Shown here in pieces: positions 1 through 64,000 of a stretch of 64,000 bases of DNA. A model generated the notes under the pieces. It worked only from the letters and a program-made list of their open reading frames with translations. It made no database searches and was not told where the DNA came from. The stretch is from Eledone cirrhosa (lineage: Eukaryota), in contig OZ024741.1 of NCBI GenBank assembly GCA_964016885.1, forward strand, positions 67,518,001 through 67,582,000, read 5' to 3'. Positions within the stretch are counted from its first letter, which is position 1. Every line of letters begins with the position of its first letter. The position numbers and the translations under genes are program-made.

Positions 1-2330
1 CAACCATTATTTAGACGCAGCACACATATACAGGCAAACAAAATAACACAACACAGGAAGGAGAAACCGAGAGTAATAACAATTATCAATCTATCTAGTG
101 CAGAACCAACTCCCAACCTTATCAACTTACTCTCCAAAGGTATTAAATTCACACCGACCCCTACGCCCTAACTACTATGAAATGAAGGAAGACATCACAG
201 AACTCTGTAGAAAGTTACGACTCAGTGAAGAACTATTCGACCAGTACAATGAGGATGAATCATTAGCCAGAAATAGAAGCAACTACACCCCAGCAAAAGG
301 TAGAAATAAAATCCTGGACGAATTCTGTGAACACATCACAAACATCCCTTACCAACACTTGCACAGAGAAAAACACAAATCAAACCTCAACAAGAAAGAA
401 TGGGAAGAATTAAATAGATTAAAAACCGATAGAACTATTACAATTAAAGAGACTGATAAAGGGAGTGCAGTAGTCCTAATGGAGACAGAATTATATATCG
501 ACCTAGCGCTCTCCACTTTGGAAAACGAAACATACTACGAAAAGGCTGAACACTACAATCAACAGAAAATTATGAGAAGCCTAAACATTATGAACAACCA
601 ATACATAGGAGGACTTACTAACAAGGAATTCAGCTTCATCACAGACTTCACAAGTAAGTCCAGCCTTTTCTACGGTATCCCTAAAGTACATAAAAGCTAA
701 TTAATAGGTAAGGCATGCAAGGAAGCCACAGACATAGTCATCAATGTCCCCTCACCCAATGAACTCAAATTAAGACTTATCATAGCAGGCCCCGCTTGCG
801 AAACCCACCACCTTAGCAACTTCATTGATACCCTTCTCAAGCCTTTTCTCAAACACATTAAAAGCTATATAAGGGACGACCTAGATATGCTCAACCACCT
901 CCCTATTGTACCCCTTTCTGAACAAACCCTACTAGTGACGTACGATGTAGTCAACCTATACTCCAACATCCCCCACAACCTATGAATAGGAGCTATCCAA
1001 TTCTGGCTGGATAATTTCCACAATGAACTCCCACAACGCACCAAAAAGGAATTGGTAATAGAAGGACTCAATTTTATCTTGGAGAACAATTACTTCGTTT
1101 TCAAAAACAAATCCTACAGGCAGAAATCTGGGACCGCTATGGGAACGAAAACGACCCCCACTTATGCCAACATTGTCATGGGCTACCTGGAAATCACCCT
1201 CTACACTAAAGTATTAAACACATTTGGAAACACTCTCCACTTACACATAGAAAATAACTGGAAGCGATATCTAGATGACTGCTTCATCATTTGGCACGAA
1301 AACATCGAGAAACTTAAAGATGTTCACACCCTTATAAATAGGCTCAACACGAATATTAATTTTACAATGGAATACAGCCATCAACAACTCCCCTTCCTCG
1401 ACATCCTCATTAAGATTCATAACAATAAAATAGAAACAGACATATACTACAAGCCCACAGACTCCAAGCAATATCTTCCTTTCAATGCTTGCCACCCTAG
1501 ACACGTTAAAATTAATATTCCCTACAACTTAGCCAAGAGAATCTGTACTATAGTCTCCAATAAATCCACCTGTTACTTACGGCTACAAGAACTAAAGGAC
1601 ACACTCATAGGCAGGGACTACCCTGCATCACTAATTGACAATGGAATCCAACGTGCCCTGAAACTCAGTACCCAGGACCTTAGACACCCAAAAGCAAACC
1701 AACCGAAACTAAAAGCTCTTCCATACATCTCCACACACAACCCCCTCAACAATGAAGCCTTTGACACCATCCTCCAGAACATCCCTGTGTTACAGGACCA
1801 TAGAATTAACCAAATCCTTCGAATACACGATATCATAAAGAGCAAAAGACAATCTAAGTCAATGAAAAACATCATAACACATGCCAAGGTACTACCGACG
1901 ACAAGAACGAAACCCACAGTAAAGAAAATGCGATGACCAAACTGTGGCATATGCATCAACCTAATAGAGGGTTCGGAATTCTATTTCAAAGAGGGACAAC
2001 GTTTTATAGTAAAGCACAATTTTACATGCGCATCAGAACACCTAATATGTGTTAACTTGCTCAGGTTGTCGAGAACAATACATAGGCCAGACTAAGAACA
2101 GCCTCCGCCAACGCATGACTGTCCATAGATCCCAAATCAAAATACGGGAATACAGAAAAATACCGCTGAGTGAACACATTGATACCTGTGCCGCCCCAAA
2201 TAATCCCAACTTTAGAATCTTTCCCCACTACAAATTTAAAGATACTGCCACCCACACCCAGCGCATCAGCAAGGAATCTCACTTTATTAACAAATACGGC
2301 CCCGTCTAAACACTTCTCACTAAGACGAAC
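1..2330 (+). pseudogene. Disrupted RT/GIY-YIG polyprotein of element A
   Basis: Stops at ~700 and ~985 and frameshifts near 1930, 2045 and 2300 relative to the copy at 53390-55697. Confidence 0.9.
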
Positions 2331-2610
2331 CCACAACATACACACGTCCACATACATACCTACATCAACATACATTCTACATACATTTCTATCCACAAGT
2401 ATCCCATACGGCAGGGCCTAATAGATTCCCTTGCAGTACGTACAATCTGGACACACTCACACACGCCTTGGTGTTATGACAATACTATACATCATTTCAC
2501 CTCTTTTATTATTGAACATTCACGTGACTTCTACCGACCAATCAAAATTATAGTGCTTATTCACGTGACATTCAACAACCAACCAAATCACGAACGCTCT
2601 ATCTCAAAAT

Positions 2611-2650
2611 TATTTTTGAAAAGCATTTGAAATGCGCAACCGGTAAAATA
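2611..2650 (+). ncRNA. Variant minimal type I hammerhead ribozyme motif (U3:A8 core, A13C)
   Basis: tattt TTGAAAA gcat-ttgaa-atgc GCAA ccgg TA aaata: 5-bp stem I, 4-bp stem II, palindromic stem III (ACCGGT). Confidence 0.55.
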
Positions 2651-2813
2651 CTTTAAAATAACACTTAATACTAACCATTACTAATTTATACTTATTCCTA
2701 ATTAAACTATTTTTCACTGGAAAAAATCTGTCAGCATTTTCTTTTCCTTTTTACTAATATATATATATACAATGATATTAAATAAATGGAAACTATTTTT
2801 ATAAAACCATATT

Positions 2814-2876
2814 TATTTTATTATATATATTTCAAGGGTACCAAAAGACTTTGGTACGCTTTCTTCAGATAAAATA
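2814..2876 (-). ncRNA. Minimal type I hammerhead ribozyme (element B inverted arm)
   Basis: Minus strand: tattttat CTGAAGA aagcgtacc..ggtaccctt GAAA tatata TA ataaaata. Canonical core, 8-bp stem I. Confidence 0.8.
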
Positions 2877-3597
2877 CAAAGTTTGTTTTATAAATAGAGA
2901 CATACCCTGGAAAATCATACCTTATCAGTTGGATATTCTCTGGATAGTGGAAATGTATTAGGGATGTTTCAATCTTATGGGTGAATATGCAAATGAATAT
3001 GTAAATAATTGAAAAACAATCATTTATTTAAACGACTATGGAGAGAGAGAAGAGAGAAGAGAAGGACAAAATAGTGTGTGAGAGACAGGAAAAAAGCGAA
3101 GATGAATAAAAAAAAGTCATATAACGTTAATTTGATGGAAATATATTCGGATAATTATTTATATATATATATGTAAATATATATCTTAATAATATGTGTA
3201 TTTATATTAAAAGGCTTTTTTACGATTATTAGATGTTTAAAATTTGTTTATAATATATGTTTCATTCGTTTATAAGTAGATAAATGAAAAAATAAATAAA
3301 TAGATGGGTATATCATGTTATAGATAGTTGTTCTAATGAGTTATGAGGGATATTGGTTTTGTATTTTATGTAAATAAATATGTATTTAAAATTGAGAATG
3401 ATTTAAAATTAAATTAAATTAAATTAAATTAACTGAGTTAAGTAAGAATATTTATATTTATATCATTGAAAAGGGAAGATAAGGAAAAAACTCCGATTTT
3501 ATTTATTTATTTGTTAGTGTGAGACTATTTAGTCAAAATAAGCATGGATGTTTAAGATACATTTATCCAGAATCAGTTAGTGGTTATTAATCTAATG

Positions 3598-3785
3598 AAA
3601 AAATATTGAAAAAATATTGAGAAAATATTGAAAAATATTGAAAAAATATTGAAAAAATATATTGAAAAAATATTGGAAAAAATATTGAAAAAATATTGAA
3701 AAAATTTTTTAAAAATTAAAAAAATCTTTTTTGAAATCTTGAGAAAAATTTTGAAAAAATTTTGAGAAAATTTTAAAAAAATCAT
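3598..3785. repeat. ~10-bp (AAAAATATTG)n minisatellite in the element B UTR, mirrored at ~5440-5527
   Basis: Visible tandem units; reverse-complement units in the opposite arm. Confidence 0.8.
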
Positions 3786-4184
3786 TTTAAAGTAATTTTT
3801 TTAGAGATAAATAATTTTTAAAGAAATAAAAAAATATTGAAATTAAAATTTTAAAAAATTAGAATTATATACGTATATATTATATGAACATTTTTAAGAA
3901 GTGGAAGTACAACAAATGTTAGAGATATATTAAAACCAAGTAGATGAGATTGTTATGGAGATTAATAGGAATATTATAAGTATAATTATAAGTTATATAT
4001 AGTTCTGAATGTTGAATTCTGGCGATGTCCACAAGAATTAAATAAATTCGTTATTAGATTAATTGAGTTTTTACAGTTAAGTATATAAAACATTTCCTCA
4101 ATACACAATTTGCAGGATCTAGATAAAGCTGTGTTTCATTACGCGAGTGCCTTAGAAACTGTTTCCCAAGCTAATGAATATGTG

Positions 4185-5080
4185 ATATAATGGATATTGC
4201 AAACTACTACTCCTCTATTACTCCTAGTTTACTTAATAAGGCTCTTATATATGCATCTAAACATACAGATTTATCTAGTGAAGAAATGTATATCATTTTA
4301 ACTGCACGGAAAACTTTGATTGAATTCAACAATCATCTCTGGACAAGAGCCGATAGAAAAAATAATTTTGATATCACCATGGGATCATCTGACTCGGCGC
4401 AAATAACGGATCTTGTGGTGTTATTTATTAATAATACAGTGCATTGGCAGTATCAGTAGAGTGTCGGAATCCATGCTTTCCAGCATAGTTACGTCCCTTT
4501 ACGATCTGAGTTCAAATCCCGCCTTTCATCCTTACGGGGTCGATAAAATAAAGTACCAGTAATGCACTGGATAATCGCTGGCCATGTGCCTAAAGTAGAA
4601 ACAGTTATTTATTAATAATACACTGCATAGAAAAATACCAGAGATGACCGGTGGTTTATATCGTGATGATATGCTGCTTTTAATTGCAAATCATAGTAAT
4701 TGTGAAATAACTACAACCTTAAGTTAGAAATAGAGAATAACTATAAAATTGTTAACTTTTTAGACGTAACATTAAACCTTAGCACAGGGCTCGACTATCC
4801 ATTCCATAAAATTAATGAGAATCTAAACTATGTAAGTTTTAACTCTAATCATCCTAGATCTATCAAGAACACTATTGTCAATTGCGTCCAACAACGGATT
4901 TCACGCATCTCCGCTAATAAAAACATTTTTGATGATAAGGCTGAATATTACAATGAAGCTGTAAATAGAGCAGGGTATATAAATAAGATTAAATACATCG
5001 ACAACAATAATAAGGCAAATCCCCCTACCATTAATTGTAATAATAATAAAAAATTTAAATTAAACTCTAATACTAATATA
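4185..5080 (+). pseudogene. Hydra-like PLE RT fragment interrupted by a SINE
   Basis: ORF 4190..4459 aligns by eye with ORF 8135..9994 (LLNKAL, ARKT, NFDITMGSSDSAQ). It continues after 4620 with YRDD, FLDV, PFHK, SNHP and YYNEA. Confidence 0.85.
4438..4603 (+). mobile_element. tRNA-derived SINE with target-site duplication
   Basis: B-box-like gagttcaaatcc; core cctttcatccttacggggtcgataaaataaagtaccag; TSD ttatttattaataatac at 4421 and 4604. Confidence 0.85.
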
Positions 5081-5119
5081 TTATATACGTATATATATAT
5101 ATATGTATATATATATCCA

Positions 5120-5272
5120 CCAGGGCGGTGGATTGGCAGTATCGGTAGAGGGTCGGACGCCATGCTTTCCAGCATAGTTACGTCCCTTTACGATCTGAGT
5201 TTAAATCCCGCCGAGGTTGACTTTGCCTTTCATCCTTACGGGGTCGATAAAATGCCTAAAGTAGAAACAATT
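5120..5272 (+). mobile_element. tRNA-derived SINE, same family
   Basis: agggcggtggattggcagtatcggtagag head and the same central core. Confidence 0.8.
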
Positions 5273-6017
5273 ATATATGTATATAATTCTAATTTTGTAA
5301 AATTTTAATTTCAATAATTTTTTATTTCTTTAAAAATTACTTATCTCTTAAAAAAAATATTTTAAAAAGATTTTTTTTAAATTTATCAAGATTTCTTTTT
5401 AATTTAAAAGATTTTTTTTTAATCTTTTTTTTTCAAGATTTTTTCAATATATTTTCAATATATTTTTTCAATATTTTTTCAATATTTTTTCAATATTTTC
5501 TAAATATTTTTTCAATATTTTTTCAATAGATTAATAACCACTAACTGATTCTGGATAAATGTATCTTAAACATCCATGCTAATTTTGACTAAATAGTCTC
5601 ACACTAACAAAAAAATAAATAAAATCGGCGTTTTTTCCTTATCTTCCCTTTTCAATGATATAAATATAAATATTCTTACTTAACTCAGCTAATTTAATTT
5701 AATTTAATTTAATTTTAAATCATTCTCAATTTTAAATACATATTTATTTACATAAAATACAAAACCAATATCCCTCATAACTCATTAGAACAACTATCTA
5801 TAACATGATATACCCATCTATTTATTTATTTATTTATTTATCTACTTATAAAGTAATGAAAAATATATTATAAACAAATTTTAAACAATTAATAATCGTA
5901 AAATATCCTTTTAATATAAATACACATATTATTAAGATATATATTTATATATATAGATAATTATCCGAATATATTTCCATCAAATTAACGTTATATGACT
6001 TTTTAATTCATCTTCGC

Positions 6018-6170
<153 letters not shown>

Positions 6171-6379
6171 AGTATTAAGGGTACTATTTATGGTTATGTA
6201 TGCAATAAAACCTTTAATGGTAATATATTATATATACACAAACCCTAAATAGTGAGAGATAGTCATTAATTACTATCCTATTACCAGTAAGATAAATAGC
6301 TCAATGTAATAACATCAGTTGTTTTACAGAGTAGTTATATAGAGATTACAGTAATCAAAGTTCAGTTTAAGTCATTTAT

Positions 6380-6428
6380 TTGCTTACAATTGTTTCCTCC
6401 AAACCGAGGTTTGGATTCTTCGGAGCAA
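6380..6428 (-). ncRNA. Minimal hammerhead motif, U4C variant (element C 3' pLTR)
   Basis: ttgct CCGAAGA atccaaacc-tc-ggtttggag GAAA caattg TA agcaa; palindromic stem III ACAATTGT. Confidence 0.7.
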
Positions 6429-7964
6429 CTATTTATAACATACTTGACCTCCTTTTCAACCCAAGAGACACATAAAACATATGCGCATATTGATCAACAG
6501 TGGGGTGACATTCATCAAATGATATAGCATGGCAATTTACATATAAAGGTTACAGGATAAAAATAAAATAAAAACAAGAGTGAAAATAAGAGTGAAAATA
6601 AAGATAAACATGAAGCGTTGGCAGTCTATGAAGATAAAGCAAGAGGAAAGCTTAGAGTAGTCAGTGTATGAAACAATCTCCCGTGTAGCATGCACGCGTG
6701 TCTTATCTATACATGATTAGAGTGCGTCAGAATGATATTTGCAGGGTCAGGCAGTTGAAGCAGGGAATCGATCTTATTATGTAGGCTGAATTATTAAGTC
6801 ATTTATTCTCATACATCTGTATGATATACAGTCTCGGATGCGGGGAAACACCAAAATATCAAAAACCTTCAACATACTATAAACCTTATTGTATCGTAGG
6901 CAAGGCCATACCACTGTCCTTGCTCACACCACCACTCACATAATCCATGAGACGCAATATATATATAGAGAACACGCGTCTATCGTATAATTCGCGGTGG
7001 TTCAGCATATAGTCAAGCTATAAACCGCATCCAGTCGGTTCTTAATTAATATATCATGCTGTCCAGATTCCGGAAGTGCCTGAATGACTAAGGGGAAATA
7101 ATGCGTAAGGGGAGGTAACTAGCTAGTTATCTTAGTTACATTACTATCCTAAACTATATTAATGGTGATTCAAATACGTGCCTATCATGTGAAGTTATAA
7201 CTAATATCTAGAGTATGTTACCCATTTATAGGTTAGAGAGTTGTCCATTAAGAAGTACAAGGGTGTATATATTAGGATGATTACCATCCATTAATTAAGG
7301 GGTGTCATATCTGAACGTTCTATAAGAGGAGTCAGACTCTCAAGTCACTGCTCCATGCAAATGTAATATAACAGTAGGACCTGGTATGGTCCCACTATTA
7401 TATATGCTACCCGGTAGGCTCCGGGTCATTGCATGCCTGCATCTCCAGTAAATCTTCGGTATGATCCGGAGATCCAATCTCTCATATAAATGCACTAGTC
7501 TGGCGATCAAGCAATAGACAACCCCCGTCTCAAATATAAATCAATTATGTATCACATCTACAAGCTTGAGTGGAGTCTATTAATAGGTACTAAAGGAGTT
7601 CACATCAAGATGATTACGTGCATAATTCATTGAACTGATCGCTTACAGTATATATTCACTTAACAATACGATTATCTATCTAATCATCAATCTATCTCTT
7701 GGTGGTAATCCATGCACAGGACTATGCTATCGCAACCAGTACCGTGTCCCCAATTTATACTAATCTTATATTTGTGCAATGCAGAATAAGTAGTCCACGG
7801 TCGAGATATCAGTATTAGAGGTACAAGGGGGTATTCCCAGGGTAGGTGGTAGTAAAATGCTGTCAGTATTATCTTTAGAGTAAAGAGATGGGTGTGGATG
7901 TGAGGTGTAAGGTGTGCTACTGATGTTAATTGCTAGGGGTGGTGCCGGTTCCAGTCTGACATTG

Positions 7965-10460
7965 TTATATATAGGGTTTCAAGTTTTGGAACGAGTGTCG
8001 GAAGCGGTGTTGGCAATTTGCGAACACTTCTGATTTTTTATTAAGGAGATTATGTTTAGAGAAGATGATAGTATGGGTCTCTAGTAGACAGAGGTTACAA
8101 AATTTATCAGGTGGTTTGTACGATGTTGCACTACCTACCACTTCCCATTTAAGTGTATACATATTTTATTTTTAGTTTTTAGATAGTGTATGTAGCTAGA
8201 TAGTGAAGTGGAGTTGGCTAGACTGTGTTTTTTGAAAGAGTGGAGGTGCGAATTGTATCTAGTTTTGAAGCAGTTAGAAGTGGAGCCTATGTAGGTTTCA
8301 GAAGAGCTGTTAGTTGTGACTGTACATGAGTATATGATATCCTTGGTTAAGCATTTTTTATCTAAAGGGCAGGTTCTACTTGATCTACAGTTACAATTAC
8401 TCTGGGTGCTAGTCTGCCGGTTACTATGCTGTGTAGAAGTTTGGATGTTAGCTATAGGGTTATGGTTATGCGGGTTGTGGTACGCAGCGTTAATGTTTAC
8501 ACTAGTGCTATTACTATTATTTCCATTGATATTACGGTTATTTGTTATAATGTTACTTTGACTGTTATTTTGAATGTTATTTTGAAGGTTTATCGACCGT
8601 TGTGATTTAGTTTGTTGGAAGTAAGAATTAATTTTTCTTTTATTTGTACTAGCTATGTGGTATGTTAAGTTAGGCGTAGTAGAGTATGAGATCTTAATAG
8701 TGTTTTTGCTTAAAAGGCCGTGGTACCTGTGGCCGGATGGGAAGTGTTTATCTAGTAGTGAGCAGAAAGCCCTAGGAAGGTTGGTAGAGACGTTTAAATT
8801 GAAAGGAGGGTTGAAAAGTGTATTATTTCTTCTTCTATTTCTGTTTTTTATGTCTGGTGATTTGTTTCCTTTAATGTTCCTATGGTCATTTCTGTGGTGC
8901 GGGTTACTCTTGTTGTTACAATCCCTATTAGTGTGTGTGCAGTTGCTATTCTTATTATTAAATTTTCCCATGGACATGTTGTGTGAAATGATGTTGTAGC
9001 TATGTGTTTTTGTAGGTAGGAACTCTATCCCTGTATTATGGCCTGATCTAGCTAATGCCTGATTATAATACTGCGAGTTATTGTTAAATGTGTTTATGTC
9101 ATAGGATAGATTAGAGATTCTATTAGATACTCCCTTAGAGATAGAGTTCAATATAGATTTAGGGTGGTTAGACTTGGTATCTACGTAGATGAGTTTTTCA
9201 TTAGGTTTGTGGAAAGGTGCATATATCATTGAGTCTAAGTAGAGTGTGGCGTCTAGGAAGTTGACGTTTTTGGTGTTTTTGTCCATGGTAATACTAAGGT
9301 TAAAGTTTTTGAATGTTTTGTGCAATAGTTTTCTAGTCCTTTCTATATTGAATTTTTTATAGTCTATAAGTAGAAGTGCATCGTCGCGATACAAACCACT
9401 GCTGAGGTACGGAAGTTCCCTGTGGATTAGGTTAAGTAAGTATAGGCCAACCAAATCAGTGACCTGCGCCGAGTCACTAGACCCCATAGTAATGTCGAAG
9501 TTGTTTTGCGTATCCTTGCGGGTCCATAATTGGTCCTCAAAGGTGATTATTGTTTTACGGGCCGCAAGTATGACATCAATCTGGGGTCTAGTCAAGTCAC
9601 TATTGTCTATGGCCATTATAAGTGCCTTATTTAGTAGGATAGGGGAAATAGAGGTGTAGTAAGAGTTGATATCAAATTGAATAAATTTGTTATCCTTGTT
9701 ATCTATGATATTTTTGAACCATTCAATCACTTCACCCGTATTTCCCCATTGCTTAAGGTAAATCTTGTGTTTAATCTGTGGGATGATTTTGTCTAGGATT
9801 TTTTTACTGATAATGCCAATGTCAGACCTGTAGGGGCAGATTAGTCTAATCGAGGGGTTGCTAATGAAGTCTACATTATGGTCCTTCAGAGAGAATCTAG
9901 GGGTGTTTGGGGTGTAAGGTTGTGTATGTCTCTGGAGCCCTAGTTTGGATACTATATTATAGCCTTCCATATTAATATCTTCTAAGTTTTTCATAGTGGT
10001 TTTCTTGTAGCTTTTATGTAGTTCATTATATATAAACTTTCTATACGTATTATAATCTAGGCTGTATATGTTATTAGTTTTGTCGGCATGTACAAAAATT
10101 TTACTACTAGTTTTGAAGTCATTAATAGAGGTGCTAAGTTTGTTTAAGAAGGTGTTGTTTTTATTATGGTGTTTTTTGTATTTAATGTTTTTAACTAGTT
10201 TAATTAGGTCGTTTTCGAAGAGGTTTAGTAGTGTGTTATGAGGGGGGGGGGGGGGGGGCTTCTAAATGTTTTAAAGCCGAAGGAGTCAAATTTGTTGGTG
10301 TTATTATCCTTGGCAGATTTGTTTCTATCATAATGGAATGTCCTCCATCTCACTCTATTGATAAAGGAGTTTACACTGTTGATCAACAACTTTTCATATG
10401 TATTTTTGGTTGGTAAAGGTATGTTTTGGTTGACATAGGGAGTTGGTCTTTGATCAGCAT
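7965..10460 (-). CDS. Hydra-like PLE RT + GIY-YIG protein, ~830 aa after three 1-nt frame corrections
   Basis: MSTK/NIPLP..FINRVRW, FGFKT, FENDL, HADKTNNIY, QFDINSYY, MGSSDSAQ, GLYRDD, NFLD, FNPPF, CNCR..CPL..C, IIY..YIGST..FKTRYNSH, KWEV..CNLCLLE..LNKKSE..CQH. Frameshifts at ~10424, in the G17 run 10242-10258, and at ~8165. Confidence 0.88.
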
Positions 10461-10715
10461 GCTGGTAATTTATGGTATATCAGCTCAACAGAATGGAGCA
10501 ATTATTAGTATTAAGGGTACTATTTATGGTTATGTATGCAATTAAACCTTTAATGGTAATATATTATATATACACAAACCCTAAATAGTGAGAGATAGTC
10601 ATTAATTACTATCCTATTACCAGTAAGATAAATAGCTCAATGTAATAATATCAGTTGTTTTACAGAGCAGTTATATAGAGATTACAGTAATCAAAGTTCA
10701 GTTTAAGTCATTTAT

Positions 10716-10764
10716 TTGCTTACAATTGTTTCCTCCAAACCGAGGTTTGGATTCTTCGGAGCAA
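10716..10764 (-). ncRNA. Minimal hammerhead motif, U4C variant (element C 5' pLTR)
   Basis: Identical to the 6380-6428 motif. Confidence 0.7.
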
Positions 10765-11373
10765 CTATTTATAACATACTTGACCTCCTTTTCAACCCAA
10801 GAGACACATAAAACATATGGGTGCTCCCTTGGTTTATATATATATTGCGTCTCATGGATTATGTGAGTGGTGGTGTGAGCAAGGACAGTGGTACGGCCTT
10901 GCCTACGATACAATAAGGTTTATAGTATGTTGAAGGTTTTTGATATTTTGGTGTTTCCCCGCATCCGAGACTGTATATCATACAGATGTATGAGAATAAA
11001 TGACTTAATAATTCAGCCTACATAATAAGATCGATTCCCTGCTTCAACTGCCTGACCCTGCAAATATCATTCTGACGCACTCTAATCATGTATAGATAAG
11101 ACACGCGTGCATGCTACACGGGAGATTGTTTCATACACTGACTACTCTAAGCTTTCCTCTTGCTTTATCTTCATAGACTGCCAACGCTTCATGTTTATCT
11201 TTATTTTCACTCTTATTTTCACTCTTGTTTTTATTTTATTTTTATCCTGTAACCTTTATATGTAAATTGCCATGCTATATCATTTGATGAATGTCACCCC
11301 ACTGTTGATCAATATGCGCATATGTTTTATGTGTCTCTTGGGTTGAAAAGGAGGTCAAGTATGTTATAAATAG

Positions 11374-11422
11374 TTGCTCCGAAGAATCCAAACCTCGGTT
11401 TGGAGGAAACAATTGTAAGCAA
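11374..11422 (+). ncRNA. Minimal hammerhead motif, U4C variant (element C inverted arm)
   Basis: Identical motif on the plus strand. Confidence 0.7.
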
Positions 11423-11456
11423 ATAAATGACTTAAACTGAACTTTGATTACTGTAA

Positions 11457-11491
<35 letters not shown>

Positions 11492-11694
11492 CACTATTTT
11501 GTCCTTCTTCTCTTCTCTCTTCTCTCTCTCCATAGTCGTTTAAATAAACGGTTGTTTTTCAATTATTTACATATTCATTTTCATATTCAGTCATAAGTTT
11601 GAAAAATCCCTAATACATTTCCACTATCCAGAGAATATCCAACTGATAATGTATGATTTTCCAGGGTATGTCTCTATTTATTAAACAAACTTTG

Positions 11695-11757
11695 TATTTT
11701 ATCTGAAGAAAGCGTACCAAAGTCTTTTGGTACCCTTAAAATATATATAATAAAATA
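11695..11757 (+). ncRNA. Hammerhead motif of element B, probably inactivated (G12A)
   Basis: Same as 2814-2876 but GAAA reads AAAA. Confidence 0.6.
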
Positions 11758-11890
11758 AATATGGTTTCATAAAAATAGTTTCCATTTATTTAATATCATT
11801 GAATATTTAATCCAGGAACTGTTGAGTGCTCTAAATCAGTGATAAACATTTATATTTGTCGGATTTCCAACAAATTAAATACCCCTTCTA

Positions 11891-12082
<192 letters not shown>

Positions 12083-12330
12083 AGAGTATTGAAGTTTGCT
12101 TGAAGCATTGTGGAATAATAAGTAAATATCATTAAGTCGTTTGGAAGCCTTGACAATGCAAATGGGTAAATCTCCGGGTAACAAGATCCGGTGGTGGAGA
12201 GAGATATGTAAGTGGGTGTCCGTTGAGATGCGTGGTGTGTATGAGATGTGTAGAAGAATGAAGGAAAGAGTATAAAGGATAAAATAAAAATAACAACACG
12301 AGAGAGAGTTACCTTGGGAGAGATTTAATA

Positions 12331-12369
12331 GTCCCTATATATTTCGAATTCACATCCATCATCTGGGGG
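12331..12369 (-). ncRNA. Minimal hammerhead-like motif, U4A variant (element D pLTR); decayed copies at 15602-15640 (-) and 21206-21244 (+)
   Basis: ccc CAGATGA tggat-gtga-attc GAAA tata TA ggg. The other two copies read CAGTTGA and atcc. Confidence 0.5.
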
Positions 12370-12755
12370 TTTTTCCGGGGTGGGGGAAAGGGTTGTCTGT
12401 CGGACAGGTGCGAAACGCGTCCTCCGCTGTTTGTTGTTTTGAATATCTGAGGTATTCGGCAGAGCGCACGTGCGCGTGAAATAGGGTTTGTCGGGCAGAG
12501 GTCAGCGGCCGAATAAGGCAGTGGGGTGGCGCTAGCTGTCAGTCCATTCTCTGCCTGTTTGTTAAATGTTACTGTGTGTGTGTGTGCGTGTGTTGTTGTC
12601 TCGCTTGAGTGTGTGTGTGTGTGCGTGTGTTGTTGCCTTGTTCCTCTGTATTGGCAGTGTAGTATGTTCCTATGGTGGAATGCTACTGTGTGTGTGTGTG
12701 TAGTTGTCTCGTTTATGCGTGTGTGTGTGCGTGTGTTGCTGCATCGTTTGTTAGC

Positions 12756-15379
12756 TTAAACCAGCCATCTAATTTCGCTTCTCTCTGATCGGTTGTTTAT
12801 TTGCGGTTGCAAGCGTTTGATAAAAAGCGCTTCCTTGATACGTAACGTGCCGACGTTCCTTTCAGTCGCTAGAATTGTGACAATGGGCCTTCCGTCTTTG
12901 TTTCCGCATTTGTCTATGTGTTTCCGGAAAGACCAGGCCCTGGTTTTAGTGTGTTCCTTGATCCGGATGTGCAAAGGTCGGATTGTGCTACCTATGTAGT
13001 ATTGGTTGCACCTGTCACATTCTATCTTATACACGACGTATGTGCGTAGGGAACAGTTCGCATGGCGTATCGGGCAGTCTCTGAGGGAGCATGCGTCAGT
13101 AGATTTCCCGGGTTTCCTGGAGAGGTATCTTAGCAGGGAGGGGCCCGAGTGGGCCAGGTGGATGTCGAGGCCCTCCCTCCGTATAGCCTTGCTGATAGCG
13201 TTGGTGGTATTCTCGCCCAGGTGTGGCATTTTAAGGAAGCACTTGCCTTGGGTGCCTCTCTGTCTCTTGCGTCTGGTGTCTCCTATTCTGTCTGTGATCG
13301 AGGTAGGGTACGCGTTCGTCTCCAGCACCTTGAGGAATCGCTTGGTATGAGTGACACCACTCGCGGGATCGCTGCATCTGTTTTCGATTCGCGCGATCTC
13401 GTTCGTGATGTATCCTCTTTTGCCACTGTTAAGGAGGGCGGACTTGTAGTGAACGAACAGGTCCCTGCAGGCTGCCTTTCGGTAGAAGTTGTAGTGTATC
13501 CTTCCCTCTTCCGTGATGTTGATTCGGAAGTCGAGGAGGGCAAGTGACCCGTCTTCGTTGGGGTGTTCAACACTGAAGTCAATGTTCTCGTCCGTGTTGT
13601 TGAACGTCTCATATATTCTGTTCGCCGTGTCTTGGGAAGATGTGAGGATGAGGATATCGTCCACGTACCTTGAGAAAAAGGCTACGGCGTTGGGGTTGCA
13701 GGAGTTGAGTGCCTTGCGTTCGAAGTTGTCCATGTAAGAGATCGCTAGCATACCTGATAGGCTTGATCCCATGGGCAATCCCGAGTTTTGTTGGTATGTT
13801 TGGTCAAGGAATCCGAAGTAGGTGTTGTCGACGACGATGGATAGGAGTTGGTGGATGTCAGTGGTGGTGAGCCCGAAGCAGTGTAGGTCGGTGGATTGGA
13901 CGCGTTCCATCAGTATATTTATGGCCGGGAGTGCCGGGACCGAGGTGTAGAGAGCAACTACATGAAGGCTGAAGGCATATCTGTTATTCCTTCTGGTGTC
14001 GGGATCCATTTGATGCAGGCGCTTCAACACCTCCTCGGAGCTGTTAACGTGTCCCGGCAAGGTGTCTAAGATGGGTTTGAGTATTCTGGCTAGGAGCCAT
14101 GAAATTTTGTAGAGTGGTCCCTCCACGCTCGATACGATGGGCCTGATCTTCAGGTCGGGTCCCTGTTTGTGTGTTTTCACGAGGTGGTAGAAGGCGGGTA
14201 GTCTGCTGTTCCTCGTGAGGAGGTTGTATCTCCCCTTCTTCGGGAGCTTCCGCCGGTCGCAGATGTTGGTCCAGGCGGCATTGATGTGCTCTTCTATCTG
14301 CGCGGGAGTGATTCCCGTGACCTTGGAGTAGAAGTTGTCATCGTCAAGGTGTTGAAGGGCCAGGGTGTTGTAGGCCTCTCTGCTGATGACGCAGAATTCT
14401 TTTCCCTTGTCGGAGGGGAGATAGATGAGGTTCTTCGATTTTAGGTTGGAGAGAGTGGTGAGTTGAGATTTGGTGAGGTTATGTGTTGTGCGTGTGTGTG
14501 TGTGTTTGTGAAGTATATCCGAGATGGAGTGTTTTAGCCTAATGAGTTTAGTGTCGAGTTCGTGGTTGGTGGGTGGGGAGTGGAGTGGGTTTGTCGGGTG
14601 GTACGTGGGGAACTTGGGGTGGGTTGCGTGGGCTCTGTTATTTTCTGTGGCGCTGTTGATGGCGGTCACCCATTTAAGTTGGTAAGCGGCTCGACAAAAG
14701 TTGGCCTCGATGTTGAGTTTGAGTCTGTCGTCGAGACGTTGTGAGACGATGAACTTGGGTCCGAGATGTAGGAGTTTCAGCTCATCGCTCGTGAGAGTGC
14801 CGGTTAGGTCAGTGACCAGGTGCGTCGCATCGTTGAGGTATGGCTCGGTGTTGGTGGATGCGGCGGTGGCGGTTGTTAAGTTGTTGTTTCCCACGTGGTT
14901 CTGGTCAGTCTGTTCGTTAGTGTCGATGTTCTCGTTGTGGCGTTTCGACAAGATCCACTCATATTTTCGCTTGAGCCGTTTTTTCTGGTATTGGACACTG
15001 GAGTGGTAGCACTGGTCGATTGCTTTCGTGATTTTCAGGAGCAAGTACCCGGGTGTTATTGGCAGTCGATGTGTCCGCTCTAAGAGTGTCGGCTTATGGA
15101 CATGTAATTGGCTGTTGAGATGTCTCAGGATCTGTTTAATATACGTGCGATGTATGCGGTTAGTGGTGTTTGGGAAAGCTGGTGTATGTAGGCTTACTAG
15201 TAAGCGGATGTTCCAGATGGTGTTGGGGATGACATCGTTTTTTAGGCAGCGTTTCAGGAAAATAATTTGACAGTCAGCGTTGGCCATTTCTCCGACAGTC
15301 TAAACAGTTCCGTTACGGATGCAAACAATTCCTGGCTCAGGTGTAAGGATAAGAGAGTATTGAAGTTTGCTTGAAGCAT
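12756..15379 (-). CDS. PLE RT + GIY-YIG protein (843-aa ORF; probable true start [10 protein letters not shown] at 15379 with a 1-nt deletion at ~15288)
   Basis: LGPKF, PSDKG, KTHK..IRPIVS, GLPMGSSLS, RYVDD, LLDF, YRK, VVYKIECDRCNQYYIGST..RIKEH..KEA. RT motif A reads SLHVVALY (D to H). Confidence 0.9.
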
Positions 15380-16038
15380 TGTGGAATAATAAGTAAATAT
15401 CTTTAAGTCGTTTGGAAGCCTTGACAATGCAAATGGGTAAATCTCCGGGTAACAAGATCCGGTGGTGGAGAGAGATATGTAAGGGGGTGTACGTTGAGAT
15501 GCGTGGTGTGTATGAGATGTGTAGAAGAATGAAGGAAAGAGTATAAAGGATAAAATAAAAATAACAACACGAGAGAGAGTTACCTTGGGAGAGATTTAAT
15601 AGTCCCTATATATTTCGGATTCACATCCATCAACTGGGGGTTTTTCCGGGGTGGGGGAAAGGGTTGTCTGTCGGACAGGTGCGAAACGCGTCCTCCGCTG
15701 TTTGTTGTTTTGAATATCTGAGGTATTCGGCAGAGCGCGCGTGCGCGTGAAATGAGGTCGGTCGGGCAGAGGTCAGCGGCCGAATGAGGCAGTGGGGTGG
15801 CGCTAGCTGTCAGTACATTCTCTGCCTGTTTGTTAAATGTTACTGTATGTGTGTGTGTGCGTGTGTTGTTTTCTCGCTTGAGTGTGTGTGTGTGTGCGTG
15901 TGTTGTTGCCTTGTTCTTCTGTATTGGCAGTGTAGTATGTTCGTATGGTGGAATGCTACTGCGTGTGTGTGCGTGTGTGTGTGTAGTTGTCTCGTTTGTG
16001 TGTGTGTGTGTGCGTGTGTTGCTGCATCGTTTGTTAGC

Positions 16039-17487
16039 TTAAATCAGCCATCTCATTTCGCTTCTCTCTGATCGGTTGTTTATTTGCGGTTGCAAGCGTT
16101 TGATAAAAAGCGCTTCCTTGATACGTAACGTGCCGACGTTCCTTTCAGTCGCTAGAATTGTGACAATGGGCCTTCCGTCTTTGTTTCCGCATTTGTCTAT
16201 GTGTTTCCGGAAAGACCAGGCCCTGGTTTTAGTGTGTTCCTTGATCCGGATGTGCAAAGGTCGGATTGTGCTACCTATGTAGTATTGGTTGCACCTGTCA
16301 CATTCTATCTTATACACGACGTATGTGCGTAGGGAACAGTTCGCATGGCGTATCGGGCAGTCTCTGAGGGAGCATGCGTCAGTAGATTTCCCAGGTTTCC
16401 TGGAGAGGTATCTTAGCAGGGAGGGGCCCGAGTGGGCCAGGTGGATGTCGAGGCCCTCCCTCCGTATAGCCTTGCGGATAGCGTTGGTGGTATTCTCGCC
16501 CAGGTGTGGCATTTTAAGGAAGCACTTGCCTTGGGTGCCTCTCTGTCTCTTGCGTCTGGTGTCTCCTATTCTGTCTGTGATCGAGGTAGGGTACGCGTTC
16601 GTCTCCAGCACCTTGAGGAATCGCTTGGTATGAGTGACACCACTCGCGGGATCGCTGCATCTGTTTTCGATTTGCGCGATCTCGTTCGTGATGTATCCTC
16701 TTTTGCCACTGTTAAGGAGGGCGGACTTGTAGTGAACGAACAGGTCCCTGCAGGCTGCCTTTCGGTAGAAGTTGCAGTGTATCCTTCCCTCTTCCGTGAT
16801 GTTGATTCGGAAGTCGAGGAGGGCAAGTGACCCGTCTTCGTTGGGGTGTTCAACACTGAAGTCAATGTTCTCGTCCGTGTTGTTGAACGTCTCATATATT
16901 CTGTTCGCCGTGTCTTGGGAAGATGTGAGGATGAGGATATCGTCCACGTACCTTGAGAAAAAGGCTACGGCGTTGGGGTGGCAGGCGTTGAGTGCCTTGC
17001 GTTCGAAGTTGTCCATGTAAGAGATCGCTAGCATACCTGATAGGCTTGATCCCATGGGCAATCCCGAGTTTTGTTGGTATGTTTGGTCAAGGAATCCGAA
17101 GTAGGTGTTGTCGACGACGATGGATAGGAGTTGGTGGATGTCAGTGGTGGTGAGCCTGAAGCAGTGTAGGTCGGTGGATTGGACGCGTTCCATCAGTATA
17201 TTTACGGCCGGGAGTGCCGGGACCGAGGTGTAGAGAGCGACTACATCAAGGCTGAAGGCATATCTGTTATTCCTTCTGGTGTCGGGATCCATTTGATGCA
17301 GGCGCTTTAACACCTCCTTGGAGCTGTTAACGTGTACCGGCAAGGTGTCTAAGATGGGTTTGAGTATTCTGGCTAGGAGCCATGAAATTTTGTAGAGTGG
17401 TCCCTCCACGCTCGATACGATGGGCCTGATCTTCAGGTCGGGTCCCTGTTTGTGTGTTTTCACGAGGTGGTAGAAGGCGGGTAGTCT
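16039..17487 (-). pseudogene. 5'-truncated tandem copy of the element D ORF (RT core + GIY-YIG, open)
   Basis: 474-aa ORF almost identical to 12756..15287; keeps SLDVVALY. Confidence 0.9.
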
Positions 17488-17566
17488 GTGTGTGTGTGCG
17501 TGTGTGTGTGTGTAGTTGTCTCGTTTATGCGTGTGTGTGTGCGTGTGTTCTGCATCGTTTGTTAGC

Positions 17567-18103
17567 TTAAACCAGCCATCTAATTTCGCTTCTCTCTGAT
17601 CGGTTGTTTATTTGCGGTTGCAAGCGTTTGATAAAATGCGCTTCCTTGATACGTAACGTGCCGACGTTCCTTTCAGTCGCTAGAATTGTGACAATGGGCC
17701 TTCCGTCTTTGTTTCCGCATTTGTCTATGTGTTTCCGGAAAGACCAGGCCCTGGTTTTAGTGTGTTCATTGATCCGGATGTGCAAAGGTCGGACTGTGCT
17801 ACCTATGTAGTATTGGTTGCACCTGTCACATTCTATCTTATACACGACGTATGTGCGTAGGGAACAGTTCGCATGGCGTATCGGGCAGTCTCTGAGGGAG
17901 CATGCGTCAGTAGATTTCTCGGGTTTCCTGGAGAGGCATCTTCGCAGGGAGGGGCCCGAGTGGGCCAGGTGGATGTCGAGGCCCTCCCTTCGTATAGCCT
18001 TGCGGATAGCGTTGGTGGTATTCTCGCCCAGGTGTGGAATTTTAAGGGAGCACTTGCCTTGGGTGCCTCTCTGTCTCTTGTGTCTGGTGTCTCCTATTCT
18101 GTC
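17567..18103 (-). pseudogene. Third, shorter 5'-truncated copy (linker + GIY-YIG only)
   Basis: ORF 17567..17845; the unit begins inside the (GT)n tract of the 3' UTR. Confidence 0.88.
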
Positions 18104-18214
18104 TGCTCCACTTACATCTCTCTCTCCACCACCGGATCTTGTTACCCGGAGATTTACCCATTTGCATTGTCGAGGCTTCCAAACGACTTAAAGATATTTA
18201 CTTATTATTCCACA

Positions 18215-20819
18215 ATGCTTCAAGCAAACTTCAATACTCTCTGAGCCAGGAATTGTTTGCATCCGTAAGGGAACTGTTTAGACTGTCGGAGAAATCGGCC
18301 AACGCTGGCTGTCAAATTATTTTCCTGAAACGCTGCCTAAAAAACGATGTCATCCCCAACACCTTCAGGAACATCCGCTTACCAGTAAGCCTACGCACAC
18401 CAGCTTTCCCAAACACCACTAACCGCATACATCGCACGTGTATTAAACAGATCCTGAGACATCTCAACCGCCAATTACCTGTCCATAAGCGGACACTCTC
18501 AGAGCGGACACATCGACTGCCAATAGCACCCGGGGACTTGCTCCTGAAAATCACTAAAGCAATCGACCAGTGCTACCACTCCAGAGTCCAATACCAGAAA
18601 AAAACGGCTCAAGCGAAAATATGAGTGGATCTTGTCGAAACGCCACAACGAGAACATCGACACTAACTAACAGACTGACCAGAACCACGTGGGAAACAAC
18701 AACTTAACAACCGCCACCGCCGCATCTACCAACACCGAGCCATACCTCAACGATGCGACGCACCTGGGCACCGGCCTAACCGGCACTCTCACGAGCGACG
18801 AGCTGAAACTCCTACACCTCGGACCCAAGTTCATCGTCTCACAACGTCTCGACGACAGACTCAAACTCAACATCGAGGCCAACTTTTGTTGAGCCGCTTA
18901 CCAACTTAAATGGGTGACCGCCATCAACAGCGCCACAGAAAATAACAGCGCCCACGCAACCCACCCCAAGTTCCCCACTTACCACCCCGACAACCCATTC
19001 CACCCCCCACCCACCAACCACGAACTCGACACTAAACTCATCAGGCTAAAACACTCCATCTCGGATATACTTCACAAACACACACACACACGCACAATAC
19101 ATAACCTCACCAAATCTCAACTCACCACTCTCTCCAACCTAAAATCGAAGAACCTCATCTATCTCCCCTCCGACAAGGGAAAAGAATTCTGCGTCATCAG
19201 CAGAGAGGCCTACAACACCCTGGCCCTCCAACTCCTTGACGATGACAACCTCTACTCCAAGGTCACGGGAATCACTCCCGCGCAGATAGAAGAGCACATC
19301 AACGCCGCCTGGACCAACATCTGCGACCGGCGGAAGCTTTCGAAGAAGGTGAGATACAACCTCCTCACGAGGAACAGCAGACTACCCGCCTTCTACCACC
19401 TCGTGAAAACACACAAACAGGGACCCGACCTGAAGATCAGGCCCATCGTATCGAGCGTGGAGGGACCACTCTACAAAATTTCATGGCTCCTAGCCAGAAT
19501 ACTCAAACCCATCTTAGACAGCTTGCCGGGACACGTTAACAGCTCCGAGGAGGTGTTAAAGCGCCTGCATCAAATGAATCCCGACACCAGAAGGAATAAC
19601 AGATATGCCTTCAGCCTTCATGTAGTTGCTCTCTACACCTCGGTCCCGGCACTCCCGGCCGTCAATATACTGATGGAACGAGTCGAATCCACCGACCTTC
19701 ACTGCTTCGGGCTCACCACCACTGACATCCACTAACTCCGATCCATCGTCGTCGACAACACCTACTTCGGATTCCTTGACCAAACATACCAACAAACCTC
19801 GGGATTGCCCATGGGATCAAGCCTATCAGGTGTGCTAGCGATCTCTTACATGGACAACCTCGAACGCAAGTCACTCAACGCCTGCCACCCCAACGCCGTA
19901 GCCTTTTTCTCAAGGTACGTGGACGATATCCTCATCCTCACATCTTCCCAAGACACGGCGAACAGAATATATGAGACGTTCAACAACACGGACGAGAACA
20001 TTGACTTCAGTGTTGAACACCCCAACGAAGACGGGTCACTTGCCCTCCTCGACTTCCGAATCAACATCACGGAAGAGGGAAGGATACACTGCAACTTCTA
20101 CCGAAAGGCAGCCTGCAGGGACCTGTTCGTTCACTACAAGTCCGCCCTCTAACAGTGCCAAAAGAGGATACATCACGAACGAGATCGCGCGAATCAAAAA
20201 CAGATGCAGCAATCCCGCGAGTGGTGTCACTCATACCAAGCGATTCCTCGAGGTGCTGGAGACGAGCTGGTACCCTACCTCAATCACAGACAGAATAGAA
20301 GACACCAGACGCAAGAGACAGAGAGGCACCCAAGGCTCCCTTAAAATGCCACACCTGGGCGAGAATACCACCAACGCTATCCGCAAGGCTATACGGAGGG
20401 AGGGCCTCGACATCCACCTGGCCCACTCGGGCCCCTCCCTGCGAAGATGCCTCTCCAGGAAACCCGGGAAATTTACTGACGCATGCTCCCTCAGAGACTG
20501 CCCGATACGCCATGCGAACTGTTGCCTACGCACATACGTCGTGTATAAGATAGAATGTGACAGGTGCAACCAATACTACATAGGTAGCACAGTCCGACCT
20601 TTGCACATCCGGATCAATGAACACACTAAAACCAGGGCCTCGTCTTTCCGGAAACACATAGACAAATGCGGAAACAAAGACGGAAGGCCCATTGTCACAA
20701 TTCTAGCGACTGAAAGGAACGTCGGCACGTTACGTATCAAGGAAGCGCATTTTATCAAACGCTTGCAACCGCAAATAAACAACCGATCAGAGAGAAGCGA
20801 AATTAGATGGCTGGTTTAA
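18215..20819 (+). pseudogene. Disrupted full-length element D ORF in inverted orientation
   Basis: ORF pieces 18139..18624, 18689..18892, 18914..19735, 19805..20152 and 19971..20819 with stops and frameshifts. Confidence 0.92.
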
Positions 20820-22061
20820 GCTAACAAACGATGCAGCAACACACGCACACACACACACAAACGAGACAACTACACACACACACGCACACACACACAGTAG
20901 CATTCCACCATACGAACATACTACACTGCCAATATAGAGGAACAAGGCAACAACAAACGCACACACACACACACACTCAAGCGAGACAACAACACACACA
21001 CAGTAACATTTAACAAACAGGCAGAGAATGGACTGACAGCTAGCGCCACCCCACTACCTCATTCGGCCGCTGACCTCTGCCCGACCGACCCCATTTCACG
21101 CGCACGCGCGCTCTGCCGAATACCTCAGATATTCAAAACAACAAACAGCGGAGGACGCGTTTCGCACCTGTCCGACAGACAACCCTTTCCCCCACCCCGG
21201 AAAAACCCCCAGTTGATGGATGTGAATCCGAAATATATAGGGACTATTAAATCTCTCCCAAGGTAACTCTCTCTCGTGTTGCTATTTTTATTTTATCCTT
21301 TATACTCTTTCCTTCTTTCTTCTACACATCTCATACACACCACGCATCTCAACGTACACCCCCTTACATATCTCTCTCCACCACCAGATCTTGTTACCCG
21401 GAGATTTACCCATTTGCATTCTCGAGGCTTCCAAACGACTTAAACATATTTACATATATATATATATGAACCTAATATAGGTATTGTTAACCCATTGCAG
21501 CACCTATACACCTAATACTATAAAGTTACGGCGAAATCCAGATAATCGATGCTATATCCTTCTCTTTCTCTTTTTCTTTTTTTCTGTCTCTTTTTCTTTA
21601 TCTATTTCTTTCACACATACCCTGTCTTCACCCCCCTCTCTCTCTCTCACTCTCTCTCTCTCATACACACACACACAAGTGCGCAAGCGAGTTCTCCTTC
21701 TCCCGTTAACAATTATCATCATACATAACTGTCAAATGTTATGCCAGTCCGTTGCAAGAAATAATTATTTTACCTTATTCAAAACTCAAGCTAACGAAGG
21801 AGCCTCTAAGAGGTTAATCAATCTGTTACAAAAAGCACCTAAATTTAATAAAATCAAAACCTGCCTCTTTAAAAATAAAGACATCTTAGATCATATAATT
21901 CCAGATGTAAGAAAAAAATGAAAGGATGGGAATAGCTGGAATTCTCTGGACGATAGTTGTGCATAAGATGTTTAACCTGGAGGTACATAACAATAAGATA
22001 GTGAAATAAAACTAGCCATTTCAATCGATGACGTAAGCTGTTATTGCTGTTGTTTTGCTCC

Positions 22062-22252
22062 AGTTATAGTTGGCCGTATCGGTAGAGGATCGGACACCAT
22101 GCTTTTCAGCACAGAGTCACGTATCTTTACGGTCTGAATTAAAATCCCGCTGAGATTAACTTTGCCTTTCATCCTTACGGGGTCGATAAATTAAATTACC
22201 AATAATGCACTGGGATAATTGCTGGCCTTGTGCCAAAAGTAGAAATAATTGT
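22062..22252 (+). mobile_element. tRNA-derived SINE; two older minus-strand copies follow at ~22260-22460 and ~22490-22675
   Basis: Core ctttgcctttcatccttacggggtcgataaa; the reverse core gatgaaaggcaaagtt occurs twice downstream. Confidence 0.8.
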
Positions 22253-22787
22253 TATGATTTTTAATTTGGGCACAACACCAACAATTTGTGGGGAGAGGAA
22301 AGCTGAGGCCAGCTATCTAGTACATAACTGATACTTTACTTTACCAACCCCGGAATAATGAAAGGCAAAGTTAACCTTGACGTGTGATTATCTCAGTGCG
22401 TTAAATGCAGGTTTAATACTATTAAACATGTATTTGTCGTTTTAATGAATCTGAAAATCCACTGCGCTGAGAAGAATTATGATTTTTTTCTAAGATTGGT
22501 ACAAGGCCAACAATTTGAGGCAAAGGAACAGATGATCATATCAAACTCAGTACTTAACTGGTACTTTATTATGGCGAACCCGAAGGGATGAAAGGCAAAG
22601 TTGATCTAGGTACTATTTGAACTTAGGAGGTAAATGCTGCTAAAATATGTGTTCGACATTCTAATGACTGTGCTGATCAAGTGCACCGAGAAAATAGTGG
22701 CCTTGATGACATAACCTGGTGCGGCGTTGCATATTTCGGCAAGGTACCTCATTTCATTTCCACCCTAATATTCTTTGTAACGCACAC

Positions 22788-22816
<29 letters not shown>

Positions 22817-22818
<2 letters not shown>

Positions 22819-22985
22819 GGAAAACGTATGACCCCGACGGCAGAGCTAAGCCGTTTCGACGGCTATTTCTGAGTCCAGAAATAGCCGTCGGGGTCATACT
22901 TTTTCCTATTACCCATTCTACTACCATAAGTATTGAGTACTCTGGTGCGTTATGGTCCATCTGGTTCCTTACCACAATTCCTTCG

Positions 22986-22988
<3 letters not shown>
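22817..22988 (+). mobile_element. Mini fold-back PLE-terminus element in (TA)n (copy 1)
   Basis: taggaaaa..gaccccgacggc.. / ..gccgtcggggtcatactttttccta plus ~80-nt tail; homologous to 30722-30930 and 48076-48276. Confidence 0.75.
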
Positions 22989-23055
<67 letters not shown>

Positions 23056-23464
23056 GCAGAGAAAGAGAGGTAGATAGATAGATATGCATGCCTGTATTAT
23101 TATATGCATGCATATCTATATATATGTGTATAGGCGTACATACATATATATGTATTTATGTGTGTTTATGAATGTATGCTTAATATACAGAGCTTACACA
23201 TAAAATTCGTTAATCCATTTGTTATTAAAATTGAATTCGTGGCGACCTAGTGTAAATAAATGTCAGCAGAAAATGTATACAATAGATTGAAGTTAAATCC
23301 CAGAGGGCAGTGAATGAAGTTATAAATACAAAGCAAATAACATTTCGAAGAACGTTAAAAATTATATTTCTGTCAAAATTGTAAATATTAGTTTATGTTT
23401 CATCAACAAACTTGGATATGTGATTATTTCCTTCCGGAGGTAGAATTATAGAATATTTGACGAT

Positions 23465-23660
23465 CAGTGGATTGGCAGAATCGTTAGAGTTTAGGGTGAC
23501 ACTTTTTGCAGTAGATTATTATGGTTTCTAGTTTCAAATCCCGTCGAGGGTAGTTTTTTTTTCTTTCATCCTTCTAACGTCGATAGAATATAGTACCTGC
23601 AAACTATTGCCATTCACTTCTCCCAAAATTATTAGTCTTCTGTCTGCCTATGCTAGAAAT
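23465..23660 (+). mobile_element. Old tRNA-derived SINE copy
   Basis: gtggattggcagaatcgttagag head, gtttcaaatcccg, ctttcatccttctaacgtcgata. Confidence 0.65.
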
Positions 23661-24381
23661 AAAGAACAATGTTAGAATGTTTGCTAATATATACAACAGA
23701 CATAAATACATACAACGATTGTGATGTTGCTGCTGATCAGTTATAATCATTTCGTTCTTTATTTAGACTTACTGTAACTAAACTAAATATTCGTTATAAT
23801 TTCAGATAGATGGTCTCCTAAGTTGTATAGACCTGGTATAGTGTAGTGACAGGGAGATTTTTATTTCGTAAGGGAAACTCTCTTTTTCCCGCCGGCTGCA
23901 AGAAACATTAGCTCTCCGCAGCTTCTGTTTCAACTGAGATAGACAAGCTCTACTTAGGGCTACAATCCATATGATAAATAACTTTTTTTTATCGAATTTT
24001 TAACACATTCCTACAGTTGTCCTGTAATGCCTCGAAAAGAAGTAAAATAAATCTGTTTAGATTATTCTATTTTTAATACTAACGCTCAAACATAGTTTCA
24101 ATAGACATCATCAAACAAAACCATATGTAAATAAGTTGTAATCCAATGTAATATTCCCATATGCTGCAAGTGAATCAGGTGTTACTTCACAAAATATTCT
24201 TGTTCAATACACCCACAGACATAGACTCCTCCGTCCAGGTTACGTCTCTAATTTTTATATTGATCGATTGTTGTTACAGTGATTTTCCACATTTGGTACT
24301 CTCACATATTGAAATTTCTGACACTCCGAGTGCTTTGATTCGGTTTAATCCTGAAAATACAGAAAAAAGTGTCAGCCTCCA

Positions 24382-24451
<70 letters not shown>

Positions 24452-24456
<5 letters not shown>

Positions 24457-25375
24457 TAATAAAATTGAAGACTAAAATCCAAAGAGGGCTCGATAAGGAA
24501 AATATATATCAAATATATAAGAACCGTAGAGCAAATGGCGTATAATTTTTACATATTCTGATATTTAGGGTTTGGCTATGTGTATACGGGAGTTTTGCGT
24601 CTGCGTGAGTATGCAGGTTCGTACGTATGGTGGGTGTGTGTATATGTGTACTTCTTGTTTTAGTTGACTTACGTCTCCGAACATTCGTGTATTTATTTGT
24701 AGGTATGTGTGTGCGCTTGTTATATACGTATTTATTTACTTATTTACGTTTATATAATTATTTATTTATTTGTACACAAGCATACACACACACACATATT
24801 TATATGTGCGTGGTTTTGTATACCTATGGTAAGGTTTTGCGTATGCTTGTGTATGTACGTATCTGTTTGCGTGTATGTATTTATTTGTTTCTATTACTTC
24901 TGTATTGTATTTATTTACTTTGTTCTTAACTCTGTAGCGGAGATTCATTTGGTCTGCTAGTTAGAATTTTAGTCTACAACTTCTGCTATACCATTTACGT
25001 GGTTTTGTCTTTGCGTGCTATTGTTCTCCACGCTCCACATATGACTTATTATCTTCGTTTTTTCGTTCATTGCCAGAGAACGTCTCTGTGCACCACCTAA
25101 GAGAACTTTAGTCTACGACCTCTTTTATACCATAAACGTGTTTCTGTCTTTGCGTGTAATTGTTTTTCACCGCTCCTATTAATGACGTATTATTCGTTTT
25201 TCCCCGTTCTTTGCCAGCGAACGTTTCCACGAACCAAAGTATCGTCTTCCTGTCTTCCTCCAGTTGCAACGTTTTTTGAAATATCCAGTTCTACGTTTAC
25301 AGATTGACTTTGTTAGTTTCAGAAGATCCCGTTAAGGGTGAAAGCAGCGATTCTTTGCTTAAATTTTAATAAATA
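24452..25375 (+). mobile_element. Hydra-like PLE family E, 3' UTR copy with inverted tail (24452-24535 minus, 24536-25375 plus)
   Basis: Reverse complement of ~34360-35207 and ~61120-61965; tail matches 34270-34355; (TA)n on both sides. Confidence 0.88.
25315..25365 (+). ncRNA. Type I hammerhead motif, U4A variant with a real stem III (family E); also 34379-34429 (-), 36488-36538 (+), 61141-61191 (-)
   Basis: agttt CAGAAGA tccc-gttaa-gggt GAAA gca-gcgattctt-tgc TT aaact (aaatt in this copy). Confidence 0.55.
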
Positions 25376-25391
25376 TATATATATATATATA

Positions 25392-25643
25392 TACAAAGTT
25401 TTATTTAAATTGTTGGGTTACAACGAGTAAATATTTATAACTGATATAAAAGCACTCAACTACCAAATCAACTTTTTAAATGGAAGTTGAAGTGTAAGGT
25501 ATGTCAAATCTATCTATTTATAAGACTGTTTATATTGTATTTTGTCTGATGAAGGCATACCATATTTTTAATATGATATCCCTGAAATATATATAATGAA
25601 ATAAATATTGTTTTATAAATATAGTTTCCATTTATTTAATATC

Positions 25644-25645
<2 letters not shown>
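25392..25645 (+). mobile_element. Short PLE terminus related to element B, with inverted tail; hammerhead at 25538-25603
   Basis: tattttgt CTGATGA aggcatacc..tatccct GAAA tatata TA atgaaata, then atagtttccatttatttaatatc as in 11775-11800. Confidence 0.75.
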
Positions 25646-25714
<69 letters not shown>

Positions 25715-25718
<4 letters not shown>

Positions 25719-25910
25719 AAAAGAGTCAGGATCCAGACGGCCGAGCTCCGGCGTTTCGACAGCTAAATCCGAACGCGTTCGGATCTAGCTGCCGAAACGG
25801 CCGGAGCTCAGCCACCGGGCTCCTGACTCTTTTCCTATTACCCACTCTATTACTCTCAGTATCGAGTACTCTGGTGCGCTATGGTCCACCTGGCTACCTT
25901 ACTACACTTA
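25715..25910 (+). mobile_element. Mini fold-back element, divergent subfamily (copy 2)
   Basis: taggaaaagagtcagga..ccgaacgcgttcgg..tcctgactcttttccta hairpin plus tail tacccactcta..tcgagtactctggtgcg. Confidence 0.75.
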
Positions 25911-26739
25911 TAGATATCTATAGCTAAGTGTGGGATATCCTTTATAGGAGAAACTCCTATCAAGTTGAACGCCGTGCATACGCGCTTTGTTCTCAAGAAA
26001 TCTTCCTTGCTTCTTGCATTTAAATATTCCACAACTCTCTACCACTTTTCCTCTACTACAATCTTCTTACACCGCATTCTTCTTCTCACCCATCTATTTT
26101 TCACTAATTCCAACCCACCCGTCCCTCCCTACAAGCTATCCCTTCCATATATTGTACCGATTGTGTTTTTTTCTGTTTACCTTTTACACACACACACATA
26201 TTTATATATATATATTTTTTTTTTGGGGGGGGGGGGTATGTGTGTATATCGTATGTGTGTCTTTAAACATAACTTACTTTAATTGCTACTTATGTGATCC
26301 GATTGTGGTATAATCTTATAGTTATCTGGTAAAACAAATGTGGGAGCTTACGAAATAATTGGAAAGAAAACTTTAAGATGTCAGACTCAATAGGAAAAGC
26401 CCTGAATTCCTGTGATTGTGTTCAGACTAAATTAATATTATATAGAGAAGTAAACGAAAAACTGATATCGATTTATTTTCTTGTCTCATAAGGTTTATAC
26501 GCTTATGTAAAGAAAGCTATTTGATTATTTATGAATGAGTTCGTGTGTTGGTATTTCAAATATATATATAATTTAATATATAATGGTTTCGACAGGACTA
26601 GAACTGTTTCATCAGGGCTTTCCTGATAATTTCCTCCAAATGAAGCAGTTCTAGTCTTGTAGAGGCCATTTCTATATTAAGTTTTGTTGTATTGAGTACC
26701 TTACTTACTGTGATTATCCCCGATTAAACACAGGACACA

Positions 26740-26815
<76 letters not shown>

Positions 26816-26859
26816 TCTCTCTTTCTATATATATATATCTTCTCCTTCTTCTTGCTCTT

Positions 26860-28130
26860 TCTCAACGAGGCCGGGGTCATCCTTAGGCAGCGATCCCAAA
26901 GCATCATCGAGGCGTAGAGCCGACCACGTCTTCCAGTGCCCTCAATCGCTGGAAGTTTCGTGCCAGCTCCCCTGCTTCCTCCCAGGTGATGTCAAGCCTC
27001 CGGAGATCTTCCCTGATTATATCCAGCCATCTGGTGTGAGGCCTGCCACGGGGCCTCTTCCAGCATGCATCCACTGCAACGAATGGGAGTAAGGCCCTAG
27101 TAAGAGAATCTGGGGGAAAGCGTAGCACATGTTCGTACCAGTATATGATGCGGATAGCTATGAGTCAGAAATATTTGGGTTGATGCGTGCACGCAACACT
27201 TTGTAGGAAACGTGGTTGTCACATCTGATGTCTCTTATGCTCCTGTGCTAACGAATCTATCAATTCTCTTTGCCAGGGTCTTAGTGAGGGGCCACGTATC
27301 TGCTCTATATAGGATATTGGAGTGGACCGATGTATTGTAAATACGGAGCTTGGTCTTCTAGGAGGTTGAGAAGCAATGGTGCCAAAGGGGCTTCCATAGG
27401 GAGTGTATGACCTCGGCAGACAAGCCACATCTCTGCTTGATCTCCGGGGTGAAGTCTCTGTTGCTGGTGACAGTAGAGCTCAGGTAAATGAAGGAGCTTA
27501 CAAACTCCACCGTTTCGGAGCCAATATGTAGCGGGGGAGGATCCGAACCATCGCCGATATGCATCAGCTTTGTCTTCGCTCAGCGTACCCGCCGACCAAT
27601 ATTGATGACTTTTCTCGGTACATGACTTGAGTATTTTTGAGTTGATTGATCGAGGTGCTGAATAGCGTGGCGTCGTTTGGTAATTCCCGAATATATCGTC
27701 AGAAAATCGCTCACAAACCTTGGTCACTAGCCCTGTCTGACCCCACTATTGATAGGGAACCAGTCGGAGTCCTTACCGTTCAGCGCACGCAGCTCTCAGC
27801 ACAGCTATAAAGCTGTTGGAACAAAGTGATGGTCTTGGGAGGCGTACCGACAAGCTGGAGAATTTTCCAGAAGGATGTGTGGTCGACCGTTTCGAAAACC
27901 GCCTTGTGGTCGACGAAGGCTACGTTTAGGAAGCGATCTGTACGGAACTTCCAAGATATTTCGGTAATGAGGCGGAGGGGTCAGGTCTCTCTTGCTGGTG
28001 AGAGTCGAGCCGAGGTAAATGAAGGAGCTGACAAATACCACGGCAGATATGTGGTCAGCGGTGGATCGCTTAGGCATGAATCCGGCTTGTTGTGGGTGAC
28101 GTCCGCTTCTGATGGTGTTGTAGTTTCATT
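26860..28130 (-). mobile_element. Decayed, internally rearranged RTE-like LINE (RT and 3' end)
   Basis: SGFMPKRSTADHI, AFVDHKAVFETVDH, EFVSSFIYLSS, WKRPRGRPHTRWLDIIREDL. Confidence 0.8.
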
Positions 28131-28647
28131 ACAGTATTGTGTTAGTGTATAAAACAGCATGTTATTTGAAGGCTACGGGAATGCAAAATGGACGGTAGAT
28201 TTCAAGATAAATTGACTGCAACAAAGATTGTGCGTTATCTGTTATTTTATTTACCTGTCCTAATATTTCGAATCTAAAACCCTTCGACAGAGGACCTAAG
28301 TAAGAGACTTGGTCTGAGTTCGTGTATTTTTCTTGTTATTGATTCCTCATTTTTTCTTCCTTTGCAAGCTGACGCAAATGACGTTTTCTGTGCAGAGAAG
28401 TTTACAGTGTTGTGCATGCGTGTGTGAATGTTCCTATTAAAATGTGTGCGTTTTTCTTTATGTTTTACATCATTTTTTATGCAAATATTGTGTCAATTTG
28501 TTTAGAATCATTACAATGACGCCAGACTAAGGTACTGACTTGATTTAGTAGATCATATCGACTCCAAACTAATATTATCATTCTCTTTTTTTGTCGAACT
28601 GTTGGGTTACGGGTTATAAACAGAGATAAATGTAAACGGAGACAAAC

Positions 28648-28895
28648 TCACATACATAAATACATACACATACATAAATACATACACATACATAAACACA
28701 TACACATACATAAATACATACGCACACACGCATACATAAACACAAAAATGCACAAGCACACACGCGCATATATATGTATGAGTGTGCGTATGCGTGTGTA
28801 TGTTTGTGTGTGTATGTATGTGTGTGTGTGTGTGTGTGTGCCTGTGTGTGTGTGCCTGTGTGTGTGTGCCTGTGTGTGTTTGGGTTTGTGAGTGT
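28648..28895. repeat. (CATA)-based 18-mer repeat and (GT)n microsatellites
   Basis: catacataaatacataca units followed by (TG)n. Confidence 0.85.
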
Positions 28896-29095
28896 GTGAC
28901 GGGTGTCAGTAGATTCTGGCTGCTAAATTCCATTCCTGTGAAATTGGGTAACCTGAGGCAATTGTAGAAACGTTGTTTAATGACACTACAATGCCTCTGC
29001 CTTTATAAACATTACATAAGTTTTTCACACCATGTATTAAAATTCCTGCCATTGTCACATTCGTGTTATTCCTCTTAATTACTTTTATGTATGTC

Positions 29096-29679
29096 TATAT
29101 GCAAATAATTGTTTCTACTTTAGACACAAGGCCAGCAATCACCAGTGCATTACTGGTACTTTATTTTATCGACCCTGTAAGGATGAAAGGCAAAGTCAAC
29201 CTCGGCGGGATTTGAACTCAGATCGTAAATATGCCTATATGCAAATAATGATTTCTAGTATAGGCACCTGTCCAGTAAAATTTGGGGGGGAGGGGAAAGT
29301 CGATTAAATAGATTACTGGTGCTTTATTTTATCGACCACATAAGGATAAAAGGCAAAGTTAACCTCGGCGGGATTTGAAATCACACCGTAAAGGGCCGTA
29401 ACTCTATGTTACAAAGCATGGTGTCCGACTCTCTACCGATACTGCAACTCCAACACCCTTCTATATGCAAATAATTGTTTCTACTTTTGGCACAAGGCCA
29501 GGAATTACTCAGTACATTACTGGTACTTGATTTTATCGACCCCGTAAGGATGAAAGGCAAAGTTAACCTCGACCGGATTTGAACTCATACCGTAAAGGGC
29601 CGTAACTCTATGCTACAAAGCATGATGTCCGACTCTCTACCGATACTGCCAATGCACTGCCCTTCTATATGCAAATAAT
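29096..29679 (-). mobile_element. Three tandem SINE copies separated by one 15-bp TSD
   Basis: ctatatgcaaataat at 29096, 29236, 29461 and 29665; the reverse SINE core lies in each interval. Confidence 0.88.
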
Positions 29680-30512
29680 ACCAGTACAAATGGTTAACAT
29701 CTTTTTTTCTAGTTGAGAGATATATTCTGTCAACAGATGAAAGACTATACTCTGCTACTGTGATCTGATAATACAAAAACATCAGTACGCAAATATCAGT
29801 TTCCCCCATTCACTTATTGAAATAAATGTGATTCAATTCTATGTGAAAATGGTCGTTAATCAAGAAATTATCTTCCCTTTATTTTGTGAATCACTAACAA
29901 TTACCTCTATGTATTTTTTGTTACTGTTTCCAGCATTTTTTAATACATTAATAATTTTTATGTACTTCATTTAGTATTTTCCCAAGAACAGTAAATATAT
30001 TACTCTACACCTTTGTTATTAGACATGCATATATGTCCTCATCTACCTTATTATATTTATATGTGTGCATATGTTTTACTGCATCACTTGGTTTCTTCCA
30101 TTATCAGTAACAGAGATGTTACATTATTCTGCCATTAGTGAGTGATAACAGCGCATGCGCAGACATAGCTATCTCATTAAGCAAAGTTAAAATGGTAAGC
30201 GTATGTGACGTTTAATGCAGTTATGTCTGTTTTCATTTCTAGAGTCGAATACTTAATTACGAATTCATGAGAAGTGATGGGAAACAATTATATATGGGTG
30301 ATTATGGAGACAAATCTGATTACGTCTCATCATTCACATTCTCTCTCCCCTTCTCAGCCGTTTTTCTCTCGAGTATTTCTTTGTCTCACAACGCTGTTGC
30401 TCTGTTAGTTCTCTCAATATATAGCTTTCTCTCTCTCTCTCTCTTCGCAGATATTCTCCAAACCTATGTATAGTTATCTATCTATCTATCTAGCTATCTA
30501 TCTATCTATCTA

Positions 30513-30545
<33 letters not shown>

Positions 30546-30577
30546 GTGTGTGTGTATATATCTACCTCTCTCTCTCC

Positions 30578-30617
<40 letters not shown>

Positions 30618-30669
30618 GCAGGAAAAGAGAGGTAGAGAGAGATAGGTGGATGGATAGATAGATATATAA

Positions 30670-30721
<52 letters not shown>

Positions 30722-30725
<4 letters not shown>

Positions 30726-30926
30726 CAAAGGAATTGTGGTAAGGAACCAGATGAACCATAACGCACCAGAGTACTCAATACTTAGGGTAGTAGAGTGGGA
30801 AATAGGAAAAAGTATGACCCCGACGGCAGAGCTCAAGCCGTTTCGACGGCTATTTCTGGACTCAAATAGCTGTCCAGAAATAGCCGTCGATACGGCTTGA
30901 GCTCTGCCGTCGGGGTCATACTTTTT

Positions 30927-30930
<4 letters not shown>
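30722..30930 (-). mobile_element. Mini fold-back element (copy 3)
   Basis: Hairpin 30803-30930 (arms ~58 bp) plus tail 30722-30802; (TA)n on both sides. Confidence 0.8.
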
Positions 30931-30975
<45 letters not shown>

Positions 30976-31023
30976 CTATCTATCTATTAATCAATCTTAC
31001 TCACCGCTTACACTGCTTTGTAG

Positions 31024-31099
<76 letters not shown>

Positions 31100-31101
31100 A
31101 T

Positions 31102-31216
<115 letters not shown>

Positions 31217-31549
31217 GTTTTAGAGAAAGAGAGAGATCTGCTTCCATGATGTATTTTTACCTTTTGTCTCGTAGCTATCAAGCTCTCACGTATGCTTTTG
31301 ATTATTCCCCGAGGCTTTTTCAATTTCTTGATGGGTCACTTTCGTCCTCCCTTCCCCATCCCTTCCCTCTCTTTCTTCCCACTCTTTCTTTCTTTAGTTG
31401 TCCTTCACACACGGAGGAACACTTTGTAGTTTGTCTTGTTTTATGTATCTCTCATTCATCATTACACTTAAACGCATGAATCAACCAAACGATCAATCAA
31501 TGTCTCTTCTGTGTAGGTTTCCTAATTCCTATCTATATATCCAGTTCCA

Positions 31550-31558
31550 AGTATATGC

Positions 31559-31615
<57 letters not shown>

Positions 31616-31638
31616 TATGCATATATATATATATATGC

Positions 31639-31703
<65 letters not shown>

Positions 31704-31738
31704 CATATACATATATATATATACATATATATATATAC

Positions 31739-31787
<49 letters not shown>

Positions 31788-31802
31788 CATACGTCTATAT
31801 AG

Positions 31803-31849
<47 letters not shown>

Positions 31850-31852
31850 CAT

Positions 31853-31920
<68 letters not shown>

Positions 31921-31925
31921 ATGTG
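31550..31925. repeat. Compound (TA)n/(CA)n microsatellite
   Basis: Direct inspection. Confidence 0.97.
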
Positions 31926-32762
31926 TAATCGTATTGTATGTGTAAATATATTGTAATCGTAAGGGGTAACATGGACGAATGGAACACGTAGATACATGTA
32001 TGTATGTATGTATGTATATTTATATATATGTGTGCGTGAGTACGTGGGTCTACACACACACACGCAAACGTTATACTCTACTCTATATCTATGATGATTG
32101 CTTTCACCTGCTTCCACTACACTTTGCTCTAGCGACCTGTGTGTTCTGTGAACCACACAGATAAATTGCATTTGAACGCCACCTATAACACTTGTCGCCA
32201 AACTGTGATGGATACCTGGAATTCCACTATATGAGTGCTTTATCTGGCTCCCTCTATATCTGACTCTGCCTACATTCACTTTGGTTGATACTATTCTAAG
32301 ACTGTCACCTCTGGAATCCTTTACTGTCTACAACCATATTTACTTGCATTTATTTGCATTGCTTATATAATGTGTTATCTTTTATATTTCATTTTTTATT
32401 ATCACCTTCTATTTTTTATTCTAATGTTTATTTTATTTTTATTATTTGTTATTATTTTTTATTATTTTTTAATATTTTTTTTATATTTCCTTATATTATC
32501 ATCACTTTATTGTTATATTTATTTTATCCTTACTTCTAGACTCTACCCTTTACGTTTTATCTCTTAACTTTAATTTCCTTATCTTTTATTTTTCCTTATC
32601 TTTAATTATTATAACTGATTTTGGTCTTAATATGTATCGGCTTCTAGCGGTGACGCGTCGTCCAAGCACCCCACTCTTCTTAGTCCTCTGTGCTACATAT
32701 GGATCGTTCTTGTGATATAGGTCGGTAGAGTTTATACTATTCATCTAATTCCTATTTATAAC

Positions 32763-32807
32763 GCTCTGATGAGTCCTGCAATTATGCAAGGACGAAACAC
32801 TGTCAGC
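32763..32807 (+). ncRNA. Canonical type I hammerhead ribozyme at the end of a probable PLE 3' UTR (~31930-32852)
   Basis: gct CTGATGA gtcctgc-aattat-gcaaggac GAAA cactg TC agc; GUC cleavage triplet; (TA)n follows ~45 nt downstream. Confidence 0.85.
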
Positions 32808-33184
32808 AAATAAAGATTAATTGATGATGTAAGCGCTCTTTGTTTTTGTTCCATATATATATATATATATAATAGTAAAAAAGAAACAAAAGTAGAAAAT
32901 GCTAAAGAGACTTTCTCTTGGAATAAACAGCAAAACATGTATTTACAAAATAGGAAGTTCCGTATTTCTCGTACGAGTTTCAGCTTATAGAATTCTTCAT
33001 GCGACGGCAGTGTATAAGGAAATTAAATTGTATATTAATAAGAATATGGGGTCGAAAATAACATAGTTTACATACATATATAAGGAGAAAAGTTTACATT
33101 TTTGTTTTCGTTTTCTGTCTTTCTCTCTTGGTGTGTGTGTGTTAGTAAATGTTTATATTTATGTGCGTATGTGTATATTATATA

Positions 33185-33545
33185 GTGAGGTATTTTTTAC
33201 AAAATGAAAAATAACCGAGGTGTCCTACACGAGTGAAAGTATAAAGAAAAAAAGATGAAATCGAAAATGCAACTGGAGTCTTATTTTTTTTTTAAATATA
33301 TATATTTATTTGGTTCCTTTACCGGTTTCGCAGTTCTTCTGCTTTTCAAAAGTAGAGTTGAGATGAAGGGTCTGTGGTTTTTCTCACATCTCAGATGTGA
33401 GAAATACAACAGACCCTCCATCTCAACTCTACTTTTGAAAAGCAGAAGAACTGCGAAACCGGTAAAGGAACAAAGTAAATATATATATTTAAAAAAAAAA
33501 TAAGACTCCAGTTGCATTTTTGATTTCATCTTTTTATCTTTATAT
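33185..33545. mobile_element. ~300-bp near-perfect palindrome (centre ~33392) of a Neptune/Naiad-like pLTR with a left-side tail
   Basis: 33240-33390 is the reverse complement of 33394-33545; tail motif gaggtgt..acac is shared with 52243-52258. Confidence 0.8.
33432..33467 (+). ncRNA. Minimal hammerhead, U3:A8 variant; mirror copy at 33317-33352 (-)
   Basis: ctt TTGAAAA gcag-aagaa-ctgc GAAA ccgg TA aag. Confidence 0.7.
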
Positions 33546-33588
33546 ATATATATATATGTACGTTATTCCGGGTTGAATCGGAGGTAAC

Positions 33589-33627
<39 letters not shown>

Positions 33628-33872
33628 AAAAAAAACGTTGTCCCTCTACTTGGCAGAATACAATAAATGTAATCTGAGTTTTTCGATTTTTTCGAATATT
33701 AATAGTAATATTTGATTCGTTAGCAATTATGCATGTAAACAGAGCTGTTTACATGCTAACACAACAGCAAGAATGAGAGGCTCATTCTACTTCCATAGCT
33801 TTAAAAAAGAGGCTGTTTGCATAATTGCAAACGAATCGAATATTAATAATAATATTCGAAAAACTCAGATTA

Positions 33873-33923
<51 letters not shown>

Positions 33924-33969
33924 ATATATATATAATATATATATATAATATATATATTATATATGTATG

Positions 33970-34070
<101 letters not shown>

Positions 34071-34223
34071 ACGTCAATACTCATCTTTTTCCATTTCTCC
34101 GAGGGTTCTTAACCCCACTATCAGGCTAAATAATTTCTTTAATTGCTTTAGTCAAAATACGGCGATAGCTAACATTTCTAATAATTTCAAATCAACTCGC
34201 TGTTTCGAAAATATTCTTACTTG

Positions 34224-34258
<35 letters not shown>

Positions 34259-34261
34259 TGG

Positions 34262-36558
34262 TAATAATAGTAATAATAATAAAATTGAAGACTAAAATCC
34301 AAAGAGGGCTCGATAAGGAAAATATATATCAAATATATATGAACCGAAGAGCAAATTTTTATTAAAATAACAGATTAAAGTTTAAGCAAAGAATCGCTGC
34401 TTTCATCCTTAACGGGATCTTCTGAAACTAACAAAGTCAATCTGTAAACGCAGAACTGGATATTTCAAAAAACGTTGCAACCGGAGGAAGACAGGAAGAC
34501 GATACTTTGGTTCGTGGAAACGTTCGCTGGCAAAGAACGGGAAAAAACGAATAATACGTCATTAATAGGAGCGGGGAAAAACAATTACGCGCAAAGACAG
34601 AACCACGTTTATGGTATAAAAGAGGTCGTAGACTAATGTTCTCTTAGGTGGTGCATAGAGACGTTCTCTGGCAATGAACGAAAAAACGAAGATAATAAGT
34701 CATATGTGGAGCGTGGAGAACAATAGCACGCAAAGACAAAACCACGTAAATGGTATAGCAGAAGTTGTAGACTAAAATTCTAACTAGGAGACCAAATCAA
34801 TCTCCGCTACAGAGTTAAGAATAAAGTAAATAAATACAATACAGAAGTAATAGAAACAAATAAATACATACACGCAAACAGATACGTACATACACAAGCA
34901 TACGCAAAACCTTACCATAGGTATACAAAACCACGCACATATAATTATGTGTGTGTGTGTATGCTTGTGTACAAATAAATAAATAATTATATAAACATAT
35001 ATAAGTAAATAAATACGTATATAACAATCGCACACACATACCTACAAATAAATACACGAATGTTCGGAGACGTAAGTCAACTAAAACAAGAAGTACACAT
35101 ATACACACACCCACCATACGTACGAACCTGCATACTCACGCAGACACAAAACTCCCGTATACACATAGCCAAACCCTAAATACCAGAATATGTAAAAATT
35201 ATACGCCATAACAGTCAAATATACGTACGAGAAGGTATACATACCTTCACAAAACATACGGGTAATATATACTTACCTATGCAAATAAGTAAAGGAATAA
35301 ACAAAACATATACTTAGCTCCCACATCAAGACGTAAAATATCCACGTATAGATCGTGCTATCCGTTAGGGTATAACGTGGGGCTGTAATACAGGAAAGTT
35401 TTGTGCAATTTATGTTTACAAGCCGAAATTGCCTCGGATTTTTTGTTTAAGATGTGGTCTGTGGCGTAGAGTATTTCCAGGGCCTCAGCAGCGCAGAGGT
35501 CACATGGTCTTTTATTTCCGTTATACGATCTAGCCCTAGCTAGGATCTCCCAGTATAACTTATATTGGGTGTGGTTGTCTTTTAGACTCCAGATATAAGC
35601 TGAAAGTGACGTCATATTCCTTCTTAGAGGGTAACGAAAAGAATGGGTATGCATGTAAAGACGCTGCTTGAAACTATTGGCGGTTAACCTACGGGACGTG
35701 GGTGTTACAACCTTACATTTGTAGACAATGTTACTAGAGAGGCATTTCCCGGATAGGGGACAATCAGCCCGATTCCTACAATTACAGTTAGTACTAACTA
35801 CAGGGTTGCACGTGTTCCTACGCCTAGGTAGTTTAGCTAAATTTTCAACGACCATTCCACTTATTACAATGAAGCTCTTGCTCGAATTGGATTTGTCGAT
35901 AAGGTATCATATACAGAGTACGAAAATAGACCTAGAAGAAATAGATCCCGTCGCATTTGTTGGTTTACCCACCATATAATATGGATGTGGCCACACCATT
36001 AGCTAAGATCTTTCTTTCCCTTATTACGAAGCATTTTCCCCCTACACATAAATATAGGAAAATTTTTAATAGAAATACTATTAAAATTCCTTACTCTACG
36101 ACTCCTAACCTTGCACATAACATCACAGCTTCAAATTTAACTAAACTACCTAGCCGTAGGAACACATTTACGTGGTTTTGTCTTTGCGTGCTATTGTTCA
36201 CCACGCTCCACATATGACTTATTATCTTCGTGTTTTCGTTCATTGCCAGAGAACGTCTCTATGCACCACCTAAGAGAACATTAGTCTACGACCTCTTTTA
36301 TACCATAAACGTTATTCTGTCTTTGCGCGTAATTGTTTTTCACCGCTCCTATTAATGACGTATTATTCGTTTTTTCCCGTTCTTTGCCAGCGAACGTTTC
36401 CACGAACCAAAGTATCGTCTTCCTGTCTTCCCCCGGTTGCAACGTTTTTTGAAATATCCAGTTCTGCGTTTACAGATTGACTTTGTTAGTTTCAGAAGAT
36501 CCTGTTAAGGGTGAAAGCAGCGATTCTTTGCTTAAACTTTAATCTGTTATTTTAATAA
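34262..36558 (-). mobile_element. Hydra-like PLE family E, fold-back: minus arm 34262-35840 (UTR + EN), plus segments 35845-36166 and 36167-36558
   Basis: ORF 35358..35855 has CNCR..CPLSGKC, IVYKC, YWEIL, CDLC and LNKKSE..CKH. 36167-36558 is the reverse complement of ~34360-34752. Confidence 0.88.
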
Positions 36559-36575
36559 ATATATATATATATATA

Positions 36576-37410
36576 CAATGATAAGACATGAAAGGAGCTG
36601 TGTGGTTACTAAAAACAAGGTTTAGGATGGTGGTTTGGACGGAACAAGAAGAGAAAACAAGAAAGAAGAAACAATCCTTCGTCAGCTGTATCGCCGCGAT
36701 CCAGATGTTTCGGCGCTTATTTATAGGACATCTGTAGCGATCGGTGGTGCGCCCGAGGCCTTTTCTTAATCAAAAGGCCAGGAGGAAAAGAAGAGAAAAG
36801 GGAAAGAAAAAGGAAGGAAAAAGAAGGAAAAGAGGAAGAAGAACAAAGGGGGAAAGGTGGGGAGGAGAGAGGAAGAAGGGGAAAAGGAAAAAAGGGAGAA
36901 AAATCCGGTGAACAGATCCCATCGTGGGGAGACGCAGGACAAAGGATAAGTAACTTATACCAAACCTGGTAGATTTAACCATGGTAGTATGCACTAAGAG
37001 AAGACGGTATTAGCGTTTCGCCACTATCGTAAAAGAGAGAGAGTGAGAGAGAGACACGAGCAACCGGAAGTGAGAGGGAGAAGGGAAAGAGAGATAATCC
37101 AAAAGGTGTTTTACGACAGTATCATTTTGTATTTACCGCTGTGAACCCCCTCTACCTGTTTTGTTCGATCTGAGTTCCTACTACACTTTCGCATCGACTC
37201 TCCCCTTCTCTCTTTCCTTCTCCTTCCCTCTCTCTCATTTTCTCTCACTCTGCCTCCCTCTATCCATCCGTTCAGTTTTGATTGTTGACATGTTTACTCG
37301 TGTCGTAAAAACTCCTCTGTTCGCAATCTTTTCCGACACGTTTTACCACTGTCGTAAAGCCCCTTTTGGATTAACTCCATTTCCCTTCTCCCTCTCACTT
37401 CCGGTTGCTC

Positions 37411-37481
<71 letters not shown>

Positions 37482-37895
37482 ACGATAGAGGCGACACGCT
37501 CATACCGTCTTCTGTTAGCACATCCTACCAGGCTTAAGTCTACCAGGTTTGATATGCGTTACTTATCCTATTTTTTCACGGTTACTCATTTGCCTGTTCC
37601 TTTGTCCTGTGTCTCCCCACGATGGGATCTGTTCACCTTTTTTTTTCCTTTTTCTCTTTCTTCATCTCTCCTCACCACATTTACCCCCCTTTGTTCTTCT
37701 TCCTCTTTTCTTTCTTTTTCCTCCCCCCCCCTTTTCTCTTCTTTTCCTCCAGGCCTTTTGATTAAGAAAAGGCCTCGGGTGCACCACCGATCGCTACAGA
37801 TGTCCTGTAAATAAGCGCCGAAACATCTGGATTACAACTGATGAAGGATTCTTTCTTATATCTTTTCCCCTCGTGTTCCGCCCAAACGACCATCC

Positions 37896-37897
<2 letters not shown>
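36576..37897. mobile_element. Non-coding fold-back element in (TA)n (arms ~36628-37120 and ~37345-37897; 50-nt tail at left)
   Basis: For example gatgtttcggcgcttattta.aggacatctgtagcgatcggtggtgc at 36703 versus its reverse complement at ~37780-37828. The arms are diverged. Confidence 0.75.
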
Positions 37898-37940
<43 letters not shown>

Positions 37941-38109
37941 TTGTGTACATATGGATATACATTCGCATGTTGCTGCATCTGCATCTATGGCAGAAGTTCA
38001 ATGATTAAAACGATAAATGAATATCGAGCTAAATCTGGATCAACTCATAATTTCAATTATATTTACTAATTGAATCTACAGTCATATATGTTAGTCATGC
38101 CTTTTTGCT

Positions 38110-38212
<103 letters not shown>

Positions 38213-38469
38213 TTAGAACGAATACTATTTCGTTTAAATATCAGCATATGGCAACCAATTTGTTTGAAGAAAAATACCGATTATATCGACTCCAGTACAT
38301 AACTGGTGAAAGGAACACAGTGCTAACAAAGGAGCTAGCTGGTGGACCAGAAATGTGTAAGAATACAGACTAGCTCAAGATGAAATGTAAGGTGAAGAGT
38401 AGGCTTCAGATAAATGGGGGTGGAATAAAGTAGAGGAGATTCAGTAAGCATTTGACTCTGACAATATAA

Positions 38470-40550
38470 AGTTGCTTTATAATTTGTTGCGGGAAGTTTA
38501 TGGGCCATTATCCTCTCCGGTTGCACCTTTTCATGCACAGGACGGCAAGGTATTGCTTAGGGATACAAACGACACTCTTGTTATGTGGAATGAACACTTC
38601 GAAAGACTTTTGAATAGGCCTTCTGAAATTGATGACGAGTTTTTCGCCACCATTCCCTTCAGACCCACCAAAGATGTAATGGCAGAAACTCCTTCCAGAG
38701 AAAGGCCAAACTGCTGTGATAAAACTGAATAATGGTAAGTCAAGTCACCTGGAATGGATGCTCTGTGTGCTGAAATCTTCAAATGTGGAAGTGAAAATCT
38801 ACTTCATCGTCTATCTACCTTAATCCAAAAGGCTTGAGATGAGGAGAGTTTCCCGCACGATCGGAAAGATGCACTGATGGTGGTTCTCTCTGGAACAATG
38901 GTAGAAAGTACGACTGTAGCAATTATCGTGGGATATCCATTCTGTTTGTTATAGGTAAAGTCTTTTGTAAGATCAAACTGTACAGACTCCTAAACCACAG
39001 CACTGATGAAATCCTTCCTGAATCTCAATGTGGTTTCCAAAATGGTAGAAGACAAGAGATATAATATTTACGGTGAGAAAATTGTAGGTGAAATACATTG
39101 AGAAAATGATAGACCTGTATCAGGTATTTGTCGATATGATAAAGGCTTTTTATATAACTAATAGAATTGCCACGAGGAAGATTCTGAAGAAACTCGGGTG
39201 TCCTGATAAATTTTTCTCTGTGCTGAGAACTTTCTATGATGGAATGAATTGTGGTCGAAAATTATGTTAAGCAAAGGAACATTCCAGCGCCGACTTTTTT
39301 TGCGTTGTATTTTTCTGTGGTTTTATTGATTGCCTTTGAAGCTTACTCACATCATTTTGCTTTTAGATCTCAAACAACAGTTAAAATGTTCAATGTCAGG
39401 AGGTTTGCTGCCAGAACAAAGATATTTACATCACTAATAGACGAATTCCTGTATGGACATCATTTTTTAAAGCATTCAGTGCATTGGGCCTATCAATCAG
39501 TCTGAAACAGACTGTGCCAAGCATATATGAGATTGAAAGTCATGTATTGAAAGTTTGTGCATCTAAGTACTAAATATGACCAGTACTCTAGACGATGAAA
39601 TTTCCCTCCGAATCAAGAACGCAAGTGATGCATTTGGAAAACCGAATGGATATATTTGGTCACAGAATGTTATGTCCATTGAGATAAAGTTGAACGTGTC
39701 TAATACTTGTGTTCTGTCTGCTTTGCTGTGTGCATATCAGACTTGGATCACTTACCGGAGGCATATTAAAGAGTTGGAGCACTCCTTGTAACAGTATCTT
39801 CGACATAGTCGAGCAATCCACTGAAAATTGTACGTGAGTGACACTGAAGTCCTCGAACGCAATCGGTTTAACACTTCAGTCTCATATGTCAATATCGATT
39901 AAGATTGAGTGGTCATGGAGTGAGAATGGATGATGATCGCATCCCTAAGCAGTTTCTGTATAGTGAGCTAGTCGAGGTAAACGACCAACGCAGAAACCGA
40001 AATTGAGATACAGGGATTGAATTAAAAGCACACTGGGGAAGATGAACAAATTGGAGAATGGCTGGAGAACTTCGCTCTAGATCGTCTTTCTTGGGGGGAG
40101 GCAGTGCATGATGGGAGAAAAGAATTTGAAAGAAACCATGTTGAGCATAAAAAGCTTAAGCGGTGTGCGTATAAGGTCCTTGAAGTCAGTTTGTCGGAGA
40201 ATCTTGGCATTGTAAAAAATGTAGTTGGTTATCTCTAAGTAAGACGGGCCTTAGAAGCCCTCAAACAAGTCACATGTACAAATACCCTGTCAACTATGCA
40301 TTGTACGGCATTTCTGTTTGCACAGGGTGGAAAATAATCTGCCTCAGTTAGTTGACTGAAACGTCATATGAAAGTGCACCGAAGCAGTACCGTAACACCT
40401 GCTGCGAGAGGGTTCCAGCGTTGCCGCGTCTATGCCAAAGTCTCTGTGTCCTTACCGGGACTCAAAGGCCACGTCCATGCTGCCCATGGTTAAAAAGAGT
40501 GTGGCGATAGCATTGCTCGAAATCGAGTTGCAGCCATCATGTATGTACGT
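38470..40550 (+). mobile_element. 5'-truncated decayed RTE/BovB-like LINE with C-terminal C2H2-like fingers
   Basis: REVYGP..DGKVLL..WNEHFERLLNRPS, KSPGMD..AEIFK, NYRGIS, LPESQCGF, FVDMIKAF, LDDEISLRIKNASDAFG, GHGVRMDDDRIPKQFLYSEL; (ATGT)n tail. Confidence 0.88.
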
Positions 40551-41699
40551 ATGTAAAAATGTATGAATGTGTTTATGCTTGCATGTGTATTGCTATTTGT
40601 AGGAGATTGTGTAGTGCTACATCTAGATAGAAATGCTTTATTAGTCCCGATGTAATTCCAACACATTTAAACTGAAACAGAATGAAAGATTGATATCCTT
40701 TTTAATAACTACATACATACACAAAAGCACATTCTAACATCACAAGCACCTATCTACACACACACATGCACGCACACAAACACACATACATACACACATA
40801 CACACATACACAAACACACACACACATACACATTGTAGCACATGCACACATAACAAAAGATGCACACACAACAAAATACGCACATGCAAAGACACACCCA
40901 TACACACGTAAACACTCACTCCTACACACACGCATATTCCGGTACCACTTTTACTCAATCACTAACTTTATTTACCAAACAACCGTCTACACATATTTCG
41001 TGTCTCCGTCCACAAACCATGTCAACATAAACAGCTGCCTGTATTTAATCAAAGAGATGGAAGGCTGACAATTACCCTGTAACTAACAGTGTAGCTGAGT
41101 AGACAGGCACGATTTTGGTTTCCTGCAGTTGCCGAAGTGTTCCGATGTGCATTGCTAGACAAGTTTAACTCTCTCTTCAGTGAGCACGATCAATGAGCGT
41201 GATAGCGTTGAACATTTGAAATTGTAAACTCTTAATCGAGTATCAATCAAACCTAACTCCAATATCAATTTAGCACGTAGATGCTTGTATTTGTTGTTTA
41301 GATTCTATCTTATGTTTGCCTCTCTCAATCTTTATGTATACATAGACAATTGTTTGAGTGGCCGAATCTTTGGTTCAATAGTTATGTGCTTTGATTTGCC
41401 TCTCTGTTTGTGTGTGTGTATTTGTATGCGTGTGTGTGTACGTGTGTGCGTGACTTGGTGATGGTTATTCAATTAGGTGCCTTTCTTTGGCGTTTGAAAT
41501 CAAAACGAAACTACACAAATAATGCACTTATGTGGAGTGTTCAAATTATGAAAAGCCAAGCATCGAAGAGACTAGGCTTTCCAATTTCCTATATAAATAA
41601 TTGACCATTCTTTTTAAGTAAATATTGTTCGCTGAGGAAATCAAATAAACTTGAAATATGTATGCTTATTTCACCAAATTGGCATAAAAGAAAGGACTA

Positions 41700-42000
41700 T
41701 TCCCATTGTTCCAAATAAGCAGTGTCAAAAGGGCAACGCACAATCGTTACATTCCATGTGGAGACTCCGGAACTAAAGGCACAACATCCCCAACATCAAC
41801 TGGAGCATAATAAACAGAGTACACATATAACGCACCGGGGACAACTGATGTCGACTCAGTCTCCGCGAGATGTTTTACATACTGCAGCAACCCGCAATAT
41901 TCATCAATGGTTTCTTGCCACCGGAAAAAACGCCTTGTTAACCAGTTTCAAACATCTGGCCCCGAAGATCCGACAGATACCATCTTAGTTCCACCCAGTA
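41700..42000 (-). mobile_element. Possible 5' remnant of a LINE (AP-endonuclease start)
   Basis: Minus strand reads STWNVTIV near 41760, resembling the TWNVRT start of APE domains; otherwise decayed. Confidence 0.25.
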
Positions 42001-42586
42001 AACCTGTAGGTGTGTGTGGTAGACAGTCTCACAACCGACATGCACGAATCAACTCGCACACCATCACAATAGCAACATCAAACTTATGAAAGAATCAATA
42101 CACACATGAATTAACATTCAGCTCAGTAGCGACACCAGATCTACAAAACTGAGGTGCCACTAAAAGATGCACCGCGTACTACTGGATTTCATTAAAGTTA
42201 ATGGCACCACCGATATGCAAAATTTGACTCTGTGACTCATTCATCTACTGACCTTGACTTCACAACGTGACCTAAACTAACACAAGGAGGCCCTAAATAA
42301 CATGACCTAAAATCTCATCTCCAATGATCGCATAGGTCTGCCACGGTATTAAACTACTGGTTTTGTGAAGTTAAGCCAAATAGTTATTATAAACACTATA
42401 TACACACACACACACACCCACACACACACACACACCCACACCCACACCCACACCCACACACACACACACATACACACACACACACACATTTATATATATA
42501 TATCATCATCATCATCGTTTAACGTCCATCTTCCACGCTAACATGGTTTAGACGGTCTTGTTCCATGTCTCGCTCGTACGGAAGTT

Positions 42587-42621
<35 letters not shown>

Positions 42622-43769
42622 GTGTGTGTACCATTTCTGTGAGATGGTTTAAGTAATGGGTAGAACTAGTTATTCCAATAAGCAGAACGTGATGCAATAA
42701 ACAAAAGCACTCAACGTTATAGGAATCATCCATCATAGATGTGGTATCTGCTGATTGGTGCAGGAACGGAATTAAATATTCTTGTGACCCACCAGTTGCA
42801 GACTGCATCAACATGTGGTATCTCTCTCCACAAAGTTTGATCACCGGCAGCACAGTTCAAAGAGAAAAGACCAAGTCTAGTCCAATTAAATATATAGAAG
42901 ATTATCACCTCCTGATTTATCTATTCTCTCTCTACCTTTTGAAGAGGAACGAAGCCCAAAATCTTATATATTGAGTCTCTTTAAACATCCCCTGAGTGTT
43001 AAACTAATACCCACAAGAAAAGCTGCTGAAAGCAATAGACGAAACTTCAATAAGTTTGCTGTCCCATATCTCTTTTTTTAATGGGGAACACCGTGTAATC
43101 CTTGCTACGAAGAACTTAGATATGATAGTAAACATATGACTAATGATAGTAAACAGCCGGTTTAAACACCCCAATGAGTATCTGGTTATCGTTTATTCAA
43201 CCATATCAACTATCTTCGTGTTCCTTCTTGTTGGACCATATATATACTCGGCTACCGATCTTATCGCGATTTTGAATGGGCAGCAATAACGGAGCATGTA
43301 AAACTTTGGCAATGGAGAATCTTTGCATGCATTTACATCAGTTACATCGCCTTCTATTTCCTAACCACTTCGATTGCTAAGACACGATAGAAAAATTGAA
43401 CTCAGCTCATGACCGAACATTAGTGGTACGTCCTTAAACGGGACATACAAGAGGCAGCAGCTAAAAGATTATGGTTTACCAGGTGTAGAAAGAATATTGG
43501 ATCTCGGGTCATATATCTTGTCAACCATATCCTCCGAAATGGCGTCACTAATTATCCGCTTCTCGCGAAAGCCATGCCGAATTCTAAAATCAGCCAGAAA
43601 ATGCTGACCATTCACAAATGAAATGGTGTTTGTTTTCTAAGGTAAGAATATAATTTGTGTTTCAAAAGCAATACGTAATTGCTGTTATGTCATTTATTAC
43701 CGGAAAGGGATTGGTTTGAATATGTGCTGTGTAAGTTGTGATATTTGATTGACAACTACAGAGCACGTA

Positions 43770-44092
43770 AGTGTTTCAGACGTTGATTCCATAATGTTCG
43801 ATGCTGATTAATATATGCCGACCTCCCACGCATATCTGTCCTTGTACGTAAAAGGTGAGCAAGATTTTCTGGCCACTGCCATCGTGCCACCTCTGAAGCT
43901 ATGTCTCCACTAGTGTTCTGGAAACCACAAGTAATCACTAATAACTGGGGACGCAAGCTCTTCTATCCGGATATCATCTTCAGAGATTATGATATTGAAA
44001 TCCAGGACTTGGCAAAGGCAATGAACGACAAACCCACGTGGAGATCAATTATTGAGACGTTTTCAGCTGAGGCCGCCGGATGATGATGATGT
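43770..44092 (+). mobile_element. 3' end of an RTE-like LINE with (GAT)n tail
   Basis: DLPRIS..RFSGHCHRA..SPLVFWKP..GRKLFYPDII..AMNDKPTWR, then gatgatgatgat. Confidence 0.7.
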
Positions 44093-44129
44093 ATGTGTAT
44101 GTTTTTATGTTATATTGCTGAGTGGCAAT

Positions 44130-44570
44130 TCTGTAGAATATGTGCTGGGTTGTATAGTTTGTGATTCCGTAGAACATGTGCTGGGTTGTATAGTGGTGGT
44201 TTTGTTGAAATTTCTTTGTGGGTCTGTTTATAGCATAGAGTTAGACATTAACATGTATTTGTGGTGTTCTAACTATATAGAATATATGCTGGGTTATATA
44301 TCTTTGTAGTGGTTCCTTCGAATATCACCATATATGAGTTGTGCTATATTATTAATTGGGGAATAGAGTTACGGCCCTTTACGATCTGAGTTCAAATCCC
44401 GCCGAGGTTAACTTTGCCTTTCATCCTTACGGGGTAGATAAAAAATAAAGTACCAGTGACGCACTGAGGCCGATTTAATCGACTTTCCCCTCCCCCAAAA
44501 TGGATGGCCTTGTGCCAATATAAGAAACCATTATTAATTGGGGAATACGTAGAACGTCTGCTGGGTTATA
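44130..44570. repeat. Degenerate ~35-40 bp repeat (gtagaa.atgtgctgggttgtatag)
   Basis: Units at ~44133, 44169, 44278 and 44549. Confidence 0.55.
44366..44530 (+). mobile_element. 5'-truncated SINE with 17-bp TSD
   Basis: TSD ttattaattggggaata at ~44349 and ~44531; SINE core between. Confidence 0.85.
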
Positions 44571-45211
44571 TTCATTGAATATGTTTTGCGAACCATGCTA
44601 TTTTATTTGATGGAGATTTTCGAGAAATATTCTGTGTGCACACGGCACTGTCTGAGTTGTACTTTTGAATATACATAACTTGTGCGGATGTAGCATATGC
44701 CTAACAGAGCTATCTTCTGGACTATATGTAACACTATGATACCTGATGCGGTTTACAAGCTTGTTGATATATATTTTAACATCTAGTATTAATGGCATAG
44801 TTTACATTTTCATGGCCCACACCTTACTTATATCAATTTCAAGATCAGAATTTTATTTTCTCGTAATCCTTCAGGTCACTGACTTTGGTCATTAGAGATC
44901 GAAATATCTTTCGGAAACAGATATTTCTCCCTAGATTTTGAGAATTATAATTGAACAGTTTGCCTTGACATCACTATTTATTGATTCTCTCTCGTTCCAA
45001 ATACTTCATAAATCATGTTTGGTACTTGGTTATGTAGACGGGTGGGCTCCAATTGTCCCATTTCTCTAACTGCATAGTTTACACTTGATATTAGCATCAT
45101 TCTTTTACCATTATATCGCATATCGTATTTGAAACAATTTATGGCTAAGTGTCGGTTCTGTGCAGCTTACATAATCATTAAATATCACTCTCAGTAATCT
45201 GCCTACCTTAC

Positions 45212-45612
<401 letters not shown>

Positions 45613-47199
45613 TATGTATACATGCGTAACATTTCTAAATGAACGCTTCAGCAGGATAAATTGGACACGGTATAGATATGTATTATGGGCGATAAAATTT
45701 ATACAAATGGTTATTTGCAAAATAACTGAAAGAATATGATTGAAAAAGAAGAAAAAAGAGAACGTAGTGTGATAAATAAGCAGGTCTTACATTTTGAACA
45801 GAGAAAGAGAAATTATAATACTATTAGATATGAAAATATATACTGGAGTGAATTCAATGATGCGTGTATATTTAAATGTGGGCAGGTGAACGAAAGACTG
45901 TCGAAATAAAACCAAAAAAATCTTTATATGTATATATAAAAATAGTTATTATTAAAGTTAGATGCAATTTAAAAGCTGTTAAAGTTTTATGCAATATGTG
46001 ATTGAAAAAAGATCACTTACCTTTGCGGAGTAAAATGTTAGAAATAAGTGGGAAGTAGATGCGAGAAAAATGAGAATATATACATTCATATAACATATAG
46101 AATATAAATGGTTTAATTCTAACAAATTCATTGAAAACTTCAGTATAATAAATATGTGATTAACTGAAATGATATGTATTACTGTTGTTTAGCTACAGGT
46201 CATCCTTGTTCAAGCAGATATATTGTCAGAGATGTTCTTTCCGCAATTGAAATATCAACTTTCACACATAGGGTATATTATCAATGGTATTTTCCTTCAA
46301 TAAAAAGGGCTGAATTTGGTGATGTAGTGTTATTGTAGATAGTTTGTAATTCCTAACGTATAGTGGGCCGATAGTGAAGCAATAGTCCCTTTCATTTTAT
46401 GAAATACTAGCAGTGGTACCCGGCGTTGCACGGGATAAGATATTTTGGAACGCGGGCCGCCAACAGACCTAATCGTGGAAAAACTGCATGCCTGGACAAT
46501 ATGTAAAGAAAATAAACCGAATACTCTGATGGCTGGATAATCTTTAAGACTTCTGACATTTTCAATCAATATCGACTTTAACGCAGCCATTCAATAATTG
46601 CACTAAATAATTATTTCAGAGACCAAGGTCTCCTGGAAATTTTCATAAACATTAATCTGAGTGTCATTTAGATAAGTCTAAGGAGATTGTTCATCCTGCA
46701 AGATGTGAAAGGGTTTACTCTCCATATTATCAAATAATTTCGAGAAAAAATTACGGAGATCAGATGTTAATTCATTCTCGTAGTGGTGCAAGTTTAAGCC
46801 ATCTACGTCCAACATTTGACGAATTGGATATATTTCTCTCAAACAATTTATGTACGAAAATAACCACACTGGTTGGGTTGCAATTTCTCAGTTTGTATCA
46901 ACGCGGAGTTCTGGACAGAATGAGTATTCAATTGATCGAAAAAACGGAGCAGTTTCTTCAGGTTAACACAGGATCCTGTTATGACTTAGTATATCAAAAT
47001 CAACACCAAAAATCAATTCACAACTCAAATGAGAGTCCTTCTAGAGAAATACCTCCTTATACACAAAACACCACAACACACACTCTTACATTATTTATAA
47101 CTGATAATATCGACTTTCGTTAAATCGGACCAAGGAAACAATGTTTTTGTCGGTCTTTCCAGTTGCTAGTACTATCTATCGGTCCAACTCCAGGTAGAA

Positions 47200-47320
47200 G
47201 GAGAAACGTGAAATAAAGTGTCTTGCTCAAGGACATAACGCATCGCCCGGTCCAGGAATCGAACTCACAACCTCCAGATTGTGAATCCAATTCTCTAGCC
47301 ACTCAGCCACACGCCTTCAC
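47200..47320 (-). mobile_element. tRNA-derived SINE head (second SINE family)
   Basis: Minus strand: A box tggctgagtgg, B box gttcgattcc, then gtccttgagcaagacactttatttcacg. Confidence 0.8.
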
Positions 47321-47759
47321 ACTGATAATATAACACAAGAAAAGCTCACTCAAATCATATTCCACACAATAACTTTTAGGCATTTCAACGTATAACACTA
47401 CCTAATAAATACAAAACTAAATCGCCAGTAAAAACAGAACACAAATCATGAATTAAATACGCGCCAAATAGATGAAGCACTAAATACCACCAGAGATGTC
47501 TAACTAACTCTCAAAAGAAAGCAAAGCAAATGTGGGGTACAAACATCCTCAGCTAACAATAATGCCCCCACATTGGGTTCTCAGAGATGGAATCTCCTGA
47601 TGAAATAGAAACTTCTATGACATTTTGGAAAAATATAATGGTTTTATAATATACACAAAAATCTGGGTGAATAGTTTAAACAAAAGAAGAGACTTCCACA
47701 GAAACGTCATCGGTGTCTCCCCTTATGGCATAAGGATTTTGTCATACATTATTAATAAA

Positions 47760-47861
47760 TCCCACCGAGGTTGACTTTGCCTTTCATCCTTACGGGGTCG
47801 ATAAAATAAAGTACCAGTAATGCACTGGGTAATTGCTGGCCTTATGCCTAAAGTAGAAACA
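47760..47861 (+). mobile_element. 5'-truncated SINE with TSD attattaataaa
   Basis: SINE core; TSD at ~47748 and ~47862. Confidence 0.82.
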
Positions 47862-48075
47862 ATTATTAATAAAAACAGTAGAATCAATTTAACCAGGTAG
47901 ACAACCACTGGTTTCTCTGAGTTTGTATTTTACCTATATGTGTGTCGGTGCAACAAGGCCGAATATGCCGGCTTCGCAAAGAAGCATACACATATTAAAA
48001 TACAGACACACACACACGCGTAAACATGCACATGCACACTCACACACAAACACATACATACATACATATATATAC

Positions 48076-48272
48076 ATAACGAAGGAGGTGTGGTAAAGAA
48101 CCAGATGAACCATAACGCACCACAGTACTCAATACTTAGGGCAGTAGAGTGGGTAATAGGAAAATGTTTGACCCCGACGGCAGAGCTCAAGCCGTTTCGA
48201 CGGCTATTTTTGGACCAGTCCAGAAATAGCTGTCGAAACGGCTTGAGCTCTGCTGTCGGGATCAAACATTTT

Positions 48273-48276
<4 letters not shown>
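48076..48276 (-). mobile_element. Mini fold-back element (copy 4)
   Basis: Hairpin 48157-48276 plus tail 48076-48156; homologous to 30722-30930. Confidence 0.8.
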
Positions 48277-48339
<63 letters not shown>

Positions 48340-48343
<4 letters not shown>

Positions 48344-50745
48344 ACAGGGAGAAAAAGACGATTATTAGGAAGAAAAATATATTTTTTTCCCTTTTTATTT
48401 TTTCTCTCTTTTTTTCTGGGTTAGAAAATGATTAAAACGAAATATTTTACTTTGTGTGAAGTGTTAAGGTATTAGTTGATTTATTTATTAATTAACAATG
48501 GCATTTATTTATATATTTAATAATTGTCTATTACCGGTTTCAGCATTTTTATGCATTATCAAATGATAATAATATGTATTGGTGTAGGACATGTTAAAGA
48601 AATGGTTCAGAAAGAATAATGTTATTTACAAACAAGGTTTATGAAATGAAAAGAAAAAAGAAAAAAAGGAGCGAGATGTGGATCATAATAAGGAAATATG
48701 AAAGAAAAAATAATGTTATTTACAAGCATAGTTCTTGAAGATAAGCAGATCAAAATGTGTTAATATAGCAAGAGTGCTTAGTTGATCCATGAGGGAGGCA
48801 AATGGTGGACTGGGGTTTGATATGATTTCCCTTTTTAGAGAGTTATTATGCAGAGGGAGGTAATTCATGCTGGATGATATTAAATTTATTTAAGAAAAAG
48901 GATTAGGTAGGGTGTGAGGGAGGTAATTCTTTAGAGAGACATAGGGATTTGTAAATGTTTAATTATTCGTTCCAGTTTTAGTTTAGTCCGAAGTTTAGTG
49001 CATTAAGTACAGGTTAGAATTTGTTAATGAAATACGTTTCCTTATTGGTACGATGGATGAAAGTAGCGTTGTCTATGAATTTGTAAATGGGGAAAATTTT
49101 AAAGTTGGGATGTTGATTAGGTGCACAATTGGTGTTATGTTCACTAAACGCAATCTTTCTGTATTCCTGTATTTTGATTTGTAATTTATGGACGGTCATA
49201 CGTTGTCGGAGGCTGTTTTTTGTCTTCCTATGTAGTGCTCTTGACAACCTGAGCAGGTCAAAACATAGATTAGGTTTTTAGATGCACATGTAAAGTTGTA
49301 TTTAATTGTGAAATGTTGTCCTTGTTTAAAATGGAATGTTGAACCTTCTATTAGATTTATGCATATGCCACAGTTGGGCCTTCCACATTTTGTTACTGTA
49401 GGGATCATTCTGAGGGTTTGTTGGATTTTGGCTTGTGTGAGGATGTTTTTTTATGGATTTAGGTTGTCTTTTGCTCTTTATGATGTGTGTTTGGAGGATT
49501 TTGTTCATTCTTGCGTCTCTTTTTAGTAAAGGAATTTTCTGGAGGATGGTGTCGAATGCCACATTGTTGAGGGGGTTGTGTGTGGAGATTTATAGTAGAG
49601 TTTTTTGTTGCGGTTCATTCCTGGGTTTGGGGTGTCTGAGTTCCTGGATGTCGAGTTTTAGGGCATGTTGGAATCCATTGTTGATTAGGGATGGAGGGTA
49701 GTTTCTGCTGATAAGTGTGTTTTTTAATTCTTCTAGTCGTGTGTAACATGTGTATTTATCTGAAACTATTGTGCAGATGCTTCTGGCTAGATTATAAGGA
49801 ATTGCCATTTTGTTGTGCTACGGTGGCACGAGTTGAATGGAAGGTATTGTTTGGAGTCTGCGAGTTTGTAGTATATGTCTGTTTCTATTTTGTTGTTTGT
49901 TTTCTTGTCGAGAAAAGGGGGTTGTTCATGGCTGTAAACCATTGTGAATTGCAAGTTTGTGTTGATTCCATTCAGAAGGGTTTTAAACTCAATCAGTCTA
50001 TCTATACTTCCATGCCAGAGGATGAAGCAGTCGTCCAGATATCTCTTCCAGTTATTTTCTATGTGTCGGTAGAAGTGGTTGCCGTATTTGTCTAGAACTT
50101 TGCGGTAGAGAGTGGTTTCCAAATATCCCATGACAAGGTTGGCGTATGAGGGGCCTACTTTCGTGCCCATGGCAGTCCCAGATTTCTGTCTGTAATATTT
50201 GGCATTGAATTCGAAGAAATTGCTTTCCAAGATCAATTTGAGTCCCTCCAACTCAAATTCTTTAGGGATGCGCTGTGGGAGTTCACTAGGGAAATGTTCC
50301 AGCCATAATTGTATTTCCTCTATACCTAGATTGTGTGGGATATTGGAATATAAATTGATGACATCAAAGGTTACTAGTAGGGTATGTTCATTATTGAGTG
50401 TTGTTGGGAGGTGGTTGAGCACATCAAGGTCGTCCCTTATGAAGCTTTTTATGTGTTTTAGGAAAGGTTTAAGCTGAATATCTAGGAAGTTGCTTAGGCG
50501 GTGGGTTTCACATGTGGTGCCTGCTATTATGGGTCTTAATTTAAGGTCATCAGGAGGGGCTATATTGATGTAAATATCTGTGACTTGCTTGCAGGCACTA
50601 CCTATTACTTCTCTTTTGTGTGTCTTTTGGATACCGTAGAACAGGCGGGTTCTGTTTTGAAATTGGTGATGGAGTTGTATTCCTTGTCTGTAAGGCCTTC
50701 TTTGTAAAGGGTTGTTAGGGATTTTAGGTTTCTCATTATTTTATA
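48340..50745 (-). mobile_element. 5'-truncated Neptune/Naiad-like PLE (element G), diverged sister of A/H
   Basis: ORF pieces 49787..50422 (GTAMG, RYLDDCF), 49590..49808, 49196..49408 (CGRPNCGIC, LIYVLTCSGCQEHYIG) and 49014..49247. Confidence 0.9.
48528..48566 (-). ncRNA. Minimal hammerhead motif, U3:A8 variant (element G)
   Basis: cat TTGATAA tgcat-aaaa-atgct GAAA ccgg TA atag; weak stem I. Confidence 0.5.
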
Positions 50746-51115
50746 AGCATAAGATATTTAATTTGTTGGTTATTCAACAAATTTATTTATAACGTATTCA
50801 AAGTACTCGACAGAATTCTTCAATTATATTAATAAATGGAAACTATCTTTATAAAACCATATTTATTTTATTATATATCTTTCAAGGGTACCACAATTTT
50901 GGCACGCCCTCATCAGATAAAATACAAAAGTTGTTTTATAAATATTGACATATCCATAAAACGATAAGTTCTTGTTTTTTGGATATGACAATATTTATAA
51001 AACAACTTGTGTATTTTATCTGATGAGGGCGTGCCAAAATTGTGGTACCCTTGAAAGATATATAATAAAATAAATATGGTTTTATAAAGATAGTTTCCAT
51101 TTTTAATATCATTGA
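50745..51115. mobile_element. Short fold-back of a B-related pLTR with canonical hammerheads on both arms (50864-50924 minus, 51012-51072 plus)
   Basis: tattttat CTGATGA gggcgtgcc..ggtaccctt GAAA gatata TA ataaaata; centre ~50968; tail 50745-50820. Confidence 0.82.
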
Positions 51116-51200
51116 TATATATGTGTGTGTGCGTGTGTGTGTGTGTAACTACATATACACACACACATACACATACACACACATATACACACACATACAC

Positions 51201-51235
<35 letters not shown>

Positions 51236-51807
51236 AACACACACATATATATATATATACACCTAAGTTTACGTTTGAAACCATTGATAATGCAGAAATA
51301 TATCGAACTGTTAGTATAAATACTTTCAAACATCTCCATTAAGCGCTGATTATCTCTTTTTTTTCGTTCTTTCGTTCGTGTACGTTTATACACACACACA
51401 CTCGCTCTCACACAGCACACACACACACACACTCACACATACATATATATATATATATGTGTGTGTGTGTATATGAGCCTGCGTGTATATGCGATTATTC
51501 TTGTCTGTGAGTGTGTGTGCGCGCATGTAAGTTTAAGTGAATGTATAACTTGTACTAGTACACATGACTCATCGATATTGACGCTAGAATTTGCGCTAGA
51601 TGGAATTTATCATTTCTCCAATTCCAATAGATTTCTTGTACATCAAGAATGAAACAGCTGTCGTTGCTTGAGATAAGCAGGAACACCTGTTCTCGGTCCT
51701 TTTCTCTTCTTTTTACCGAATTAGCGATACGTAATGCAGCTTCAATAACTGAACTGATATCATAACAAATAAAGACATGATTCTCTCTCTCTCTTCTTTT
51801 AACTTTG

Positions 51808-51878
<71 letters not shown>

Positions 51879-51918
51879 TACATAGATACATACACATATA
51901 TATTTATATGTATATATT

Positions 51919-51953
<35 letters not shown>

Positions 51954-51992
51954 AAATAGGGAGAAAATAAAGCGATTATTAGGAAGTAAATT

Positions 51993-52088
<96 letters not shown>

Positions 52089-52186
52089 GTGCATATATAT
52101 ATATGTATATATATAGATATATATGTATATATTTATTTATATTTATATATGTATATATTTATGTATATATATATATATATGTGTAG

Positions 52187-52237
<51 letters not shown>

Positions 52238-52657
52238 AAAGAATAGAGGTGTAACACACAAGTTATTATATATTGGTAAACGGAATAGAAAATGCTGACA
52301 AATTGTTCACAGTTGAAAAATGGTTTAATTAGGAATAAAAGAGTATTAGTGATTGTATGGGTTAGTATTCAGTTGTGGTTTTAAGTTTTTAAGTTTTTAC
52401 CGGTTGCGCATTTCTAAATGCTTTTCAAAAATAATTTTGAGATAGAGTGTCCGTGCTGTTTGCTCTGATCTGATTAGTTTTGGGAATTCTACCTGTTTTT
52501 ATGTTAAAAAAATGGCTCCAGCGTTATTTTTGTGTTGCAAAAATGCTTGTGGTCAAAACAATTTTGATTGGTCGGTAGAGGTCATGTGGATAAAAAATTG
52601 GTTTTGCGCCAAGATTGAGAAATGACTCTTTCACAACAAATATGTGTGTGTGTGGGT

Positions 52658-52761
<104 letters not shown>

Positions 52762-52833
52762 TAGTAGTAGTAGTAAGGTGTTCGATGCTGCGACAATAGC
52801 CACCAGCGATGTGTGTCAAATGGCTATTAAGAT

Positions 52834-52873
<40 letters not shown>

Positions 52874-53389
52874 ACATACACACAGCAGAGTCATTCGAAG
52901 GTCAAAAGATATTTTTCAGCTTTTGTCTTATACGGAGAAGTGCGTGTGTGTGTGTGTGTATAAGTCTCTTTGTATGTTGATGTACGCGTGTGTATGTGTT
53001 TGTGTATATATGTGTGTGTGTGTGTGTGTGCGTGTGTGGGTGGACCAGTATTTTTTTCCCCCCTGGTAAAATGGTGTACATTATTCGATTTTTTCAGTAA
53101 AATCGGTTCTCTTAATAGAACATCAACAATCTTAACAATAAAAGGTGTGAAATGATATTCACTATATATATATACACACACACACACACATATATATTTT
53201 CACTACATATATATATATATATATACATATATACATACATATATATGCACATATATTTTTTTGTATTGCACCATAGAGCATGTGTGTTTACGTGTGTCAT
53301 TGTGTTTATATGTGGGTAGAGATGTGTGCTGATGTAGGTATGTATGTTGACGTGTGTATGTTGTGGGTTCGTCTTAGGGAGAAGTGTTT

Positions 53390-55697
53390 AGACGGGGTCC
53401 GTATTTGTTAATGAAGTAAGATTCCTTGCTGATGCGCTGGGTGTGGGTGGCATTATCTTTAAATTTGTAGAGGGGAAAGATTCTGAAGTTGGGATAATTT
53501 TGGGCGGCGCAGGTATCAATGTGTTCACTCAGTGGTATTTTCAGTATTTCCGTATTTTAATTTGGGATCTATGGACAGTCATGCGTTGGCGGAGGCTGTT
53601 TTTGGTCTGGCCTATGTATTGTTCTCGACAACCTGAACAAGTTAATACATATATTAAATTTTCCGATGCACATGTGAAATTGTGTTTTACTATAAAACGT
53701 TGTCCATCTTTGAAATAGAATTCCGAACCCTCTATTAGGTTGATGCAAATGCCACAGTTGGGTCTATCGCATTTTTTTACTGTGGGTTTCGTTGTTGTGG
53801 TTGGCAGTACTTTGGCATGTGTTAAGATGTTTTTCATTGACTTGGATTGTCTTTTGCTCTTTATGATATCGTGTGTTCGTAGAATTTGGTTCATTCTATG
53901 GTCCTTTTTCAATACAGGGATGTTCTGGAGGATGGTGTCAAAGGCCTCGTTGTTGAGGGGGTTGTGTGTGGAGATGTATGGAAGAGCTTTTAGTTTTGGT
54001 TGATTTACTTTAGGGTGTCTAAGGTCCTGGGTACTGAGTTTTAGGGCACGTTGGATTCCATTGTCAATTAGTGATGCAGGGTAGTCCCTGCCTATGAGTG
54101 TGTCCTTTAGTTCTTGTAGCCGTAAGTAGCAGATGTTTTTATTGGAGAATATAGTACAGATTCTCTTGGCTAAGTTGTAGGGAATATTAATTTTAACGTG
54201 TCTAGGGTGGCAAGAGTTGAAGGGGAGGTATTGCTTGGAGTCTGTGGGCTTGTAGTATATGTCTGTTTCTATTTTCTTGTTATGGATCTTAATGAGGATG
54301 TCGAGGAAGGGGAGTTGTTGATGGCTGTATTCCATCGTGAAGTTAATATTTGTGTTGAGCCCATTTATAAGGGTGTGAAATTCTTTAAGTTTTTCGATGT
54401 TTTCGTGCCAAAGGATGAAGCAGTCATCTAGATATCGCTTCCAGTTCCTTTCAATGTGTAAGTGGAGGGTGTTTCCAAATTTGTTTAGGACTTTAGTGTA
54501 GAGGGTGATTTACAGGTATCCCATGACTAGGTTGGCATACGTAGGGGCTGTTTTCGTTCCCATAGCGGTCCCAGATTTCTGCCTGTAGGGTTTGTTATTG
54601 AAAACGAAGTAATTGTTCTCCAAGATAAATTTGAGTCCCTCTATCACGAATTCTTTTTTGATGCGTTGTGGGAGTTCATTGTGGAAGTTATCCAGCCAGA
54701 ATTGGATAGCTTCTATTCCTAGGTTGTGGGGGATGTTGGAGTATAGGTTGACTACATCGAACGTCACTAGTAGGGTTTGTTCAGAAAGTGGCATATTAGG
54801 GAGGTGATTGAGCATATGTAGGTCGTCCCTTATATAGCTTTTGATGTGCTTGAGGAAGGGTTTGAGAAGGGTATCAATGAAGTTGCTAAGACGGTGCGTT
54901 TCGCAAGCGTGGCCTGCTATTATAGGTCTTAATTTGAGATCATTGGGTGAGGGGACATTGATGACTATGTCTGTGGCTTCCTTGCATGCCTTACTGATTG
55001 ATTCGCTTTTATGTACTTTAGGGATACCGTAGAAAAGGCTGGATTTACTTGTGAAGTCTGTGATGAAGCTGAATTCCTTGTTAGTGAGTCCTTCTTTGTA
55101 TTGGTTGATTAGAGTTTTTAGGTTTCTCATAATTTTCTGTTGAGTGTAGTGTTCAGCCTTTTCGTAGTATGTTTCGTTTTCCAAAGTGGAGAGCGCTAAG
55201 TTGATATAGAATTCTGTCTCCATTAGGACTACTGTACTCCCTTTATCAGCCTCTTTAATTGTAATGGTTCTGTCGGTTTTTAATCTATTTAATTCTTCCC
55301 ATTCTTTCTTGTTGAGGTTTGGCTTGTGTTTTTGTCTGTGCAAGTGTTGGTAAGGGAAGTTTGTGATGTGTTCACAGAATTCGTCCAGGATTTTATTTCT
55401 ACCTTTTGAAGGGGTGTAATTGCTTCTATTTCTGGCTAATGATTCATCCTCATTGTACTGGTCGAATAGTTGTTCACTAAGTCGTAACTTTCTACAGAAG
55501 TCTGTGATGTCTTCCTTCATTTCATAGTAGTTAGGACGTAGTGGGGTCGGTGTGAATTTAAGACCTTTGGAGAGTAAGTTGATAAGGTTGGGTGTTGGTT
55601 CTGCACTAGTAAGATTGATAATTTTTATTACTATCGGTTTCTCCTCCCTGTCTTGTGTTATTTTGTTTGCCTGTATCTGTGTGCTGTGTCTAAAAAA
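53390..55697 (-). pseudogene. RT + GIY-YIG ORF of element H (one nonsense codon at 54510, stop/frameshift at ~53541)
   Basis: IINLTS..LLSKGLKFTPTP, KEADKG, FYGIPKVHK, LRPII, TFDVVNLYSNI, GTAMG, RYLDD, CDRPNCGIC, LIYVLTCSGCREQYIGQT. Confidence 0.92.
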
Positions 55698-56160
55698 TGG
55701 TTGGGGTAGAGGGGTTGTCTGCTGATGTTAAGTGGTCTCCTGTGTTTGTTATATTCCTTGTTGTTGTAAAATGTGGTTCGGGTTGGTGGTTGTAGATTGA
55801 ATGGGGTGTTCCTGTACTGCGAGTATGGGTGTGTGTTTCTATGTGCCATGTTGTATTGTGGTGTTATAAGTGGCCTACGTTGTTGGTTGTATCGTGTGGT
55901 GTGGGTTTGTTGTGTATTGTGGAAGTGAGAGTTGAGAAAATGGTAATTACCTTGCTGTCCCCTTGAGGCGGGGAAGTTGTTGCATCTATCATGGCGGTGG
56001 TATCTTTTCCCTATGTTTGACGATGAGGAATCCGCGTAGTAGTTGAGTGATTTGGTATGGTGTCTCCTTGAAGGGGGAAAGTTGTAAATGTCATTCTGGG
56101 GGAGATGATTTCTTGGGTTTTTGTTCCTTCTTATGGTAGCGAGGTTGGGAAGTTCATCTT
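55658..56160 (-). CDS. Putative upstream ORF1 of element H (5'-truncated; N/H/R/Y/P/T-rich)
   Basis: The frame of ORF 55658..55849 stays stop-free back to the inversion junction at 56160 (~167 codons). It ends NHFLDTAHRYRQTK*; element A ends similarly at 1-46. Confidence 0.6.
55691..55697 (-). promoter_or_regulatory. Candidate -1 ribosomal slippery heptamer U_UUU_UUA (alternatively a TTTTTTAG splice acceptor)
   Basis: ORF1 codons CAT TTT TTA GAC; the -1 frame CCA TTT TTT AGA runs into the RT ORF. Confidence 0.5.
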
Positions 56161-56230
56161 CTTAATAGCCATTTGACACACATCGCTGGTGGCTATTGTC
56201 GCAGCATCGAACACCTTACTACTACTACTA

Positions 56231-56308
<78 letters not shown>

Positions 56309-56785
56309 TTGTTGTGAAAGAGTCATTTCTCAATCTTGGCGCAAAACCAATTTTTTATCCACATGACCTCTACCGACCAATCAAAATTGTTTTGACCAAT
56401 AATTTTTGCTGGAGCCACTTTTCTAACATTTTAACGTAAAAACAGTCTTGGCGCAAAATCAACTTTTTACATTCACATGACCTCTACCGACCAATCAAAA
56501 TTGTTTTGACCACAAGCATTTTTGCAACACAAAAATAACGCTGGAGCCATTTTTTTAACATAAAAACAGGTAGAATTCCCAAAACTAATCAGATCAGAGC
56601 AAACAGCGCGGACACTCTATCTCAAAATTATTTTTGAAAAGCATTTAGAAATGCGCAACCGGTAAAAACTTAAAAACTTAAAACCACAACTGAATACTAA
56701 CCCATACAATCACTAATACTCTTTTATTCCTAATTAAACCATTTTTCAACTGTGAACAATTTGTCAGCATTTTCTATTCCGTTTA

Positions 56786-56865
<80 letters not shown>

Positions 56866-56868
<3 letters not shown>

Positions 56869-57440
56869 GTTGCAGGTGTTATATCACAGTTTTCCTTCTC
56901 CTAGAATTCTGCCTTGACAAAGGCTATGGGGTCATCTCTCCCGGTGATTTTGGATGGCCATTGACTCTTAAGAGCTCCTTTGCCCTTTGGTATCCAATGA
57001 TGTTGACTTGTTATTCTTTTTGGTAAATATCATCTTGGTTAAGAGAGTGGGGCTGGCTTTGTGTAGTGCCTTTGCTCACTATAAAAGCTTCACGGCACAG
57101 GCATTGCTTTATATCTGGAGATCTCTCTGCACTTGTCGTTACATGGTACCATGGGTCCAGCACTATGTGTCAATAATTGTCACAAGTGTTGTGTTTGTAC
57201 CAGAGTTTTCAAGTAGCTGGCTGGACTAAAATGTCACACTCGTTCAGCGCATCGGTAGGGGGTCTCCTACATCAATATAAAGTAGTGGCCGTACTCGAAA
57301 ACGAGTTGGCAGCCACCATGTATATATATATATATGTGTATGTATGTATGTATATATATATCCGGGAGAGATTACCCCTTAGCCTTTGTCAAGGCAGAAT
57401 TCTAGGAGAAGGAAAACTCTGATATAACACCTGCAACCCT
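56866..57440. mobile_element. ~80-bp inverted repeats (56866-56944 / 57362-57440) enclosing an RTE-like LINE 3' fragment
   Basis: The arms are reverse complements. The interior encodes CCVCTRVFK*LAGLKCHTRSAH and ends ctcgaaaacgagttggcagccaccatg, as at 40516-40541. Confidence 0.7.
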
Positions 57441-57649
57441 GATGTGTATATATATATATATATAAAGAAGAAATATGAGGAGGAGGAAGAGGAGGAGAAG
57501 GAGAACAAGAAGAATGAGGCGGATGAAGAGAAGAAGAAAAAGAACTGGCACTATCAGAGTATGGACGGGGAAACCCTCCTCTCTGAGAACGGAAATGACA
57601 AATAAAAGCACATACAGAACAAAATAAAATAAAGAAAATAGGATTAATT

Positions 57650-57842
57650 AATTGTTTCTACTTTTGGCAAAAGGCCAGCAATTATCCCAGTGTAGTACTG
57701 GTACTTTATTTTATCGACCCCGTAAGGATGAAAGGCAAAGTTAACCTCGGAGGCATTTGAACTCAGACCGTAAAGGGCCGTAACTCTTTGCTGCAAAGCA
57801 TGGCGTCCGACTCTCTACCGATACTGCCAACCCACCACCCTT
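57650..57842 (-). mobile_element. Full-length tRNA-derived SINE with TSD aataggattaa
   Basis: Reverse SINE core and head; TSD at ~57637 and ~57843. Confidence 0.87.
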
Positions 57843-58431
57843 AATAGGATTAAATAATGCTCTATAAGTAGCAAGTAATTGTAATGGTAAATTTGATTAT
57901 TGGATACAAAATACATTGTTTAAATGACAAAGACTATTTCAGAAATACATTCATAATGTTACGAAAGAGATTGTAAATTCAATCATCAGCTGCAAATGGT
58001 ATCACTTGAATTCGAAACACTGCTTCAGAGCTCTACAAAAGAAAGCGTGGACAAACGTACAATGGACCACGTGATTGATTTCAAGCATGGTGCACGTATT
58101 ATTATTTTTTTTTATTTTTTTTTACTAGAGGTAGACTATTTAAACTGGCGTAGTTGCCACTGAAGAGTGTTGGTGTGAGGTTGGCAGCGAAAGTAGTCGG
58201 TGTAAATTTAGAAGTGTGAATTATCGGTGCATCTACTTCTTCCGTTCTAAGAAAGTTGACTAGCTGGGCAGTCTTGCGGTTTCCCAGCTGCTGACTTTCA
58301 GCTGCTGGAGCTGTGTTGTAGTCGGAGACCGTATTTTTCAACATATCATATTTAGCGCGGTACTCCGTCAGTTACGACGACGAGTGTTCCTATTGATGCA
58401 GTCAACGGAATAGCCTGCTCGTGAAATTACC

Positions 58432-58800
58432 GTAGTACTGGTCGTTCACCGACAGGTTTGTGGTCGTGCCCTTGGCAGTGGAAACTTCTGGTGTCCTTGG
58501 CCCTAGGTCTACCTCTCTACTCACCACCATAGGCGCTGAGCTGGCCAGCCGTAGGTGTGAGCCTCGCGAGAAGGAATGGCTCTTCTAGCGCATCTCTCTT
58601 ACCATCCTCCGGGGAAACGCCTTCTCCGTTCTCTCCGCCGGGGCTGTGGGGAGGCCAGCAAGTGGGACCCCATTCGCTCACCATACAGAGAGATAGAGGC
58701 GATGACAGCGGAAGTTTGGCTCTTCCACGTTCGGACTCTCGGTCTTGTAGGTAATATCATTATTTTTTTCTTTTGAAGAATGTATTTTTGTGTGCAATAG
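58432..58800 (+). mobile_element. 3' fragment of a CRE-like non-LTR element (restriction-like endonuclease C-terminus)
   Basis: VPLAVETSGVLGPRSTSLLTTIGAELASRRCEPREKEWLF*RISLTILRGNAFSVL matches the P.A.ET.G..G..QR.S....RGNA pattern. Confidence 0.7.
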
Positions 58801-58804
58801 CAGC

Positions 58805-58952
58805 CTATCGCCAAGTGGTTGAGCATTCCACAAACACACGTACCCATAACATAGTTCTCATGGAGGGAGATTCAGTGTAACACGGAATGTGACAAGGCTG
58901 GCCCTTCGAATTACAGTTACATCTAATTTTGTTGCCAGGTGAGTGGACTGGA
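58805..58952 (-). mobile_element. SINE-like repeat body; probable other part at ~58365-58430
   Basis: gtgacaaggctggccc..gaattacag..gccaggtgagtggactgga. Recognised from memory as an octopus-type repeat, not verified. Confidence 0.5.
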
Positions 58953-60384
58953 CCCACAACTTTAAACAAATGAGAAGAAAATAGTCCACTATTGATAGGA
59001 ATAGTTAATAAATAGAAACAAATCAACAAAAGAGAGGAGAAGGGGAAGGTAGTATTAAGGTAGCAATATACAAAGGTATATAAACAATACAAAACGAGTC
59101 ATTTCAAAACATAACCTATGCTGTTTAAAAAACGAAGAAAAAAACCCCTCTCCAATAATAAATCGATCGATAAAAACAATCTATACCCATCTATTAAAGA
59201 TATACAATGAACTTCCCAGAGCCAGTGTTATTATCTGAACAGGTTGAGAAACTAATGTAACTTGTTTCAGAAGAGGTGTCATATAAAATGGTTAACGTCT
59301 ATCATAAACATTCGCCTAATACAGCAAAATAAATAATAAAAATAATGCGAAATGTAACAATTATAGTATACTCCGTACTGTCTTTATAATTATTTTATTG
59401 TGTGAGGCGATTCTTTATGTGTATATGTAATAATCAAATGTACCATTAAAATTACTGGACACCTACACAGCATGACTTAATCCTATCATCCTATGTTTTT
59501 CTTTTTTGTTAAGTATGTCCTTATCTATCTATCTATCTATATATGTATATATATATATGTTTGTGTGTGTACATATATATTTGTTTATATGCATTATAAC
59601 ATTTTAGTCACATTGTAATCATTCATTTGTATGATAAGTATATCTACAAAATCAATTGCAATGTATAAATCATTTTTAATAGAAAATGAAAGATACAGAG
59701 GTTTAGATGATTTGTAGGGAAATACAATCATAGCATACCTTCATAATATATCTAACACTCCTGAACACCATAAAAGAGATATATGAATTAGAAAAAAGAA
59801 CAGGAAACTAAAAAAAAAAATCCAAACATACGAACGAATTTAAGGAGATGCATAATATACAATAAAACAAAGATATACAAAATAACAAGGACAGATATAG
59901 AAAAAACACACATAATACATTAAGAAACTAAAACAAAACAGTTGACCTCATAAAAACAAAGTGAAACGCCTACAAACCAATGAACACATCATAAGAGGGA
60001 CCGCAGTAGGAAACACGGCAAAGTTAAAAATGCATAACCAGCCACACATAAAATAAATATGCCTTCACAACAATGAAAATACCAGAGAACACATAATATG
60101 GAATAGCAAGACCGAAACATATAGAGAGAGAAGGTAGAGGAAATTCCCAAAAGGATGAATACCACTCAACATATTATTGAATCACCTACCAATATATCCA
60201 GTCACATCAAAAAATATACACAATGGATCTCACATTTAAAAATATATGAAATAAATATACATATCACAAAAGATCCAACCAAGCTAACGCTGAAGAAAAC
60301 AGAAAATATAATGATAACCATGAATCAAAGGAAATCTCTGCCTAAACTAATGGTAAAGATGTAAAAGGGTAAATACCCACTTGG

Positions 60385-60665
60385 GTCACGAATGTCCATG
60401 GGATTTGCACCTAGAAAGTACTGCTCCGAGGCACAAGTCCGGCCAAGGTTGTTTGTGGAAGACCAGCAGTCGTCCATGCATAACAGTCTCACCTCTCCAT
60501 ACCACCGAAGTTATCCAAAGGAAAGGCAAAGGCTGATACAGCTTCGTTTTAGTGACGGCGCAACTCATTTCTACAGCGACGAGAAATATAGGACACAACA
60601 CACAGCCTTGGCCGGGAATCGAACTTACAAACTCTCGATTATAAGCCAAAATCTTTAACCACTAA
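60385..60665 (-). mobile_element. tRNA-headed SINE-like repeat
   Basis: Minus strand: tagtggttaaag A box, gttcgattccc B box, tgtgttgtgtcct. Confidence 0.65.
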
Positions 60666-60811
60666 TGAAAAAAAATACATAAATGTAATATGATTCTGAA
60701 ATTAACTCTCTCCGCAGAATTAGAGTTGAAGACAGGGAAAAGATGGACAGAGACGTCTCCGAGGCTAAATTTCCCGTCACATTAGTCTATTTCGTAATAA
60801 GTTTTCATAAT

Positions 60812-61022
60812 GGTTTTTGATTTAGGCTCAAGGCCCACAATTTTGGTGGGAGTGGGGGCGTCGATTAAATCAATATGTTTCTAGTATTTTATTTTATAGA
60901 TCTCGTAAGGATGAGAGACAAGGTTAACCTCAGCAGGATGTGAAGTCAGAACGTAAAGGGATGTAACTCTATGGTATAAAGCATGTTGTCCGAACGCTTT
61001 ACCGATACTGTCAAACCACCGG
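60812..61022 (-). mobile_element. Old tRNA-derived SINE copy
   Basis: cgtaaggatgagagacaaggttaacctc..ccgatactgtcaaaccacc. Confidence 0.7.
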
Positions 61023-61119
61023 CCTTGGCAGATTTTCAAAGTTAAACAAATAAATGTTTGACTTTCAAACTTATCTTCTTTGTAGTAAAGTTAAACGAAT
61101 GGATATATTTATATATATA

Positions 61120-62970
61120 TTTATTAAAATAACAGATTAAAGTTTAAGCAAAGAATCGCTGCTTTCACCCTTAACGGGATCTTCTGAAACTAACAAAGTC
61201 AATCTGTAAACGCAGAACTGGATATTTCAAAAAACGTTGCAACCGGAGGAAGACAGGAAGACGATATTTTGGTTCGTGGTAACGTTCGCTGGCAAAGAAC
61301 GGGAAAAAACGAATAATACGTCATTAATAGGAGCGGTGAAAAACAATTACGCGCAAAGACAGAACCACGTTTATGGTATAAAAGAGGTCGTAGACTAATG
61401 TTCTCTTAGGTGGTGCATAGAGACGTTCTCTGGCAATGAACGAAAAAACGAAGATAATAAGTCATATGTGGAGCGTGGAGAACAATAGCAGGCAAAGACA
61501 AAACCACGTAAATGGTATAGCAGAAATCGTAGACTAAAATTCTAACTAGGAGACCAAATGAATCTCCGCTACAGAGTTAAGAACAAAGTAAATAAATACA
61601 AAGATAATAGAAACAAATAAATACATACACGCAAACAGATACGTACATACACAAGCATACGCAAAACCTTACCATGGGTATTCAAAACCACGCACATATA
61701 AATATGTGTGTGTGTGTATGCTTGTGTACAAATAAATAAATAATTATATAAACGTATATAAGTAAATAAATACGTATATAACAAGCGCACACGCATACCT
61801 ACATATAAATACACGAATGTTCGGAGACGTAAGTCAACTAAAACAAGAAGTACACATATACACACACCCACCATACGTACGAACCTGCACACTCACGCGG
61901 ACGCCAAACTCCCGTATACACATAGCCAAACCCTAAAAACCAGAATATGTAAAAATTATACGCTATAACAGTCAAATATACGTACGAGAAGGTATACATA
62001 CCTTCACAAAACATACGGGTAATATATACTTACCTATGCAAATACGTAAAGGAATAATCAAAACATATACTTAGCTCCCACATCAAGACGTAAAATATCC
62101 ACGTATAGATCGTGCTATCCGTTAGGGTATAACGTGGGGCTGTAATACAGGAAAGTTTTGTGCAATTTATGTTTACAAGCCGAAATGCCTCAGATTTTTT
62201 GTTTAAGATGTGGTCTGTAGCGTAGAGTATTTCCAGGGCCTCAGCGGCGCAGAGGTCACATGGTCTTTTATTTCCGTTATACGATCTAGCCCTAGCTAGG
62301 ATCTCCCAGTGTAACTTATATTGGGTGTGGTTGTCTTTTAGACTCCAGATATAAGCTGAAAGTGACGTCATATTCCTTCTTAGAGGGTAACGAAAAGAAT
62401 GGGTATGCATGTAAAGACGCTGCTTGCAACTATTGGCGGTTAACCCTATGTAGGCCCTACGGGACGTGGGTGTTACAACCTTACATTTGTAGACAATGTT
62501 ACTAGAGAGGCATTTCCCGGATAGGGGGCAAACCACCCGATTCCTACAATTACAGTTAGTACTACCTACAGGGTTGCACGTGTTCCTACGGCTAGGTAGT
62601 TTAGCTAAATTTGAAGCTGTGATGTTATGTGCAAGGTTAGGAGTCGTAGAGTAAGACATTTTAATAGTATTTCTATTAAAAATCTTACTATATTTATGTG
62701 TAGGGGGAAAATGCTTCGTAATAAGGGAAAGAAAGATCTTAGCTAATGGTGTGGCCACCTCCATATTATATGGTGGGTTAAACCAACAAATGCGACGGGA
62801 TCTATTTCTTCTAGGTCTATTTTCGTACTCTGTATATGCTACCTTATCGACAAATCCACTTCGAGCAAGAGCTTCATTGTAATAAGTGGAAGGTTCTTAT
62901 ATATTTGATATATATTTTCCTTATCGAGCCCTCTTTGGATTTTAGTCTTCAATTTTATTATTATTACTAT
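61120..62970 (-). mobile_element. Hydra-like PLE family E: body 61120-62890 (-) plus inverted tail 62891-62970 (+)
   Basis: ORF 62030..62764: KHFP..KIFNRNTIKMSYS, CNCR..CPLSGKC, IVY..YIGLT..KQRLYMH, HWEIL, CDLC; no RT core. Confidence 0.9.
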
Positions 62971-62971
62971 T

Positions 62972-63011
<40 letters not shown>

Positions 63012-63757
63012 CAGAAAGTTCAGATCACAAGCCAGCTGCTTGAGAAACATTTGTAACTAGTATTCAGCAATACATCTCCTATGTAACACCTCCAATTTGT
63101 TCTTTAAATATATATATATATATATATATATAAACTTTAAAAATTTAACAAAGATAGGACAAGACAACGAACGAAAGCAAGGCAAAACGAATTTTTTTTA
63201 TAAGTGGGAACCAGGGATATCGGCCGTTGAGATAGACATTGGCAGTTTCAACGTCTACGAACCCCACCCTGGGTCACAGCGTCAACACACATTAATGCAC
63301 TGTCCAGTGGAGTAAAAGACAAGGCAAAACAATAACTTATAGCAATTAAGCAATGACAAGTACATAAAAAATATCTATATACTACTAAAACTCTACAATT
63401 GCTTGCTTGCTTGTCTGTAATGTAATACAGCAAAGCGGGTGCATAATGGGAAAATACTTTGAACGAAAGTTGACCCTGAAATGGGATTATAAATGGAATA
63501 AAACAAGTTTCGCATGAATTGGACCACGGGTTCCCGAGATATGGGGTTTTTCCGGGTACCTTCATCAACAGAGAGAGCGAGAGAGAGATAGGGATAGAGG
63601 TTGTGAGTGAGTAGATTGAAAGAAAGACATAAAGAGAGGGAGAGGAGAAGGAGAATGGAAGAGAGAAAGAGAGAGCTGGTGGTGTTGTTTTGTATATATA
63701 TATGTGAGTGTGTGTGTATGACCAGTGTATATAGATTACAGACACCCACATATATAC

Positions 63758-63789
<32 letters not shown>

Positions 63790-64000
63790 GTGTATATACA
63801 CACATTTATATATATACATACACACACGAATATATATGAGCCTTCCAGTTTCATTTCACATTATATACATGTCTGTGTATATTTTAATTATTTTAAAATT
63901 ATCTTTAAGTGAACATGATTTTAAAAAAATATTTTGAAGTGAACATTACCCCACGGGTCACGTGTGGTCTAGTATATATATATAATTTATTTGTGTTCAC

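Follow-up and report, generated by a model that had tools for sequence, protein, structure and literature searches.

Penelope-like retrotransposons (PLEs) of Eledone cirrhosa that are inserted as two inverted arms carry, almost without exception, one tailed 3′ terminus and one tail-less 3′ terminus. The tailed terminus, at the end of the tail, is labelled L, and the tail-less terminus, fixed at the point where the tail begins, is labelled S. Among two-armed insertions sampled from four unrelated families, L/S pairing is near-exclusive (64/67), and this suggests, as read from the structure of finished insertions, that two start sites of reverse transcription are used in a coordinated and mutually exclusive way. 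The inverted two-armed form itself is probably the product of target-primed reverse transcription on both nicked strands, starting at the fixed points L and S. Of the major classes of eukaryotic retrotransposons, PLEs are the least understood, and how their complex tandem and inverted insertions arise in vivo still lacks an explanation.

Penelope-like insertions in the window

The window comprises 64,000 nt of assembly GCA_964016885.1 (contig OZ024741.1, positions 67,518,001 to 67,582,000, forward strand), and its elements are PLEs. The reverse transcriptase domain RVT_1 was matched in D with E = 1.7e-9 and 4.4e-11, and more weakly in A, H, and the fragment at 49019-50742. In D, a GIY-YIG domain lies C-terminal to the reverse transcriptase (RT), with PF01541 scoring 24.7 bits for 19902-20819 against a cut-off of 22.6, and 19-20 bits in two other copies. 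The ORF of C gave no Pfam match, no significant PDB sequence match, and no significant BLASTP match to the D ORF (E = 0.17); it has a YRDD motif recognized by eye and a C-terminus bearing ...IIYSC...TYIGST, and its nearest Atlas clusters, as a lead only, carry GIY-YIG, RVT_1, and HTH_animal. Pseudo-LTRs (pLTRs) made of partial tandem copies occur in D and C (Table 1) and at sampled loci L025, L032, L037, and L101.

Motif search found a hammerhead-like CUGANGA...GAAA core in the B/M family, where stem II covaries and helix I has 8 bp, and the same search found no hammerhead core in D, C, E, or H. Rfam returned no hammerhead match for the whole window at E ≤ 0.1 or for 50700-51150 at E ≤ 10, and its miRNA-type matches on palindromes and (TA)n were discarded as spurious. 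The original prediction had placed the internal start site downstream of a ribozyme, which agrees with the hammerhead-like core of the B/M family and has no counterpart elsewhere, where the motif search found no core.

All 15 listed window insertions have two outward-facing 3′ ends, one L and one S, and nearly all adjoin (TA)n, the microsatellite that flanks the PLE insertions (Table 1, which also includes the truncated element A). The arms of B are 95% identical (2770-3076 versus 11801-11492), with a further match at 87% identity (3089-3879 versus 6024-5272). The S position had been noted to coincide in the three E copies, in the four minis, and in A versus H, and it does; A has an S-type 3′ end that corresponds by homology to the S end in H, with (TA)7 separating it from the facing S end of B. 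The M-family mini at 50745-51115 has its L end directly against the 5′ end of the PLE fragment 49019-50742. The (TA)n arrays of the window gather several elements side by side, as at 24384-25909.

Table 1. PLE insertions of the window, with their arms and termini (window positions)
Element	Positions	Orientation	L end and tail	S end	Other features
A	1..2755	+		3′ end	H relative, cut by window start
B	2771..11893	both	plus-oriented arm; 92-nt tail 11802-11893	minus-oriented arm; 2771	non-autonomous; C interrupts right arm; hammerhead-like core 2868-2830 (motif search)
C	6172..11456	both	6172; tail ~174 nt (6172-6345)	inverted arm 10835-11456, then (CT)6(TA)10	young; ORF 8135-10261, minus strand; full unit up to 10507; pLTR 10508-10819
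D	12081..21453	both	12081; 41-nt tail 12081-12121	21453	RT + C-terminal GIY-YIG; minus-oriented tandem pieces 12081-15338, 15352-17488 (pLTR upstream of 12081-15338), 17500-18105; plus-oriented pLTR 18108-18242 upstream of full unit 18243-21453
P-mini copy 1	22819..22986		tail ~85 nt + 62-nt arm	62-nt arm	loop between arms
E1	24463..25370	both	minus-oriented tail-only arm 24463-24536	plus-oriented 836-nt arm	arms joined
B/mini-type element	25394..25645	both	inverted tail-only arm	plus-oriented arm	hammerhead-like core 25546-25587 in S arm (motif search)
P-mini copy 2	25717..25909				architecture as P-mini copy 1
P-mini copy 3	30725..30928				architecture as P-mini copy 1
Palindromic mini	33185..33545		left arm; tail ~56 nt	right arm
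E2	34262..36558	both	minus-oriented arm (tail + ~1490 nt)	plus-oriented arm 35855-36558, with internal deletion	arms joined
Old inverted pair	36576..37897		48-nt tail, left	right	arms ~74-78% identical
P-mini copy 4	48079..48274				architecture as P-mini copy 1
M-family mini	50745..51115	both	minus-oriented arm (tail + 143 nt)	plus-oriented arm	hammerhead-like core in each arm (motif search)
H	52234..56788		52234; tail ~39 nt (about 52234-52273)	inverted arm 56443-56788, then (AT)38	RT/GIY-YIG fragments on minus strand
E3	61117..62967	both	plus-oriented partial tail only, 62892-62967	61117, minus-oriented body	arms joined

Pairing and position of termini across the genome

Four unrelated families (D, M, C, and E) were sampled across the 3.0-Gb genome by taking the best-scoring 40 matches per family to a tail-less query and removing duplicates, which yielded 145 independent insertions and is a sample rather than a census. 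The H family was left out; its genome search gave 12 candidates only, without the window copy's own second arm. Two terminal arms are present in 67 of the 145 insertions (46%), a share to be read knowing that a two-armed insertion had two chances of selection, and these comprise 64 L/S pairs, two S/S pairs (L045 and L063), and one L/L pair (L153). Another 68 insertions are single-armed (51 ending at S, 17 at L), many with (TA)n on both sides and several of them complete short units so flanked, and 10 take other forms. Almost every insertion had been described as two-ended, and obligatory twin priming had been proposed; the sample bears out neither: with so many single-armed insertions, dual priming would be facultative, with either site usable alone.

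The predicted long/short pairing with a fixed short end holds in the genome-wide sample, well beyond chance. L/S pairs make up 17/17 two-armed insertions in D, 17/19 in M, 12/12 in C, and 18/19 in E; the binomial probability of the pooled count is ~3e-16 against an expectation of 0.5 and ~2e-24 against the 0.37 expected from end usage in single-armed insertions, and the excess is significant in each family separately (P from 6e-5 to 3e-8). It is very improbable, given an L/S excess in all four families where ~37-50% is expected, that each strand, primed on its own RNA, chooses S or L freely so that pairs form by chance, even though both sites are used on both strands in vitro without strand difference (PMC11167929) and the three same-type pairs, together with the heterologous S/S chimera L013, are what free choice would produce.

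Family by family, both termini fall at fixed positions, give or take a few nucleotides: S at 3216-3221 and L at 3255-3258 in D, S at 4167-4172 and L at 4335-4336 in C, S at 441-447 and L at 533-539 in E, and S at 138-149 (mostly 147-149) and L at 209-229 (mostly 226-227) in M. Tail lengths range from ~39 to 174 nt, and the tail starts with ATAT or TATA, a UA-type motif, in 4/9 families against a background of 3.3%. At tandem junctions, more element sequence lies beyond L, which fits an internal L site without proving it. In family C, (CT)4-34 separates the element from (TA)n in 19-20 of 33 S termini and is absent from all 13 internal S positions (Fisher 1e-4); the repeat could alternatively have expanded after insertion.

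Searches for empty sites took three forms. Paralogous uninterrupted copies of both flanks were sought for 69 D and C insertions in 1.1 Mb of sequence, and none was found; a search for an allelic contig of L077 met another abundant repeat in its flank (4973 candidates) and gave no allele; and four public runs, assembled as short contigs, gave no usable joint skipping the C insertion and no spanning piece over window positions 5200-12300.

Origin of the two-armed form

The arms of a pair abut directly, with their 3′ ends outward and no (TA)n between them, an arrangement that priming on both strands, as originally predicted, appears to explain best. It is scarcely conceivable that the pairs are separate insertions of opposite orientation in one (TA)n array, or fold-back artefacts of assembly. 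Arrays of the window do collect neighbouring elements, as in the cluster noted above, yet separate events would neither join arms without (TA)n nor pair L with S, and two independent insertions were rejected on these grounds. Assembly chimeras were likewise rejected, since they would produce neither the divergence of 0.2-26% between arms nor the recurrence of one architecture at 64 sampled loci spread over many chromosomes.

Arm lengths vary independently within one insertion (in D, 523 versus 2638 at L002 and 3090 versus 103 at L019), which favours two cDNAs over one folded product. A single priming event, in which the cDNA, at its 5′ truncation point, folds back or switches to copying itself and the hairpin is then opened with one tail short, would account for the near-equal inner breakpoints in 7/18 D pairs (17 loci and the window copy), which lie ≤32 nt apart and coincide at L014 (2961 and 2961), and for the short inverted pieces beside the truncation point at L001 and L027. 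This route is quite unlikely: the arms of most pairs are very unequal, equal breakpoints would follow just as well if two cDNAs ran off one broken RNA, and snapping back gives no reason for a second end placed exactly at S beside (TA)n. The breakpoint symmetry of D, which may mean that both cDNAs ran off one RNA 5′ end, is absent from C and E.

L arms often end inside the tail or just beyond it. Tail-only or partial-tail L arms make up 5/12 in C (where S = 4162 and the inner ends lie at 4150-4211) and 4/17 in M, and in E they include L156 and window copies E1 and E3. Extension by hundreds to thousands of nucleotides past S is seen in the majority of D L arms and in many of those of C and E. 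The partial tails bear on the suggestion of Craig et al. 2021 (PMC8557442) that an intermediate tailed on both sides, or on neither, is resolved by the GIY-YIG nuclease, which recognizes the tail and removes or leaves one copy. Resolution of this kind gains from earlier work, cited by Frangieh et al. (PMC11167929), that found endonuclease recognition to require the tail; it is nevertheless unlikely, as the varied lengths of partial tails resemble aborted synthesis rather than precise cleavage, the (CT)n stutter at family C S termini points to a start of synthesis rather than a cut, single-armed insertions of both S-only and L-only type occur, and RT starts in vitro map to both borders of the tail (PMC11167929).

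Under the preferred reading, in which reverse transcription is primed on both strands, both nicked strands of one target would prime synthesis on element RNA, one starting at L and the other at S. Each start site would be used once per ribonucleoprotein, possibly by a dimer on a single RNA, and such once-each use could underlie the near-absence of L/L and S/S pairs. Synthesis from L, as though blocked by the complex at S, would often abort in the tail or shortly beyond it and would then switch to the other cDNA. The choice of S may be favoured partly by base pairing between the RNA at that site and a (TA)n primer, and the UCUCU at the S start of family C would cause the enzyme to stutter. L arms that run far past S would need strand displacement if copied from a single RNA, or else a second RNA, and the chimera L013, composed of S arms from two distinct families, indicates that two RNAs can take part. 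Counting against a coordinated start are the three rule-breaking pairs among 67 and the same start-site use on both strands in vitro (PMC11167929).

A narrower version, in which one dimeric RT-endonuclease works on one RNA with its subunits at S and L, reading S through (TA)n pairing and stuttering (CT)n, possibly also the flanking (TA)n, as a telomerase-related RT might, is a speculative possibility. If that version were true, every double insertion would receive exactly one tail, the copy started at L would often die at its partner's footprint, and PLEs would create, rather than merely target, the microsatellites that bound them. For annotation, the one-tail rule is a practical aid for delimiting PLE insertions, which pipelines often misread.

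Comparison with known systems

In L1 twin priming, reportedly described by Ostertag and Kazazian in 2001, the second nicked strand is said to prime on element RNA and so to yield an inverted segment. In L1, the inverted piece is copied from RNA lying upstream and has hardly any overlap with the 3′ piece, whereas the arms of the 64 L/S pairs share their 3′ region, normally overlapping by hundreds to thousands of nucleotides, and their second start is fixed. The L1 pattern, in which the second primer lands at no fixed internal site, fits only six sampled loci (L001, L018, L026, L035, L105, and L151). Stringent-type LINEs form 3′-tail repeats by template slippage, and telomerase adds repeats; by analogy, the (CT)n at family C S termini would be explained if a short template motif were copied repeatedly at initiation. 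This stutter bears on the kinship of PLE RT and telomerase. Craig, Yushenova, Rodriguez & Arkhipova 2021 (PMC8557442) give an account of PLEs in which their RTs form the sister group to those of telomerase.

The architecture of two arms and one tail is already published in that account, which describes PLE insertions with partial tandems that form pLTRs, an inverted 5′-truncated copy by the upstream end, a tail of 30-40 bp that frequently extends one end only, and a (TA)n bias, and which cites Evgen'ev & Arkhipova 2005 and Arkhipova 2006 for earlier descriptions. The E. cirrhosa elements share the pLTRs, the inverted truncated copy, the one-ended tail, and the (TA)n bias, with a one-ended tail and an inverted 5′-truncated copy at 15 window insertions and 64 sampled loci. 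Their tails are longer, at ~39 to 174 nt, and the rule of one tail per pair is quantified here; tail-only or partial-tail arms and the stutter at S find no mention in the part of the account used.

The biochemical basis is likewise published, in the sole biochemical study, that of Frangieh et al. 2024 (PMC11167929): the purified Anolis Poseidon PLE cleaves and extends both strands in vitro, reverse transcription starts at two adjacent sites that bracket the tail and are internal to the template, and a dimer is predicted. The two outward 3′ ends of 67 sampled and 15 window insertions similarly suggest, indirectly, that both strands serve as primers, and two fixed start sites separated by the tail, as well as AT-rich targets, are common to both systems. 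In the Anolis PLE, the start sites lie downstream of a hammerhead, which is true here of the B/M family, unlike D, C, E, and H, where motif search found no canonical core. Frangieh et al. describe the start site as the same on top and bottom strands and as not homologous to the target, whereas the UA motif at S in 4/9 families argues for some target homology in E. cirrhosa. The portion of that study drawn on reports no strand preference, does not address the use of different sites at the two ends of one insertion, and does not show how the two start sites combine within a single integration event.

What the present analysis adds to both accounts is the near-exclusive L/S pairing, tails of up to 174 nt, L arms that stop in or near the tail, a UA-type tail start in 4/9 families, and a (CT)n stutter confined to the S termini of family C. 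Coordinated use of the two start sites, if it is what the pairing reflects, constrains models of the integration complex and is testable in the existing biochemical system.

Two kinds of 3' end in the window

The window (C2:67518001-67582000 of a 3.0-Gb assembly) is AT-rich eukaryotic DNA with abundant (TA)n arrays, and its elements are endonuclease-positive Penelope-like elements (PLEs), as two ORFs encode RVT_1 and, C-terminal to it, a GIY-YIG domain. Self-comparison with microsatellites masked yielded many inverted pairs. The original prediction held that nearly all PLE insertions pair two kinds of 3' end, one carrying a tail (L) and one stopping where the tail begins (S), through obligatory twin priming. 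The junctions of every insertion it named were inspected, and its description was correct for 15 of 15. The end of A, a relative of H, lies at an S point homologous to that of H. Because the D tail recurs within tandem junctions, it is part of the template, and the divergence between arms of one insertion, from 0.2% (C) to ∼26% (36576-37897), indicates that the assembler did not simply fold reads back. The pattern is an established hallmark of PLE insertions and occurs here, within a single genome, in nine or more families.

Features of the window (letters denote PLE insertions or families; pLTR, pseudo-LTR from partial tandem copies)
Feature	Position	Description
ORFs, minus strand	12756-15299; 16039-17607	RVT_1, then C-terminal GIY-YIG
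Fragments	1-2386; 49019-50742; 53310-55727	weaker RT or GIY-YIG signal
D, left end		sense strand ends ...ATATTTAC, then 41-nt tail, then (TA)94
D, right end		inverted copy ends ...ATATTTAC, then (AT)7
D, tandem junctions	15352; 18242	tail present
B	2771; 11893	arms 95% identical; one ends ...ATCATTG, then (TA)n, at 2771; other continues 92 nt to 11893
C	6172-6345 (tail)	tail ∼174 nt; pLTR 312 nt; inverted 622-nt arm stopping at tail border
C, S terminus	11456-11491	(CT)n case of the window
H		tail ∼39 nt
E2		L/S
Further insertions	36576-37897; 33185-33545; 50745-51115 (M mini)	L/S
Four ∼200-bp minis (P-mini family)		L/S
E1, E3 and a further insertion	25394-25645 (further insertion)	tail only, or partial tail, inverted against S-ended body
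Short dispersed repeat, ∼130-190 bp	4437-4615; 5122-5253; 22068-22254; 29094-29679; 44363-44537; 47757-47873; 57643-57842; 60804-61026	75-97% identity, both orientations, partly tandem; 204-bp period at 29312-29679
Contig depth	5200-5436	very high in public runs
Two hammerhead-like cores (motif)	32766-32797; 26587-26615	one on plus strand, CTGATGAGTCCTGC...GCAAGGACGAAA; other on minus strand, CTGATGAAACAG...CTGTCGAAA

Pairing of ends across the genome

Four families mutually without DNA similarity were sampled: D, an autonomous family (best 40 of 1979 candidates scored); M, the small hammerhead-bearing family of the mini at 50745 (best 40 of 1042); C, a young family whose matches are 100% identical (best 40 of 1414); and E (best 40 of 309). 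The queries were the 135-200 nt immediately upstream of the tail, so that tailed ends cannot be favoured; fetched loci were mapped onto one window copy per family and their flanks examined. Exclusion of insertions seen twice (L012, L022, L020) and of apparent segmental duplicates (L108, L139, L140) left 145 independent focal insertions.

Forms of the sampled insertions, by family
Form	D	M	C	E	Total	Loci
Two arms at termini, L/S	17	17	12	18	64	
Two arms at termini, S/S	0	2	0	0	2	L045, L063
Two arms at termini, L/L	0	0	0	1	1	L153
Single-armed, S	8	12	20	11	51	
Single-armed, L	4	6	3	4	17	
Other forms	6	1	1	2	10	
Other: inverted arm, outer end not a 3' terminus					6	L001, L018, L026, L035 (D); L105 (C); L151 (E)
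Other: not assignable					4	L006, L033, L041, L121

Among the 67 insertions with two arms at termini, L/L and S/S were thus far rarer than L/S; the probability of at least 64 L/S pairs is ∼3e-16 at an expectation of 0.5 and ∼2e-24 at 0.37, the value expected from single-armed end usage, and the excess is significant within every one of the four families separately. The count leaves out four more L/S pairs lying beside focal insertions (L058, L064, L142, L155). The predicted fixity of S was also borne out, its position being constant to a few nucleotides in all sampled families. Pairing is neither obligatory nor the rule for almost every insertion, as had been proposed: in about half of the sample a single arm is present, with its end at either S or L. 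Several M copies consist of one complete short unit that starts ...CCAAACTGAAC and has (TA)n immediately on each side, and clean single-armed copies also occur in D and C. The two-armed share of 46%, drawn from the 40 top-scoring loci per family rather than a census, is probably an overestimate, since two-armed insertions can be reached through either arm.

S had further been placed downstream of a ribozyme, which appears to hold for the B/M family. In B/M, a motif search found a core of the form CUGANGA-stem II-GAAA whose helix I is 8 bp long, with predicted cleavage ∼46 nt upstream of S; in D, C, E and H the same search found no such core, and no hammerhead match to Rfam was returned anywhere in the window. 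The two cores at 32766-32797 and 26587-26615 lie outside all inverted pairs from the self-comparison and so may belong to single-armed elements.

Several side observations concern the sampled loci and their surroundings. Identical truncated insertions with identical flanks lie 120-480 kb apart (L131, L139 and L140 at C12:12.09-12.21 Mb; L107 and L108 at C1:211.9 and 212.4 Mb), which indicates segmental duplications with PLE copies inside them. The flank of one C insertion (L077:150-560, equivalent to L114) holds an abundant repeat with 4973 first-look candidates, many of whose genomic matches are closely spaced inverted pairs, and it may be another PLE-type palindromic family. Two public runs with other organism labels (X5 and X6) contain contigs over parts of C and D at 88-99% identity, so these families also occur in relatives of the source species.

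Joining of the arms and probable initiation at S

Paired arms adjoin without (TA)n between them, and their lengths within one insertion vary independently (in D, 523 versus 2638 at L002 and 3090 versus 103 at L019), which favours an origin from two cDNAs that were primed on opposite strands and joined afterwards over a single folded product or a pair of separate insertions. The near absence of L/L and S/S suggests that the choices of the two starts depend on each other, and on the simplest reading one particle, possibly a dimer bound to a single RNA, would use each start site once.

Three observations fit such use within one particle. The first is the occurrence of short L arms, ending inside or just past the tail, in 5/12 cases in C (inner ends at 4150, 4182, 4183, 4203 and 4211 versus S at 4162), in 4/17 in M, and in E at L156 and in window copies E1 and E3, with 0/17 in D; synthesis from L appears to collide with a complex engaged at S. 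The second is that inner breakpoints lie at most 32 nt apart in 7/18 D pairs (17 loci and the window copy), and at L001 and L027 the short inverted piece and the main arm end at the same nucleotide; no such coincidence was found in C and E. It would follow from two cDNAs running off one broken RNA, but a strict model in which both arms come from one RNA meets two difficulties: most L arms run far past S, for which strand displacement or a second RNA is needed, and at L013 the S arm of a P-mini adjoins the S arm of a D element, so that two RNAs can be used. The third, also consistent with one use of each start per particle, is that the main end is L in 5/6 insertions with a non-terminal second arm; S would accordingly act as the favoured point among a broader range of internal positions for second priming.

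In these six insertions the inverted second arm ends, on its outer side, at an arbitrary internal position, as at L105 (C 730..1119 beside 4336..1049, with flanking (TA)n), which resembles classical L1-like twin priming. Orphan partial tails also stand isolated amid TA-rich or unrelated sequence (L144:2699-2779; L041:1108-1177), possibly as remnants of aborted L-primed events. Junctions between families within one insertion suggest that templates were switched between RNAs from different PLE families: the P-mini S arm and D S arm at L013:6950-7114, the 5' end of fragment 49019-50742 head-to-tail with the L end of the M mini at window 50742-50745, and an E-family tail adjoining a C arm at L079 around 855-985. 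Tandem junctions contain more element sequence after L, with a gap of usually 12-13 nt between L and position 1 in D (13 nt, TATCCTTACACCT, in the window copy) and the unit start after L in C; this is compatible with an internal site in a multi-unit transcript and equally with a switch in which synthesis passes from the 5' end of one RNA to the 3' end of another.

The C family RNA reads ...GUAAUCUCU up to S and AUAUAAC... beyond it. Internal S positions of C have exactly one CT unit after AATCT in 13/13 cases, versus 4-34 CT units between element and (TA)n at 19/33 independent S termini (L077-L113 and the window case; Fisher ∼1e-4); a twentieth (L111) has a TT-interrupted CT run, and at L089 GTAATCT is repeated at the junction. 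Such (CT)n is the expected trace of reiterated copying at the start of synthesis and looks like the work of a telomerase-related reverse transcriptase; it argues that S ends arise by initiation and not by trimming. ATAT or TATA occurs within the first five tail bases in 4/9 families (H, B, C and E), against a background of 3.3% of positions in reference copies (P ∼1e-4), and tails of three more of the nine start TAT or TTAT. Judged from this UA motif, a (TA)n primer could pair at S.

The flanking arrays may themselves be partly products of insertion. C sits inside the right arm of B. At the matching place the left arm of B, its paralogue within that insertion, has ...TTTTTTCCTGTCTCTCACACACTATTTTGTCC... 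and no (TA)n. Beside C, however, lie (TA)14 at its L end and (CT)6(TA)10 at its S end, after which B resumes at TCACTATTTTGTCC; a (CT)58 array lies further out (window 3040-3130 compared with 5990-6171 and 11457-11540). Single-armed C insertions carry (TA)n at the 3' end in 24/24 cases and at the 5' junction in about half. From this one nested case and one asymmetry, arrays may have been laid down in part at or after insertion, rather than being only pre-existing targets. A search of the 1.1 Mb of fetched sequence for empty sites of 69 D and C insertions, and one for an uninterrupted allele of L077, found none.

Relation to known systems

The substance of the predicted mechanism is already in print. 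Partial tandems forming pLTRs, an inverted 5'-truncated copy often at the upstream end, and (TA)n as a frequent target are described for PLE insertions by Craig et al. 2021 (PMC8557442). Most of the mechanism was shown in vitro by Frangieh et al. 2024 (PMC11167929): purified Anolis PLE protein cuts both strands of the DNA and extends each of them, reverse transcription begins at two neighbouring positions within the RNA that lie downstream of the hammerhead, the same start sites serve either strand, and AlphaFold predicts a dimer. That study reports no homology between start site and target in vitro, whereas a UA motif is present at S here. The term twin priming was not found applied to PLEs in the literature searched; the process works in the manner of twin priming but is not of the L1 type, since the 3' region is present in both arms and the second start is a fixed one. 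New are the almost exclusive combination of a tailed end with a tail-less one, tails reaching 174 nt, abortive tail-only arms, and the stutter and UA motif at S. These details are useful constraints for a field without an in vivo model, but fall short of defining a new kind of system.
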